Shown in pieces: positions 1 to 64,000 of a DNA stretch of 64,000 bases. The notes beneath the pieces were generated by a model. That model searched no databases, was not told the origin of the DNA, and saw only the letters and a list, made by a program, of their open reading frames with translations. Source of the stretch: Ruditapes philippinarum (taxonomy: Eukaryota); NCBI RefSeq assembly GCF_026571515.1, contig NW_026863104.1, forward strand, positions 1 through 64,000, in the 5' to 3' direction. Positions within the stretch are counted from its first letter, which is position 1, and each line of letters begins with the position of its first letter. Made by a program: the position numbers and the translations under genes.

Positions 1-707
1 AAATTTTGTCTATTTTTTCACTTTGACTTTGTCTAGGACATAAGTCTAAAAACTATAAGAGGTATCAACATGAAACTTTGTAAGTAGATAGATCTCATTA
101 AGAGGGTTTGCAGAACACAAGAACTGTAACACTGTCTTGTCTACTTTTGGAGTTATTGCCCTTTGTTTATTTTGACGCTTTGAACATTGTCCGGGACATA
201 ACTCTGAAATTATAAGAGATAGTAACATGAAACTTTGTAGATAGATAGGTATCATTGGGTAGAAGTGCAGTGCTAAAGAATCATTACCCTGCCTTGCCTT
301 ATTTTGAAGTTATTGCCCTTTGTTTATTTTTACTTTTTGACTTTTGTCCGGACATAACTCTAAAACTATTAGATATATCAACATGAAATTCTGTAGGTAG
401 CTAGATATCATTGGATTGAACTGCAATGCTTAAATAACCTAAACAAAGCCTTGTCTAATTTTGGAGTTATTGCCCTTTGTTCATTTTAACATTTTGAATT
501 TTACCCGGGACATAGCTCTGAAACTATAAGTGATATCATTAGGAAACTTTATAGATAGATAGATCTCATTGAATAGAAGTGCATTGCAAAAAAGCATAAC
601 TCCGCCTTGCCTTATTTTAGAGTTTTTGTCCTTTGTTCATTTTTTCATACTTTCCTGTGTCCAAAACCTTCTCGGGGAGCATCACCCGGTTCAACCGGTT
701 CTTGTGT
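1..707 (+). repeat. ~157-bp tandem satellite array (4+ units) ending in a short hairpin; 3' part of a Helentron/HINE-type non-autonomous element
   Basis: Unit 'tgtccggacataactctaaaactataagagatatcaacatgaaactttgtag...ttttggagttattgccctttgtt' recurs at about 30, 188, 345 and 503. It ends in 'ggggagcatcacccggttcaaccggttcttgt' (hairpin-like terminus). Family assignment is from architecture only. Confidence 0.75.
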
Positions 708-2284
708 CTTATATGGTGCATTAAGTTTGTTGTAGACATCACTTGCGATGCTAAAGTAGCCCAGCAGGTCACACAAAAACAGGTGACGGCACAAGTGTAC
801 CCTATCGACATATGAAACTAAACCTAATTTTCCGTTAGGTGTTTACGTAATATCTGAAGGATTATAAGTAACAGTAAACGATTAAATAAGTTAAAATGAG
901 AAAGCAGAGCGAACAAATGTAGCTGTTTAAAGTGTTTATTTTTTCTTTTAAGTTTCTAACCGACTGAATTGGCTTTGTCGTTGTCCTATATTTGGTATGT
1001 GTTTTCTAATTGGTTAAAGACTAGAGAAGGCGATGCAAGATGACCAATGCCTTTGAACTCTTTTTTTTTAATTTTTCAGAAACATAGGTTGCCCATTTAT
1101 TTTCCCCGTAATTGGTGCAGTGGGGTCGGAGAGCCATCTCCTACTGTACCTTACATTATTATTTCATGGCATATATCACCATATTATATCTAAAACATTT
1201 AAGTGACATTAAGCTCATTTTTTGCAATGTCAAGTTGAGTTTTATTGACTATAGATTTCAAGATTGACAATAATAATGGTGCTTGACAACAGTTGATATA
1301 AGAAAAAGTTTTGGATAAAATATATATCTGCCTAAAACATAAAGACTGTCCCATTCTTTTATTAAATAGAATTTTATCCCTCGACAGATATCTCCAAAAC
1401 ATTCTTTGAGACATACGAGTTACGGAATATATTGAAAAACTGAAACGAATCATGGTAAAAATGTAAGGTTATTTCGACTTTCACCTGTTTATTCACTATT
1501 TACCTTTGGATGGGTATAATGTCACTTTAACTAAATAGATACAATATTGATATGCTAATATAATCATTAATAGCTAAAATGGGTACTTTGTGTATTTTTA
1601 AAGTAGTCTATTGCTGAATAAACATTTTCCTTTATTCTTTGAATTATATATGTGAAAGAAGGCAATGTAAAGATAACCTCATTTTAAAACAAAATACTAA
1701 AGATATTACTACACAGCAGTGTTGCATATACATGTAAGTTATTGAATTTAAAGCAACAAGTATATGGAAAAGGCAAAAACAATTTTGAGGTTAAAATTCA
1801 TCTCATTCAGAGGAAAAAATTTTCATTTTCCTAAACAAGTCTTCACTAAAAAGAAAAAAAGAAAGGATTGTTGGTGTAAACTTGGAGGATTTACTTCAAA
1901 ATTATTGAAATTCTCTAAATATTAGTAAAGGTCACTGATGGAAGGTCTGTCAGGAAAGTGGAGTGTCTTAATAATATTAATAATTAAACAAGGGGTATCG
2001 ACTTCTTAATAATATTAATGATTAAACAGTCTCACTAACCTTTGATTTTTGTAAGCACAGATTTGGCAATGATTGAAATTTCACATTCAACTTCAGCTTC
2101 AGACGTGAAAATGTTTTATGTCATGGTTATAAACGGTGCAATAAATACTGCATGGTTTTTAGTTAAAGCATCCGTAATCAAAAGGTTTTTTTGGGAACGA
2201 GTATTTTATACTTTCTCCTTACTTTCTAGGAAATGAATTTCAATTTAATTTACATTTGAACGAATTTGCATTTTACTCTTTTAG

Positions 2285-2809
2285 GCCTTGGGGACACGTG
2301 TGGCGATAACGCGGACTGTTCCGGTGTTAGTAACTCTGAATGTAGTACAAATTGTGTGTGCAGCTCAGGTTATACACAGAGCGGTTCAATTTGTAGCACT
2401 GGAAGTCGTGGTGAGTTCATGACAAATTAAATCTATTTATTTATTTATTTATTCCTAAATTGCTATGCTTTGAAGTGATTTAACAGTGATTCATAATTTG
2501 ACATTCTAAGCATTGTCCGTATAAAACAATTTATCTACTTTACTTTGTACCAAAACCAATCATGCCACTGACATATCAGAATAACCTTAATTGATGTACT
2601 TTGCTCTTTCTCCTAATAACACAGTCAAACAGAATATTTCACATCTGTTTTATTCATATTTTGTCTTTATAAGCAAGCTATGTTTTATCTGCTTCATGAT
2701 TTAGAAAATATATTGCATGATTTCTTTTCTCTTTTCAGGTATGTCAAATTTGCCATTATCAATATCATTATTTGTAAGTGTGTTGGCTGTTATTATGAAA
2801 ATGTGTTAG
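2285..2809 (+). CDS. Last two coding exons of a Cys-rich EB-module (EGF-like) cell-surface protein with a hydrophobic GPI-anchor-like C-terminus; upstream exons not identified
   Basis: Exon 2285-2410 (ttag|...|gtgagt, 126 nt, phase 1-1) = LGDTCGDNADCSGVSNSECSTNCVCSSGYTQSGSICSTGSR, with six Cys. Exon 2739-2809 (tttcag|) continues in phase as GMSNLPLSISLFVSVLAVIMKMC*. A further donor gtaagt follows at 2844. Confidence 0.8.
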
Positions 2810-2929
2810 ATACGGGATGACAATTCGCCGAGACATATAATTGGTAAGTAATCACCTACTCAGTTACATTAAACTGATAATGGTAATATAAAAGGGCGCT
2901 TAATTCCCAAATTTTTACATTATTGAAAT

Positions 2930-3350
2930 GACGGTCATACCTTTCATGTGATTGCTCCTAAGTGCTGGATGTCAATTAAGTAGACTGCTCCTTAAAGTTG
3001 TATGTCTAAACTATGGTATGGTTGCTCAGGGTTTGAGATTATACCTTTAAGTATGATTGCTCCTTTCAGTTGGCGGTCATACCTTTTTGGTTTGATCGTT
3101 CCCTGAAGTTGGTGGTCATACATTTTGTTCCGATTGCTCCTAGGGGTTAGGGTTATACCTGTTGGAGGCCATACATTTTTTATGATTCCTTTTGTGAACT
3201 GGGCTGGAGGTCATATCTTTTGGTATAATTTGCTCCAAGAGGTTGGGGTAGCATACCTGTTAGCATGATTGCTCATTTGGGTGAAGGGTCGTTTTTTTAT
3301 AATTTGCTCTTTGGGGGAGGGGGTCATACATTTTGGTAGTTTTGTCCTCT
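2930..3350. repeat. Degenerate ~38-40 bp minisatellite
   Basis: Motif 'ggtcataccttt...gattgctcc' recurs roughly ten times with divergence. Confidence 0.6.
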
Positions 3351-4497
3351 TTGGTACTTGGTACTGCACATGCGTAAAAGGGGAGATTAACCCGTCAACC
3401 CGACTCTAGGGCTTGCCGTTTCGGGGAAGCAAAAAGTATCTGCGAATGTTATGTAATCGATTGGCACCAAGAAAACGCAAGGTTTGCAGGAGTTCAAGAA
3501 ACAATCGCAAGTCACCTGATAACCCTGTTTTTGGATATACGCTCGTATAAAGTGAGATAAGTGACTTTGACCATAGTTCATAATACGGTTTTGTTTGTAT
3601 GGTAACACCATGATTAACAAGGCTGAACTGCGAGTTATATTAATAAGGAGAACGATAATAATGAAAAGCACTGAGTGATAAACATATTTATTCTAAGACT
3701 TTCACTTTTTCGAATGTTATTATTTTAAAATACATTATGTTTCAGTTTATTTACAAGCCACGCTTCTCATGTTAGCAGTACAACACGGTACATTACTACA
3801 AAATATTGAATAATGTGCATATACGTGTACATCTTTAAAGGTACTATAAATCAGCTTCTTTAAAGCATGCACAGTCTCCCAATAGGTAATTACTAGTATC
3901 TGGCTCTGACGTGTTGTAAATCCCTTGCAGCGCATGTGCACCCCCCCCCCCCCCCCAGTACACACACACGCACACACCTTGCAAAAAAGGGAAATGGTAT
4001 GAAGATGATGTCCAACAATTTCCATTAACCTCAAAGTGTTATACACAAAACAGAATTGCGTTGCTTAAAAGAAAGTTATCCTTTATTTAAATAATGCAGC
4101 ATGTTATAATATATTAATATTTACGACAGATTATGTACCCAATCATAAAACGGTTGAAAACTTATATTACACAAGTCCTAAGTGAGTGATATATGAGCAA
4201 ACTACCATTTATACACAGTCATACTACCCTTCAACAGTCTTAATAGCGAATTAATAATACAACACAATTGTTTTGACTAATCAAGATTGATAATAAGATA
4301 TAAGTTCTCAGCAGCATTATGTTTTGATTATTTTGACGTCACGATTATCAAAAAAAATGAAGTAATAAACGTGCATTATTTTACGAGTATGTATTTTATG
4401 TAACATCACAGATAACCAGTATATTAAAGACATGCCCTTGAGTACATTTGTCTGTAACATGTTTCATTTATTTCAGGACGAGAACAAGACAAGTAGT

Positions 4498-5064
4498 GTA
4501 GGACTGATTATCAATGATAACTTCACAGTTAAAGATAAAACACATCTTGCACGGGAAACAGATGATGGCCACTATCTGGAACGTATAGGATTGATTATTA
4601 ATGATAACTTTACAGTTGTAGTCTTACATTTGAAACTAGTGATCGCGACTATCTGTCGTGTAGGATTAATTATCAATGATAACTTTAAAGTTTAAGATAA
4701 AACACATCTTACACGGGGAACAGATGATGGCGTTTGTCTGTAACTTGTAGGATTGATTATCAATGATAACTTTAAAGTCTAAGATAAAACACATCTTGCA
4801 CGTGAAACAGATGATGGCGTTTGTCTGTAACTTGTAGGATTGATTATCAATGATAACTTTAAAGTTTAAGATAAAACACATTTTGCACGTGAAACAGATG
4901 AAAGCGTCTGTCTGGAACATGTAGGACTGATTATCAATGATAACTTTAAAGTTTAAGATAAAACACATCTTGCACGGGGAACAGATGATGGCGTTTGTCT
5001 GTAACTTGTAGGATTGATTATCAATGATAGCTTTAAAGTCTAAGATAAAACACATCTTGCACGA
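4498..5064. repeat. 87-bp tandem repeat (about 4.7 near-perfect units plus 2 degenerate units)
   Basis: Unit starts 'gtagga(t/c)tgattatcaatgataactt' at 4660, 4747, 4834, 4921 and 5008 (period 87). Degenerate copies start at 4498. Confidence 0.9.
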
Positions 5065-6460
5065 TAATTGAACACACTATGACTGGAATAAGTATTAGAT
5101 TATATTATGTAGCAGTAATCTACGAACAACTGGTTATACACAGTGCTTGCTTGTTGACAGCAATTGTCACTTTGACTTGGGGTTTAAAATATCATCTCCT
5201 TTTTTGGAATGATGGCTGACTATCTGTCTTTTTTTTATATGTCTATGACGCGAGAATTGTTATTATTCATATAAATTTCATTTTTGTGTTCTTTCTTTTT
5301 ATTATAACTTTCATTTAAACATTTTTTTTGTGTTGTGTCTGGTTTATAACTTTCATTTAAATTTTATTTTGCGTTATATCTTTGTTATAACAGGTTAACT
5401 ATTCCATTTTGATGTGTTGTTTTTGTTAACGTGTTTATTGTGTTCTTTAATGTATTATTTATTGTTATTATTCCATTGAACTTATTCTAATACGTCATTT
5501 AACTTCATCATTTTTACATAACATTATACTAAGTCTTGATACATTAAAAAAGGATACAAATGCAGGTTGAAATAAAGATTCACAATTATTCTTGAGCTTC
5601 TGTAACTTACTACATACTATCATGACATAATGACATCTGTTATGTCATGTAATACATTTGTTGATGTTACCAGGCGTATTTATCACGCCACTCTGTTGCG
5701 TGAAAAATAAACAACAGAAACTAAACAAAAGCCAACATTATTGAAACTCGTAGACACATTCAAATCATGCAATACCTGATTAAAAGTCTGCAATAAACTG
5801 AATAAACCTTTGATCATGATTTCTAGGAATAAAAGGAGTTAAAGATTGCTTGTCTTTTTCCGTCTTTTTTCATTAATTATAAATTTATTATTATTATTAC
5901 ACTTAGTCTATATAAACTGATTTAAAAAGCCCTGACTTGCTTTATCTTTGATAAATAAATATTTGTTATGGCTAAAAGATATCAAACTTCTGTTTGTTTT
6001 TTCTTAATAAATCTTTTTAATTTAGGGTACGTATTTGTGCAACGACATATGTGAACGTATGTAAACGTGAGGATGTGAACGTATGTAAACGTGAGGACTC
6101 TTTTGATCACATATAAATATCATATATAATTTATAACCATCCTTTTCAAAATGTAAATAGCAAACTACCCAATGAAGTAACTCGGCATAAATTTGTTAAA
6201 CACAGCGTGTTTATATGTTAAGCAATGACAAGGATAAAATAAAACAGCTTTCTTGACATTTTTTAATATTAGATATTAACATTGAGTATAATAGAGCCTG
6301 GTCGGAGTGCACGGGCTTTTCATACTGATCTGGCTATGTACTGGTAGCAAAGGCTAATCACTGTTGGGTCAACAAGGTTAAGAGTTAAAGTTTGTAATGA
6401 TCCGTTTGAAGAATGTATAACAATAGGAGAAATAAGCACACCAATTGTTGAATAGCTTAA

Positions 6461-6808
6461 AGCTGCACGCCTCCAGATAAGCCAAATATTTCAAGACAAT
6501 CAATATTGAGAAACATGAACTAACATTTTAAGAAAGGTAAAAACATTCAAGATCCAAGTTATATTTTACATGTTAAGTGCGGTTCAAGACTGATTTTGCA
6601 GTATTTTGTTACCATACTTCTACTGCGTTAGTAATGCAGTGAGTGCTGTTTTTTGCATATGTTGACGACTTTTTGGAAATTTTCTTAGATTGCAAGTGTC
6701 GATTGCAATATGTTATTTACTTTACTTGTTCAACTCACAATATTTTGCTATGAAAATACATTCCAAATTTTTCATGAAAATAAACATGAAATCTGGAGGC
6801 GTGCTGCT
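6461..6808. mobile_element. Kolobok-type non-autonomous DNA transposon (MITE)
   Basis: TIRs agctgcacgcctccagat / atctggaggcgtgctgct (1 mismatch), flanked by TTAA at 6457-6460 and 6809-6812. AG..CT termini with a TTAA target fit Kolobok. Confidence 0.8.
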
Positions 6809-7005
6809 TTAAATGAATTTAATTAAGAAAACTGTCTAAAACATTTTGTGAAGCAAAACCGTTTCAATGTCACAATCTTAATTACAATCATTCGTCTCAA
6901 AACCATCGCACAACATTTTATAACTCTCATTTAATAAAAAAGCATATCGTTTTCTTTCGAAAACCTAACGAAGAGCCATATATGACATTTGCGCTGACAA
7001 TATAT

Positions 7006-7239
7006 GAGCCGTGCCATGACAAAACCAACATAGTGCGTTTGCGACCAGCATGGGTCCAGACCAGCCTGCGCATCCGCGCACTCTTCAGGATCCATGCTGT
7101 TCGCTATCAGTTTCTCTACTTGTTATAGATTTTGGTAAGCGAACAGCATGGATCCTGATCAGACTGCGCGAATACGCAGGCTGGTCTGGATCCATGCTAG
7201 TCGCAAACGCACTATGTTGGTTTTGTCGTGACGCGGCTC
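7006..7239. mobile_element. Fold-back MITE, Sola-type (GAG..CTC termini, AWWT TSD)
   Basis: Inverted arms of ~100 bp (gagccgtgccatgacaaaaccaac...gttggttttgtcgtgacgcggctc) with ATAT duplicated on both sides. The same family occurs at 44449-44683 and as a half copy at 34145-34258. Confidence 0.85.
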
Positions 7240-9496
7240 ATATACTTGTAATCAGTATGCAAATGACCGATTTATAATGTGTGGAACAGACTTGCTGTTA
7301 AATAAGAAATTATAGCAAAGTGTAGATTTTTTGCGCGAATTAAATACTAGTAAGTGTCATGTAAATTAAAAGAAAAAAAACAGTACGTAGAAATTGCCGA
7401 GTATCTACCCAAGCCATTTAGGTGACGTGAAGAGGGGAGACCACTCGTGAAGTATGTCATCTACCCGACAATAAAGGAGAGATCACTTCGTGAAAATTGT
7501 AATGACGTGCCTTTAATTACGTACCAACGTTTATGACGTCATTACGTTAACAACCAAATCATTTAGCGACGCCAATTTGACAAGATCTGCAGCTTAATTC
7601 AGCTGTCATCCTTTATTACTTGTAAGAAAAAATATAAGAATGGACACTGTATATCAGCCTTCATATATCTTTTCGCAGAACGGAACTCTGATGTAAGTTT
7701 ATCTTTTCTTTATTTTTGCCGATCATCAAACAAATGGAGAAGTGATTTGAATTCCGATTGAAAATTAAATAGATCTATTCCTTTGTGAAAAAGTGAAGAT
7801 GAATTATTGTAAAGTATTTTACTTATCAAAACTTATGTTGTTCACTTCAAATAGCTACAAATGATTAATGTAACTATCGTTAGTGATAAAAAGTGAATAA
7901 ATATAGACAATTCACTTCAATTGTAACAATAAAATGTTCTTAAATATGATTGATTAATCATATTTTATTCAATTTTTTTGCAGAACCAATCGGTTTGTTG
8001 AGTTTCGGAAGCTGTGTGAATTATTTGCTGATGAAATTATAAAAGGACGAGATCCTTCAGCAATGATATTAACCAAGATCACAAAATTCCCGCCTCTTAG
8101 ATGTAACAAATAATTACCATTATATAATTATAAGTTTATTTCTTTCTCTTTTTCATATACATGTATATTAATTTTTATATTATTTCATTTGTTTTTTAAT
8201 AAGTTATTAAGCATTGATTTATCCACGCAAATTTGTGTTCATTCCTTTTTTTCAATATTGATTAATAAATCTGGAGTATATTCATGCATATGTACATTCT
8301 TTACTCGATATTGATAAATCTGGAGTACATTTATTCATGCGTACAGTCTTTTTTCAATATTGATATTTTCATACATATGTACTTTCTTTACTCAATATTG
8401 ATTAATGAAATGGAATATATTCATGCAAGTGCGCATTGTAGGAGCACATTTGTCTCGGAGCACATTTGTCTCACGAAGTGTGACCGATGTGCTCGTAAAC
8501 ATTCATATTTGCGACAAATTGGATATGAGACAGATGTGTCCGACACACAATAGAAAGGACACTCGAAGCACATTTGTCTCACATTTTTCCATAAAATTCT
8601 TAAAAGGTAACAATTATGCCCATCTGTATACCGGCTACCAGCCATTGTTCTGTGTTTTCTGTATTTATAATACCGTTTTAGGTCACTTCCGGTCAGTCAA
8701 AAACTTCCTGCCTCTGCATAGGAGTCATATATTTAATTAAAGAATATCCCTGTTCTGCATGTCACAATGAAAATTTCTACAAGTGCAGCACACATATGCA
8801 GCAAGTCTTTTCTTATCTTTATTAATTGTGATACGTTTATTTTCAATGCTTAAAGTTTTATAAATGATTAATGGCACTAGAAATATTATTAGCAACAACA
8901 AGGTAGTATCTACGGTGGCATAAAGGGGACCTAATGATTTTCTTATCTATAACCTGCGCACACGATAGCTATTACGTGGCCACGCGATACTATTACGTGT
9001 GCACGCGAAAAATATTATGTTTTAAAGGGATAGTTTTTGTTTGCGCACGCGATAACTATTTCGTGCGTTCGCGGATAGGTATTCCGCATTTGGACCCTGA
9101 CCGGGATCCTCGCATGAATAGTTCGACGCCCCGTGTATGTGTCGAACCTACAGCGGTAAGGGGCAAGTGGTTTTTGAAATCAGTCGGCTACGGAGGCTCT
9201 TAAATGATCTATGGAAGAAAATTAGAAGACCATTACACATGTATTTTTTTTTTCATCAGAAATATATGTATAAAACAATCGTCATTTTCCAAGAATTGCG
9301 GCTTTCAGATCCGCCATTGAAAAAGCATTTACAACATGCACGAGTTCCTAAAATAATCCGGGATAATAATTATTGAATATCGGGCCACTCAGAATCGGGC
9401 GATACGCGACATTCCGATGAGACATGAAGCGAGGCACGATATTGTAACACGACATCTCGCAATGTCGAAGTATCCCGTACCACGAGATTTCAGAAA

Positions 9497-9498
<2 letters not shown>

Positions 9499-9535
<37 letters not shown>

Positions 9536-10705
9536 TCTTTATTTAAAGAAGGTTACACATTAAGAACATACAATAGCAATCATATATATCTTATTTCCAA
9601 TGTGGCCTTCTGAAATAGAAAACAACAACAACAACAACAGGACATGCATAGGTAGCAAAATGAATGTATAATATGTAATTTTTAGCATAAAACAACTCAT
9701 ATACTTTCGACAGACACTCAACAATTTGTTTAAACATATACGTATATTGCATCATTTGTTCGTTCGTTCATTCGTTTGTACATTTATTCATTCATTCATT
9801 CACTCATTCATATGAACATCAAGATATGATTTGTATTTTTTAAAAAACATTTGAGGTTATTAACATTACGAATATTTAAAGGTATATTGTTCCAAATGTT
9901 CATGCCATAATAAGAAAATGTGTCTTTAATATAATTTGTTTTAGGTCCTGTCCATAATACAATATATTTTCGTGACCTAGATCTTAAGTTATATATTTTG
10001 TTGTCGGATAAAGTCATCAGTTCTGTCATATAAGTCGGTGCCATGTTATTTAAAGTTTTAAAACCAAGCACTGCCGTGTGGTATTTACATCTGTCAGGGA
10101 ACGGGAACCAGTTAAGAGCTTCGAATAGCTTCATTGACGGAGATCTTTGTGGTTGCTGTAAAATGATTTTAGCAATTCGTTTTTGTAAATTACAAAAATT
10201 ATTTATGTAGTTTGTGTTTCCTTTACCCCATATAATACAACAATAGTCTATAATAGGCAATATACATGTATATGCATTGTAAAACAATAATTTCATATCA
10301 AAGTGAAAAAAACACGATATTTTTTTCAATAAGGCAATTTTTCCGTTAAGTTTTTTTACAAACATTGTCAATTTGCAAGTGCCATTTTAAGTTGTTATCT
10401 ATGCAAATACCCAGGACTTTTTGATCAGTTACATTTTCAAGAACTATTTCATTTATCTTAAGATACGATTTTCTCATAATATTTACTTTTTGTCTTGTTC
10501 CTATTACCATACATTTTGATTTATCTGGATTTAAGGCCATATTATTTATTTTGCACCATTTCTTAATGTTATTTAAATGATCTTGAGGTTTTTCTTTTAC
10601 TTTTGATATATTTTCTCCGGACTCATAAAGAGTAGAATCGTCTGCGTATAAATCAATTTTTATATCATTACCAATGAAAGCTATGTCATTTATGTATATT
10701 AGAAT
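9499..10705 (-). mobile_element. 5'-truncated CR1/L2-clade LINE (RT C-terminal half, 3' UTR, microsatellite tail), nested in the TIR element
   Basis: Minus-strand DLYADDST near 10645, followed by LNPDKSKCMVI, LGICIDNNLKW and LPIIDYCCIIWG (ORFs 10346-10540 and 9808-10371, frameshifted). (AAT)n at 9499-9535 marks the tail. Confidence 0.85.
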
Positions 10706-11257
10706 TATTAGAATAAATTTATACTTCTTTAGATATGGTAAGTGTGAATTTATAAATATTCAAATAATGATTTCTGAGGAAGTTAGATGCTTGTAACTTT
10801 TTGGAGCTATAAAAGTATACCAAAATAACTACAAATAAAATAATTTCTTAGGCATAATGGACCTTTAAGTGATTTTACAGTAACAAATGTGACGCTAGAA
10901 TTGTTTCTTAGAATAAACATGACCCCTACTTTTCTCATAATTTTATATCAGTTTTATCAGTTTGATCATAAACTCTTTAAAATGAGATAGGTATTTGTTC
11001 TCTAAAACGGGTCTAGCTATGTTTTGTAGCTCTTTGAAAAATGTCAGTTTTAGGTAGACTATAAAGGGAATACTATTTAGCGGTAAATGACCTGGAATAA
11101 ATTTTTTCTTGTCTCGCGTCGACGAACGAGATGCGAAGCGAGACACGAGATTTCGGCGAGTTGCAAAACAAGTCACGATATTGTATCATTCAATATCAAC
11201 CGATTACGTTGTTCCATTTGGACATAAGTAACATTTTTGTCTCCCTGAACAGCTATG

Positions 11258-11612
11258 CACGATGGTACGATGATTCATTGAGATGGTACGATGATTAAGA
11301 CACGATGACATGATGGTGAAATTACGATGATGCGATGACACGATAGAGAAAATAATATCGCGTTTTCATCATCATGTCATCGCAGTTTCATCATATCGTA
11401 CCATCGTACTTTCACCATCGTAACATCGTCTTTCACCATAGTACCATCACGTTTTCATCATCGAGCCTTCGTTGTTTCGCCATCGTACAATCGTTGTTTC
11501 ACAAACGTACAATCGTTGTTTCACTTCCGCACCATTGTGTTTTCACCATTGCACCATCGCGTTTTCATCAACGTACCATCGTGTCATCGCACTGTCACCA
11601 TTGTACCATCGT
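11258..11612. repeat. Degenerate short-period repeat (cgatg / catcg) with an internal orientation switch
   Basis: 'acgatggtacgatg..' to about 11345, then the reverse complement 'catcgtaccatcg..' to 11612. Confidence 0.6.
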
Positions 11613-12555
11613 GAACGGGATTTGGTATGTTTCATTGTACGCCTTCAGGTTAAGCCAATAAATTCCTTGAATTAGAGATATTAGAATTAATAGTTCCACT
11701 TTAGGTTTTCATAAAGAAAGCATTAGCAAATCTATTGATGATTACACTTGACATGAGGTTAAACGGCGAACCTCGATTCTAAAAAAGAATTTCTGCCGTG
11801 GGAAAATATGTGATAAATAATTCATATCAAATGACGTGAGACAAATGTGCTTTCTTGTCCCTTAAAATCACATGAGACAAATGTGCTTTCTTGTCCCTTA
11901 AAAAACTTGATCGGAGCACATTTGTCACACACATGTGTTTTTCTGGGTAGACATTTGAGGTCCCATTTGTCTCACGTGGGACAAATGCGACCTCATCGGT
12001 CTTAGGTAAGGCAAATGTGGTCCGAGACAAATGTGCTCCTACAGCGCATTCTTTTTTCAATATTGATTTATTGATCTAGAGTTTATTCTTGTATGCATAC
12101 TTTCTTTATCAAATGTTGATTAATCTAGAGTATATCCGTGTATGTGTATTTTTCTTTTTTAATTAATATTGATTAATCGAGGGTATATTCGTAAATGGTT
12201 TCTTTATTAAATATTGATTAATACAGAATGTATTCGTGTATACTTTCTAAAGTAAATATATCTGTTCCTGTACACACTTTTTTTATTCAGTTTTGATAAA
12301 TCCAATGTATATTTGGATCTGTCGAGAATATTTATGTACACTTTCTTTACTCAATATGTGTGTAAGTTTCTGTCTGTGTTGTCAAATCAAATATTTCTCT
12401 AAAATTTACTTTGTGACAAAATGTGTGTAAGCAATTATGTTAAGTTCAAATGTCTAAATATATTTCCGTTCAATTAGTTTTATAGACATACTAATATTGT
12501 TAAATTAAAAACTACTTAGGTTTCATTCTATTGCATATTTCTATGCAATCATTAA

Positions 12556-13020
12556 AGGCACATTATGCCTTAGAAATCAATGTTAATTAAATTCTTTGGA
12601 AGTGTCAAACATGTGTTAAATCATGTTTTGATAATAGATTTAAAGCATGTTAGATGTTTAACTGCTGAAGAAATTATCTCTGAATGTGCAGTTATGTGTC
12701 ATACACATAGCAAAATGTAAACAAAGTAGTATTTTGACTTTCTCATAAAAACTAATTCATAATAATTATACCAATTGCCAACAAAGCAAAAAATGCAAAG
12801 ATAGTTAATCTATAGGGCAAATGTTGCATCCTTTTATTACCCCTCATGTACAGACTCAATCAAACCGAGTCTGCAATTTTCATGTAATTTTGCTGTTTTA
12901 ATGCTTCCGGGGGATCACTTTTTACCAGATATTTTTTTGAAACTGTGAGAAGATATCAAAAATTTAAAACAAAGTTTTTTAGAAAAAAAAATGATAGCAT
13001 TTTAAGCCATAAAGGGCCTG
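12556..13020. mobile_element. Degenerate Kolobok-type MITE
   Basis: Starts ttaa|aggcacattatgcctta. The degenerate inverse 'aagccataaagggcct' lies near 13005-13020. The same terminus occurs at 10848-10868 and 62658-62677. Confidence 0.55.
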
Positions 13021-16000
13021 TATGATAAAGATAATGCGCATAGTGAAATGTACAAAGTTTCAAACCATATTCGTTAACAGTAAAAGATCGGAAGGAAACT
13101 TTTTCGTAACTTGTGAATTATGTTTCAGATGTTCCTCTGTTGAACGAGGCTTTTGATCTACTGAAAGATTCTGCGTTTGAATATTATATATCTCGTGAGA
13201 AGGGTAATTTAGATTATTGGCCTGAAGATGACCCACAAAATGACGAAGGTGATTCAAAGAGTTCAAGCCCTTCAACTGATAGGTTGAGAAGAACAAGACA
13301 GACATATAATACTTAAGTTATTAAAAAGCTTCATACACGTAATACCGTATTTTTTGACCGCTGAGGTCAATGTTATTAGCTGTTAAACATTAAAATTGAA
13401 ATTCTTACATAGAGGAAGTGATGCACTAAAATAGGTATTTCTGCAAAGGATAAAAAAAGAAATATACTCTGAATCAACTTGAATATCGATTTTCTAAGAT
13501 ATACTTAGCCCGACTGAGCGTTGCAACGCTTTTCATTTTTGGGTCATTTTGCACAATAAAACTTTTTTTCTTGAAAAGAAAAAACGGGATTACGAATTGA
13601 TATGAAAATTTGCACATAATGTATTGGTCTAGACCTACATCGAATGATACACATATCTTGAGAAATTTTTTTCAATCACCTCGTGTGTGTCAGAAAACCC
13701 CTCTAAATTTAACATATCACTGTTTTAATTTTTATTTTATAGTAAATCAATTAAACTGTTTGAGTTCATGCAACAAGTAAGAAAATATGATAATTAATGT
13801 TTTGGTACTAGCTAGTCTCGGTCTTTATTTTATATAGGTTTTTACCAAAAGAAGAAACGGCTGCATGTAAGAAATTGCTAAGGAAATTATCACAAGTATG
13901 CCATAAACACCAGCAAGCACTTGAATCCTTACAGGAAGCTATTACGGTAAGTTTTAGTTTTAATATTTGTAACACAAAAAAATGCTGACTATTCTTACAA
14001 ATTGTATAGCTAAAATCTACTTTATAAACTGTTATAAAGTTAAGCTGTATCAACTTAAATGATGCCACGTTAATCATTAGTTGTTTTTTATTTCATTCAA
14101 AGAGTTTACAACTTCTTGTATATATCATTTCTGTCAAATTTCTTCCGGAAGTTTCAAGAGCTCTTCATAAAGATATTGATCTACAAAAATCAATTCATCA
14201 AACCATTTTCTAATATTATCAAACTTATAATACCCATCATTATGAGCATTTCAACATTAAAGTGACGGATGAGTCAGTCGGACTGTAACACATTCTAAAG
14301 ATGGAACATCTTTTTCATAAAAGTATATATATATAAAAACAATATATAACAAGTTTATTGAATTTGAATTTTATTTATAAACTCTTAAATGATAAGGAAT
14401 ACAAAGAACTGGACAGGAAATGTTTGGATGCATACACACAGATGAATATTGCATCTGACAACTTCAACGAATACGCTACTGCCGATGTTGATGACCGAAA
14501 TGAATTCAAAGAGGCCAGCTTTGAAGCCCACAATGATTACATACAACGAACGAAAGAATACATCATGTACAAAGAAAAGTCTAATTAAGGTGGCCTTTGA
14601 GAAGATCTACCCCAGGTATAAAACAGAGAAACAAATCAGTGAGGAACGTCTGAATAAGGTACGATCCTATCTTTTAAATACAAGACAAAGTCTTACATCC
14701 CTCAAGGCCCCGTCCGACAACTACCAGTGCATGCGCAGAACGTTAAGACTTACGATTCTCACGGGTCTGACAAAATTCACGCCACACCGGAAATAAATAT
14801 TATACAAGATATTTGATTATCTATACAAACTGAAGGTTGATCATTGTAAAACAAATTTAGAGATGTTTCTAAGTGGTCAATGGTCCATGATTTTCTTCTA
14901 CATGATATTTCTATAAAACAGATACACTAAGAAGAGTGTCATTGGTTAAATGATAATTACCATGATTATTAAACAGTGGTCTTTATATATTGACAATGCA
15001 GTTACCTAGATAAAAAAAACTTAGCTAAGTGGTTGGATTCACTGTGTACTTTGATTGTACTTTTGCCATTGTTTTATATTTTTATCGAGTATTATCTGAT
15101 ATTATGTTGTAACAGTTGGACAAGGATTTGAAAATCATCATAGAGACAGAGATGAGGGAAACACTGACAGAGGGAATGAAAACATTGATGAAGATAGCTA
15201 CAGCATGCCGATTCTCTCCGTAAGTTTACATTAATTTTGCATTTTTTTCTCTTAATACTTAGTAATAATCATCTCGCCGTCCGTTTGTCTGTTTCATGCA
15301 TATGTTCTGTAAATTATAGTGTTTTTGTTTGATTGTTGTTGTTTGTGTTTTTTGTATTTTTAAAAAAGCTCCAAGTTTTATTTCTTTATTTATTATCAAA
15401 TAGTAAGTGTATGAAACACAGTTATGTAAAGTAATATTTCAATTTGTGTCATCCATTTTCCAAGCTTTGACTTTGGAGCAGTATCACACCGTCTGTTTGT
15501 CGGTGTGACTGTTCAATGCATATGTACAAATGTTCTGTAAGTTATAGTTTTTTTGTTTGTTTGATTCTTTCTTTCTTTTGCTATCCTTTGTCATTAACCT
15601 GCTGAATTTGTGTAGTGGATTTTCGCAGCTTTGAATTTGGAACAGTCCATTCCAAGTTTAAGGGAATTTGATATAATATAAAATTTGAGCTACCAACAAT
15701 ATAGAGCCTGGTCAGACTGCATGGTTGTTTAGACTAATCTAGCTGTATACTGGAGGGGTGGGGGTGGGGCAAAGGATAATCAGTTAATCACATTCGGTTC
15801 CAGCAGGTTTCATGTTTAAAAAGCATACGTTTTGTTCTGCTTCAGAGATGTTATAGATAGAATTGAAAGCTTTGATTGTGCCATCACTGCTGAAAAGCTT
15901 TACAAAGATGTTTGCCTGAAGTATTGTCATCCTGCCGTTAATGAGGTCAGATTCTTGCTATTATCACTTATATATATATATATATGCTACCCAATTACCT

Positions 16001-17979
16001 TTATTACTAGTTTACAAAGTACTTGTGTGATTTTATCTGTTCATGTTTATATATCAAGTATAACTAAAAACACAGGAACATGATATAAGTATTTAGTGTA
16101 ATGTTTTTAAAGATACGTGTACATACAATATTATAATTATTGTTTATTAAAATATTAAGCATAAGTTCTTTTATTAAGTGAAGTATCCATGTTAAAACAT
16201 TGTCACTTAAACTATTCATAAAAGCGTATATATATTTTGTGTTCAATGTAAATTTCTTTTCTTTTAAATAGAAGCATCTTGGTTATGCACTTGGAAACAG
16301 TTTCTACATTCATCTATATTTTTATGTCATGGATAAAGATGAACGAAGATTTCGGCAGCACGAGAGTTGTATATCTTTACTAGATGGAGAAGCGAAATGT
16401 AAGTATTTTCATTAATAATTTGAAGTTTGAATCTTTCGCCTGCCGTTGAAATGATGGTTTTGTCAATTTTTTTTGATACATTGTATGAATGGACTTGATT
16501 AATCTTCTATTTGATGTAAGTCTAGACCTATACCTTGAGAACAAAATTTCAATTACTTTGAGCACTCCTTTTTTACCAGAATTATTATTCTAATTATGAA
16601 AAATGACCATAAACTGAAAAGCGTTGCAACGCTTTTACTCAAATTGGACTAAGAATGGCACACAATACGTTTTCAATTTCTTTCTGGCAATAGTTCTTAC
16701 TTACCTTTAAAAAGATGCCCTTTATATTTTCAGTATTTAGATGAGAGGAGCTCTGTGTATGGGCAAATTCCACTTTAGATGTTAAAGGGTAAGATTGTAT
16801 GCTCAAATTAAAACAAGGTGATACAAATCACGGTATATGCGGATAATCATACTCAATATGCGTCACTTTTTTCATCTTTATAAAAGCACAATTTATAAAG
16901 AAATATGGATTCCCTTAATATTGTAATTGCTGTTCAGAATTAGAATTCAGAAAATGAGCCGTATTGTTAAATACTGTGTAAGATATTTACAAATTGTAGT
17001 TTTTGTTTTAAAAATCGTTTTTTTTGTTATAAACATGAAAGATAAATTGTATTATAGATATACATTGTAATCTATTGTTTAAATATTTTTTTCTTCTTCT
17101 TTAGATATTAACATTAAACAGAAGTTTTGTTCTGCTGATGGCAGCCTTGCATTTGGTTGGACAAGAAAGTTTGGATGCGGGAACAAGCATTATGGATTCT
17201 ATTCTACGAATGCCGATGAAAATTCAATTCATATTTTATTTATAAAAATCTGCAAATATTAAATGAATATTTATTTTGAAGCACATTCAGGGTTATTTTC
17301 TTTTTATTTCTCTCGGCGTATCTATATAATTATATTAACACAATTTTGGTTTAACTATTTAAAATTGCTTAAATTGTCTTAGCTTTGTTATTTATTTATC
17401 GATTGGAAGAATTTGAACAAAAAATCGGGATGTGAAATAACTCAAATATGACCTTGACATTTAATTGATATTGAATGACAATGTCAAATCATTTAAATTT
17501 GCTCGTCATAACTTTATTATTTATTTACCGATTGGATTTAGTTTTGGACAAAATAACACTTATGACAAAACCGATATGTTAAATTATTCTAATATGGCAT
17601 TAGCCTTATGTTACTCGGGATGTTAAATAACTTTGATATGACCTTGACCTTTAATTGACATTGAATGTCAAGGTCAAATCATTTAAATTTGCTTTGGTTG
17701 TTATAACTTCATTATTTATTTACGGATTTGATATTTACTTGGACAAAAGAACACATATGGCAAACAGACATGTTGATTTATTCAAATATGACATTGGTCT
17801 TAAAGGGTATAAATCTATATCTTATGAAATATTTCTATAAAATTTATCAACAATAAAATAATATTGGTTCCTTTTTTATATGGTGGATTTCCGAAAAAGT
17901 TGTGACACAGAATGTCTCTTTTATTAAATATATTTGCTTGCTATAGCACCATATTACATTGGTAAAATTAAATAATAAG

Positions 17980-18337
17980 AGGATATTTTTTCGTTTGAGT
18001 AAAATATGAAATATATTTTCACTCAACATGATAAAATGCCACATATTTTCACGAGCCGGGACGGCGAGTGAAAATATGTGGCATTTTATCATGTTGAGTG
18101 AAAATATATAGCATATTTCTCGAAAAACGAAAAAAATAACCTTTTTATTTAATTTCATTATCAAAGAAAAATGATTATGAACCCCTTGCTTGCTACGCAA
18201 CTGCAATTGTACAGCGGGCATTGCCTAGTTTTGCACGCGATATTTAGCGCTACATTGTGACGTCACGTAAACAACTCTTTTAAACCTCTGTACAGCATTA
18301 ATGACATGATAAAAGATATTGGTGTTCGGATTTATTA
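17980..18337. mobile_element. Non-autonomous element with a long subterminal hairpin (Crypton-like family, tentative)
   Basis: Starts 'agaggatatttt' and has a ~45-bp stem around 'cgagccgggacggcgag'. Homologous copies lie at ~29440-30041 (inverted) and ~36590-37140. Confidence 0.55.
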
Positions 18338-18350
18338 GACGCCGGTAGAA

Positions 18351-18900
18351 ACCGGCGACTATATTTGTAACAGTTTAATATTATATCTATGGTAGGAGAA
18401 GGCCTTAAAATCTGAATATAAAAGCAAATCAATTACTGAACAATTAAGGACCACAATTATTTTTCATAATCTTAAAAATTCAAAAACAAAGTAACGTTGC
18501 TAAATGAAATGAAATATACAAATATTGACATCTTAAAAAGCAACATTACAATTTTCATAAAATGAATTAATAGCGTATCCCTATGGACCAGTCGTTGAAT
18601 TTAGGGATACTTTTACTTTTTTTCTACCGGCGACTATATTTGTAACAGTTTAATATTATATCTAAGGTAGAAGAAGGCCTTAAAATCTGAATATAAAAGC
18701 AAATCAATTACTGAACAATTAAGGACCACAATTATTTTTCATAATCTTAAAAATTCAAAAACAAAGTAACGTTGCTAAATGAAATGAAATATACAAATAT
18801 TGACATCTTAAAAAGCAACATTACAATTTTCATAAAATGAATTAATAACGTATCCCTATGGACCAGTCGTTGAATTTAGGGATGCTTTTACTTTTTTTCT
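18351..18900. repeat. 275-bp direct tandem duplication, nearly identical
   Basis: 'accggcgactatatttgtaacag' at 18351 and 18626; both units end 'ttttactttttttct'. Confidence 0.9.
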
Positions 18901-19604
18901 TAGTGTCATGCGAGGCTATTTTATGATTGATAAATCATGAATGATATTTGAAATGACACATTTAAATTATTTGGTTGTTTATATCTTATGAGACCTATTA
19001 TATTTCATTATTTTATCTAATTTTTAACAGATTCTCCCTGTAGAATCACGTATGTTATTGTTATAAAATCTATTATTAGTAACAGATTGCTGATAAGACA
19101 TACAAGTAACTTGTGAATAGTTGAAAAGGCATGGCGGCTGATTAGATGTAAATGTATAAATAATTATTACAAAGTTATCTTTCATTAATCAGTTTCATAT
19201 TTTATATCATTAGAAAGGTCTGTATGCTCATAATTTACACATTCAAGAATAAGTTTTCAAAACCTTTTTGTTTTTTCTTGGTAAAGGGTTAAACTTTCTG
19301 AAAATCAAAGAAATCATCATTGAAACATACTTGAATAATTATCATATAATTCCTAATATATTTAAATAAATTCCTATTTAATATTTAACATACCGTTATC
19401 AGTTCCAAAGAGTATGTCACATGGTGTTTAGGAGTCAATCAAATAAATACGTTATGTTTAATTGCAAATCACAAGAGTTGAAATATTATGAAAGGAAACA
19501 TTTTAGGAGTGAGAGGAATGATGATTTTATTTGTTTCCATATGGACATATTGAATTTGAAAGCAACGGGACACAGCCTACGGTGCATCCATAAGCGTAAT
19601 ATGT

Positions 19605-22600
19605 TCAACCAAGACGTCCTGTTTGTGTACAGTATACTCTGAAGTCACATATATACATGCGCGTGTATGACAAGAGAATGCAAACAGCATATCGGAAATA
19701 GGAAGTACATGTTTGTCGTTTCTCCACAACGTCACTCTGTCTTTGTACCTCTACAATGGAATACACAAGTTTATCGTTAACGCAATTTTCTGTCAGTCGC
19801 AAATAAAAATAATTAACAGTCTAGACGTAGGTATGATGTTGTTGAATTTAGGTGCCTTATAAATTTCTAATGATTTTACTTATATATCACATTTAATGGC
19901 TCGAAGAAAATCTATATGATCTTGTGTTTAATGAAATAAGTAAACAATATAGACATAGGTATGATGTTGATAAATTTAGGTGCCTTATCAATTTCTAATG
20001 ATTTTACTTATAAATCACATTTAATGGCTCGAAGAAAATCTATATGATCTTGTGTTTAATGAAATAAGTAAACATTCTAGACATAGGTACATGTATGATG
20101 TTGATGAATTTAGGTGCCTTATCAATTTCTAATGATTTTACTTATAAATCACATTTAACTGCTCGAAGAAAATCTATAATTCGAGGATTCAAAGGTAAAA
20201 GGTAATAACTGCCATTTTCTAGATTTCGAGAAAAACGCAAAAAACATATAATTTAATACAACTTTATTTTCCGTAATATTTTTATAACAATTTTGATTCT
20301 CTCATATTTATTGACTACATTAGATCATATTTTGTTAAGTTTACCTTGCTTGGTGCTGATAAAACACTGTAATTATAGTTTGTTTTAAAGTTCTAAAATC
20401 AAAATAATATCATTTTACAGAAGTAAAAGGTAATAAATGTACTTAGATCCTGTCAAGACAATAAGGTTGGGAGGTAAAAGGTAATAACTGCACTTACGAC
20501 CTTTTACTTCAGAAGGTTTAGCAATAAAAGTTCCAGATAAATTGTTATAAAATGTAATAAGTGCAGTTATAGCCTTGTTCCTCTGAAAAGAATTTAGATG
20601 TTGCAGTTATTGTTACTGTTGCCAATTTATTTATTATGTCCTTACTTTGAAGAACCGTACGTAATGTAATTAACACACATGCACAATAATACTCGTACAC
20701 AAAACTGACAATTTTCATTCATAGAAATATGAAATATGTACCTGCTCAATATTTAGATTCTACAGAAATAAATTGATAACTAAAAAGTTATAAAATAAGT
20801 ACTAAAATCTTTGTTTACAAATTTTCATTTATTTTGAATGTTCTCTGGTATATAATCGAACTGAAGTCAAACAGACCCCAGACATCAGCAATTAAGGATA
20901 TTAGTGACCGATATCATAGTTAAGTAAATAAAGACTACTGTTGCATGTCACAAAATGCGAATGTTTGTCATTAATTATTCCATGACCTTCACTCATCTTC
21001 TTCAATCTCACTAACAGGAGGCATTGAAAGTTTGTCTTTTATAGATTTGATGCATGGCAATGACTCATAATATGATTCGTACTTGTCGGAATTGTCCCAG
21101 AGGCAACAAGTGACATCAAATCAGTCTTTTTGCAGCAGACATTGGAAGCTTCTCTGTATAAGCCTTGCGTGGAGCCTTAAAAGTTTTTTTTGCTTCTGCT
21201 CTTCTTCTGCATTAACCTTAATTCCTTGAACTCACTTACATCAAAACCATAGTTCACAAAGATACTGTATTCTTTGTCTTTACGAACTTGAATCAATTTT
21301 ATATTCAGCCAATTAACTGGTTCTCCATCAACATCGATTTTTATTGAGCCAAAGTTTTGTTCTTTGTACAACTTGTAATTTAGTATGTCAGTGTATTTTA
21401 TTGGAACGACAATATATAGTTGCTTCCGGCGTGCTAATGATATAACTGTTTCCCACTGAGATGGAACATTTACTTTTGTGAGACTTTTTGCATGCTCGAT
21501 AGATGCATGTATGGAATCACATTCCATTTCTGAATGGCCACTTTCTTGGACACAGTGAACTAAGCAACTTGCAACAAACTGATTGCGATTCTGTCCCCCA
21601 CATGTATCACTATAATTATAATGTCACTTCTTCAATACCAGATGTCTTACTTGCAACAGAAGTTACATACAAGTACACACAAGTTCCTACTTCGCACGAC
21701 CCTCGTTTCCCCTGTGTCTCATCCCACAGCTAACAAGTCCCCTTACCATTTCCCAGTTCATAGAATCACAAATTGTAACAACACAGTTTTCTTTTGTAAT
21801 AAAATTCACCATTTAAACTACATGGTGTTGTCAATATAGCCTGGAGATCAAATGCCGACACAGACAACTTTGGATCTTTCTTTGCGCGTTCTTTATAAGC
21901 TGATTTTTCCATCCTAGCATTGTTTTTTTTTTCTTTCTTGGTGTGCCTGATATTTTGCTTTTGTTGCCCTTTTAGAAAAACGTCTTTGTACACTCTTACC
22001 ATTTTGCCACCAACTGTGAAGAAAAACGAATTCGAAATAGTTCTTTGTTTTGTTCTCTGTTTAGATACCTTCTCTGGTTCTTTATTGGCAACATGGAAAC
22101 AAATAAATTGCCTTTGACTTTTGTAATCACCCATTGACCAGTATGTACTGAATATTTTCTGTCTTTCATCTTCGGTTATATTCTTGCTGCATTTAAATCT
22201 ACACTTAGAGCAATCCTTTCTCTTTAGGCTTCTTGCTTTCATTGATTTTCCTGTTTTACTTGTATACTCCTGTCCTTTTGATCGACGATCTTTTCTAATA
22301 TTGGCTTTCCACAAAAGTCTGCTGACTCTTCGTTTACGACTCAAACACTTACGTTTTGGGCTTATATATGATGCATCTTTGTGAGGCGTTACCTTCAGTG
22401 GAGACCCTTTTCGTTTTCGTTGCTTTGATGGCGTTCTTTTATTCTCTGGGGGTTCTGCGGTTTGCTGTGTTTCACAAGCTTGATCAGCAATCTCTTCCCT
22501 GTCATCTGTGGCATTTAAGTTTGTTGCTACAGTATCATAGTGATATTTGTCGTGTATTGCAACACGTGCCACTAAAATTGGTGGCAAATCTTACTCAGTG

Positions 22601-25600
22601 TTGATGTGTGGTTTAATTTCTACAATCGGTTGGGTTGGCCGGCTAGAAAATATCCGAAGTCGTCGTTGAAATAAATTAGCAATGCAGAGCGGAGCAAAGT
22701 CTGCCATGTATGTATTGCATCTACCGTCAAACCTTATTTCTTCTATCAATGCCATAAATTTGTCCAATTCTTCTTCTGGTGTAAGATTATCTTCAAATGT
22801 TACAAATTTTATGTATTCTGCGCATTTTCATGTATGTGTTTGGCAACGTTCTGTCGCAAATCTTGCACAGACACGGGGTTGTCCAAAAATTTAAGGACAG
22901 CTCTAAGCAAAGAATTTCCGTCTGCCAGTATTTTCTTTCGCTTCAACATGTTGCTGGCAAGAATCTTGTCAAGACGCTTAGTATGATAATCATAGATTTG
23001 CTTTTGTCCAATTGCTTCTCTTCTGCTTTTTGTTTTTGCTTTCGCAACTGCTGAGTCTTCATCTGTTGTAGAATAATAGTCGCTATCAGACATTGTGTCT
23101 AGTTGTCTATCATCTACTCTGTAATTTATCTTTTGGCATTTCAACTGTTTGCCTCTTTTTATGTGTTTGCCTCGACGTTTCCAGCCTTTATCTCTGTTTG
23201 GAGTGTTAGTATTTTCAGGGGAGAACATTGGTGCATTATCAAAATCACTTTCAGTTCTTGGATTTCCAGTATAGTTACTGGAAATGTTTTCTTGGTCTTC
23301 AATGTAAATTATGCAATCAATGGTTTTGTCTGAATAGGCTGCATCCTGTTTTCTAATTCTTTGTATTAATTCTAATAAAGGTATATCATCCAGATCATCA
23401 CAGTTTTCTTCTTCTGTGTAGCATGTGTCATTTCTAAGTTCTTCTGACCGTGTGTCTGTGTCATTTACTTTGCTATAGGTGTTTACCAGAGCTTTTACAT
23501 ACGCATTGTCATACTTGATTAATATTTCAATACCGTCATTATCAAACTGATCTGGGATGTAGTGAGGTACAGCTGTTTGCTTTTCTTGAGGAGAAACCAA
23601 TGTTGTTTCCAACACACTTTCATAATTCATCTCATATTGGACTACTGCATCTATGCTATCGTAATCATTTTCCGAATGTGCAAAAACATTATATATTAAC
23701 ATAGATGAATGTATAACATGTAATATAATGTAATTATTAAAACTGTCCATTATATATATAAACATAATTATGTACCGTATAATAATTTTGATTCTATGTC
23801 AGGGCTCCCATTCAAATGTAACAGACAATACATAAGTATTATTTGATAGTAGAATTATATTAAGTGTAAAATTTCATAATGCATTTATCTTAAGTATTTT
23901 AAGTAACAAATACAAAATTGAGATTTGCATAACAGTTAATAAAAACATTTAATGTAATCACAGAGAAGCTATTAAACGAAAGTTTAATATTTGTGATTAA
24001 ATGATTAAAAACAATACACAAATAGATGTAATTTATATTGAAAACAAAAAATACAAATATGAAATAAAATAGAAAGAATTAAATTTCACTTACCATGAAT
24101 TTTTGCTGTAATACTTTCCACTGTAAAATTATTGTACTCTTCTTGTCCAAATGGCCAATACACAAGCAATTAAATGATTAAATGGCAAGGATTTCACACA
24201 GAATCTTTCTTATCTGATTCAGTGTTATAATTAATTTACTGAAAGGGATTCTCTCTGGCTAAGGTGATAAGTAAACAATTAGCGTGAGAAATTTCTTGGG
24301 AAAAGGGATAACAGATAGTGCCTGTGAACTGTATGAATGCAGTATGCCAGAGGAAAAAGGTGATAAAATCAGTTATAACCTTTTTCCAGTACAGATTCTT
24401 CACAACATGTGGAACAACAGGTAATAAGTACACTTAGAACCTTTTACCCCTACATTATTTGTAGAAAGGAGTTATTACAAAACACTTTTTAATGTTTTGC
24501 CCTTATAAGGATTGAATATTTCTATAATATTTTAGTCAGACAAAAAGGACAATGAGTACATTATAAAAAACATAAAAAGTCATTTTCGGCAAAAATGGTA
24601 GTTATTACCTTTAACCTTTGAACCCTCGAATATGATCGTTTAATTCGTTTGATTTAACAATGGGATACATAAATATAACTTTATGTTTAACATTTTGAAA
24701 GTGGTTTTACAACAATTACTTTTCATCCAATATATTTTCGTTCCCCTGCACATTCCTTCAACCTTTTCAGAAACCAGATATTGCGGAACCTCAGTATCTG
24801 TCCTTACCCACTCTTGCTTGTCAGCCTCGTTATCCTTTTTTTGGTGAATGTCAACCTGTAAGATAAAACAAGGTCATTTTTTTCAACTGAGTCATTACAT
24901 TGTAGTTAATACGATTTTGAACATAATTAAGGATACAGATGTTTCGCTTATGAAACCATTATTTACACAGGAATATGTCGGACAATTTTCACAATGTTTT
25001 TGTCGGAACATAAAATCTCGTGGCCAGTTAATATACAGATATATAGTATACCTCTCCATTTGAATACTCGTTAGGGTCAAGACTTGGAGCTTCGGTCTCA
25101 TTCATATGCTGTGCAATACATTCGCTTTGAGTATTACTCTCCCTATCAACAAATCGTGTAACAACTATGCCCTGAAATAATTGTATAAAAAACATTTTGT
25201 CCCAACTTGTATACGACTGTATAATAACAATTAGATACATGATTTAAGTCAAAAAACTGTTTCCCATTATATCCCATGGGCCATTTAATCAACCGTTAGT
25301 AAGTATGTAAAGGATGCTTTATAGAGAAACTCAGGCAAATTAATGACAAAAATATTAAAATGATCTTATGAACTCAAATCATACTAAAATTACATTTTTT
25401 TAAATCCTAGCATGAATTCTATATAGTTTGGTTTTGAAGTGTAAATATACATTTGTATCTATACGAGTATGTTTAACGCAATTAAGAAGCCGACAGAATT
25501 ACAGAATAGTTTAAAATAAGTTTTGTGACTTGAACATACCCTGGAAGATACAATAACATGGATATTCTAAGTCATTCATTTGACATGTGTTTAACGTTTC

Positions 25601-28600
25601 CAAAGTTCACTGTGACAACTATAGTGAAATCTTAACGCTCTTACCTGACCCACGCGTGCAAGGTTAGAAAACAATCATTTTATACTTCATACTGAGACAA
25701 GATCTGTTCCTGTGACTACCTAGTGTATTCATTTTGAGGACATTTACAGAACAATGAAGGAAAAATTCAAAACGAAGAAATATAAATTTTGCCTGTGTCT
25801 CCCTTTATGAACCAGGTTTTCAACGAAAACCGGGTTATTGTAATGCCGAAGTCGGCGGAATTGGGTGGGCGTCAACTTTTGGTTTCCGCTCAATAACTTT
25901 AGTTTGCTTTGGCCTATTGACACCAAACTTGTTGTGTAGGTAGCTTATATCAAGAGGCATCTTGAGATTGCTACCCAGGTGACTGTAATCAAGGTCAAGG
26001 TCACTGTTACTTAAAATAGAAATCTAGTTTCCGTTGAATAACTTGAGCTTGCTTTGGCCTATTGACACCAAACGTGGTGTATGGATAGCTTATATCAAGA
26101 GGCAGCTTTGGATTGCTACCCAGGTGTCTGTGATCAAGGTTAATGTATTCAGTTTTCACGTAATAACTGTGTGTTTGCCTTGACCTTTTGACAAAAAAAA
26201 TTGCTGTGTGGCAGCTTTGGATTGCCACTTAGATATCTGGGAGCAAGGTCATTTGTTTACAATAGAATTTTCAGTTTCTACACAATAAATTCAGTGCACT
26301 TTGACATATTGATTGCTGTCACATCAAAACTTGGTCGTTGAAAACGTGGTTTTCGTCGCATTGCGGCGCTTCTCGTACCTACTTAGCAACATCTTCTTAA
26401 ATGATCATAAAATACATTTTAATATAAAGTGTTTGAAGAGGGGGTCTTCTATAGATTTACATTCTTGTTTATGTGCAGGTCATCCACATGGTCAACTTAC
26501 ATGTTCGTAATCATAGATGACATCTGCCATATTAGAAATCCGCACGTCAACCTCTGTTTTTGTTACATTAATCTCCTCCTCAAATACGTCCCCTTCGTCA
26601 GATTTGAATGTTTGATGCACAACCTATGTAACATTAAATAAAATGTGCATTCTAAATGAAAGAATATATAACAAGCGATCCTATAATTCAACGGAATCAC
26701 TGAAAAAAACAACATTTTTATATATAATTTGATCATAAAGCTCAGGATACGATCAGGCAGTCAAATGGTGAATATATTTCTTTAGGTACCACTGGTTGGT
26801 ATATCAAGAGGAGGCATTTCAAAACTACATAAAGGAAATTACTGTGGAAAACAAAAGAAAAAAGTAAGTAATCAACTACCCCAACATTTACTAAATTTCA
26901 ATCAAATAAAATAAAACAATATATTTTGTCCAAGGTTTGTACGTTTTACTAATCCTCTTATGTTTCACAAATTTATTTCTGTTATAAACAAAAAACAAAA
27001 CAACATTATAAATAAAAGCAAATTAAACAAAAATAAACAAACAAAAAAAAACAAAGAAACAAATAAAAAAACGAAAAAAAAAGGTAAAAAGGGTAGTATA
27101 GCAAATATAATTAAAGGTGTTTTAGATATTTTAGTGTCAAAAAATTAAACTGGATTTGTTAAAAATAGATATATTGGAGAAAATACTAGATTATTATATG
27201 ATATAATGAAATATACTGAAGATAATAATATACCTGGTTTAATTATGATGATCGATTTCGAAAAAGCCTTTGATACATTGTCTTTTAAATTTATAGAAAA
27301 ATGTCTTTTACTGTTTAACTTTGGTCCTATGTTAAGGAAATGGATATCATTATTTTTATATAATACTGAAACTTGTTTATTCTAAATGGGTTTTTATCTA
27401 CATTCTTCAAGGTTAAACGAGGCTGTAGGCAAGGTGATCCAATTTCACCGTATATGTTCATTTTATGTGTAGAAATATTAGCTATTAAAATAAAACAATG
27501 TAACGATATTAAAGGTATACAGTCATATAGATCGTGAAGAATACAAAATTACACAATTTGCAGATGATACATCACTATTGTTAGATGGTACTGAAAAATC
27601 ATTAAATAATGCTCTAAAATTGGAATTTATTTTCAGAGATTTCTGGACTAAAAGTAAATTTTGATAAAACCAAAGTCATTTGGATAGGTTCCCTTAAGTG
27701 CAGTACTAGATCAATCAAGACAAAATGGAAACTTACATGGGGTGATACACAGTTTAAACTGCTAGGTTTGATATTTGATGTAGATTTAGACAAAATGATT
27801 GATTTGAATTTTTATGAAAAAAGGTAAGAAATAGTATAAGTCATTGAAAAAAAAGAATGTTGACACCAATAGGTAAAGTCACTGTTGTTAAGTCTATTTT
27901 ACTTCCATTATTTACACATTGTTTAACAAGTTTACCAACTCCTAGTGGAGTATTTTTAAAGACCCTCAATGATATATTGTATGACTTTATATGGGGAGGC
28001 AAGGCAAAAATAAAGCAATCAGTATGACAAAGACATACAAAGAATGTGGTCTTAACGTGGTTGATATTTATAGTTATATACACTGTTTAAAGATAAAATG
28101 GCTTAAAAGGTATGTTAATAATAGTGAAGGAAAATGCTTTAACCTTATAAAATCACTGTTTAATATTGATAAAATTTTTGATACTGGAAAATTGTTCTGT
28201 GATTTGATTATTAATAAGATTAAGATTCTTAAGATTAAGATTAAGATTAAGCCTATATTGTACTTATTGATAAGCTTAATATAGATGATATCGAACAAGT
28301 GCTACATATGCCACTATTTTATAACCATAAATTGTTAACAGGAAGTAATATTTTTTATTATATCTTTATATGATCTTGGATAAGATTTGTAAAGGATATT
28401 TTAAATCAACATGGAGAACTTTTAGACTTAAGTTACAAAGAACAAATTACATGTAAACCAATTAATTTTATACAGTATCATAGTTTGAAATTGGCAATAA
28501 AATGATACACACAAAACCTTAATATTTGTATTCAAAATGACTTACTGTATGTTCAGTATCCTATTATAAGTTGTTACATCAAACCTATTATAGTTGTCAA

Positions 28601-31213
28601 TAGCAACCATAAATATGTTTATGAAACCATGGTAACAACTATAGAGGTACCAAAATGCCAAGAAAAATGGATATCTACCTTTGGAGACATTTCCCTAAAT
28701 TGGCAGTTTATATATGGTAATGTATTTAAATGTACTAAAGATTCATACTTACAATGGTTTCAGACAAGAATTATTCACGGAATATTGGCAACAAACTCTC
28801 TTTTATTTCAAATGAAAATAGTTAATACTAAAATGTTCACTTTTTTGTGAATGTCAAGAAGAAACACTGATACATTTATTTTGGGAATGCAAAAAGATTC
28901 AGCCAATATTTCAGTTTCTGAAAGATATAATATAATAACATAATATTCATACCTTTTTTAATTGTAAATCTTTTATTCTTGGCTGTGAATTAAATGACTA
29001 TAGATATGATATTTTATTTTTAGAATTAAAAAGATATATATATTTATTATATACTTATAAATGAAATATTGAGAAATATTGATGAAATAAAATGCGTATT
29101 TTCATTTTCCGTATTTTCACTGTAAAAATTTATTTTTCACTGCAGTGAAACATATTTTCCGTATTTTCACTGGTGTCTTGTCGGACTACTTTCTTTTAAA
29201 TTCTACCAGTACACAAAATTTAAGGGAAAGTTTTTCAAATTTTATCACAAAAAAGAGAAAAAAGTACACAATAAACAGAAAATTCAAGTTTTTTCTATAA
29301 ATACATGATTTATTTTCATCTTGTGGCATGAAAATTACCATATTTCACTCGTGGCTACCGCCACTCATGAAATATTTATTTTCATACCACTCGATGAAAA
29401 TATATCATGTATTTATAGAAAAAACTTGAATATCCTCTATTTATTTAATTTTACCCATGAAATATGGTGCTACATCAGTGAAATATATTTCATATTTTTA
29501 AAAAAAATAAATATGAAATATGAATATGGAAATTGGCGGAGTCAAAACTCATATTTTTTAAGGGACTTCTTCCGCCATTTTGTTTTAAAATTTGAAAAAT
29601 ACAAAACAACTTTTTGTTGAATTTTGCTTTGAAAACTATCTAGAATGATAGAAAATGGTCTAACTAAGAAAATAAATCCGAACACCAATATCTTTAATTC
29701 AATTATTAACGCTGTACAGAAGTTTAAACAATTGTTTACGTGACGTCACAATGAAGCGCCAAATAATGCGTGCAAAACCAGACGCAATAATATATTACTG
29801 CGCGCTGTACAATTGCAGTTGCGTAGCAAGCAATAGGGTTCGTAACCATTTTTCTTTAATAATGAAATTAAATAAAAAAGTTATTTTTTTCTTTTTCGTG
29901 AAATATGGTATATATTTTCACTCAACATGATAAAATGCCACATATTTTTACTCGCCGTCCCGGCTCGTGAAAATATGTGGCATTTTATCATGTTTCGTGA
30001 AGTATATTCCATATTTCACTCAAACGAAAAAATATCCTCTCAATATTTGTCTGAGCGAAAATAATTGTTACCTACTTGTACTGGTTTTAAAAATAGCTTG
30101 AAGTTAGCTTGGAATTGTTATAAAATATAAATTTGACAACAGAAGAAATCAATAGATGGGCAATTGTTAAATCTTTTAATTCGTAACTGAAATAACTACA
30201 TCAAAATTTGGTTATTCCACTTATATAAAAGATAACAACTTCTATGCATCCTATATATTTCTCACACAATCGAACAAAGAAAATCCAATAGAATTTGCAA
30301 ATAAATCTTATTAAAAAAAACCAATAAGGACCTACCTTGTATGCTTCTGTTGTAATTTTTGGTCCAAAATGGACAGACACAAGGACAATAGCTGCAACAG
30401 CTGTCAAGGCAACAACACCAGCTTCCACTCCAACTATAATTATTTTGTTCGAACATCCCTTAGATACTTCATTGTGAACCTTGAAATATTTTCATAAAAA
30501 ATAATTTAAAATAAATTATACATTTATTTATAAATTAAATATAGTTGTATCCTAATAATACGATCAAAGGTTATGTGTTAAAATGCAAGGTAGCGGACGC
30601 ACAAACATTTCTGTTAAAAAGTGCCATCTGGTTTTTAAATAAATAACCGCAGTATTAGTATTAGTTTAAAATTGTTTAATGCCTGAACTTCATATCAAGG
30701 CATAAGTTAATTTGACATTAAAGTCTGAAGTCAAAGGTTGTGACCAAATATAAAGGATTATAACCTCTTGATTTGGTTTTTATTTTTACATTAAATTACC
30801 CAATCTTTAATAACTTTACACTTGTGTCACAATATTATTTTACGACAGCTTTTCCTTTTGAAGTAATATAAGTTTAACTTCAGTTTAAGAATCATAATCA
30901 ATGTTAACAAATCAGCACTTGAAATTTAAATTCAATTTAGAGTACATTTGTTATGTAGACAAAAGGTTAATGACGTTTTCACATCAGCACCTTACACAAC
31001 TTTACATAAACTTACTAAAATATTGCAGTTTTAATATAATAAAGGCAAAATCAAAATCATTTATAATGCATCCAAAATATTTAAGAACTAAGTATGGCTA
31101 GTGGTTACGAATATAAGTCTTCAGCATTTAATGATACTCAAAAGATAGGAATGTATGCTCATAAATGAACTAGATATCATTTGAAGTATTTTTCTGAAGA
31201 CGAATCTTACCAT
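19605..31213 (-). CDS. BRICHOS-domain type II membrane proprotein, paralog A (236 aa; 253 aa if the ATG at 31264 is used), with a C-terminal 4-Cys beta-hairpin-like peptide
   Basis: GT-AG exons 31213-31211 (ATG), 30479-30336, 26623-26501, 25171-25052, 24855-24720 and 19789-19605 join without stops: M|[48 protein letters not shown]|[41 protein letters not shown]|[40 protein letters not shown]|[45 protein letters not shown]|[68 protein letters not shown] hallmarks: VIYDY Asp, first Cys (SECI), second Cys followed by xxxxIYW. Confidence 0.85.
19821..20180. repeat. 128-bp tandem repeat (~2.8 units) in the last intron of BRICHOS-A
   Basis: Units start at 19821, 19949 and 20077. The paralogous intron (~38198-38300) has one unit. 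Confidence 0.85.
20181..24629 (-). mobile_element. Sola1-like DNA transposon, decayed, encoding an OTU-like domain and a transposase
   Basis: ~38-bp TIRs tcgaggattcaaaggtaaaaggtaataactgccatttt / aaaatggtagttattacctttaacctttgaaccctcga. Inserted in ATAT (right copy exact, left ATAAT); the empty site is at ~38292. Transposase motifs CSKCRFKC, FDLQAILTTP..FYYKRKLCCYNL and GHSEMECDSIHASIE in ORFs 21766-22587 and 21177-21527. Confidence 0.8.
25806..26377 (+). mobile_element. Helentron/HINE-type non-autonomous element with ~150-bp internal repeats, intronic
   Basis: 5' 'accaggttttcaacgaaaaccgggt' palindrome. Repeated 'aataactt..gctttggcctattgacaccaaac' units. 3' 'gaaaacgtggtttt' inverse plus the hairpin 'cgtcgcattgcggcg'. 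Confidence 0.7.
27125..29045 (+). mobile_element. Decayed 5'-truncated L1/Tx1-clade LINE (ORF2 RT), antisense within intron 2 of BRICHOS-A
   Basis: Translated fragments GFVKNRYIGENTRLLYDIM, IDFEKAFD, RGCRQGDPISPYMFILCVEIL, ITQFADDT and WFQTRIIHGILATN, with many stops and frameshifts. Absent from the paralogous intron (~40125). Confidence 0.85.
29066..30041. mobile_element. Two adjacent hairpin-bearing non-autonomous elements (Crypton-like, tentative)
   Basis: Both end in 'aatatcctct' (about 29438 and 30040). The second is the reverse complement of 17980-18337 and 36590-37140. Confidence 0.55.
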
Positions 31214-31290
31214 CTTAGCTCTTCCAACTTTGCAATCTGGGTAGTTCTTGTGATTTCTATCCATATCTAAAATTAAAAAAGTAAATTACA

Positions 31291-31624
31291 TAGAGGATAT
31301 TGAATGAGTTTAATACTAGTTGACTAAAACAATATTATGCGAGCCTCTGGCGAGCACAATATTGTTTAAAACAACTCGTTCAATAAATTTAGTACTGACT
31401 CTACACGAACATAATATTCTTTTTATCACATAATTATATAAAATTAGAACGGTAAACTGTTAACAAGAGCCATTTTTATTTTACGCGCTAACGTGTAACG
31501 CTAACATTAGCGCAAATGACGTCACATCAAAGTGTTATTACACTAGACTGTAATATCGTCTAGTGTAACATCGTTTTTCATTAAATGGCTTTATAACACT
31601 CCTGCGTCGCGGTTTATGTGATAA
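31291..31624. mobile_element. Insertion without an evident TSD, with a subterminal hairpin (Crypton-like MITE, tentative)
   Basis: Present in copy A and absent at ~44088 in copy B. Starts tagaggatatt, has a stem around gcgagcctctggcgagc, and an internal ttatcacataa inverted to the terminal ttatgtgataa. Confidence 0.6.
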
Positions 31625-33301
31625 TTATATTTCATTACACTACATTATATTACATTACATTATATTACATTACATTACATTGCATTAACTTATTCTACAT
31701 TTAGCTGTTCAAAACACAATGTATATAAGGTTTACATGTCAGTCAGTACAAAAGATGTCACTCTTTTAAATCAGACCTTACTTAGGTTTATCAAATAGAT
31801 AGAAAAACTTCTCTTTGTTGTCAATACAGCATTCATGTTTGTATTTGAGGGCTTCATTCATTACACTTTACATATAGATCATATACTGCAGGGGACGGCA
31901 AAAAAATGTTCATATTGTCCAGGTTGTCCCACAGCAAACAAGTGAAAATTTTCCCCAGTTTTCTTTAAATATATCATCGAGACATGCAAAAAGAAGTTTA
32001 AGATAAAACAGAAAAGTAAGTCAAAATCAGATTTTATATTCCATTTGATTAGATTTTAGGAGTGATTTTTGACACTTTACTGCAAGTATTTGAATACAAT
32101 ATTATATTATATGTTAATGCTTGAAGTTGTAATATATTAGGCTATTCTGGTTTCTAAATAAATAAATAACCCGTATTATAGATATGCAAGTTCCAGAGAC
32201 CTTAAATTACTCTTGTCCGCCCTTTCTTATAAAAAAAGATTGAATAAGGAGCAGGATGAGTAGAAAGAAGTTAGCAGCTACTTGTCCTGTAAAATGAGTG
32301 CCTCTGATTTTTCCCCATTTCTACTGCAACTTAAGCTGAAAAGTTGAAAAGTTGATATACTTTACGTAAATATCCTACATTTTACAAGGGAGATTTTTGG
32401 CAAACCTATACAATTAACCCCCTTTTACATGTTGCATGTATTTACATATCATAAACAAAGGCAATGATTTAGCCACATCTTTTTCTGTATTTCTTTCCAA
32501 TTTAACAATCTAATATGACATCATTACTATATATAAAATCAAAATCATTCAAGTGATATCAGTCATTTTAAGTGCAAGCAAGAGCACCGCATGTGGTGTT
32601 TAAATATTTGTCTGTTAAAAACTGGGGCAAAACTCCAAGAATATTGTTTTCAGAATTATGCCCCATGTATGACAACTGTATCTTGTCATGATGAGCAAAT
32701 ATTCCAAGTTTCATGTTGCTACCTTCTGCAATGTTTCTACAACCCAAATATGCAGCAGCGATCATATAAGCTGGACTTTCACAACAGATGAGCTAAAATA
32801 ACCCTTTTATAATATACTTCATCGCATTTTACTATATATTCAAACAAAATTGATATATTTAGCAAAATTGGCATAATGTCCTTTTGGATTACACTTTGAG
32901 TATAATATAGCTTTTTCAAGTTGTATTTGTTAATGTGATACATGCATAAAATATAAAAAGACATACACAGGTTTTTAATAAACCTCCATATACGTAATCT
33001 GAATGTTTAAAATCCTATAAAGGCATTCCAACATAATTTGTTAAAAAATAAATTCAATTGTTGAATCACATTTTTACTCACTGTAAGTACAATTGAAACA
33101 AAAGTACAATATTAGATGGTCTGATTCAATGATGATGAGTCTGTATTCACAAAGTCGTAAAAAACATCTTATCTAAATTTTCCTTTCTGATCTCATACCT
33201 TTTTTATTTACAACCATTATGAACTACTTCTGTTTTAAAAATCAACACAATCATTTACAGAATCCTTTTTTTTCTTCAAAATAATCTCTACAGCAACTCA
33301 C

Positions 33302-33363
33302 CTGTATTGCTAAGCTATTTCAATAACAATTCCCAACCTTCAAATTCTACATATGATCAAACT
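33302..33363 (-). other. Probable 5' UTR exon of BRICHOS-A; a further donor lies at 33581
   Basis: Minus-strand attttag|...cag|gtgagt, conserved in copy B (~46645-46706). Stops occur in all frames. Confidence 0.5.
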
Positions 33364-34447
33364 CTAAAATAGGGAGTAATAAAGAATCCCTAAAGAACGC
33401 ACAAGACGACACAATATGTTGCAGGCTAAAACAATGTAAGAGTGTTATACCTGGCCATTTAAAACATACAGCAATTGTTATTTGTATTTATGAGAATAAA
33501 TAACAATGCATGGGAATTCTAACCACCAGTAATAGTTGATGAATAGTTACAGTGCAAGCCATGGATGCTGTGTTAACTTACCTGTGATGTCTTGCAAGTA
33601 GGATATAGCCCAGTATAGCCCTCTGTCATTCCCGGAATTCATCTATATCTATGAGCAGTAGCAGCTGTGGGCTAACTTCAAACATTAATTTCAATTACAT
33701 TGTTTCCAATACAGAATTATATGAATTAGAAATAAAATATTTCAAATAAAACATTTCAAAACCTCAACATGAAAAATGTGTTCAGATTGAAATCATGAAT
33801 AATATTGAAATAGTTAAATTACCATGTAACATATGCACATACAACACGTACAGAAATGCTGATGGATAATTGATTTACAATAACACAAGATCACTGCGGT
33901 ATACCGTGCCCCGGATAATGCTCGATATTATGAGGACTTTCATCCAATTTCGCGACTTTGAACAGGGAACGAAGGTTAGTTCAGCGACGATATTTTCCAA
34001 ACTAATGGCTATTTCATTTATCTCAACGGGTTTTATATATCTAGAGGTATTTTTGTAGCTCTAAAAGACGTAGAAGTATAACAGGTATTTGTAAAATTGA
34101 TTAAACTACCACTAAACGATCCACTGCTCACTAGAAAATACTGACGAGAGTTGGTAAGCGAACAGCATGGATCCTGATCAGACTGCGCGGATGCGATGGC
34201 TGGTCTGGATCCATGCTGGTCGCGAACGCACTTTGTTGGTTTTGTCATGACGCGGCTCATATTTCCAATCACCTCGTGTCAGAAAACCTCAGTGGAGTCC
34301 CTTAAAATTTAACATATCACTGTTTTAATTTTTATTTAATAGTAAATCAATTAAACTGAATAAGACTGTTTGTGTTCATGCAACAATTAAGAAAATGTGA
34401 TAATTAAAGTTTTGATACTAGCTAGTCTCGGTCTTTATTTTATATAG

Positions 34448-35837
34448 GTTTTTACCAAAAGAAGACACGGCTGCATGTAAGAAATTGCAAAGGAAATTAT
34501 CACAAGTATGCCATAAACACCAGCAAGCACTTGAATCCTTACAGAAAGCTATTACGGTAAGTTTTAGTTTTAATATTTGTAACACAAAAAAATGCTGACT
34601 ATTCTTATAACTTGTATAGCTAAAATCTACTTTATAAACTGTTATAAAGTTAAGCTGTATCAACTTAAATGATGCCACGTTAATCATTGGTTGTTTTTTT
34701 TTATTTCATTCAAAGAGTTTACAACTTCTTGTATATATCATTTCTGTCAAATTACTTCCGGAAGTTTCAAGAGCTCTTCATAAAGATATTGATCTACACA
34801 AATCAATTCATCAAACCATTTTCTAATATTATCAAACTTATAATACCCACCATTATGAGCATTTCAACATTAAAGTGATGGATTTGTCAGTCCAAAACAT
34901 TGGACTGACTGTAACACATTCTAAAGATGGAACATCTTTTTCATAAAAGTATATATATATAAAAACAATATATAACAAGTTTATTGAATTTGACTTTTAT
35001 TTATAAAAAAACTCTTAAATGATAAGGAATACAAAGAACTGGACAGGAAATGTTTGGATGCATACAATTGATACATTGTATGATGGGACTTGATTAATCT
35101 TCTATTTGATGTAAGTCTAGACCTATACCTTGAGAACAAAATTTCAATTACTTTGAGCACTCCTTTTTTACCAGAATGATAATTCTAATTATGAAAAATG
35201 ACCATAAACTGAAAAGCGTTGCAACGCTTTTACTCAAATTGGACTAAGAATGGCACACAATACGTTTTCAATTTCTTTCTGGCAATAGTTCTTACTTACC
35301 TTAAAAAATATGCCCTTTATATTTTCAGTATTTAGATGAGAGGAGCTCTATGTATGGGCGAATTCCACTTTAGATGTTAAAGGGAAAGATTGTATGCTCA
35401 AATTAAAACGAGGTGAGACAATTTCATGGTATATGCGGGTAATCATACTCAATATGCGTCACTTTTTTCATCTTTATAAAAGCACAATTTATAAAGAAAT
35501 ATGGATTCCCTTAATATTGTAATTGCTGTTCAGAATTAGAATTCAGAAAATGAGCCGTATTGTTAAATACTGTGTAAGATATTTACAAATTGTAGTTTTT
35601 ATTTTAAAAATCGTTTTATGTTATTAACATGAAAGATATATTGTATTATAGATATAAATTGTAATCTATTGTTAAAATATTTTTTCTTCTTCTTAAGATA
35701 TTAACATTAAACAGAAGTTTTGTTCTGCTGATGGCAGCCGTGCATTTGGTTGGACAAGAAAGTTTGGATGCGGGAACAAGCATTATGGATTCTATTCAAC
35801 GAATGAAAAAAGACTTGTCCGATTAAAATTCAATTAA
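34448..35837 (+). pseudogene. Partial duplicate of the orphan gene (exon 4, start of exon 5, exons 9 and 10)
   Basis: Exons 34448-34556, ~35336-35383 (same TAG, donor mutated) and 35698-35837 ending FYSTNEKRLVRLKFN*. An internal deletion of ~2 kb at ~35066 removes exons 5-8. Confidence 0.7.
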
Positions 35838-37963
35838 TCTTTTATTTATAAAAATCTGCAAATATTAAATAAATATTTATTTTGAATCACATTCAGGGTT
35901 ATTTTCTTTTTATTTCTCTCGGCGTATCTATATAATTATATTAACACAATTTTGGTCAAACTATTTAAATTTGCTTAAATTGTCTTAGCTTTGTTATTTA
36001 TTTATCGATTGGAAGAATTTTGACTAAAAAATCGGGATGTGAAATAACTCAAATATGACCTTGACATTTAATTGATATTGAATGTCAATGTCAAATCATC
36101 TAAATTTGCTCGTCATAACTTTATTATTTATTTACCGATTGGATTTAGTTTTGGACAAAATAACACTTATGACAAAACCGATATGTTAATTTTTTCTAAT
36201 ATAGCATTGGCCTTATGTTACTCGGGATGTTAAATAACTCTAATATGACCTTGACCTTTAATTGACCTTGAATGTCAAGGTCAAATCATTTAAATTTGCT
36301 TAGATTGTTATAACTTTGTTATTTATTTACAGATTTGATTTTTACTTCAACAAAAGAACACATATGGCAAACCAAGATGTTGATTTAATTCAAATATGGC
36401 ATTGGCCTTAAAGGGTATAAATCTATGTCTTATGAAATATTTCTATAAAATTTATCAACAGTAAAATAATATTGGTTCCTTTATTATATGGTGGATTCCC
36501 GAAAAAGTTGTAACATAGAATGTCTCTTTTATTTAACACTCATGAATATTGTACGTAAACAGAATGAAATGTTCCAGAATTAAATATTAAGTGGATATTT
36601 TTTCGTTTGAGTGAAATATGGGGTATATTTTCACTCAACATGATAAAATGCCACATATTTTCACGAGCCGGGACGGGAGAATATTTCAAGAAAAACGAAA
36701 AAATAACCTTTTTATTTAATTTCATTATCAAAGAAAAATGGTTACGAACCACCTTGCTTGCTGCAATTGTACAGCGCGCAGTGATATATAATTTATAGAT
36801 GCGTCTTGTTTTGCACGCGATATTTGGCGCTACATTGTGACGTCACGTAACAACTCTTTAAACGTCTGTACAACGTTAGTGACCGAATTAAAGATATTGG
36901 TGTTCGGATTTATTTTCTTAGTTAGACCATTTTCTATCATTCTAGATAGTTTTCAAAACAAAATTCAACAAAAGTTGTTTTGTATTTATCAGATTTTTCA
37001 AACAAAATGGCGAAAGAAGACCCTTAAAATAAATATGAGTTTTGACTCCGCCCACTTTCATATTTATATTTCATATTTATTTTTAAAAAATATGAAATAT
37101 ATTTGACAGATATAGCACCATATTTCATGGGTAAAATCAAAAAAATATTCCATATTGAATTATTAGGGAATGTGATAGAATATTTTTACATTTTAACCTA
37201 ACAATTCATACAATCTCATACTAAAATATCGCTTAAGAAATACACAAAAAGACTGGTAGTGAAATGAAATGTAAAATGAAAACAAATAAGTTAAACGAAT
37301 CTTTAGCTAAGAGCACGTTTAGACTCAAATCAAGGTCAAAGTATAAAATACAGACGCAGATCGTTGAAATAATCTTTATTCTAATTATTTATTGGATATA
37401 CCACGTTGAAAAAGAAAGGAAGTTAGTTTTACATATCAAAGCAATAAGAAACAGAATAAATCGGATATACATTTACATGAAAATATGAAAAAAACTTTTA
37501 CCATATGTAACTTTGCAAAACATTAAAATGTCTTCCATACATAAAACGGTCAAATCGTATATCAAGCTAGAGATTATTAAAGTTAAAAAAGAAAAAAACT
37601 GCAAACAGACATCCGTGACACCTAAAAGTACGTAATCTATATGATCATAAGGTAAGAAATTTAAAAAAAAAATATTGTCAAAACATATTAACCCTCAAAA
37701 TGCTAAATAATGCAACATTGTGATTTTACAAATGGAAACATGTGTTTTACCTGAAAATATGTAAATTCTAGGAAAAGAAATCATCATTGAAACATACTTG
37801 AATAATAATCATACTCATATAATTCCTAATATGTTTAAATAAACACCTTTTTATATTTAACATACCGTTGTAATTTTCAAAGAGTATGTTACATGGTGTT
37901 TAGGAGTCAATCAAGTAAATACGTTATGTTGAATTGCAAATCACAAGAGTTGTTATTGAAATA

Positions 37964-40900
37964 TTATGTAATATTTTCAACCAAGACGTGTCCTGTACAG
38001 TATACTCTGACGTAACATATATACATGCGCGTGTTTGACAAGTGAATGCAAACAGCATATCGGTAAGAGATAGTACATATAATTAGTGTGCGTCGTTTCT
38101 CCACAACGTCACTCTGTCTTTGTACCTCTACAATGGAATACCCAAGTTTATCGTTAACACAATGTTCTGTCAGTGGCAAAATGAAATAAGAAACAATCTA
38201 GACAAAGGTATGATGTTGATAAATTTAGGTGCCTTAACAATTTCTAATGATTTTACTTATACGATCACATTTAACTGCTCGAAGAAAATCTATATGATCG
38301 TTTAATTCGTTTGATTTAACAATGGGATACATAAATATAACTTTATGTAACATTTTGAAAGTGGTTTTACAACAATTACTTTTCATCCAATATATTTTCG
38401 ATTCCTTGCACATTCCTTCAACCTTTTCAGAAATCAGATATTGCGGAACCTCAATATCTGTCCTTACCCACTCTTTCTTGTCAGTCTCGTTATCCTTTTT
38501 TTGGTGAATGTCAACCTGTGAGATGAAACAAGGTCATTTATTTTCAATTTTATGAGTCATTACATTGTAGTTAAACGATTTTGAATATAATTAAGGATAC
38601 AGATATTTCGCTTATGCAATTATTTATACAGGGATATGTCGGACAATTTTTACAATGTTTTTGTCGGAACATAAAATCTCCTGGCCAGTTAATATACAGA
38701 TATATAGTATACCTCTCCATTTGAATACTCGTTAGGGTCAAGACTTGGAGCTTCTGTCTCATTCATATGCTGTGCAATACATTCGCTTTGAGTATTACTC
38801 TCCCTATCAACAAATCGTGTAACAACTATGCCCTGAAATAATTGCATAAAAAAGCATTTTGTCCCAACTTGTATACGACGGTATAGATTCTAATAACAAT
38901 TATATACATGATGGAAGTCAGATAACTGTTTCCCATTATATCCCATGGACCATTTAATCAACCGTAAGTAATTAAGTAAGTAAGTAAGTAAGTAAAGGAT
39001 GATTTATACCTACTCAGCAATATCTGCTTAAATGATCATAAAATACATTTTTATATAACGTGTTTGAAGAAGGAAGTCTTCTTGTTTATGTGCAGTTCAT
39101 CCACATGGTCAACTTACATGTTCGTAATCATAGATGACCTCTGCCATATTAGAAATCCGCACGTCAACCTCTGTTTTGGTTACATTAGTCTCCTCCTCAA
39201 ATATGTCCCCTTCGTCAGATTTGAATGTTTGATGCACAACCTATGTAATATTAAATAAAACATGCATTCAAAATGACAGAATTATATATGACAAGCGACC
39301 CTATAATTCAACAGAGTCATGAAAAAAAAACATTTTTATATATAATTTGATCATAATGCTCAGGCCCCGTGTTCACAAAGAAAAGATCAGGATCAGGATC
39401 AGATGATCCTGATTTTATTTTCATTGTTTTATACAACTAAAATTGATGGTATTATGCTAGAAGTAAATGGTACATATTCGGAATATAAATAATTGCTTAC
39501 TTGCAAAGAAACCAACCTATTTTGGGGAAAAATCAACAAATAACAAAACAAATACAAAAATAATCGGATCAAAATAAGGATCAAGATCAGGATCAAGATC
39601 AAAATTTGGATCAACTGTAAAATGCCCATATCTTGTAAAAATAAGAATAAATTCATTCTAAAATTTCATAAGCATGCTATCTCAAGTCCAGTTTTATTAA
39701 GTTAATACTGAATATTTCATCTATGAGGATAAATAATAGAGAATATTTGAGTTTTTAAATTTGATCCTAATCTTGATCCTGATCCTTAAATCTTTGTGAA
39801 CACGGGGCCAGGATATGATCAGGCAGTCAATTGGTGAATATATTTCTTTAGGGACCACTGGTTGGTGTATCAAGAAGTACATAAAGGACATTACTGTGGA
39901 AAACAACAATGAAGTAAGTAAGTAATAAACTACTATAACATTTACTAAATTTCATTGAAATAAAATAGAACAACATATTTCGTCCAAGGTTTTTTTATGT
40001 TTTACTAATCCTCTTATGTTTCACTTTATTTCTGTTATAAACAATAAAAAACAAAACAACAAAACAAATAAAAGCAAAAACAACAAAAAACAAACAAACA
40101 ATTAAAAAAAACGAAAAAAACACACACAATCGAACAAGAAGAAAATCCAATGAAATTTGCAAATAAAAACCCAATAAGGCCTACCTTGTATGCTTCTGTT
40201 GTAATTTTTGGTCCAAAATGGACAGACATAAGAACAATAGCTGCAACAGCTGTCACAGCAACAACACCAGCTTCCATTCCAACAATTATTCTTTTATTCG
40301 AACGTTCCTTAGATTCTTTAATGTAAACCTTCGAATATGTCATAAAAATTATTTTATATAAATTATAATTATTTATTTATTTATATATTAAATGTAGTTG
40401 TTCCCTAATAATAGGATCAATGGTTTTGTGTTAAAATGCAAGGTAGAGGACGCACAAACATTTCTGTCTAAAAAAAACTAGTGATGTTATATGAAATACA
40501 TACATTATATGAAATATTTTTTCGTCATTAAATTTTACTTATCATACAAAAATTTTAGAAAATTCTATGAAGGAAATGTTTCGATATTTTTTTAATAATT
40601 TACAGGATTCATGTTTATATTGCTCATTTTTTGTTCAGTTAAAAAGCTTGAAAAACTCATATTTTTAAGAAATATATTCAAATTATCATTTGTTTCATAC
40701 AGAATCAAAAAAACAAGTTATCTTTGTATGAATTTGTGCTTGTTTTGTGTATTTAACTGTCTTTTACATTTTTTATATTTTAATACACAGTGTGACTATT
40801 TTGACAGTTCTGATATATACGGTTACCATGGAAACTGCCATTTCACAAAAAATCCAAATTGTCAACATTTTTTTTTTATTCGCCATTAAATTTTACTTAT

Positions 40901-43900
40901 TATACAAAAATTTTTAAAAAATCTATGAAAGGATTAAAGTTTCCTTAAACTGTAGAAAATGTCTTTAAGCTTAACGAATATTTCATAGCAAGTTTTATAA
41001 ATTGTACACACTCTTTATGCTCTATTTCTGTGGGTATAAAAAATCAGTGCAAGATCAGGAAGTAAGGAAGTAAAGAGTTGCTTTATTTGATTTATTTCTG
41101 CCGTTAAAGAAATGTCATCAATGCAAACATTTAAATCATCAGTTACCTTTTAAGTCATCAGTATATTTGGAGTATTTTTCAACTTGGATATTAAGTGATT
41201 TATTGGAGCTTGGATTATTTTTTAAAATAGTTTAAATTATTCTTGTGGATTTTATTGTGGGAATTTATTCTAAAGTGTTCTTGGATTTTACTTGGATTTA
41301 AGTGTGCTATTCAAAAAGGATCATTCCAGGATCAGACTAGACATTTGAAATTTACATTTTTATTTGGATTTCAGGTATTTGTACACATAATTTGTTGTTT
41401 TAATTTTCTTTGATAATTTTTCTGTAATAAATTTGTTATTGTTACAAGTTTGTTGCTGGCTTTTCTTTCTCGTTACGCCTGGCTCGTAACAATATATACG
41501 GTTACCATGGAAACTGCCATTTCACAAAAAATCCAAATTGTCAACATTTTTTTTATTCGCCATTAAATTTTACTTATCATACAAAAAATTTAAAAAAATC
41601 TATGAAAGAATTAAAGTTTCCTTAAATTGTAGAAAATGTCTTTAAGCTTAACGAATATTTCATAGCAAGTTTTATAAATTGTACACACTCTTTATGCTCT
41701 ATTTCTGTGGGTATAAAAAATCAGTGCAAGATCAGATAGTAAGGAAGTAAAGAGTTGCTTTATTTGATTTTTTTTCTGCCGTTAAAGAAATTTCATCAAT
41801 ACAAACATACGTAACTGCGATTAATATATTCTTCCATTCTTACCCAATACGTGTGTTTATTTATTTAATATTTGCAAATGTTTTGATATATAGATTAAGT
41901 GTTCCTAAAACAAAACAATCAAGGCAATATTTATCTGTTTCTTAATAGCAATCAGCAGTTGGACTGATTACTGTAATAATGAAGTAATTTCAAACAAAAT
42001 AATTACTATCAATAAAGCGTTTTAAGACATGTTTTGTCTGTGCCAAATTCTTTTTTACTGGCAATGTCATGAAAAAAGATATATTTGACAAGATCATAAA
42101 AAGTAACTTAAATGCTTTTTCTGGCACATGAACTGTGATAATATCAGTCTTTCCAGGTTCCATTCCTAAAGCTTGCTTCATTATAAAACGTTCAGAAGAC
42201 AATACCTAAGAGTGCTGTGATTTTTTTGCTATGCATATTGAAGGCTGCTGGCGTATCACAAGCTTAAATAGCTGCCCAAAGTAATAAACTCCTAATTATT
42301 TTTTTTATATATCCCACGTAGTAGTTATCCTTATTATAGAACAAATTAAAATGGCACCAAGACGCTTCCGTAAGTATGTCATTCTATAACATCTTTTTCT
42401 GAAAAAGGTATAGGTGAAATTATGCCCATCCAAGGGTATATAGAGAGTGAACAGGTGAAAGCCAAAGAATTTTACATTTTACCATAATTCCTTTCAATTT
42501 TATAATATTCATACCATGAACGATGAAGAACGCATATGGCATAAGGGAATTCTATAAATATTTACATGTAACACTCAATTTATAATAAGAGTGGTGCAGT
42601 CTTGTCATATTTTGGGGAGATTTACATTCTATTCTAAACATTTGCGGTCAATCCCTATTGAAACAGTCATTTTTTTTAAATACATAATCAATTCAGCTTA
42701 AATTCACAAGGAAAACATCTCATTAATATGTCTTCTATTTGAGTTAAACTAATCTTGACATACATAATTTATTTCCTATCACAGAAGCACTTTTTACTTT
42801 ATTTTTCCAGCACAAGAAATAAAGATTTAAATTCGAATACTTAATATGGTTTAAAATCAATCAATTTGTAAATGCCTTAACTTCATACCAAGGCATCAGT
42901 TAATTTGACATTAAAGTCTGAAGTCAAAGGTTGTGAACAAATGTAAAGCATTATGGCATCTTGATTTGGTCTTTTTTGTACATTGAATTACCCAATCCTT
43001 AATAACTTTGTGATTAATGCTTCCGAGGGATCACTTTGTTTCCAGATTTTTATACTTCACAACAGCAGGTGTCAAGTGCTGTGTGGCAGCTGTAAAAGGT
43101 TGCCGCGTACTTCACTTCAGTGTTGTTATATTTTTCTGGTCCTTCGGGATCATTGATGCCAGCACTATTAAATGTTGAGAATTGAGTACCGCTCAAGCCG
43201 GTGCTAGGGGGCGTGAGGGATGTTGCAATTATTCATTATCCCTCATGTACAGACTCAATCAAACCGAGTCTGCAATTCTTATGTAATTTTGTTGTGAGTA
43301 ATGCTTCCGAGGGATCACTTTGTTTCATGATTTTATACGTCACATCAGCAGGTGTCAAGTGATGTGTGGCAGCTGTAAAAGGTTGCCCCGTACTTCACTT
43401 CAGTGTTGTTATATTTTTCTGGTCCTTCGGGATCATTGATGCCAGCACTATCAAATGTTGAGAATTGAGTACCGCTCAAGCCGGTGCTGCTAGGGGGCGT
43501 GAGGGATGTTGCACTTATTCATTATCCCTCATGTACAGACTCAATCAAACCGAGTCTGCAATTCTTATTATATGTAATTTTGTTGTGATTAATGCTTCCG
43601 AGGGATCACTTTGTTTCCAGATTTTTACACTTGTGTCAAACTATTTTTTAAGACAGCTTTTCCTTTTGTAGTTTTATAAGTTTAACTTCAGTTTAAGAAT
43701 CATAAACTAATCAATGATAACAAATCAGCACTTGAAATTTAAATTCAAATCAGATTAAAAGTGTTATGTAGACAAAAGGTTTATGACTTTTTCAGATCAG
43801 CACCTTACAAAACTTTACATAAACTTACTAAAATATTGCAGTTTTAATACAATTAAAGAAATGCGTCTTAAAAATTTTGTATTCAAGTATGGATAGTGGT

Positions 43901-44003
43901 TACAAAAAATAAACTTTCAGCATTTAAAGATACTCAAAAAATAGAAATGTATGCTCATACTAGACATCATTTGAAGTATTTTTCTGAAGAAAAATATTAC
44001 CAT
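37964..44003 (-). CDS. BRICHOS-domain type II membrane proprotein, paralog B (242 aa), with a divergent C-terminal 4-Cys peptide
   Basis: Exons 44003-44001 (ATG), 40328-40185, 39240-39118, 38832-38713, 38515-38380 and 38166-37964 have the same phases as paralog A, the same lengths except the last exon, and no stops. C-terminus ...[47 protein letters not shown]. Confidence 0.85.
39364..39808. mobile_element. PIF/Harbinger-type MITE, intronic, copy B only
   Basis: TIR gccccgtgttcacaaag / ctttgtgaacacggggc with a 3-bp TSD CAG. Empty site 'gctcaggatacg' at ~26740. Internal (gatcar)n repeats. Confidence 0.85.
40815..41808. repeat. ~315-bp direct repeats flanking an LTR-3'-end-like fragment
   Basis: 'atatatacggttaccatggaaactgcc...' at ~40814 and ~41492. 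The spacer has AATAAA and ends '...cctggctcgtaaca'. Confidence 0.6.
43010..43628. repeat. Inserted head-to-tail array (~2.15 x ~285-290 bp) of a sequence partly shared with the Kolobok MITE interior
   Basis: 'taatgcttccgagggatcactttgtttc' at ~43016, 43299 and 43590. It shares 'catgtacagactcaatcaaaccgagtctgcaatt' with 12846-12879. Absent at ~30817 in copy A. Confidence 0.75.
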
Positions 44004-44448
44004 CTTAGCTCTTCCAACTTTGCAATTTGGGTAGTTCTTGTGATTTCTATGATATCTATATCTAAAATACAAATCAAAGTATATTACATTATATTTCATA
44101 ACACTACATTATATAACATTACATTATATTACATTACATCACATTAACCAATTCTACATTCAGCTGTTTAAACCACAATGTATATAATATATGATAAACA
44201 ACATCAACAAGGAAAGGCGGCGTTTGACATGAACGTAACCCCCATATGACGCAGCAACAAGAACCAGCGGCAAGGAGCCCAGGTGGACCCCAAACAAAAA
44301 CCTGGCTCTTAGCCCCACCATGTTCCTATAAACGAGACAGTGTAAATAAAATGAATCCCCGTAAAAGGTTTACGTGTCAGTCAGCACTCTTTTGAATCAG
44401 ACCATACCAAGGTTTATCAAATACATGTAGATAGAAAAACATGTATTT

Positions 44449-44683
44449 GAGCCGTGTCATGACAAAACCAACATAATGGGTTTGCGACCAGCATGGATCC
44501 AGACCAGCCTGCGCATCCGCGCAGTCTGATCAGGATCCATGCTGTTCGCTATCAGTTTCTCTACTTGTAATAGAGTTGGTAAGCGAACAGCATGGATCCT
44601 GATCAGACTGCGCGGATGCGCAGGCTGGTCTGGATCCATGCTGGTCGCAAACCCATTATGTTGGTTTTGTCGTGACGCGGCTC
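44449..44683. mobile_element. Fold-back Sola-type MITE, copy B only
   Basis: Near-perfect ~100-bp inverted arms, GAG..CTC termini and an ATTT TSD. Absent from the paralogous site at ~31815. Confidence 0.85.
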
Positions 44684-44995
44684 ATTTGATGTCAATACAG
44701 CATACCTTGTTTGTTATTGAGGGCTTTTTTCATTACACTTTATATTTAGATCATATACTGCAGGGGACGGCAAAATCAATTGTTCATATTATCCAGGTTG
44801 TGCCACAGCAGTCAAGTGAAAATTTTCCCCAGTTTACTTTATAGATATCATAGAGACATGCAAAAATAAATTTAAGATAAAACAGAAATGTAAGTCAAAA
44901 TAAGATTTATCAATCTATTTAATTAGATTTTAGTACTGATTTTTGATTCTTTACTTCAGGTATATGAATACTCTTTTCTTCAGGTATATGAATAC

Positions 44996-45394
44996 TATAA
45001 GAATCTTACACTGGCTGCCGGTACAGAATCGAGGGTAACTGTTGACGGCGGTAACGAGGCTCTGCCGAGTTTCCGCTTAAACAGTTACCCGAGAGCTAGA
45101 TATTCTCGTCTGTACCGACAGCCGGTGTTTCATTCTTTTTCTTGCATCTTACATATCAATTATTTTCTGAAGAGAAATTACGAAAACTGATATTCTCATT
45201 ACGCACTTGTTCTTATAGTAGCGTATGAACTTACAACTTCATTCATAACGGTTAAGTGACGTCATCATAAGAACGCAATTCGTTCATAAAAGGCGCGCGA
45301 CAATGACGTCATTTAAAGCACGCGACTTGTCTTACATGGGGGTATTAAGCACCGGTGTAAACGGTAGATTATCCTGTCTGACATGCAAGAAAAT
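44996..45394. mobile_element. Insertion without an evident TSD, with a subterminal hairpin (Crypton-like MITE, tentative), copy B only
   Basis: Stem around acgaggctctgccgagt; internal ttttcttgcat inverted to the terminal atgcaagaaaa. Empty site at ~32098. Confidence 0.6.
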
Positions 45395-47469
45395 ATTATA
45401 TTATATGTAAATGATGTAAGTTGCAGTATATTAGGCTATTCTGGTTTCAAGATAAATAACCAGTATTATAAATATACAAGTTCCAGAGACCGTAAATTAC
45501 GTTTGTCCGCTTTTATTATCAAGTAAAATTAGATCGAATTAGGAGCATTATGGGTAGAAAGAAGTAAGCAGCTACTTGTCCTGCAAAATGAGTCCCTCTG
45601 ATTTTTCCCCATTTCTACTGCAACTAAAGCTGAAAAGTTGATATACTTTACGTGAATATCCTACATTTTACAAGGGAGATTTTTGGCAAACGTATACAAT
45701 TAAACCCCTTTTACATGTTGCATGTATTTACATATACTAAGGCAATAATTTAGCCACATTTTTTTCTGCATTTCTTTCCAATTTAACAGTCTAATATGAC
45801 ATCATTAGCATATATCAAAACAAAATCATTTAAGTGATATCAGTCATTTTAAGTGCAAGCAAGGGCACCGCGTGTGGTGTTTAAATGCTTGTCTGTTAAA
45901 AATTAGTTAAAAGTTAAAATGGGGCATAACTCCATGAACTCCAAGAATATTGCTTTCAGAGTTATGCCCCATGTATGACATCTGCATCTTGTAATGATGA
46001 GCAAATATTACAAGTTTCATGTTGCTACCTTCGTCAATGTTTCACTAATGGGCTACAATCCAAAGATGCAGCAGAGATCATATTAGCTTGACTTTTTCTT
46101 CACAACAGATGAGCAAATGAGCTAAAAATAACACTTTTATAATATACTTTGTCGAATTTAACTATATATTCAACCATAAACAAAATTGGCATAAAAGTCC
46201 TTTTGAATTACACCCTAGTATAATAAAGCTTTTTTTCTGTCAAGTTGTATTTGTTAATGTGATACATGCATTAAATATAAAAAGACATACACTGGTATTT
46301 CCCTATAATAAACCTCCATATACGTAATCTGAATGTTTAACACCCTATAATTGCATTCAAACATAATTTGTTGAAAAATAAATTCAACTGTTGAATCACA
46401 TTTTTACTCACTACAAGTACAATTGAAACAAATGTACAATAATAGATGGTCTGATTCAATGATGATGAATCTGTACAAAGGTCTCCCTTTTCACAAAGTC
46501 GTAGAAACAATCTTATCTAAATTTTCCTTTCTGATTAAATACCGTTTTTTATTTACAACCATTATGAACTACTTATGTTTTAAAAATCAACACAATGATT
46601 TACAGAATCCTTTTTTCTTCAAAATAATATGTACCTCGACTCACCTGTATTGCTTAGCTATTTCAATAATAATTCCCAACCTTTAAATTCTACATATGGT
46701 CAAACTCTAAAATAGAGAGAAATAACGAATCCCTAAAGAACGCACAAAACGACACAATTGAATATGTTGCAGGCTAAAACAATGTAAGAGTGTTATACCT
46801 GGCCATTTAAAACATACAGCAATTGTTATTTGTATTTATGAGAAATAATAACATTGTATAGGAATAGTTGGTGCAAGCCATGGATGCTGTATTAACTTAC
46901 CTGTGATGTCTTGCAAGCAGGATATAGCTCAGTATACATGGTATAGCCCGCTATATTTCCTGGAATTTATCAATATGTATGAGCTGTAGCAGCTGTGGGC
47001 TAACTTCAAACATAAATTTTAATTACATTGTTTCTATTACAAAATTACATGCCTGACATCCAACTTACAATACAATTTATTAGAAATGAAATATTTCAAA
47101 TAAAACATTTCAAAACCTCAACATGGAAATATGTTCAGACTGAAACCATAAATAATATTGAAATCGTTAAATAACCATGTAACATATTCATGTATAACAC
47201 ATACAGAAATGCTGATGGATAATTGATCTATAGTAACACAAGATAATATTTTTGTTAAAAAAGGACAAATGTCTTGGGATAAAAGAAAATCTGTTTGTAA
47301 AACAAGCAGCACTCCATTACTCTCAGTTCTTGATAGTGGAATAACAATAGGTCTTGCAAAATACCTTAAAGTAGTTAAAATTGGAACACAATTATGTCAA
47401 AATCAATGGCAGTAGCTTTAAATCCCCTTGCCTGGAAGTTAATGTGAACGGAAAACGGAAAAAAATCCT

Positions 47470-47660
47470 CCCGGACTAAAGCCCTCCCATCCAAAAAATG
47501 ACAAAGCGTACAAATGCCCTCGTGTGAAAAAGACAGGACGGACAAAAGCCCTCCCGTGATAATGACAGGGCGGACAAAAGCCCTCCCGTGAAAATGACAG
47601 GGCGGACAAATGCCCTCCCGTTAAAATGACAGGGCGGACAAATGCCCTCTCGTTAAAATA
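47470..47660. repeat. ~32-bp tandem repeat (6 units), probably subterminal repeats of a DNA transposon
   Basis: 'ggacaaa(a/t)gccctcccgtgaaaatgacagggc' repeated. Confidence 0.7.
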
Positions 47661-48367
47661 TCAAGTCTTTGGTCCGCCCCAAGGTAATACAGGGGCCAAA
47701 GTCATCTGCAGTCTGATAAACACGAAGGTTCTGACCTAAAAGATATTGGGTCTAAATATTAAGTTACAGAGTTAAAGCCAGTTACAGGAAAAAACAAGAG
47801 AATTTTCTTAATTTGACCTTGATGGCCGAGCTTTATTAAAGGTCAATGTCAAATCTAACTTATCCGATATGTTTGTATGGTCACAAGTGTTGTTTTTGTC
47901 CAGGTAAAAATTAAATCCGTACATAAATAACAAAATCATGAAAAAAAAATAAATGGGAGCAATCTGCTTTTACAGTTACCTCCATTATTTGTCACGGAAA
48001 ATAGGTTCGTTATAGTTTCATAATTGAACACCTATCACAGATAATAATTTTACTTTGTCATTTTAAATGCCCAATACAAAAAAATACAAATACATTTCCA
48101 AAAAACTGCCGTTTAGTAATTCTCACAAAAACATCTTTGTTGACCTACGCTTGCGGTGACTTCGATATTAAATATCTACTTATTTCTTGAAACCATCAGC
48201 TTTGTTTCCTTTAAGAGTAATCAGTTCCTTACCATTTTGTACCAAGATTTTGAAATTTGGTGGAACAATAATGGAGTTATGGAGTTCACATTTACTTAAA
48301 GATGAATGCTAAAAAATGAGCAGCGAGTTGCATACCTTAACTAAATATATTTGTATCTTTTTTCATT

Positions 48368-51300
48368 AGTGAGTGAGTGAGTGAGTGAGTGAGTGAGTGA
48401 GTGAGTTGGTGAGTTGGTAAGTGAGTGAGTGAGTGAGTGAGTGAGTGAGTGAGTGACAACTTTATTTTATGAGGCTAACACATTCAGTTTCCCGATCTTC
48501 CATGCGGGCTTCAGTATATACAAAACAACATAAAATACAATCACAGTCAACATTTAGACAACATAAATGTGTACATTAAACATCATATCAATACAATAAA
48601 TAAGTAAACATTTTTTTTCTTACATAGAGAAGTGACATTTTCATAACTCCAGCATGGAAAGTATTTGTTGTTTTTTTAAACAATATGTACAAACAATTAG
48701 ATAGAAAATTAAAATTGCCACTAGATATGAAATTTCCTCAGCGTATCAGAATTTCGAATATGTATTGGTATGCTGTGCCATACCACAGGACCAGAGTAAT
48801 TAAATGATTTTCTAAAGAATTCTGTTTTTGGCTTATGTACAGTTAGTTTTTCATTTTGTATAGATCTTAAGTTTAAGTCATGTTTGTCATTTGCATGCAC
48901 TGTTTCGAATTTATTTTTCATATAAACAGGAAAGGATGGTTCATTTATAGATTTATACATGAGGATTGCCTTTTTATACATAATTCTTTGGTCAAAGGAC
49001 ATCCAATAGAATATGTGATGGGGGTCTAAAATAATTCTTGCAGCTCTTTTTTGAAAGTTGACAATTTGTGAAAGTAATTCACTACTGCAGTTTCCCCAAA
49101 TAGTGCAACAGTAGTCAATATGTGGCAGGATATATGCATTAAAAAGAGTTTTCTGGAGTGGAGATCAAGGTACTGTTTGATTCTAAGAAGCAAATAGAGC
49201 TTTAATAATATTTTGAATTTGTGTTTTACATTTGAAATTTTTGTCAACCTGGACTCCTATCAGTTTTTCAATGTCTGTAAATTCTAACTCTTTGTTTTGA
49301 AGGTGTAGAGTAGATGAAGCATTAACTTTTGATTTAGTTTTTTTTATAGAGAAATTTATGACCTTAGTTTTTTGTGCATTTAATATCATTGCATGTTGCC
49401 TACACCATGTGGTAACACTATCAAGATCTGTTTGAAGATTATCATTCATTTCCTTTAAAGTACTCCCAGTAGAAGTTAGGGAAGTGTCGTCTGCAAACAT
49501 ATCGGTAGTTGACTGTTTAACATGAAGATGGATGTCATTAATGTATATCAAAAATAGTAGGGGCCCAAGGACTGAGCCCTAAGGCACTCCTGAGATAACA
49601 TCAGCTGCTTCAGATAAAACAGCAGACACATTGACTTTTTGTAACCTGTCTGATCGATAAGATCTTATCCAATCTATAGCATGTGAATAAAAATTATAGA
49701 AAGGTAGTTTTTCTAGAAGAATTTGGTGGTTTACTAAATCAAAGGCTTTTGAAACGCCAAGAAAAACAGTTCCGACAAGTTTGCCATCATTCAGAGCACT
49801 GATCCAATTATCAATTATATTTGTAAGAGCTGTCTTACATGAATAATGTGCCCTGAAACCTGATTGAGCAGTGTAAAGTAAATTGTTTGTTTCTAAATAG
49901 ATCTATCAGTGGCCTGATATATGTTTTTCAATTATTTTAGAGATAAGGGGAAGTACTGAAATTATCTATAATCATTTTTGTCTCCCTTTGGTCCTTTTTT
50001 GTAAACTGGCGTAACCTTTGACTGTTTTAGCTGAGTTGGAAATTTTCCACTTTTTATACTTGGATTTACATAGTGGTTTACTTATGACATCAGCTGCTGT
50101 TTTTAAATTTAGAAATTATGCACCAATACCATCTAGGCCTGTTGCTTTTTTGGCATCTGGACTATTGAGTTTCTGATTAACATAGCTTAAGTCAACAAAG
50201 GGGATTTCAAAATTATTTGACTGATTTGAAATTTTGGATTTAACCGATTCTTGTAAAGAAGTTTTCAATTCATATGATAATCCTTCTGATACATTTTCAG
50301 CTTTTTCAAATACACTTGCAAAGAAAGTATTTTAAGGTTTCTGCTGTTAATTTTGGATCAGTTATTGGTAAACCATTCTCATCATTTATGTAAGAATTTT
50401 GTTGAACATTTGTTTTTTTAGGATTTTTCTTATTTGAGTTTAAATCATAATGAAAGAAATCTTTTTTTTGCTGTATGAAAAAGTTTTTTTCACTTTTAAT
50501 TTCCAATATTTGAAATTATCAACATTATTTTTCTTTTTTGCATAGTCCCTGTTATGTATTGCATTAGCTATATCCTCATTGAACCAATCACCTTGATTTT
50601 TATGCTTAACTCGCTTTTGTTTGTATGGAGCATGTATATTGATAGTTTCTAAAAATAATTTATTAAAAGTGTCTAAAGCGTCATCTGGATCATTAAACAT
50701 ATCAATAAGGGACCATGGTTGTTTTGACAGATCATCTAGAAATTTATCAGCGTTGAAATTCTTTAAGTACCTGTTATTGATTGTAAAATGAATTGGACCT
50801 TTTTAACATTTTTGATAGTTCGATTTGTGAAAATTATTGGAAAGTGGTCACTAATAGAAAGTATAGGGACAGTAATGTATTATATATTTTGTGATTGATT
50901 ACTATAGACATGATCAATGATAGTTGGTGATGTTGATGTAACTCTTGTAGGCTATGTTATAAGTTGTGACAGATTAAATGTATTAATAATATTATTCCAT
51001 GCTGAGTTATTTGAACCTGTAGTTCCAAAATTAAAGTTAAAATCTCCAAAAAGAATTATTTCTTTGTTTTTAACAAATATTTTTCAAGAATTTCTTCAAT
51101 GTTATCATTCCATGAGGTTAAGGACGAAGGTGGCCTATAAATGTAACCTATCAAAAAAGGTTTTTGCTTTTCAAGTTTCATTTCGAACAAAACAAGGCCA
51201 CCACCATTTGATTTTCTGTTACGTCTAAAGAGTTGATAATTGTTTAAAGATATCTCTAAGTCAGCAAAAACATCACTTATGAAAGTTTCTTGTAGACCTA

Positions 51301-51900
51301 GTATGTCAATGTCTGGATATTTGTCAACTAAATATTTGATTTCATCTATTTTAGGATACAGGTAGTGAATGTTTAAATGAAAAAAAGTTAATTCCTTAAA
51401 TCTGTTCTTTCATCAGATTCCATAGAATTTAGATTTTCAGAAATAGGTTTAATATGTTTTGTTATCCTTTCATTTTGATCAGTAACGTTTCATCAAGGTT
51501 TTCATTTAATAAAACTGGTGTGGTCCCATCCATGTTGACCTTGGCCAGGGATTCCATGGTCCCTGATACATTCGGAATCTTTGATGGGGATGTTGATGTC
51601 GCCGATTATTTCCAAACCAGATGTTGGCATTCCGAAAATTTACACGTTCTCTTCTTGTTGTCCGGAATTGTTGGTATTAATCCCAAGGATTTTTCTAATG
51701 CCTGCATTAATTTGCTTTCCCAATATAGCTGAACCTTCTTTATTCAGTTGTACTTCATCATAGTAAAGATTCTGATTTACATTATCATATTTCAAGAATG
51801 CGCTAGTATTATCTAGGAAAAGGAATCCTTTGTTCTTGCAAAGCTTTTCTAGCCGACTATTTGCTTCATCAATATTTTTCTTGATAATAAAATATTGCAA
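48368..51900 (-). mobile_element. Near full-length decayed CR1/L2-clade LINE: ORF1 SGNH-esterase-like end, APE endonuclease, RT, (ACTC)n tail
   Basis: Minus-strand FLDNTSAF..LYYDEVQLNKEG (51640-51900). Endonuclease ILGLQET, LFGDFN, IDHVY and SDHFP (50830-51310). RT GVP*GSVLGPLLFLIYIND and MFADDT (~49480-49590). (GAGT)n at 48368-48455 next to a minus-strand AATAAA. Confidence 0.88.
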
Positions 51901-52653
51901 AGTGAATTATCAACGCGCCGAACACCTGTGACTGTGACATTAATATCACCCACTGACTCGTAAGGTGTGAAGACATCAGGCCTTACTCAGTATAGTTACT
52001 AGTACCACACATATATTATACAACAAACTGTGTTGAGTATCTTCATTTTCTCCAATAAGCAACCGACATCGCTCCAATGTATTTAGAAAATAATTGAAGT
52101 GTGATTGAAAGCAACCTTAACAAAAGTTGGGTTTTAAAACAATAGTATTGAAGAATTCAAATTGCATTTACAAGGTTCGTATATTAAAATGTATAAACAT
52201 GTATGTACAACATTTCACTGCCAAAAAAATATCAGAAAATATTTTTTTTAAAAATCTTCTTTTTTCTTATTATGTTTTTAATAAAAACATGTGATTTTGA
52301 TAAACATAATCAATCTTGGTTTTATAGGAATTGTTATTATTGTTATATGAAGCGATTTATTTTATACTTGACAGGTTTTTCATGATTTCATATGTGATCA
52401 TATATGTTAGACTTAAATAAAGTAAAATTGAAATGACTCCTAAAAATAATATCGGTTATTTGATATGCAGCTAGATGATGTAATTTATAATTGATTCAAA
52501 ACATGCAAGTAATGTTGGTAATTCATAAAAAAAGTTGACATAAAAGCATTAAAAGTATGGGAAAGCTCCATTTTCAATCTCAGATTTCAAAACTTTCTCA
52601 GTCACAAGTAAGAGGTAAATTAGTTCTGCTTAAATGTCTAAAACCACGCCAAC

Positions 52654-55600
52654 TGTCGCGAAGAACGCGATTTTATGATATATACCTCAGCATAGTGCAT
52701 TGGCCTTGACTATTGTATCTGTCGCGCAGACGAGATCCGTCGGGCTGACGAATGTTGCCGCCGGGATAATTAATGACTTTCTTAATTTTCATGATTTGTA
52801 TGTTTTTCCATGCTTTTCTGACTATATATAAGTGAGGACGAATTTATATTTTGGCAGTGTATTCTAGTGGAATAATATGGACATTACTTTAAAGTTAAAG
52901 TGAAATACTGAAATGTTTCAAATGTTAATGTTTCTAAAATAAAGGAAAGTAAAATTGAATTTGATTTTCGTTTTATTTTATGTGGTATAAAATCTCTCCC
53001 ACATAAATTGGCGCCGGAACCCGGGAATTGAAATCGGGAAAAAGGAAGTGCTTACACGTGTGCAATTAAAAATGGCAAATATTTCATATCTAAAAGGTGT
53101 TAGGACTCGGTTCTATAATATCCTGAGTAAAGAAGTAGAAATAGCAGATGTAATTCTAAATGAAAACTTTGATTTCGCAGACAAAGGTGTTTTGATTGAA
53201 AAAGCGGATAAGTGCATAGAACGGATGAAAATATATCGTGAAAAGTTGGAAATTCAGACGATTATATTAGCTAGTGCCCTTGGAGATACCGATGAGGAAA
53301 TACTGACTAGCTTTCTCGAAGAGGATAGTCTACTCACGGACAGATTTACGGATCTAAGCATTGACCTTGCCAATCTGAAAGACAAACTAAAGGCCTTGAA
53401 AGTCACTGAAGACGAAGAAACAAACAGCGGAGAAAGGGTTCGTGCAAAAGAGTTAATGGATTTACAACACGAAATGCAAAATATTGTCGTAAATCAAATA
53501 AAGCAAAATCAGATATCTTTGAAATGAGTGAAAAAAGGGAAGAGATGAACTCGCCAGTTAAGCTTCAAAAAATCGACCTCATTTCCTACAATGGTGATAA
53601 GCTTAAGTGGACAGAGTTTTGGGATGCCTTCAAATGTACGGTACATAAAAATACAAAATTATCAAACATAGAGAAGTTTATCTACTTGAAAATTAAAGTG
53701 TACGGTGAAGCAAAGCGTGCTATTTCAGGTATTTCACTCACCGATGGAAACTATAGTGTTGCTATTAAAACACTAAAGGAACGTTTTGAAAACGTGCAGG
53801 AAATAATTGACCTACATTACAACAAAATTATCAATTTATTTCCGCCAAATACTAAAACCGAGAGTTTACGAGCATTCTTTGATCAAATACAAAAACATCT
53901 GTGATGCCTAGAAGTCCAGGATATATTTGTAGCTATGATACATTCAAAAAAACCACAAGAAATACTCCTTCAGTTAGAGATGCAAAAAGGAAACACTAAA
54001 AAATGGACAGTGTTTCTACTTCACGATGCTCTGGAGACGTATGTAATTGCACGTGAAAGGTCTGAACAAAAGTCTCAGACATCAAAAGACTGTAAGTGCT
54101 AATATTGTGACGGTGATCAGCGGAAACATCAGAAGAAAACGGTTGAGTGTGCATACAAATGAGAGTCTTCAGCATTTGTTGAAGAGTGTTAATATGGCTG
54201 ATACTATACCTACAAGTGAAGAATATTCTAGTGTAGATTTACTCATAGGAAATGATTATTATTTGGATATCATACTCTTACAGAAGATGGAAGTACAGCC
54301 AGGATTGTATCTTCTTGCCTCAAAACTTGGCTGGATTCTAACGGGTCGTACAAACGATGATAACGATGCAAACAGTACAAGTGAATCAAACATGCTTGTA
54401 TTAACTTACGGTACAGAAATAAGAAAAACAAGTGTTTTTACAAGTGTTGACTCCACTGTCCCAACAAAACCAGATTTAGATGACTTCTGGAATCTTGAAA
54501 CTATTGGAATCACAGATAACGCAAAGGAGTATAATGATGAATTAGCTAAACAAAACTTTAACGAAACCTTGACATATCAAAATAAAATGTACCAAGTAAC
54601 ATGGCCTTGGAAAGAAAAAAGCCCAGATCTACCACAAAATCGAGGACTAGCGATGTCAAGACTGAAATCAAATGTGGCAAGACTGAAAAACAAGCCTGAT
54701 GTGCTGAACAAATATAATGAAGTAATCCAAGATCAGTTGAATAAGGGCGTGATTGAAAAGGTCGATAAGAACGTTCAAGACGGACCCATGCATTACATTC
54801 CACACCACGCAGTTGTTACACCACAGAAATCAACAACAAAATTACGTATAGTATATGACGCATCTGCTAAAACGAAACTTGGAAATAAAAGCCTCAATGA
54901 ATGTCTTTATCGTGGCCCTGTGATGCTTCATGATCTTGTTGGATTACTGATGCGATTCAGATTACACCAAGTTGCAGTGGTAGCAGATATCGAAAAGGCA
55001 TTCCTTCAAATCGGATTGCAGCCAAGCGAACGAGACGTTACAAGGTTTCTTTGGATAAAGGATTTTAACAAAGCTTACACAGGAGAGGGAAATATTCAGG
55101 AGTATCGTTTTTGTCGAGTTCCATTCGGCATTATCTCAAGTCCTTTTTTGTTGGGTGCAACTATTGAGTACCATCTAGACTCTTACCATAACAGCATTGC
55201 CGACAAAGTTAAAGATGACATATACGTAGATAATGTCATTACGGGTACCGACAGTTACGAAGAAGCATTTGAACTGTATAGAGAAAGCAAAAGGATGTTT
55301 TAAGAGGCGTCAATGAACTTACGAGAATGGACATCAAATAGCGCAAAGTTGAATGAATTGATACCTGAAGAGGACAAAACAGATAGTTCCATTACCAAAG
55401 TACTGGGGCTTACATGGGATACAATGGTGGACACTCTTTCACTAAATGTGTCATTTGCTTCCATTGATTCACAAAGTCCAACAAAAAGAATTATATTGAA
55501 AAACATCGCTTCCGTGTTTGATCCTTTGGGACTCCTCTGTCCTGTTTTGTTGAAAGGAAAAGTTTTATTACAGTCCATATGGAAAGAAAGGTTGGATTTG

Positions 55601-58600
55601 GATGATCAGATAAAAGATTTCAAAACCCTTGATACCTGGTCATTTGTGAAAGAAGACTTGGAAAAGATAACAAGTTTTAAATTTCCAAGAACCATTGCTA
55701 TGAAGAAATTTGAGCACAATACGGAAAATGTTTTAGTGTGTTTTTGCGATGCATCAGCAAAAGCATATGCTACAGCAGTATATTTACTTCAAAGGAACGA
55801 AACAGAAACGACAGTGCATCTAGTCTTCGCTAAAAGCAGGCTTGCTCCGTTAAAGGAAATCACTATTCCAAGACTAGAATTGATGGCTGTATTAATAGGT
55901 GTTCGGAGTGTGAAATTTGCATGCAATCAACTAAAACTGAATTTGAAACACGTGTATGTATGGACAGATTAGCAGTGCTTTTTGCATTGGGTTAAAACTG
56001 AGAAAAAGTTGCCAGTCTTTGTCAAGAACAGAAATAAAGAAATCAAATCAAACAAAGAAATTAATTTCGAACATGTCGCCGGAGACCAGAATCCGGCGGA
56101 CATTGCGTCTAGAGGGTGTTCTGTTAAGCAAATCTGTGACAGTGAATTGTGGTGGCATGGTCCGCAATGGTTATTGCAACCAGAAAACACTTGGGCGGAT
56201 AGGAATACATGTGAACCAGACCCATGTGTCACGAATGATAATTCAACAGACCTTGTGATGCAAGCATCTGCGATGGATGGACAATCGTCACACCGCCTTT
56301 TGAGATAGATAGTGAAAAATATTCTTCATTCACAAGATTATTGAGAGTGTCTGTTTTAGTGTTAAAATTCTGTCGTAAAATACGAAAATTAGCATGTGAA
56401 CGTGGAAGTATAACGAGTTCTGAATTGAAAAATGAGGAAGAAAAGTGTTTAATGTATGCTCAAAGAAAACATATTGCTTGTGAACTGAATTCTCTGGCAA
56501 AAGGAAAGCGAAATAGTCTACAACAACAATTAGGTCTGTATATTGACGATAGAGGGTTGTTGAGATGTAAAGGCCGTTAAGATAACGCTGGGATTAGTGA
56601 AAGTGCAAAACATCCAGTGTTATTGCCGATAAAAGAGCATCTGACAAATCATATCATTGAAAAAATGAACCGAGAAGTACTACACAATGGTATATCTCAA
56701 ACACTGGCGCGTAATCTAGGCATAGATATTGGATTCCACAGGGTCGTGCAACAGTAAAATCAGTGATGCATAAGTGCAATTTGTGTCGGCGCTTTCACGG
56801 TGGCCCATATCAGATGCCGCCGATGCCTACTTTGCCTACATCTAGCGTGACAGAGTCTAGGCCAATTTTACGAGTTGGATTAGATTATATGGGTCCAATG
56901 TTCGTGAAAACAAATGGAGATCATAAAAGGTGTGGATATGTCTGTTCACCTGTCTCGTAACGAGAGGTGTGCATTAAGAAATTGTGCAAGATCTGTCCAC
57001 GGTGGAATTCTTGCTCTGTCTTCGGATGTTTATCTCGCAAAAAGGTACTCCTACACAGATTATTAGTGACAATGCAGCCCAATTTAAGTTTGCCAGCAGT
57101 CTACTCGATAAAATCTGGTGTAAAACACTTCATAGTGAAGACGTGCAATCCTACGTGTCGAATGCAAGAATCACATGGAGTTTCATTACTGAACTAGCTC
57201 CCTGGATGGGAGGTTTCTACGAAAGACTCGTAGGATTAGTAAAAAGAGTTTTCAGGAAAGCCTTAGGACGACGGCTACTTACACTCATTCAGTTACAAAC
57301 ATTAGTCAAAGAAGCAGAAGCAGCTTTGAACTCAAGACCTCTTGTCTACGTCGGAGACGACGTCAACTCAACTATCACACTGACACCAAGTCATTTTTTT
57401 TACTTTAAACTCAAGTATCGGGATTCCGGAAACTGTTTCAGATGACAAAGACTCTGATTTTACGCCATTTACCAGTTCAACGTTTCGGCTCCTTGACATT
57501 AATTTTGGAAGAAGGGCAAAAAACTTCTGAACATGTTCTGGAATATTTGGCGAAATGACTACTTATTAAGTCTGCAGGAAAGGGCACAGACGAAACTTAG
57601 TACAGGAAGAATTCATGCTAACTGTAAACCAAAATTTAATGTAGGAAATATAGTGCTTCTGAAAGAGAATTTACCGAGGGGATGTTAGAAAATTGGGAAA
57701 ATATTGAATTTAGTTTAAAGCCTGGTCATATAAGAACTGCTATGGTACAAACGGCGTCTGGAAAAGTGCTTGGACGTCCATTAAATTTACTTTTTCCTAT
57801 TGAGACGTCCGTTACTGCAGATGAGCCTTATTCACAGAGTCCAAAAGTTCCTAATGCAGAAGAATCGCAAAATGTAAGTCGAGTACCTTGCACTGCTGCA
57901 CAATTGGCTAAACATAAAATCAAAGTACAGTTCTCGCAGTAATATAAATGTTAACTGTAGTATTTGGCGGAGCAAACGTATATAAAAATCAGTAAGCGGA
58001 GCAAGGTTAAAATAAGTCATTCTCAAAATTCACGTAATTTTTGTGCAGCGGATTAGTAGCTAGATACTCTTTAAGTACACGTGCGTTTTAGTACATGTGT
58101 TTTGCTGTAGATTCTATTAGTAAAGACGCTAAATATTAAATTATATTATAACAGTCTTGAAACATGGCGTATATTTGTGATACTTGTGACAAAAGTTACA
58201 AAACCTTGAGAAACTTGAGACGACATATCAAAGAAAAACACACGCTCATTGAATACTGGGAGTGCACTTCTCGATTCATTCGGAGAAGCTATTTGAGCAA
58301 ACAGCTGATTCTAAAACATAAGTATAGTTCGGATATAACGAGGGAACTAGCTCTTAGTGCCGAAAGAAGCAATACCAACAAAGGCTACTACGAGGACGTT
58401 AGCGCCAACGAAAGCATTTTTGATCTGATAGCAGAAAAGAACAGTAACACAGACAACATTCAGTTTGCCAATTTTGTTAATCAATTCGACGTGACATTGC
58501 TACAAGAGAGTAATGTTGACACGGGGAATAATATGAGTACAACTTGTGACAACGAGATTTGTGCAGTTTCTGACAACGAAATTAGTGTAAAAGTGTGTTC

Positions 58601-59435
58601 AGTGAAATCTCGGTTCAGAAAGATCCAACGAGAAGAATGTACATACTAAATGATTGATAACTTGGATTATTATGATATGGATGTTACTCTTGATGCCAAT
58701 TCAGTTGATCATGACGTAAGTGTCAATGATAACGTCACGATTGGTGATTGCAACATGAGTGATTGTGATGCCAGCACTATAGACTATAAAATAAATGAAC
58801 ATGTAAATGTTGATATTGGGGAAAATGCCATTGATGTTGTCACTAATGATTTTCCGGATGTAAGTGTTAACGATGACGTCATTACTAGTGGTTGTGACGT
58901 AAACGATGACATCGTTAATGGAAATTACTACCAGTATGAAGATATAAGCGACAGTGATGTAGTCTTTATCGATAGTTGTGATGAAAGCGATTCGAGTGAC
59001 GTGATTATTGATTGAGATGAGCAGTCCTCGGCTGTGGTACTATCAGAGTTGACAACCCGTACTCAGACACTAATACTTACTTTTACTAAAAGAACCAGCT
59101 ATATCGGTCAACAGGTGGTGGATGAATCCATATCTGCAGACAATGACTTTTTTGAAATTTAATGCCTTTGGTGGGGAGTGTCGCAAAGTGTTGTCGCCGG
59201 GATAATTAATGACTTTCTTGATTTTCATGATTTGTATGTTTTTTCCATGCTTTTCTGACTATATATAAGTGAGGACGAATTTATATTTTGGCAGTGTATT
59301 CTAGTGGAATGATATGGACATTACTTTACAGTTTAAGTGAAATACTAAAAGTTTCGTTTATGTTTCTAAAATAAAGAAAAGTAAAGTTCAATTTGATTTT
59401 CGTTTTATTTTATGTGGTATAAAATCTCTCCCACA
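52654..59435 (+). mobile_element. BEL/Pao LTR retrotransposon, decayed
   Basis: LTRs 52654-53003 and 59179-59435 (TG..CA; the 3' LTR lacks ~90 bp). PBS tggcgccggaacccggga at 53009 resembles the complement of the tRNA-Phe 3' end; PPT ggtggggag. Gag (WTEFWDAF), RT (YIPHHAV, LRIVYDAS, ADIEKAF, YVDN), RNase H (FCDAS, TIPRLEL, NPAD), integrase (GLDYMGP, SDNA, PWMGGFYERLVG). Zinc knuckles and protease are largely deleted near 54120. Confidence 0.95.
58164..59160 (+). pseudogene. Extra ORF inside the Pao element: C2H2 zinc finger(s) plus a long acidic region, with in-frame stops
   Basis: MAYICDTCDKSYKTLRNLRRHIKEKH is a canonical C2H2 finger, followed by a degenerate second finger. A D/N-rich tract continues in ORF 58650-59015 up to the PPT. 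Confidence 0.7.
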
Positions 59436-59552
59436 TAAATTGGCGCCGGAACCCGGGAATTGAAATCGGGCAAAAGGAAGTGCTTACACGTGTGCAATTA
59501 AAAATGGCAAATATTTCATATCTAAAAGGTGTTAGGACTCGGTTCTATAATA
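59436..59552 (+). mobile_element. Start of a second internal unit (PBS plus gag N-terminus) directly after the 3' LTR, truncated
   Basis: Nearly identical to 53004-53120 (taaattggcgccggaacccggg...MANISYLKGVRTRFYN); homology then stops. Confidence 0.9.
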
Positions 59553-60329
59553 CTGTTTATCACCGATCAACGTCCGAAGCTTCGTTAGGTGCTGTGTTTG
59601 ATTTTACGTGTTATGATTTTTTTAGTCTGAGAGACGTATATTTAGAATTCATTCTCCGAGAACGGGGTCGAAATATTGGGATCTTTTTTATCATGCCAAT
59701 ATACATGTATAACATGTATGGTATATTATCAATTGTAACCATAACCACCAACAAGGGACATTTTCAAACTTTCAATATTTATTCGCAAATCAGTACAAAA
59801 ATCTTTAGCCACACATATATATTCTTCATTTGAGTCTCATCATAAAAACAATTCAATTACATAATTTTACAAAAATAAAAGTTGTTTGTGTACAGAATTA
59901 CTGTAAACATAACCTAATGGAAGGGAGGCAACTTTGCACAAATTTTCAACAAAAGTTACAGAGTATCCTCTCTTCTCATTCCATATTCGTATGCATATTA
60001 CAACTTAAATAGAAACTATTGCTATACTTAAAGAAATTCTGGTACAAGTGATAGAAAAAGCATCGAAACACGAGGCTATCTTATTTGTACGAGGAGGCGT
60101 AGCCCCCCGAGCATTAATCAGGTTGCCGAGTGTTTTGATGATCTTTCTCTTTTGTATCATAGTCAAACATAAAAACACGATCCCTGTTGTCACAATATGA
60201 AACCCCGGGGAAAAGTAACCAATGAACGAACATCTGAATATGATATTTCTGTCGCTTTCTCTTTCTCTTCCGTCACAATAAGTAAACCCCAGCAAAAATG
60301 AGCCAATCAATTGACATGCTCTGGAGTGC

Positions 60330-61580
60330 GGGTGTTAATTGTCATCGGACAGACTAAAAGATTGCTCAATTACATTTTCCACTTTGGCAAATAAATCTTT
60401 ACTAATATACTCATACCTTGGTCAATACAAAATAATATGTTTCTCATCTTCTATTTCAGTTTTACAGATTAGACAAATTCTTTGGTTTAAAGCTAACCTT
60501 TCATATCAATGGGGGCTACCTCACATCGAAACTTTGCAAATGCTATCTGCTCTATTCTTATTTGGCAGGATAGAAGTTATAGATGTTGCTGTTTCATAAC
60601 TAAACTTAAAGGTTCTATAAGTTCTCAACTTATTTCTACCTTGTCCAGAACTACTATTAATTGTATGGAGTGACTCAATCCATTCATCCAAATACTCTTT
60701 CAGATATGAACTGGTTAGCTTTTCCACAAAACATGTTTTTTTGAAAACATTTTAAGAACTAAAAATTCACCACAATTAAAATATGTTTTTCATAAACTTT
60801 CTTTTACTCTAACATACCAGATCTTATAAGTTCTAATCCTAGACCTAAAGAGTTTATGTTTACAGCCAGATCATTAATTTAACAGTTGAATAACACTGGG
60901 GATAAAATGAACCCTTGACGTAATCCCAAATCTATATCGAGACTTGATAACATTCAACATTTTACAATTCAATCCCATCTTAAATTAATTTTCCCATTAT
61001 ATTTAATGGTCAACTGTGTCATACGCCTTTATCTATAAACGCAGTAAAAGTGCAGAGTTTCTTTTTTAAGCTGGTTTCTATAAAAGATGTGATACTTGAT
61101 AGATTGTCCCCAGTACAACGCTTCTTAAAAAAGCCATTTTGCTCATCTACTAGCTTGGAATTATCCTCTAACCACGATGAAAACCTTTCGTTATTAACTG
61201 AACAGTATAGCTTATAAATTGTTGATGCTAGAGTTTTACCCCTTTAATTCAACGGATTCAAAGGATCTGTTGTATTAAATTTTGGGATGGAATTAATAAT
61301 GCGTTTACCCAAATCTTTAGGTATTTGACCAGTTCGAAACATACTTTGAAAAATACATGTAAAAAGGAAACTGCAATATCATTTTTAAAAGCTTCATATG
61401 GTATATTCTCAACACCACAAGCTTTCTGAAATAGTATTGTCTAGCTGTGGGATAAAACTGTAATGATCTATCTGTACATCTCTTTGATGATAAACACTTG
61501 ATCCGTCAGCAGAGGAACCATTCAAAAGATCTTTAAAACTATCTTTCCAATTGTTAAGTTTGTTTGACTCCGAATTTGGT
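60330..61580 (-). mobile_element. Old, internally deleted non-LTR retrotransposon fragment (RTE-X/CR1-like RT)
   Basis: Minus-strand IINSIPKFNTTDP, LASTIYKLYCSV, DEQNGFF, TFTAFID and GRNKLRTYRTFK, with many lesions. Confidence 0.7.
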
Positions 61581-61874
61581 ATGCATGCTTTTTGCATTGA
61601 CTTAAAGTACAGCGCACAAGAATACATCACAGTCATCATTTGATCTGTCAGTGTAAAACTTTTCCATAGTATTTTTATTTTTGATAATTTAACAGTTTTA
61701 TTGATCCTTACGTAACATTGTTACAATCAGTTCAAATGCCACTAAAGTTATATAGGTAAGAAGAAAATGCCTAACTGACAGCTATAAAGTTGACAAGGCG
61801 ATTCATCTGACTAGCGGAGTTCTGGTTGCAATGAATTTTACAATCAGGGGTACTCTCTCTCTATGTGATAAGCA

Positions 61875-62558
61875 TATGCACGGAGCAGGAACTGTTATAG
61901 GAGGGATGGAGTTCTTATGATAACTTGTCAGGCGTTCTTGTGATAACTTTCACAGAGTTCGTCGGAAAACATTTTTGTATACTACAAAAACACGTGCAAA
62001 GGATAAGCGTTATACATTTCATAACAATATGCAACCTTATTGAATAATAAAAAACGCTAAAACGTGCCGTGAGTTAGCGCAAGAAACACACTAGCACTAA
62101 CAAAAGTTATCATAAGGACATCTTCAGAGTTATCAAAAGAACTCAAAGACATTTGAAAAATTGGGTATAAATTTGTTAGCTGCGGCTTTATGTTTGCAGT
62201 TTTGCGTTATAGTTAGGAAATTAGGAATGGCAAGGATGCAGACCAGAAATAAAGGTCAATACGTGGAAAAAAATTTGGAATTTTTTCTCAAGACTACCAG
62301 ATTTTAAGCAAGAGGCGATGAAGAATGACCTATGAGCTAGTTTTTGACACATAATACAAGATGTAAGGCAAGCTTAATCATCAAAGTTTAATTTAGCACC
62401 TAAATTTACTTTTTTAATATGTAAATTACCATTTTGACTAGTGTTTTTGTAGTACATACAAAAGTTTTTCAACGATCTCTGTGACAGTTATCACAAGAAG
62501 AACTCCTGACAAGTTATCATAAGAAATCCATTCTTCGTGTAACAGTTCCTCCCCCATA
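61875..62558. mobile_element. Degenerate MITE with ~115-bp inverted arms
   Basis: 'ggaactgttata..tcttatgataacttgtcagg..tactacaaaaacac' mirrored by 'gtgtttttgtagta..cctgacaagttatcataaga..taacagttcc'. Confidence 0.7.
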
Positions 62559-64000
62559 ATATGTGATACGCATCTTACATGCCTTAAAGTTTAAACCATT
62601 ATTTAAACTTTCTTGCTTGCTTCATTCTAAAGAAGTAAAAATATTTCATTCGTTATTTAGGCATAATGTGCCTTTAAAGCAGTGCAAACTATTTATAATT
62701 ATCAGGTATTTACGTTACGAAATGTCCTGAAAGAAACAAAGTACAAATAGCCAGCCAATCTGTACTCTTTACTTTGATTTGCGTTTTTTTTTTCTCTATT
62801 TCTTAATGATTGATTTAAAAAGAAAGTTTCTTTAAAACCTTTTTTCGTGAAATTAAAACATGATAAAATTCCACATACTTTTACGCGCCGGAAAGGCTTA
62901 CCGTGTAAAGAGAAAAGATTCCCCATATAAAATGTTCTCCTTTTATTCATATGATTTATCGAAAGCAAAAAATCATTGTATTTTTTATTTCATATTTTAT
63001 TTTATTTTATTTCATATTTTATTTTATTTTATATCAAACTATTTTATTTTGGCATAATTTGCAGCGAAATTGACAGCCAATATATTATAAAAGAGCCACT
63101 TTACAAGTCCAGATTATATGACATTCGATACAATGATTGTGTCTTGACTAGTAATTGGTCAGTAAAGTGTACTATAACCTCTTTTTTATAACGTAAATTT
63201 CATTTTACCGATACGACACTAATTTCACCTTCTCCATTATTCGTATTACTGATTTTACAGATTAACAAAAAAGCAAACTATATAATTATTTATGCCATAT
63301 CTTGATTTTTAAGTAGATAATTAATAATTAGCGACGCTTTGTAGCCATTGAACATATGTCATTTCAACAAGTACGGTAGCACAGGCAAAGAGGGTTTTTT
63401 TTCAAATCAGGATAATATTTTGCGTAAAAGATCAATCATGGTAAGTCATTTTATTATTTAACAAGTGTCCACTTTTGTAGGAGTTAAACAGAAGAGCGGA
63501 GATACAGAGACAGAGAAGGTTTATGACCTCATATATTTCGTCATCTTTCCCCTGTCCCCAACAGTTAATTTTCTCAAAGTTGCTATAAATGAATAAAAAT
63601 ATTACAATTTTGATCTCAAAATGATTGTACATGGCCTTATAAATGGAAAATAAAACGTTATAAAAAGGAATAGCTTTTATTTAATTTTGCATGCAAGCAG
63701 TAGACCAAATGTGCAGCGTTGCTTTATCTGGACACGACAAAATATTTAATTATAATTTGCTCATGAGTTTCACTATGACGCTAGTGACCTTTGTCACTTT
63801 ATAACTTTATAAAACCGCACGTTTGTAACGTCACTTTTCATTGGATAATCGTGACGTTTATATAGTTTTATTTACACGGCTGCTGTCGACTTATGAAGAA
63901 ATCTTTCTTTTTTCTTTTAAAAATGATGCTTGCTGTATTATAAATTCGTTATAAAGATTGTTGACATGTTATATGACCATATATAAACGGCTGTTTGCAA

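Follow-up and report, generated by a model that had tools for sequence, protein, structure and literature searches.

Results

A six-exon BRICHOS precursor gene on the minus strand

The window that we analyzed comprises 64,000 nucleotides from the clam Ruditapes philippinarum (GCF_026571515.1, NW_026863104.1:1-64000) and contains, on its minus strand, a six-exon precursor gene, here termed copy A, that encodes a membrane anchor, a BRICHOS domain, a Lys-Arg site and a C-terminal peptide. A first-pass annotation had flagged a 36-residue peptide here without specifying a strand. The 36 codons are encoded on the minus strand from position 19715 to position 19608 (19608..19715), and the plus strand reads differently. 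On the minus-strand reading, the peptide comes after VVEKR, begins with Gln and ends with Gly immediately before a TGA, as had been proposed, and a recount of its composition bears out the four Cys residues and the net charge of +3. The predicted mature peptide corresponds to residues 1-36 of an ancestral 62-residue peptide, carrying Cys at positions 3, 12, 23 and 29, an Arg in place of Cys19 (19661-19659) and a derived Gly36 (19610-19608). The Lys-Arg dibasic site that precedes it (19716..19721, minus), read from the sequence, is a predicted convertase cut, and its Arg is nearly invariant among 36 relatives.

The peptide lies in exon 6 (19527..19750, minus; RefSeq model P0001), whose acceptor AG at 19752-19751 is in phase 1 and is conserved in all four of the gene copies described below. 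The exons before it, also on the minus strand, are exon 5 (24720..24855), which bears the second BRICHOS Cys, exon 4 (25052..25171), which bears the first, exon 3 (26501..26623), which holds the start of the BRICHOS domain and its conserved Asp, and exon 2 (30336..30479), which encodes a hydrophobic membrane anchor; a 25170/26500 joint is found in contigs from runs X1 and X3. When joined, the exons of copy A reproduce letter for letter RefSeq model P0001, a 240-residue R. philippinarum protein that is probably not independent of this window's exon model. The six exons are separated by introns in phases 0,0,0,0,1, as they are in two paralogues (C and D) on other contigs. An alternative acceptor at 19789, which would bring in an extra linker Cys, was rejected, being absent or out of frame in the paralogues; it is also ruled out by the use of 19750 in RefSeq and in the contigs.

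Matched against Pfam, the joined exons are recognized by the BRICHOS family PF04089 (E 4.7e-08, 33.6 bits against a cut-off of 25), and the stretch that had been assigned to a BRICHOS precursor with a KR site proves to be the last exon of a spliced gene of that kind. The BRICHOS Asp and the two Cys residues (D104, C125 and C183) are invariant in 36 rows. Near the N-terminus, the best 19-residue Kyte-Doolittle mean is 2.46, starting from residue 31, and an AlphaFold model of P0003, a variant of paralogue C, has a helix at 41-60. Residues 61-204 form an acidic proregion with a net charge of -13, which is followed by the dibasic site, where cleavage is predicted, and by the C-terminal peptide. 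Single exons, including the peptide exon, gave no significant match to Pfam, and a PF04089 search of the clam's own genome returned one sub-threshold match and missed the genes of copies A to D, because the BRICHOS domain is split over exons.

A broken tandem copy and a lost first exon

Approximately 18 kb from copy A, the window holds a tandem copy, B, on the minus strand (37964..42181; exons 42181-42116, 40328-40185, 39240-39118, 38832-38713, 38515-38380 and 38127-37964). Its exon-1 donor is GC instead of GT, and its exon 6 carries an insertion and a frameshift and has lost its 3′ half, which encoded the tail. Arg19, Gly36 and the TGA (37979-37977 in copy B, where it is out of frame) are common to A and B, and should therefore predate the duplication that separated the two copies (dS 0.063), unless they were moved by gene conversion.

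Copy A is without approximately 2.4 kb of DNA that is present in copy B (40474-42863), the deletion junction lying at 30620..30670, and this missing segment includes the ancestral first coding exon and the DNA upstream of it. The RefSeq model supplies a substitute first coding exon (31211..31264, minus) that has a homologue on contig C8643, after which no BRICHOS exon was found in the stretch examined. A small exon-like element with a conserved acceptor and donor occurs in three places (31211-31264, 44001-44048 and C8643:25852-25944). Intron 5 spans 4.9 kb in copy A (19751-24719), as compared with approximately 250 bp in copy B. It includes broken transposon-like ORFs on the minus strand (21177-23798), with no Pfam family over the cut-off, and tandem repeats of approximately 127 bp (19807-20178), and contigs joining 22201 to 24289 are found in 4/4 runs.

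A frameshifted Pao/BEL-type retrotransposon (52753-59552; DUF1759, RVT_1 and Peptidase_A17) lies between two 369-bp repeats that are 95% identical, and decayed reverse-transcriptase-like fragments occur at 27149-28850, in intron 2 of copy A, at 48721-51409 (both RVT_1) and at 9808-10759. A 275-bp direct duplication with 98.5% identity occupies 18351-18900, an 87-bp tandem array 4369-5063, and a palindromic repeat of approximately 240 bp is present at 7001-7249, 44444-44694 and 34147-34262 and recurs on other contigs. On the plus strand, a Cys-rich exon (2260-2430) gives a weak EB-module match that falls under the cut-off (E 8.4e-05).

Full-length paralogues carry an eight-cysteine peptide

Two intact six-exon genes elsewhere in the genome encode 62-residue peptides with eight Cys residues, namely paralogue C (L015:6407-6592, plus, from contig C8643; net charge +4) and paralogue D (L013:6709-6894, minus, from contig C3940; net charge +12). 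Several variants of paralogue C occur in public contigs (P0003, P0046-P0050), and the same framework is found in the Mercenaria proteins P0004, P0005, P0007 and P0015, with peptide lengths of 58-62 residues across the clade; the distant P0015 carries an additional Cys, and its framework is displaced by one residue. The eight positions are 3, 12, 19, 23, 29, 44, 48 and 57. In an alignment of 12 rows, five of them near-identical variants of paralogue C, Cys 3, 12, 23 and 29 are present in 12/12, and Cys 19, 44, 48 and 57 in 11/12, the exception being copy A, which before its stop retains only the first four. The spacing of the eight Cys residues may resemble that of the tenomodulin/chondromodulin tail.

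In a prodomain tree of 30 rows, A and B join C and D (100/99), and all four fall inside an eight-row clade with Mercenaria genes (100/99); two distant rows, included without trimming, form long branches. The searches for relatives returned no named polychaete precursor, so the tree includes none. The nesting of A and B inside this 8-Cys clade implies that the long form is ancestral. Peptides of the clade are multi-copy and range in net charge from +2 to +12, and their dN (0.35-0.46) is well above that of the prodomains (0.06-0.12). A further BRICHOS copy was not found in C8643:1-50000, C3940:1-40000 or C11591:64001-88487, and P0015 used as a query in the genome of R. philippinarum gave 0 matches, which is uninformative. 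One weak genome match (L009, of L009-L011) proved to be an integrase-like ORF read in a different frame and was rejected. In paralogue D, part of exon 5 has been duplicated into intron 5 (L013:7142-7219), where the copy contains a stop and is dead.

A premature stop and a vestigial tail

The TGA that ends the copy A reading frame at codon 37 (19605..19607, minus) corresponds to CGA in paralogue D and to GGG in paralogue C. Beyond it, the frame remains open for 25 codons, which encode three further Cys residues, up to a TAA at 19529-19527; these vestigial codons 38-62 and the ancestral TAA (19527..19604, minus), now 3′ UTR, contain no indel and keep Cys 44, 48 and 57. The tail is identical to paralogue C at 16/25 residues and to paralogue D at 14/25, and among 100,000 shuffles none reached 16, the maximum being 8. 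Since the in-frame tail matches C and D and the TGA is aligned with sense codons, the TGA is not the ancestral end of the gene, and by its sequence the 36-mer is a truncation of a longer peptide rather than a natively short one. The dN of the post-stop tail (0.28-0.37) is similar to that between the paralogues (0.27), and, with all three Cys residues kept in a tail no more diverged than this, the stop may only slightly predate the A/B split.

C and D have Ile or Val at position 36, where Gly occurs only in A and B, and Gly stands at the C-terminus in 0/6 of the full-length peptides compared (C, D, P0004, P0005, P0007 and P0015). The suggestion that a C-terminal Gly could serve as the amide donor thus stands insofar as a Gly directly precedes the stop, and fails insofar as it took this for the native chain end, owing to the derived premature stop. 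Gln1 is shared by copy A, paralogue C and two Mercenaria peptides, which makes the proposed N-terminal pyroglutamate plausible.

Predicted structure and cysteine pairing

In an AlphaFold model of the full peptide of paralogue C (pLDDT 87.9), strands span residues 6-14, 20-29 and 35-44, so a stop at codon 37 would remove the third strand and the tail of the modeled sheet. For the full peptide, we infer the pairing 3-29, 12-23, 19-44 and 48-57: the two-Cys relatives P0009, P0038 and P0008, with Cys at 3/30 or 7/29, keep the equivalents of Cys3 and Cys29, and the strand register would pair 12 with 23 and bring 19 near 44, leaving 48 and 57. The beta-hairpin envisaged in the first-pass annotation would accordingly comprise residues 6-29 of the full-length paralogue model, and its C1-C4/C2-C3 disulfide arrangement agrees with this pairing, in which the 3/29 bond follows the two-Cys relatives and Cys12 faces Cys23 in register. 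Under the same pairing, truncation would orphan only Cys19, and this is the Cys that has been lost, to Arg, in A and B. The loss of Cys19 and the gain of Gly36 fit a derived two-disulfide, possibly amidated hairpin.

Searches with the full peptide by Foldseek (best E 0.5) and VIA (best Z 4.0, rmsd 2.6 over 43 aligned residues, a generic three-stranded sheet), together with PDB sequence and Atlas searches, gave no significant match, which does not show a new fold. The AlphaFold model of the whole precursor had a pLDDT of 45, too poor for use, and a fold search with it returned nothing at E 0.001; a complex prediction for BRICHOS and the 36-mer, run without an alignment, scored 0.02 and yielded no verdict.

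Selection tests and contigs of presumed RNA

Synonymous and non-synonymous prodomain changes were counted per branch, giving 3/5 for A, 3/14 for B, 11/20 for the A-B stem, 7/10 for C and 13/13 for D. Omega is 0.45 on the A branch, which with 8 changes does not depart significantly from neutrality (P 0.23), and 1.26 on the B branch; in this respect B resembles a neutral copy and A resembles C and D. Pairwise prodomain omega is 0.74 for A-B and 0.32 for C-D, and the branch changes of A+B compared with those of C+D give a Fisher P of 0.13. Exons 2-6 of A contain 0 disruptions, as compared with 3.5-4.5 expected had they been neutral since the A/B split (P ~0.01-0.03); the expectation was drawn from 6,192 aligned non-coding bases, and the significance is probably overstated because introns gain indels faster. 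A and B differ at 10/90 bases in the peptide and at 27/558 in the prodomain (Fisher P 0.026), and the four remaining Cys residues are kept in both.

Contigs from four runs (of 24 found), each run from a different study and its RNA origin guessed, were compared with positions 19350-26700. The last exon of A is covered by a contig in 4/4 runs, with 0-6 differences. In three of the four (X1, X2 and X4), the copy A contigs end at the acceptor, 19750, with 13-14 letters over, as expected of a spliced molecule, and the X3 contig (19507-19728) has 0 differences, the TGA included. Copy A contigs have depths of 5-25, as compared with up to 25,000 for shared-exon contigs that have loose ends with paralogue sequence; contig depth cannot rank genes, and the low value for copy A is a hint only.

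Relatives with variable cargo

A search of representative proteins returned 32 at E up to 0.001, the named sources being Mercenaria, Dreissena, Mya, Sinanodonta and Lingula. Cargo after the KR site has 0-10 Cys in these relatives and varies in length between 18 and more than 100 residues, and several are hairpin-like peptides of 26-37 residues; several Lingula cargoes end in Gly-Lys, Gly-Arg or Gly. Short, amidation-ready cargo would therefore be viable in the wider family, though it is absent from the full-length 8-Cys clade. Through these relatives, the worm-type precursor design and its hypervariable Cys-rich cargo extend to clams, zebra mussel, one freshwater mussel and the brachiopod Lingula.

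Nine Lingula anatina BRICHOS precursor entries (P0034 and P0053-P0060, some of them isoforms) have Arg/Tyr/Cys-rich cargo of 35-46 residues with net charges of +3 to +15, and judging from these sequences the set looks like undescribed brachiopod hairpin defense peptides. In P0011 and P0017 (Dreissena) and P0013 (Mya), the cargo either ends in a long mucin-like tail rich in Thr and Ser or lacks Cys and is anionic.

Discussion

A proposed shortened defense peptide and its rivals

We favor, with a probability of roughly 0.45, a reading in which copy A yields a shortened two-disulfide beta-hairpin defense peptide, probably selected after truncation and now likely a minor product. The anchor would take the precursor into the secretory pathway, the acidic BRICHOS region would hold the beta-prone cationic tail and prevent its aggregation, and a proprotein convertase would cut after KR, as family knowledge and other BRICHOS families lead us to expect. 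Gln1 may then cyclize and Gly36 may be converted to an amide by PAM, and the released peptide, by analogy to polychaete BRICHOS peptides, would serve as a membrane-active host defense. The 8-Cys peptides are cationic and diverge far faster than their prodomains, as defense peptides would be expected to do. Several observations count against the favored reading, including the loss of the ancestral exon 1, with the start now placed on a predicted substitute exon, and the broken state of twin B, which has the same stop; in addition, a net charge of +3 is modest for 36 residues, and the peptide exceeds the 11-25 residues of described hairpin antimicrobial peptides (AMPs).

A substantial chance, smaller than that given to a shortened defense peptide, belongs to the possibility that copy A, though transcribed, is a duplicate in decay that lost its function when the stop appeared, with Gly36 and Arg19 present by chance and the full-length paralogues doing the work of the family. 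In its favor, strand 3 and three invariant Cys residues are lost to the stop, exon 1 of A is deleted, B is broken and evolves at an omega of 1.26, the A-B prodomain omega exceeds that of C-D, the A-branch test is not significant, and the low contig depth offers its hint. Against it stand the intactness of exons 2-6 where 3.5-4.5 disruptions were expected, the match between the lone lost Cys and the predicted orphan, the new Gly directly before the stop, and the retention of four Cys residues in A and B in spite of the excess of base differences in the peptide. It is quite improbable, in our estimate, that the peptide is made and processed without being antimicrobial, and would instead serve mucus or shell matrix as a structural or aggregating constituent, or act in signaling, in the manner of vertebrate BRICHOS cargo. 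Relatives whose cargo is anionic, lacks Cys or has a Thr-rich tail (P0013, net -4; P0011 and P0017) indicate that cargo function varies, and vertebrate BRICHOS cargoes are aggregation-prone (PMC9714404), whereas the 8-Cys clade is cationic and multi-copy, and its combination of a fast peptide with a slow prodomain is the pattern described for BRICHOS defense peptides (PMC10745061).

Still less credence, very little in fact, is due to a 62-residue, 7-Cys product of A, as would result from read-through or recoding of the TGA or from its being a rare allele. An in-frame tail that is free of indels and keeps its three Cys residues speaks for such a product, but an intact tail has a P of ~0.7 under neutrality, and the TGA is also present in copy B and in the X3 contig. 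The TGA is aligned with Arg or Gly and not with Cys, and the base after it is A, which is a weak context for read-through. No SECIS-type Rfam match was found in 18300-19800, the predicted fold of the 3′ region is no stronger than those of shuffled sequences (z -1.27), and a selenocysteine/read-through pattern gave a negative result, with 20 matches against 15 expected.

The favored reading of a shortened defense peptide can be extended to a broader proposal, which we regard as unlikely on present evidence: a venerid family of BRICHOS-chaperoned defense peptides built on an 8-Cys three-stranded scaffold that is new to the literature, with one lineage in which a nonsense change, the loss of the orphaned Cys19 and the gain of a terminal Gly produced a capped two-disulfide hairpin. 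If true, copy A would provide a datable snapshot of the birth of a hairpin antibiotic by truncation of a larger scaffold. It is in any event a testable case of a new peptide formed by truncation, and an ordinary one if it is merely decaying. For experiments, the full-length paralogues, whose net charges reach +12, are preferable to the flagged 36-mer. If active, these peptides would widen the mined source of stable antibiotic scaffolds and represent a new immune peptide family in a major farmed clam. In the literature searched, which took in few subscription journals and was judged by titles and abstract openings, no description of bivalve BRICHOS peptides, including the 8-Cys clam family, was found; one table row lists an upregulated BRICHOS transcript in mussel (PMC4203926).

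Comparison with known BRICHOS proproteins and hairpin peptides

The vertebrate proteins ITM2/Bri2, tenomodulin, chondromodulin and BRICD5 share the layout of the copy A precursor, from a type II anchor to a beta-prone C-terminal peptide, and vertebrate BRICHOS proproteins are described as comprising a type II anchor, BRICHOS, a convertase site and such a peptide (PMC9714404). No significant sequence link between the copy A peptide and these proproteins was found, and the family profile matched the BRICHOS chain of ITM2B (8rnu) weakly (E 0.29).

Hairpin AMPs have been described as a class with 11-25 residues, charges of +1 to +8 and at least one disulfide-linked hairpin (PMC13001179). Gomesin, tachyplesin and protegrin are two-disulfide amidated hairpins of 16-18 residues where lengths are given, gomesin carrying both pyroglutamate and an amide, and that account of them describes no BRICHOS precursor (PMC13001179). 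The copy A peptide, a predicted two-disulfide hairpin with predicted modifications, falls within the charge range at +3 and outside the length range at 35-36 residues, and its hairpin and disulfides are drawn from the paralogue model and the two-Cys relatives. Its likeness to gomesin-type AMPs is thus one of predicted shape, not of membership.

The closest parallel is with the polychaete BRICHOS-AMP precursors (arenicin, alvinellacin, capitellacin, abarenicin, nicomicin, the HfBRI peptides and AmBRI-44a), which have the same hydrophobic N-terminus, acidic BRICHOS proregion, dibasic site and cationic Cys-rich C-terminal beta peptide. A 2022 review calls BRICHOS-AMPs 'only found in polychaetes' (PMC9756803). 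Thirteen precursors have been described, with cargo of 18-91 residues, and five HfBRI precursors share with copy A a membrane anchor (PMC10745061). Dibasic sites and an acidic proregion are described for such precursors (PMC6265681), a conserved BRICHOS Asp and an AMP group are described for the BRICHOS family (PMC9627735), and AmBRI-44a is listed with four disulfides (PMC11767717). The alvinellacin gene has six exons in phases 0,0,0,0,1 (PMC4002450, Fig. S6 legend), as do copy A and paralogues C and D, a correspondence of phase and not of aligned position. Unlike the polychaete precursors, the genes described here reside in a clam, and their ancestral cargo is an 8-Cys peptide of 58-62 residues, predicted to be three-stranded and matching neither a Pfam family nor a solved structure; the copy A 36-mer differs further in being a derived truncation that is longer than the described hairpins. 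A cationic, Cys-containing C-terminal peptide with predicted strands is nonetheless common to copy A (net +3, 4 Cys) and its paralogues (+2 to +12, 8 Cys), and on these anatomical grounds the copy A precursor would work like a polychaete BRICHOS-AMP precursor.

What the first reader, a model, noticed from the sequence alone, without database searches (positions are those of the whole stretch)
19605..44003. Tandem pair of intact BRICHOS proprotein genes releasing 4-Cys beta-hairpin-like peptides: candidate new antimicrobial/defence peptide family
Seen: two six-exon genes on the minus strand, invisible as single ORFs, splice with canonical GT-AG and matching phases into stop-free proteins of 236 and 242 aa. 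The order is short tail, TM helix, linker, BRICHOS (VIYDY, two Cys, CxxxxIYW), spacer, KR, then a Cys-bridged peptide. Established: signal/TM + BRICHOS + C-terminal beta-hairpin is the precursor design of the polychaete peptides arenicin, alvinellacin and capitellacin, and BRICHOS chaperones beta-prone client segments in proSP-C and Bri2. Inference: the host looks like a bivalve, and I do not recognise these peptides or their C-X8-C-X10-C-X5-C spacing, so this may be an undescribed mollusc BRICHOS-peptide family. Both ORFs stayed intact while the neighbouring duplicated gene decayed, which suggests selection.
Basis: partly seen in the sequence, partly recalled or inferred. Interest (0 to 1): 0.93.

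Follow-up and report, generated by a model that had tools for sequence, protein, structure and literature searches.

The report
Truncated clam BRICHOS peptide-precursor gene pair
Two neighbouring Manila clam genes really do encode membrane-anchored BRICHOS precursor proteins with a cysteine-bridged tail behind a Lys-Arg cleavage site, but they are weakly expressed, shortened copies of a clam family whose normal tail is a 58-62-residue, eight-cysteine, positively charged peptide of untested function.

Summary
The two six-exon minus-strand genes are real. They are NCBI's uncharacterized LOC132721150 and LOC132721145 of Ruditapes philippinarum.

**What was confirmed**
- RNA contigs confirm four of gene 2's five splice joints.
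- The public 240-aa protein that matches gene 1's exons passes Pfam BRICHOS (33.6 bits, cutoff 25).
- The best structural match in the PDB is the proSP-C BRICHOS domain (Z 5.3).

- The last acceptor lies 39 nt further 3'.
- Gene 1 starts 17 codons earlier.
- The E5-E6 joint of the window genes was not seen in reads.

**Main new result: the 4-Cys tails are truncations**
- Two other clam loci and three Mercenaria genes carry a KR site followed by a 58-62-aa, 8-Cys, cationic tail.
- The window lineage changed Cys3 to Arg.
- It also gained an in-frame TGA where a paralogue has CGA. The Cys6-8 coding relic still follows gene 1's stop.
- It swapped its first exon.

**Expression and selection**
- Abundant RNA comes from the full-length paralogue, not from these genes.
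- dN/dS between the pair is 0.74, not distinguishable from neutral. Even so, exons 2-5 carry no indels.

Antimicrobial function is untested. The architecture is closest to chondromodulin/tenomodulin and to annelid BRICHOS-AMP precursors. An earlier scan note (s1-803746) flagged an 8-Cys form elsewhere in this genome. I rate the interest as moderate.

The parts
31211..31264 (-). Gene 1 (LOC132721150) exon 1, coding part: 18 codons (MDRNHKNY...RAKM) ending in ATG|GTAAG.
   Evidence: tblastn of P0001 residues 1-19 at 100% identity; DNA read; coordinates
30336..30479 (-). Gene 1 exon 2: end of the cytosolic tail plus the TM signal-anchor (48 codons)
   Evidence: P0001 residues 19-67, 100%
26501..26623 (-). 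Gene 1 exon 3: linker and start of BRICHOS (NVT sequon, VIYDY)
25052..25171 (-). Gene 1 exon 4: BRICHOS, first conserved Cys, NET sequon
24720..24855 (-). Gene 1 exon 5: BRICHOS end (second conserved Cys, KIYW), ends in phase 1
19605..19750 (-). Gene 1 exon 6 as in P0001: spacer [11 protein letters not shown], 36-aa 4-Cys tail, then stop TGA at 19607-19605.
19527..19604 (-). Relic of the ancestral tail end behind gene 1's stop. It is still in frame for 25 codons, with three Cys (Cys6-8) and the ancestral stop.
   Evidence: translate; tblastn of P0002 residues 192-266 runs through the stop; DNA alignment shows TGA where gene 4 has CGA
44001..44059 (-). Gene 2 (LOC132721145) exon 1, 3' part, ending ATG|GTAAT (ATG 44003-44001). 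The RNA contig runs on beyond 44059, and a further in-frame ATG lies at 44099.
   Evidence: joint 40328/44001 in an X1 contig; DNA; ORF
40185..40328 (-). Gene 2 exon 2: TM signal-anchor. The in-exon ATG at 40343 lies upstream of the acceptor actually used.
   Evidence: joints
39118..39240 (-). Gene 2 exon 3
   Evidence: joints 40185/39240 and 39118/38832
38713..38832 (-). Gene 2 exon 4
   Evidence: joints (15 raw reads in X24 for E3-E4)
38380..38515 (-). Gene 2 exon 5. A contig breaks exactly at donor 38380. NCBI's model P0003 instead reads on to 38237.
37964..38127 (-). Gene 2 exon 6, placed by homology with gene 1 and gene 3: spacer, KRR, 4-Cys tail, then stop TAA at 37966-37964. It had no RNA coverage in the four runs laid.
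42116..42181 (-). Relic of the family's ancestral first coding exon ([12 protein letters not shown]...PEK) inside gene 2's intron 1. Its donor has changed from GT to GC. Gene 1 has no such relic.
   Evidence: tblastn of P0002 and P0004 N-termini; DNA compared with genes 3 and 4
20178..24630 (.). Insertion that swells gene 1's intron 5 and has no counterpart in gene 2. It carries two long minus-strand ORFs (21766-22587 and 22809-23765).
   Evidence: no Pfam hit at 1e-3
13699..47244 (.). Tandem segmental duplication that made the gene pair: copy A about 13699-33891, copy B about 34299-47244, at 83-93% identity
   Evidence: self-BLAST

Best explanation
**What is there (shown).** These are two transcribed, tandemly duplicated members of a BRICHOS proprotein family found so far only in venerid clams. 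There are four loci in this Ruditapes philippinarum assembly and at least three genes in Mercenaria mercenaria.

**The family's standard design (shown).**
- a short cytosolic tail
- a TM signal-anchor
- an acidic, N-glycosylatable luminal region holding the BRICHOS domain
- an invariant Lys-Arg
- a 58-62-aa cationic, Tyr/Arg-rich tail with eight conserved Cys, encoded in the last exon

**How the window pair differs (shown).** It descends from one copy that did three things before duplicating:
- It changed Cys3 to Arg.
- It gained an in-frame TGA (CGA in a paralogue) that removes the last 26 residues with Cys6-8, leaving four Cys.
- It replaced the ancestral first exon by a new upstream one.

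**How it probably works (inferred).** The protein enters the ER as a type II membrane protein. BRICHOS keeps the beta-prone tail from aggregating. A dibasic-specific proprotein convertase cuts after KR and releases the tail, as happens for chondromodulin-1, Bri2 and annelid BRICHOS-AMP precursors.

**What the released tail does is unknown.** A secreted defence peptide is the leading guess for the full-length paralogues. The window copies are low-expressed, relaxed derivatives. Their BRICHOS part still seems constrained, and their shortened hairpin tail may or may not retain a function.
For: - **Identity and family.** A profile of exon 6 hit one protein among 1.84 billion: P0001, LOC132721150. 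The exons match it at 100%. Relatives are P0002-P0007, and paralogue loci lie on C8643 and C3940.
- **BRICHOS.** Pfam gives E=4.7e-8 and 33.6 bits against a cutoff of 25. All 7 family members match. Asp and two Cys are invariant. 2yad_A ranks first of 48,161 chains, Z 5.3.
- **Truncation.** The alignment of tails, the in-frame relic behind the stop, TGA versus CGA with the TGA letters shared by gene 2, and the exon 1' relic with its GT to GC donor.
- **Splicing.** Four joints were seen. The E5-E6 joint type is seen in the transcript-derived P0002, a 1011-nt contig against a 2.8-kb gene.
- **Expression.** The deep contigs carry gene 3's letters at 9 of 10 variant sites, while gene 2-like contigs have depth 3-5.
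- **Selection.** dN/dS is 0.74 for gene 1 vs gene 2 and 0.34 for gene 3 vs gene 4. Exons 2-5 have 0 indels where 10-15 are expected.
- **Charge.** Tails carry +2 to +12 and the proregions -7 to -14.
- **Tail structure.** Beta strands are predicted in the tail at pLDDT 60-75.
- **Parallels.** Chm1/Tnmd architecture (PMC5390337) and the chaperone role of BRICHOS (PMC9714404 abstract; PMC5431198).
Against: - The E5-E6 joint of the window genes was not seen in reads, and gene 2's last exon had no coverage.
- NCBI's gene 2 model lacks the tail exon.
- KR has no Arg at P4, so it is not a classical furin site, and cleavage is unproven.
- The AF2 models are poor overall (mean pLDDT 45-46).
- dN/dS near 1 fits decay as well as it fits diversification.
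- No tissue or challenge data were available, because run identities are coded.
Confidence: 0.62

Rival explanations
1. One reading: the pair encodes a new family of antimicrobial or defence peptides. The 4-Cys, two-disulfide beta-hairpin tails are the selected, functional products, released after KR.
For: - The tails are cationic (+3) with predicted beta-hairpins.
- The proregion is acidic and the tail varies fastest, as in many AMP precursor families.
- Losing Cys3 together with Cys6-8 leaves an even number of Cys, which would be expected if free thiols were selected against.
- There are no indels in exons 2-5.
- BRICHOS-AMPs exist in annelids.
Against: - The 4-Cys form arose through a nonsense mutation in an 8-Cys domain.
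- RNA levels are very low compared with the full-length paralogue.
- dN/dS is neutral-like.
- One public model omits the tail exon.
- At +3 and strongly hydrophobic (GRAVY 0.2-0.6), the tails are only weakly AMP-like.
- No activity data exist.
Confidence: 0.17
2. The pair is on its way to becoming pseudogenes: leftover duplicates of a functional 8-Cys gene that are transcribed at noise level and whose open frames persist only because they are young.
For: - They have a premature stop, a lost Cys and a lost original first exon.
- dN/dS is 0.74 in the proregion and 1.3 in the tail.
- Contig depth is 3-5, against thousands for the paralogue.
- Gene 2 has lost the tail relic and has an indel near its stop.
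- Gene 1 is swollen by insertions.
Against: - There are no indels in 523 nt of exons 2-5, where non-coding DNA of the same duplication predicts 10-15 (P about 3e-5 to 2e-7).
- All splice sites are intact and four joints are used correctly.
- A new first exon with its own ATG is in use in both copies.
Confidence: 0.2
3. The family is the clam counterpart of chondromodulin-1/tenomodulin. Its Cys-rich tail would then be a matrix-bound or signalling domain, not an antimicrobial one.
For: - The nearest protein-language-model clusters are LECT1/chondromodulin and tenomodulin, 0.92 each with about 205 of 256 shared features.
- The architecture is the same: type II TM, BRICHOS, basic cleavage site, and eight Cys in the last exon (PMC5390337).
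- From memory only, the spacing C-x6-C-x3-C...C-x3-C and a Tyr/Gly-rich loop are similar.
Against: - No sequence-level match to any non-clam protein was found.
- The clam tails lack the hydrophobic C-terminal Trp...Val tail described for Chm1/Tnmd.
- The tails are hypervariable and multi-copy, whereas vertebrate Chm1/Tnmd tails are described as well conserved.
- Atlas scores of 0.9 are leads only.
Confidence: 0.25

Closest known systems
Chondromodulin-1 (CNMD/LECT1) and tenomodulin (TNMD)
   Same: Both are type II membrane precursors with a BRICHOS domain, a basic processing site (in Chm1) and a C-terminal domain with eight Cys encoded by the last exon. They are also the nearest clusters by language-model features.
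   Different: - No detectable sequence similarity.
- KR rather than RERR.
- No hydrophobic Trp...Val end.
- The clam tails are hypervariable, multi-copy and strongly cationic.
- The window copies keep only four Cys.
Annelid BRICHOS-AMP precursors (arenicins, alvinellacin, capitellacin, nicomicins, HfBRI-25)
   Same: Both combine an N-terminal hydrophobic segment, an acidic BRICHOS proregion and a C-terminal cationic, disulfide-bridged, beta-structured peptide. Both families grow by tandem gene duplication.
   Different: - Annelid peptides have about 20-25 residues and 1-2 disulfides. The clam family's normal tail has 58-62 residues and 8 Cys.
- The window tails (36 and 42 aa, 4 Cys) reach a hairpin-like size only by truncation.
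- There is no sequence similarity, and no activity has been shown.
- In Alvinella the peptide is conserved and BRICHOS diversifies. Here the tail diverges fastest.
Bri2/ITM2B
   Same: A type II membrane BRICHOS protein whose short C-terminal peptide is cut off by a proprotein convertase at a ...KR site. This comparison rests on established knowledge and was not tested here.
   Different: The linker and tail differ. No similarity was found by any search here, and Bri2 did not appear among the nearest Atlas clusters.

Membership tests
BRICHOS domain family (Pfam PF04089) | Match to the family HMM above the curated gathering score | tested here: met
   P0001 (identical to gene 1's exons) scores E=4.7e-8 and 33.6 bits against a cutoff of 25, covering profile positions 3-91 of 91. 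All 7 family proteins match. Single exons alone give nothing.
BRICHOS domain family (Pfam PF04089) | Conserved Asp and a pair of conserved Cys | tested here: met
   D104 (in IYDY), C125 and C183 are invariant in the 7-protein alignment. The features are as described in PMC9627735 (title) and PMC5390337. Their equivalence to the canonical positions was inferred from the full-length HMM match, not read from a residue-by-residue alignment.
BRICHOS domain family (Pfam PF04089) | BRICHOS fold | tested here: met
   In an unbiased search of 48,161 PDB chains the top hit is 2yad_A, the proSP-C BRICHOS domain (Z 5.3, rmsd 3.4, 59 residues aligned, model residues 100-195), 1.4 Z above the next row. Foldseek gave only E=1.9 for 2yad_D. 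The models are of low confidence, so this support is modest.
Annelid-type BRICHOS-AMP precursors | Short (about 20-25 aa) C-terminal beta-hairpin peptide with 1-2 disulfides | tested here: not met
   Full-length family members have tails of 58-62 aa with 8 Cys and three predicted strands. The window tails have 36 and 42 aa with 4 Cys, and only because of a premature stop.
Annelid-type BRICHOS-AMP precursors | Sequence relatedness of the peptide or precursor to known members | tested here: not met
   The exon 6 profile searched against 1.84 billion proteins returned only P0001. Family profiles found only clam proteins.
Annelid-type BRICHOS-AMP precursors | Demonstrated antimicrobial activity of the released peptide | not testable with these tools
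   This needs synthesis, oxidative folding and MIC assays.
Chondromodulin-1 / tenomodulin | Type II TM, BRICHOS and a C-terminal domain with eight Cys in the last exon | tested here: inconclusive
   Met by paralogues P0002 and gene 4 and by the Mercenaria proteins. Not met by the two window genes, which have four Cys.
Chondromodulin-1 / tenomodulin | Homology of the Cys-rich domain, including the hydrophobic C-terminal tail | tested here: inconclusive
   The only support is a language-model score of 0.92. No CNMD or TNMD sequence could be fetched for an alignment. The clam tails end in ...NPIC plus a few basic residues, with no hydrophobic Trp...Val end.

The most novel reading that the evidence does not exclude
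Venerid clams have a BRICHOS-chaperoned family of secreted, cationic, Cys-rich defence peptides, which would be the first such precursors outside annelids. The window pair would then be a naturally minimised two-disulfide hairpin version, kept by selection, in which loss of Cys3 compensated for the loss of Cys6-8.
Probability: 0.18. Interest if true: 0.75.

Novelty: new variant of a known kind. Interest (0 to 1): 0.45.

Why it matters
If the full-length 8-Cys tails prove to be defence peptides, BRICHOS-linked antimicrobial precursors would no longer be an annelid speciality. A commercially important clam would also gain a new immune gene family. The window pair would then be a natural experiment showing which part of the tail (the first hairpin with two disulfides) can stand alone.

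If instead the family is a chondromodulin/tenomodulin relative, it would give an invertebrate handle on that poorly understood branch of BRICHOS proteins.

As it stands, the window genes are annotated but uncharacterised, weakly expressed and truncated. The more interesting objects are their full-length paralogues on other contigs.

Tried and rejected

- The spliced proteins were never joined or sent to any tool. Exons were searched one by one by reference, and full-length work used database proteins (P0001-P0007).

**Searches that led nowhere**
- Exon-by-exon Pfam: no hits.
- Sequence search of the PDB with the family profile: only a chance hit.
- Foldseek against the PDB with the P0001 model: nothing significant.
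- ESM Atlas with the 8-Cys tail alone: no usable hit.
- Word-indexed searches for distant relatives: only clam proteins and three short JGI fragments.
- Papers naming the LOC identifiers: none. One broad paper search was uninformative.
- Pfam on the two long ORFs in gene 1's intron 5: nothing at 1e-3.

**Readings rejected**
- A start at the in-exon ATG 40343 of gene 2 is rejected, because the acceptor actually used lies downstream of it.
- The deep RNA coverage on exons 3-5 is not expression of the window genes, because it carries gene 3's letters.
Full report
**1. The observation**

The window is AT-rich animal DNA (GC about 0.3).

BLAST of the two halves of the interval against each other shows blocks of 83-93% identity that include introns. 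A self-comparison of the whole window shows one tandem segmental duplication, about 13.7-33.9 kb and 34.3-47.2 kb.

Reading the minus strand gives two six-exon genes with GT-AG borders and matching phases. Exons were handled one at a time by reference, and phases and lengths were checked arithmetically.

| Exon | Gene 2 | Gene 1 |
|---|---|---|
| E1 | ...44001 (ATG\|GT) | 31264-31211 |
| E2 | 40328-40185 | 30479-30336 |
| E3 | 39240-39118 | 26623-26501 |
| E4 | 38832-38713 | 25171-25052 |
| E5 | 38515-38380 | 24855-24720 |
| E6 | 38127 (reader: 38166)-37967 | 19750 (reader: 19789)-19608 |

**2. RNA evidence**

- It shows CT..AC joints exactly at E1-E2 (44001/40328), E2-E3, E3-E4 (also 15 raw reads) and E4-E5.
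- The 200-nt bin holding the 5' part of exon 6 had essentially no depth, so the E5-E6 joint of gene 2 is not shown.
- Very deep contigs (word depth in the thousands) on E3-E5 carry fixed differences from the window. Nine of ten of these are the letters of a paralogue on contig C8643. The abundant mRNA is therefore that paralogue's.
- Contigs that truly match gene 2 have depth 3-5.

**3. Identity**

- Single exons gave no Pfam hit.
- A profile of the two exon 6 translations (A1), searched against 1.84 billion representative proteins, found one protein, P0001.
- P0001 is NCBI's 'uncharacterized protein LOC132721150 [Ruditapes philippinarum]' and matches gene 1's exons at 100%.
- P0001 has 240 aa.
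- The same joint type is present in P0002. That protein was predicted from a 1011-nt Logan contig, while the matching gene on C8643 spans 2.8 kb with introns. It is therefore transcript evidence for this acceptor in the family.
- NCBI's model of gene 2 (P0003, 223 aa) reads through the E5 donor and lacks the tail.

**4. BRICHOS membership**

- P0001 matches PF04089 at E=4.7e-8 and 33.6 bits (cutoff 25), over the whole profile.
- All seven family proteins match.
- Asp in IYDY and two Cys are invariant, as are two N-glycosylation sequons.
- The AF2 models are poor (pLDDT 45-46), and Foldseek found nothing significant.
- A search of 48,161 PDB chains that does not depend on Foldseek ranks the proSP-C BRICHOS domain first (2yad_A, Z 5.3), 1.4 Z above the next row.

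**5. The family, and what the window copies are**

Six-frame searches of the clam's own assembly (1.41 Gb) find four loci: the two here, plus one each on C8643 and C3940. Mercenaria mercenaria has three neighbouring LOC genes.

In all the full-length members, an invariant KR is followed by a 58-62-aa tail with eight aligned Cys, spaced C-x8-C-x6-C-x3-C-x5-C-x14-C-x3-C-x8-C. The tail carries net +2 to +12, and the luminal proregion carries -7 to -14.

The window genes differ from this design in three ways.

- **Cys3 is Arg in both genes.**
- **A premature stop.** Gene 1 has an in-frame TGA where gene 4 has CGA. Behind it the reading frame continues for 25 codons with Cys6-8 and the ancestral stop. 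Gene 2 carries the same TGA letters, but an indel shifts its frame so that it ends five codons later, and the relic is deleted. The truncation therefore predates the duplication.
- **A new first exon.** The family's usual first coding exon survives as a relic in gene 2's intron 1 (42181-42116) with its donor GT changed to GC. It is absent from gene 1. Both genes use a new upstream exon instead.

**6. Selection**

Values are Nei-Gojobori counts summed over exons 2-5.

| Pair | Differences (nonsyn / syn) | dN/dS, exons 2-5 | p vs neutral | dN/dS, tail |
|---|---|---|---|---|
| Gene 1 vs gene 2 | 20 / 7 | 0.74 | 0.32 | 1.3 |
| Gene 3 vs gene 4 | 25 / 19 | 0.34 | 0.0013 | 0.48 |

Exons 2-5 (523 nt) nevertheless have no indel. 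Alignable non-coding DNA of the same duplication has 67 gap openings in 2254 nt, which predicts 10-15 indels (P between 3e-5 and 2e-7). The frames, at least of the BRICHOS part, therefore look protected, although amino-acid constraint is weak.

**7. Mechanism**

- Shown: the gene structure, the BRICHOS domain, the invariant KR, the Cys scaffold, the truncation and the low RNA level.
- Inferred from established BRICHOS biology (PMC9714404, PMC5431198, PMC5390337): type II insertion, chaperoning of the beta-prone tail, cleavage after KR and secretion of the tail.
- The tails are predicted as strands: a hairpin in P0001, and three strands in P0002 at pLDDT 60-75. The truncation keeps the first hairpin.

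**8. Comparison with known systems, and novelty**

- Reviews from 2022 and 2026 list BRICHOS-AMPs only from annelids.
- No paper in the library links BRICHOS peptides to molluscs or names these loci.
- By language-model features the nearest clusters are chondromodulin-1 and tenomodulin (0.92). Their architecture, including eight Cys in the last exon, matches the full-length clam proteins. No alignment could be made, and the hydrophobic C-terminal end is missing.
That fits genes 3 and 4.

**9. Verdict**

This is a real, annotated but uncharacterised gene pair. It is a new variant of the 'BRICHOS precursor with Cys-rich C-terminal cargo' theme, but the window holds the truncated, weakly expressed branch of the family. 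The antimicrobial reading remains a hypothesis. The better test objects are the full-length paralogues.

Noticed in passing
L001 (G000:C8643) 3757-6592 (+) and L002 (G000:C3940) 9624-6709 (-): Two compact (about 2.9 kb) full-length paralogues with 62-aa 8-Cys tails. The C8643 type supplies the very abundant mRNA seen in several runs. They are better candidates for functional work than the window genes.
   Followed up: partly
L002 7169-7219 (-): A duplicated fragment of exon 5 (SEKVERM*RGTKIYWMK) with an in-frame stop lies in the intron between exons 5 and 6 of gene 4. It looks like a pseudo-exon.
   Followed up: no
window 43008-43628: Two tandem copies of a unit of about 285 bp (93.5% identical) in gene 2's intron 1. 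They attract very deep RNA and contig coverage from many places, so this is a dispersed, transcribed repeat rather than part of the gene.
   Followed up: no
window 42123-42173: About 170 raw RNA reads match only these 51 bases and run on into unlike sequence on both sides. The downstream loose end reads as gene 3-type exon 2 (VHTESS.). They are therefore transcripts of the full-length paralogue touching the exon 1' relic.
   Followed up: yes
window 54047-55972 (+): ORFs of a BEL/Pao-type retrotransposon: reverse transcriptase (RVT_1, E=2.8e-8) and Pao peptidase A17 (E=3.3e-48).
   Followed up: partly
window 21766-23765 (-): Two long ORFs (273 and 318 aa) inside the 4.4-kb insertion in gene 1's intron 5. 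Neither has a Pfam hit at 1e-3.
   Followed up: partly
P0007 (Mercenaria LOC123556621 isoform X2) and P0003 (window gene 2 model): Both species have public models that end just after BRICHOS and lack the Cys-rich tail. Tail-less isoforms may be a regular feature of the family.
   Followed up: no
Paralogue gene 4 reads ...GRLVRS... at this point.
   Followed up: yes

What the first reader, a model, noticed from the sequence alone, without database searches (positions are those of the whole stretch)
37967..38092. Paralog B peptide diverged on a fixed Cys scaffold
Seen: [42 protein letters not shown] keeps all four Cys and their spacing. It differs from A at 7 of 27 core positions, has a 3-residue longer N-terminus, and has a frameshifted tail that loses the terminal Gly. 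By comparison exon 4 is 40/40 identical, exon 3 has 3/41 differences and the spacer 2/24. Exon 5 (7/45) and exon 2 (10/48) also vary. Inference: a variable mature peptide on a more conserved prodomain is typical of defence-peptide families under diversifying selection, but two sequences give little statistical power.
Basis: partly seen in the sequence, partly recalled or inferred. Interest (0 to 1): 0.7.

Follow-up and report, generated by a model that had tools for sequence, protein, structure and literature searches.

The report
Truncated clam BRICHOS peptide gene copy
The four-cysteine peptide is the front half of an undescribed eight-cysteine clam peptide that is made with its own folding helper; this gene copy looks cut short and is probably decaying, although the cut leaves a hairpin shape like that of known worm antibiotics.

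Summary
The sequence observation holds: B's peptide, its four Cys, 7/27 core differences and the frameshifted tail are real. The frame was wrong. A and B are tandem copies of a type II BRICHOS precursor (RefSeq names for Ruditapes philippinarum). An expressed paralog C and three Mercenaria loci carry an eight-Cys peptide. A still holds the rest of that peptide behind an in-frame TGA. B shares those letters out of frame and has deleted the tail. Both have Arg at the third Cys. So the 'fixed scaffold' is a remnant. Diversifying selection on B is not shown: 8/81 nt against 8.1% in introns (p=0.54), 8 N/0 S (p=0.10). B's peptide core had zero depth in 3 of 3 RNA runs, two of which were rich in C-type transcripts. 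AlphaFold gives C a three-stranded sheet whose first hairpin is what A and B keep. Best reading: a relaxed, decaying duplicate (0.55). Rival: a new two-disulfide hairpin antimicrobial made by truncation (0.27). Not seen earlier in this scan.

The parts
37967..38092 (-). Predicted mature peptide of copy B (42 aa; 41 if cut after KRR): Cys 1, 2, 4, 5 of the 8-Cys family scaffold, Arg in place of Cys 3, frameshifted hydrophobic tail, net +3
37964..38127 (-). B last coding exon: 12-aa spacer ending in EKR (convertase site), peptide, TAA. The TAA is formed at the junction of a deletion of about 100 nt that removed the family tail and A's AATAAA
   Evidence: acceptor supported by the P0001/P0004 protein joins and by 244 C-type junction reads
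38380..38515 (-). B exon 5, second half of BRICHOS (second conserved Cys). RefSeq XP_060561382.1 reads on into the intron here and omits the peptide exon
38713..38832 (-). B exon 4, BRICHOS core (first conserved Cys); 1/120 nt different from A
39118..39240 (-). B exon 3, linker and BRICHOS start (conserved Asp)
39361..39808 (.). MITE-like repeated insertion of about 448 bp in B intron 2; absent from A and from B-like contigs in runs X1 and X16
   Evidence: joint 39360-39809
40185..40328 (-). B exon 2, transmembrane anchor (type II)
   Evidence: helix 34-63 in the model of C
42116..42181 (-). B's family-type first coding exon (22 aa, 86% identical to C); followed by a weak GC donor (GCATTT); deleted from A
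46901..46939 (-). Upstream exon candidate of B with an in-frame ATG and a strong GTAAGT donor (counterpart in A 33582-33629); use not shown
19608..19715 (-). Predicted mature peptide of copy A (36 aa, N-terminal Gln, C-terminal Gly, 4 Cys, Arg at Cys 3)
19605..19607 (-). In-frame TGA at peptide codon 37, inside predicted strand 3; the same letters are kept out of frame in B
19526..19604 (-). Relic tail of A: 25 open codons with 3 Cys, 16/25 identical to C, ending at the homologous stop and an AATAAA
19605..30479 (-). Copy A coding exons 30479-30336, 26623-26501, 25171-25052, 24855-24720, 19750-19605 (RefSeq XP_060561387.1)
30615..30670 (.). Junction in A where about 2.4 kb present in B (40476-42862), including the family's first coding exon, is missing

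Best explanation
B is the more degenerate of two tandem duplicates of a venerid-clam BRICHOS precursor gene. SHOWN: TM exon, BRICHOS domain above Pfam's cut-off, EKR site and last-exon peptide. The intact family member has a 58-62-aa, 8-Cys peptide. INFERRED from BRICHOS biology: a type II membrane precursor whose BRICHOS domain chaperones the beta-prone C-terminal peptide until a proprotein convertase releases it. The most likely job of the intact peptide is cationic, membrane-active host defence (about 0.55 for the family). SHOWN: before A and B split, their ancestor had a TGA at peptide codon 37 and Arg at Cys 3, leaving four Cys. B then gained a 9-nt insertion, a frameshift and a tail deletion, and has a weak GC donor on exon 1; A lost that exon. 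INFERRED: B's peptide now drifts at about the intron rate and is made at a very low level or not at all, while C-type copies carry the function. The four shared Cys reflect recent common descent more than a selected scaffold.
For: BRICHOS 33.6 bits (A), 29.9 (B), 30.5 (C), cut-off 25; Asp and both Cys invariant in 8/8 sequences including B's model. Eight Cys invariant in 6/6 intact peptides: 2 C-type, 4 Mercenaria. tblastn of C aligns through A's TGA to the homologous stop; relic tail 16/25 identical to C. Core vs introns p=0.54; Cys retention by chance about 0.43. Depth 0 on bin 37973-38063 in 3 of 3 RNA runs at 88% likeness, while 543 reads in X23 and a contig in X1 leave B's sequence at 38092 into a C-type peptide. 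B-like exon-2 contig at depth 4.7 against about 7,000 for C-type in X1 (the tool calls contig depth a poor measure of expression). Protein collection: clusters of A and B have 1 member each (RefSeq), C's has 6, four of them Logan and one ENA. Lesions: GC donor in B, lost exon in A, lost AATAAA in B, N-terminal Gln and C-terminal Gly both lost in B.
Against: B's ORF is still open end to end (250 aa). Exons 3-4 are far more conserved between A and B than introns: 3/192 N sites, p=8e-5 at the intron rate and p=0.045 at half that rate. So the chaperone was under purifying selection, or gene conversion, after the truncation. All 8 core changes are non-synonymous, and core pN exceeds luminal-prodomain pN (p=0.0025). 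B-like exon-2 sequence appears in X1 (a contig that matches exactly over the exon, 4 differences) and among 26 reads at 40284 in X23 (the cleanest with 2 other differences), so a B-like locus is probably transcribed a little. Only 3 RNA runs of unknown tissue were laid, with about 4% and 6% of the two raw runs read; X1 is only guessed to be RNA; X21 showed almost no family transcript at all. The one Cys lost in the retained half is the one whose predicted partner was cut off (strand registers).
Confidence: 0.55

Rival explanations
1. Neofunctionalisation by truncation. The TGA removed strand 3 and Cys 6-8, the orphaned Cys 3 was replaced by Arg, and the result is a functional two-disulfide beta-hairpin antimicrobial peptide (Gln start and amidation Gly in A) that has since diversified between A and B under positive selection. 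It would be a clam counterpart, reached independently, of alvinellacin/capitellacin-type peptides.
For: AlphaFold model of the C peptide, mean pLDDT 84.5, strands 6-14, 20-29, 35-44 (the same three strands in the full-length model). Register sums put Cys12 opposite Cys23 and Cys19 near Cys44, so the four retained Cys could be two native pairs (3-29, 12-23); this is inferred from DSSP limits, as no coordinates were returned. 8 N / 0 S in the core; core pN above prodomain pN, p=0.012. BRICHOS exons conserved. A ends in Gly-stop. Net charge +3 in both.
Against: No RNA coverage of B's core in 3 of 3 runs; A-type reads, about 95% alike over most of the core, should also have been laid there (inference). 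Selection tests not significant against neutral sites (p=0.10, 0.11, 0.54). Hitting the orphan Cys by chance is 1 in 5. Cys spacing is asymmetric (8 vs 5 residues between pairs). Charge is below the +4 to +6 of arenicins and alvinellacin (PMC6780910, Table 4 passage). B has lost the Gln and Gly and is hydrophobic (GRAVY 0.62).
Confidence: 0.27
2. A and B are not two stable paralogs but divergent haplotypes or presence/absence variants, possibly joined in one short scaffold; B's peptide form is then a rare or private allele.
For: The RefSeq contig is only 88,487 bp. B-like contigs in X1 and X16 lack B's intron-2 insertion, and DNA depth over the peptide core in X16 is 19.5 against 97 and 188 in the adjacent bins (holes in contigs prove nothing).
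Against: About 8% intronic divergence with many indels and different mobile insertions in each copy. X16 holds both an A-type and a B-type 3' flank at similar depth, 107 and 89, which fits paralogs, though also a heterozygote.
Confidence: 0.1
3. A's TGA is recoded (selenocysteine or readthrough), giving a 62-aa peptide with 7 Cys plus Sec, and only B is truncated.
For: A's tail is open for 25 codons, keeps 3 Cys and ends at the homologous stop with AATAAA. 7 Cys plus one recoded codon would restore an even number.
Against: The TGA aligns to a non-Cys, variable column. A crude pattern scan of 700 nt downstream gave 6 matches, none folding with a SECIS-type GA quartet, best -10.8 kcal/mol. An open 25-codon relic is expected after a recent stop.
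Confidence: 0.03
4. The family's peptide is not antimicrobial but a secreted signalling or matrix peptide, like the mature parts of Bri2, tenomodulin or OAF, so the defence framing is wrong whatever the state of B.
For: All BRICHOS families carry beta-prone C-terminal peptides (PMC2751770, PMC9714404, first thirds read), and Bri23 has no antimicrobial activity (PMC6780910, passage). One Mercenaria member is only +2 and Tyr-rich.
Against: Tandem expansion, rapid peptide change between and within species, +9 to +11 charge in two Mercenaria forms, and C-type transcripts from two runs that differ from each other or from P0004 at 2 of the first 9 residues (loose ends decoded by hand).
Confidence: 0.05

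Closest known systems
Polychaete BRICHOS-AMP precursors (arenicin, alvinellacin, capitellacin, nicomicin, HfBRI peptides)
   Same: Hydrophobic anchor, linker, BRICHOS, dibasic site, Cys-containing beta-rich C-terminal peptide. Five HfBRI precursors are also transmembrane-type (PMC10745061, section 2.1). Preproalvinellacin also has 5 introns, the peptide in the last exon, and tandem paralogs (PMC5431198, passages).
   Different: Found in a bivalve, whereas reviews call the family polychaete-only (PMC9756803, PMC6780910, passages). The intact peptide is 58-62 aa with 8 Cys and a predicted three-stranded sheet. B's Cys spacing (8-10-5) is asymmetric and its charge lower. No activity data. Orthology was not tested.
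AmBRI-44a (Arenicola marina defensin-like BRICHOS peptide, four disulfides)
   Same: BRICHOS precursor with a four-disulfide mature peptide, as in paralog C
   Different: Described as defensin-like in a review (PMC11767717, passage). The clam peptide model has no helix. I did not see the original paper or the sequence, so Cys spacing was not compared.
Vertebrate BRICHOS proteins (ITM2B/Bri2, BRICD5, gastrokines, tenomodulin/chondromodulin, OAF; Pfam PF04089)
   Same: Type II anchor, conserved Asp and two Cys, convertase-released beta-prone C-terminal peptide
   Different: Peptide length and Cys pattern; the clam peptide is hypervariable and the gene tandemly duplicated
Uncharacterised venerid proteins LOC132759064 (R. 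philippinarum, paralog C) and Mercenaria LOC123556619, LOC123556624, LOC123535433
   Same: Same precursor, 55-77% identity for the closer ones; they share the 8-Cys pattern
   Different: They keep all eight Cys and strand 3; A and B do not

Membership tests
BRICHOS superfamily (PF04089) | BRICHOS domain above Pfam's gathering score | tested here: met
   RefSeq model of B 29.9 bits, A 33.6, cut-off 25; those exons match the window 100%
BRICHOS superfamily (PF04089) | Invariant Asp and two Cys of the domain (PMC2751770) | tested here: met
   D108, C129, C187 invariant in 8/8 including B's model and in 21/21 wider homologues
BRICHOS superfamily (PF04089) | Four regions: hydrophobic, linker, BRICHOS, C-terminal beta-prone region | tested here: met
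   Model of paralog C: helix 34-63, BRICHOS strands, C-terminal strands 214-253; the same exons are in B
BRICHOS-AMPs (polychaete type) | Dibasic convertase site before the peptide | tested here: met
   EKR(R) in B, EKR in A and C; Arg invariant in 21/21. Cleavage itself not shown.
BRICHOS-AMPs (polychaete type) | Cationic mature peptide | tested here: inconclusive
   B +3 (+2 if cut after KRR), A +3, C +4, Mercenaria +2 to +11
BRICHOS-AMPs (polychaete type) | Disulfide-closed beta-hairpin | tested here: inconclusive
   B itself was not folded. It keeps the residues of strands 1-2 of the C model; pairing inferred from registers only.
BRICHOS-AMPs (polychaete type) | Antimicrobial, membrane-permeabilising activity | not testable with these tools
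   No assay possible
BRICHOS-AMPs (polychaete type) | Common descent with arenicin/alvinellacin precursors | not tested
   None of the 20 profile hits looked up by cluster (of 39 hits) carried such a name; no tree was built
Venerid 8-Cys BRICHOS peptides (defined here from C and Mercenaria) | Eight Cys at 3, 12, 19, 23, 29, 44, 48, 57 | tested here: not met
   B has 4; A has 4 before its TGA and 3 behind it. B derives from this family but is not an intact member.
CS-alpha-beta / invertebrate defensins | Helix tethered to a beta-sheet; Pfam defensin match | tested here: inconclusive
   The C model has no helix; no Pfam hit for the A or B peptide; the fold searches cannot exclude a family
Selenoproteins | UGA at a Cys-aligned position plus a SECIS in the 3' UTR | tested here: not met
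   UGA column is non-Cys in 6/6 intact peptides; the crude scan found no SECIS-like fold

The most novel reading that the evidence does not exclude
Venerid clams have an undescribed family of BRICHOS-chaperoned, 8-Cys, three-stranded antimicrobial peptides. In the Manila clam a single nonsense change plus loss of the orphaned cysteine turned one member into a working two-disulfide beta-hairpin antibiotic (A, then B). That would be a snapshot of how a new AMP scaffold arises, converging on the polychaete hairpin class that is said to be restricted to worms.
Probability: 0.2. Interest if true: 0.72.

Novelty: new variant of a known kind. Interest (0 to 1): 0.42.

Why it matters
The precursor design is well known. 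What appears new is the bivalve 8-Cys peptide family and the stepwise truncation visible in one locus. Reviews state that BRICHOS-AMPs occur only in polychaetes (PMC9756803, PMC6780910). My seven literature searches listed no paper devoted to a clam BRICHOS peptide; the nearest is a table line naming an up-regulated 'BRICHOS domain-containing protein' in mussel digestive gland (PMC4203926). If the intact C peptide is antimicrobial, the class extends to molluscs and gives aquaculture immunology an expressed, polymorphic candidate. If A and B work, they show a scaffold being born by truncation. If B is a decaying copy, as I think more likely, the finding as worded is ordinary duplicate decay and C is the better object of study.

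Tried and rejected
Whole genome: none is held, so other copies could not be counted. Pfam on single exons gave only a sub-threshold BRICHOS hit, in 1 of 10 pieces. Run search: no RNA holder listed, which is no evidence either way; the small shares of 0.06-0.11 were not used, since B's intron carries a repeated element. I laid 4 of the 24 listed runs, on B only, so the state of A's TGA in other animals was not seen. A search for short forms or alleles of the last exon found no candidate (25-128 aa only). Peptide profile against PDB sequences: 1 chance row, E=2. Foldseek: no match at E<=0.001. VIA-align wide: best Z 4.0, rmsd 2.7, 43 aligned, 0 chains at Z>=5; this shows neither a new fold nor a different one. 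ESM Atlas: no usable hit. Earlier scan findings: none relevant. The 'AmBRI' search returned unrelated papers and the loose five-term search was dominated by non-BRICHOS papers. Rejected: the 24-aa spacer model; a four-Cys family scaffold; B-specific acceleration; Sec recoding as likely. My own first guess of exon 1 (33629/46939) is unproven; the family-type first exon lies at 42181-42116. No DNA of paralog C was available, so no dN/dS was computed for intact copies. Model coordinates were not returned, so disulfides were not measured. No supplementary files were read; supplements of bivalve transcriptome or annelid BRICHOS papers, and subscription papers such as the AmBRI-44a article, could already list these peptides.

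Full report
Observation. The minus strand at 38092..37967 encodes the quoted 42-aa peptide. A self-comparison of the window shows a tandem duplication, A at about 16.5-33.9 kb and B at about 35.1-47.2 kb. All introns between exons 2 and 6 are GT-AG. One detail is wrong. The last exon starts at 38127 (19750 in A), not 38166. RefSeq's model of A and all six paralog-C proteins join there, and 244 C-type reads in run X23 show the 38380-38127 joint. The spacer is 12 aa and identical in A and B.

Identity. Exon 5 of A retrieved 3 proteins among 11 candidates. Two are RefSeq Ruditapes philippinarum models that match the window exactly: XP_060561387.1 (A) and XP_060561382.1 (B). RefSeq's B model runs into intron 5 and has no peptide. 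Both carry a BRICHOS domain above Pfam's cut-off. The third protein belongs to paralog C (LOC132759064, on another contig), whose cluster has 6 members, five from Logan or ENA. A profile search gave 39 hits. Of the 20 looked up, named ones came from Mercenaria, Dreissena, Mya, Tegillarca, Sinanodonta, Lingula and axolotl.

The scaffold is eight cysteines. C's peptide is 62 aa with Cys at 3, 12, 19, 23, 29, 44, 48 and 57. These eight are the only invariant columns in 6 of 6 intact peptides aligned, two C-type and four from Mercenaria. tblastn of C runs straight through A's stop. A has a TGA at codon 37, then 25 open codons with three Cys, 16 of 25 identical to C, ending at the homologous stop beside an AATAAA. 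B keeps the same letters around that TGA in another frame and has lost about 100 nt downstream; the deletion junction makes its TAA. Both copies have CGC (Arg) at Cys19. The TGA and the Arg therefore predate the A/B split (inference). B keeps the family's first coding exon (42181-42116), followed by a weak GC donor; A lacks it through a deletion of about 2.4 kb. Other in-frame upstream exons exist in both, so neither lesion alone proves inactivation. B's joined ORF is open, 250 aa.

Structure. AlphaFold2 on the six-peptide alignment gave mean pLDDT 84.5 and three strands, 6-14, 20-29 and 35-44, with no helix. The full-length model (21 sequences, pLDDT 71.8) has the TM helix, the BRICHOS sheet and the same three strands. 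The TGA falls in strand 3. From strand limits alone, Cys12 faces Cys23 and Cys19 lies near Cys44, which suggests pairs 3-29, 12-23, 19-44 and 48-57. If so, A and B keep exactly two native disulfides and have replaced the one orphan. Fold searches found nothing clear.

Selection. Core: 8 of 81 nt differ, all non-synonymous; Fisher p=0.10 against synonymous sites. Against 256 of 3146 aligned intron sites (11 blocks) p=0.54, or 0.11 for N sites alone. Core pN is higher than prodomain pN (p=0.012) and than luminal pN (p=0.0025), but not higher than exon 2 (p=0.44). Exons 3-4 are clearly constrained (3/192 N sites, p=8e-5), while whole-prodomain pN/pS is 0.79 on 20 and 7 changes. Several core changes sit in adjacent codons, so independent events may be fewer than eight. 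Polarised on C, two changes are B's, two are A's and three are unresolved. Relaxed and positive selection cannot be told apart. Among intact members the peptide is consistently more variable than the prodomain in amino acids: C vs an ENA variant 4/62 vs 1/208 (p=0.011); Mercenaria X1 vs X2 16/59 vs 16/208 (p=0.0002; RefSeq lists them as isoforms of one locus); C vs Mercenaria 37/59 vs 76/206 and 34/59 vs 77/206. These tests lack dS.

Expression. I laid 4 of 24 listed runs on 37700-40400 at 88% likeness: two raw RNA runs (about 4% and 6% read), one contig set guessed to be RNA, and one large contig set of unrecorded kind that I take as DNA. Bin 37973-38063, B's peptide core, had depth 0 in all three RNA runs. 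In X23, 543 reads leave B's sequence at 38092; decoded by hand their consensus begins QACTSYFRIA, a C-type start. X1's contig there begins QACTSIFR, as in C. X21 had almost only repeat-derived reads and depth of about 1-3 over exons and introns alike, so it says little. Against my reading, X1 has a depth-4.7 contig matching exactly B's exon 2 with 4 differences, and X23 has 26 reads at 40284, the cleanest with 2 other differences. A B-like locus is probably transcribed at a low level. Tissues are unknown.

Mechanism. From BRICHOS literature (PMC2751770 and PMC9714404, first thirds read; PMC6265681, PMC10745061 section 2.1 and PMC6780910, passages), the precursor is a type II membrane protein whose BRICHOS domain holds the aggregation-prone C-terminal peptide until a convertase cuts at the dibasic site. 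For C, I infer a four-disulfide, cationic (+4; Mercenaria +2 to +11) peptide, most likely a defence peptide. A would release a 36-aa form with Gln and Gly ends, suited to pyroglutamate and amide formation (general knowledge). B would release a 41-42-aa, more hydrophobic form (GRAVY 0.62-0.75) without those ends. I put 0.55 on B being a relaxed, little-expressed duplicate, 0.27 on a functional truncated hairpin, 0.10 on haplotype or assembly effects, 0.05 on a non-defence family role and 0.03 on recoding of A's TGA.

Comparison with what is known. It works like polychaete BRICHOS-AMP precursors and is a member of the BRICHOS superfamily by every feature tested. Membership of the BRICHOS-AMPs is open, because activity and descent were not tested. 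B fails the 8-Cys test of its own parent family. Reviews call BRICHOS-AMPs polychaete-only (PMC9756803, PMC6780910, passages). AmBRI-44a, with four disulfides, is known to me only from a review line (PMC11767717). I also read passages of PMC13001179 and PMC4203926. Seven searches listed no paper devoted to clam BRICHOS peptides; most listed papers I saw only as title and abstract start, and the library lacks most subscription journals.

Verdict. Interest 0.42. The most novel reading, a hairpin antibiotic born by truncation of an 8-Cys clam peptide, has probability about 0.2 and would deserve about 0.72.

Noticed in passing
window 19526-19607 (-): Relic 25-codon, 3-Cys tail behind A's in-frame TGA, 16/25 identical to paralog C; RefSeq ends A at the TGA
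   Followed up: yes
P0003-P0008 (paralog C cluster) and runs X23, X1: Intact 8-Cys paralog with abundant transcripts and peptide-concentrated variation (4/62 vs 1/208 between two members; a further start variant in X23); probably the better AMP candidate
   Followed up: partly
window 39361-39808: MITE-like element with inverted ends in B intron 2, very high copy in X16 contigs, absent from B-like contigs in two runs, so probably polymorphic
   Followed up: partly
window 20178-24630: About 4.4-kb insertion in A's last intron with two minus-strand ORFs (23798-22812, 329 aa; 22590-21769, 274 aa) and no Pfam hit; probably a mobile element
   Followed up: partly
window about 52750-59550 (+): BEL/Pao-type LTR retrotransposon: RVT_1 at 54047-55300, Peptidase_A17 at 55304-55969 with a stop between them, and 95%-identical direct repeats at 52753-53120 and 59189-59552
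   Followed up: no
window 31208-31264 and 43998-44048 (-): RefSeq's first exon for A has a counterpart in B that lacks the upstream ATG; the real 5' ends of A and B are unresolved
   Followed up: partly
window 30336-30479 and 40185-40328 (-): Both A and B carry a Glu within the start of the transmembrane segment (GVEAG/GMEAG) where C and Mercenaria have uncharged residues
   Followed up: no
P0013, P0015, P0016, P0019, P0021: Related BRICHOS precursors (P0013, P0015, P0016 Dreissena; P0019 Mya; P0021 not looked up) carry quite different C-terminal peptides (Tyr/Trp-rich, or with Thr/Ser mucin-like tails), so cargo swapping is wide in heterodont bivalves
   Followed up: no
window 6995-7249, 34147-34262, 44439-44694: A short inverted-repeat element family present in three places
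   Followed up: no
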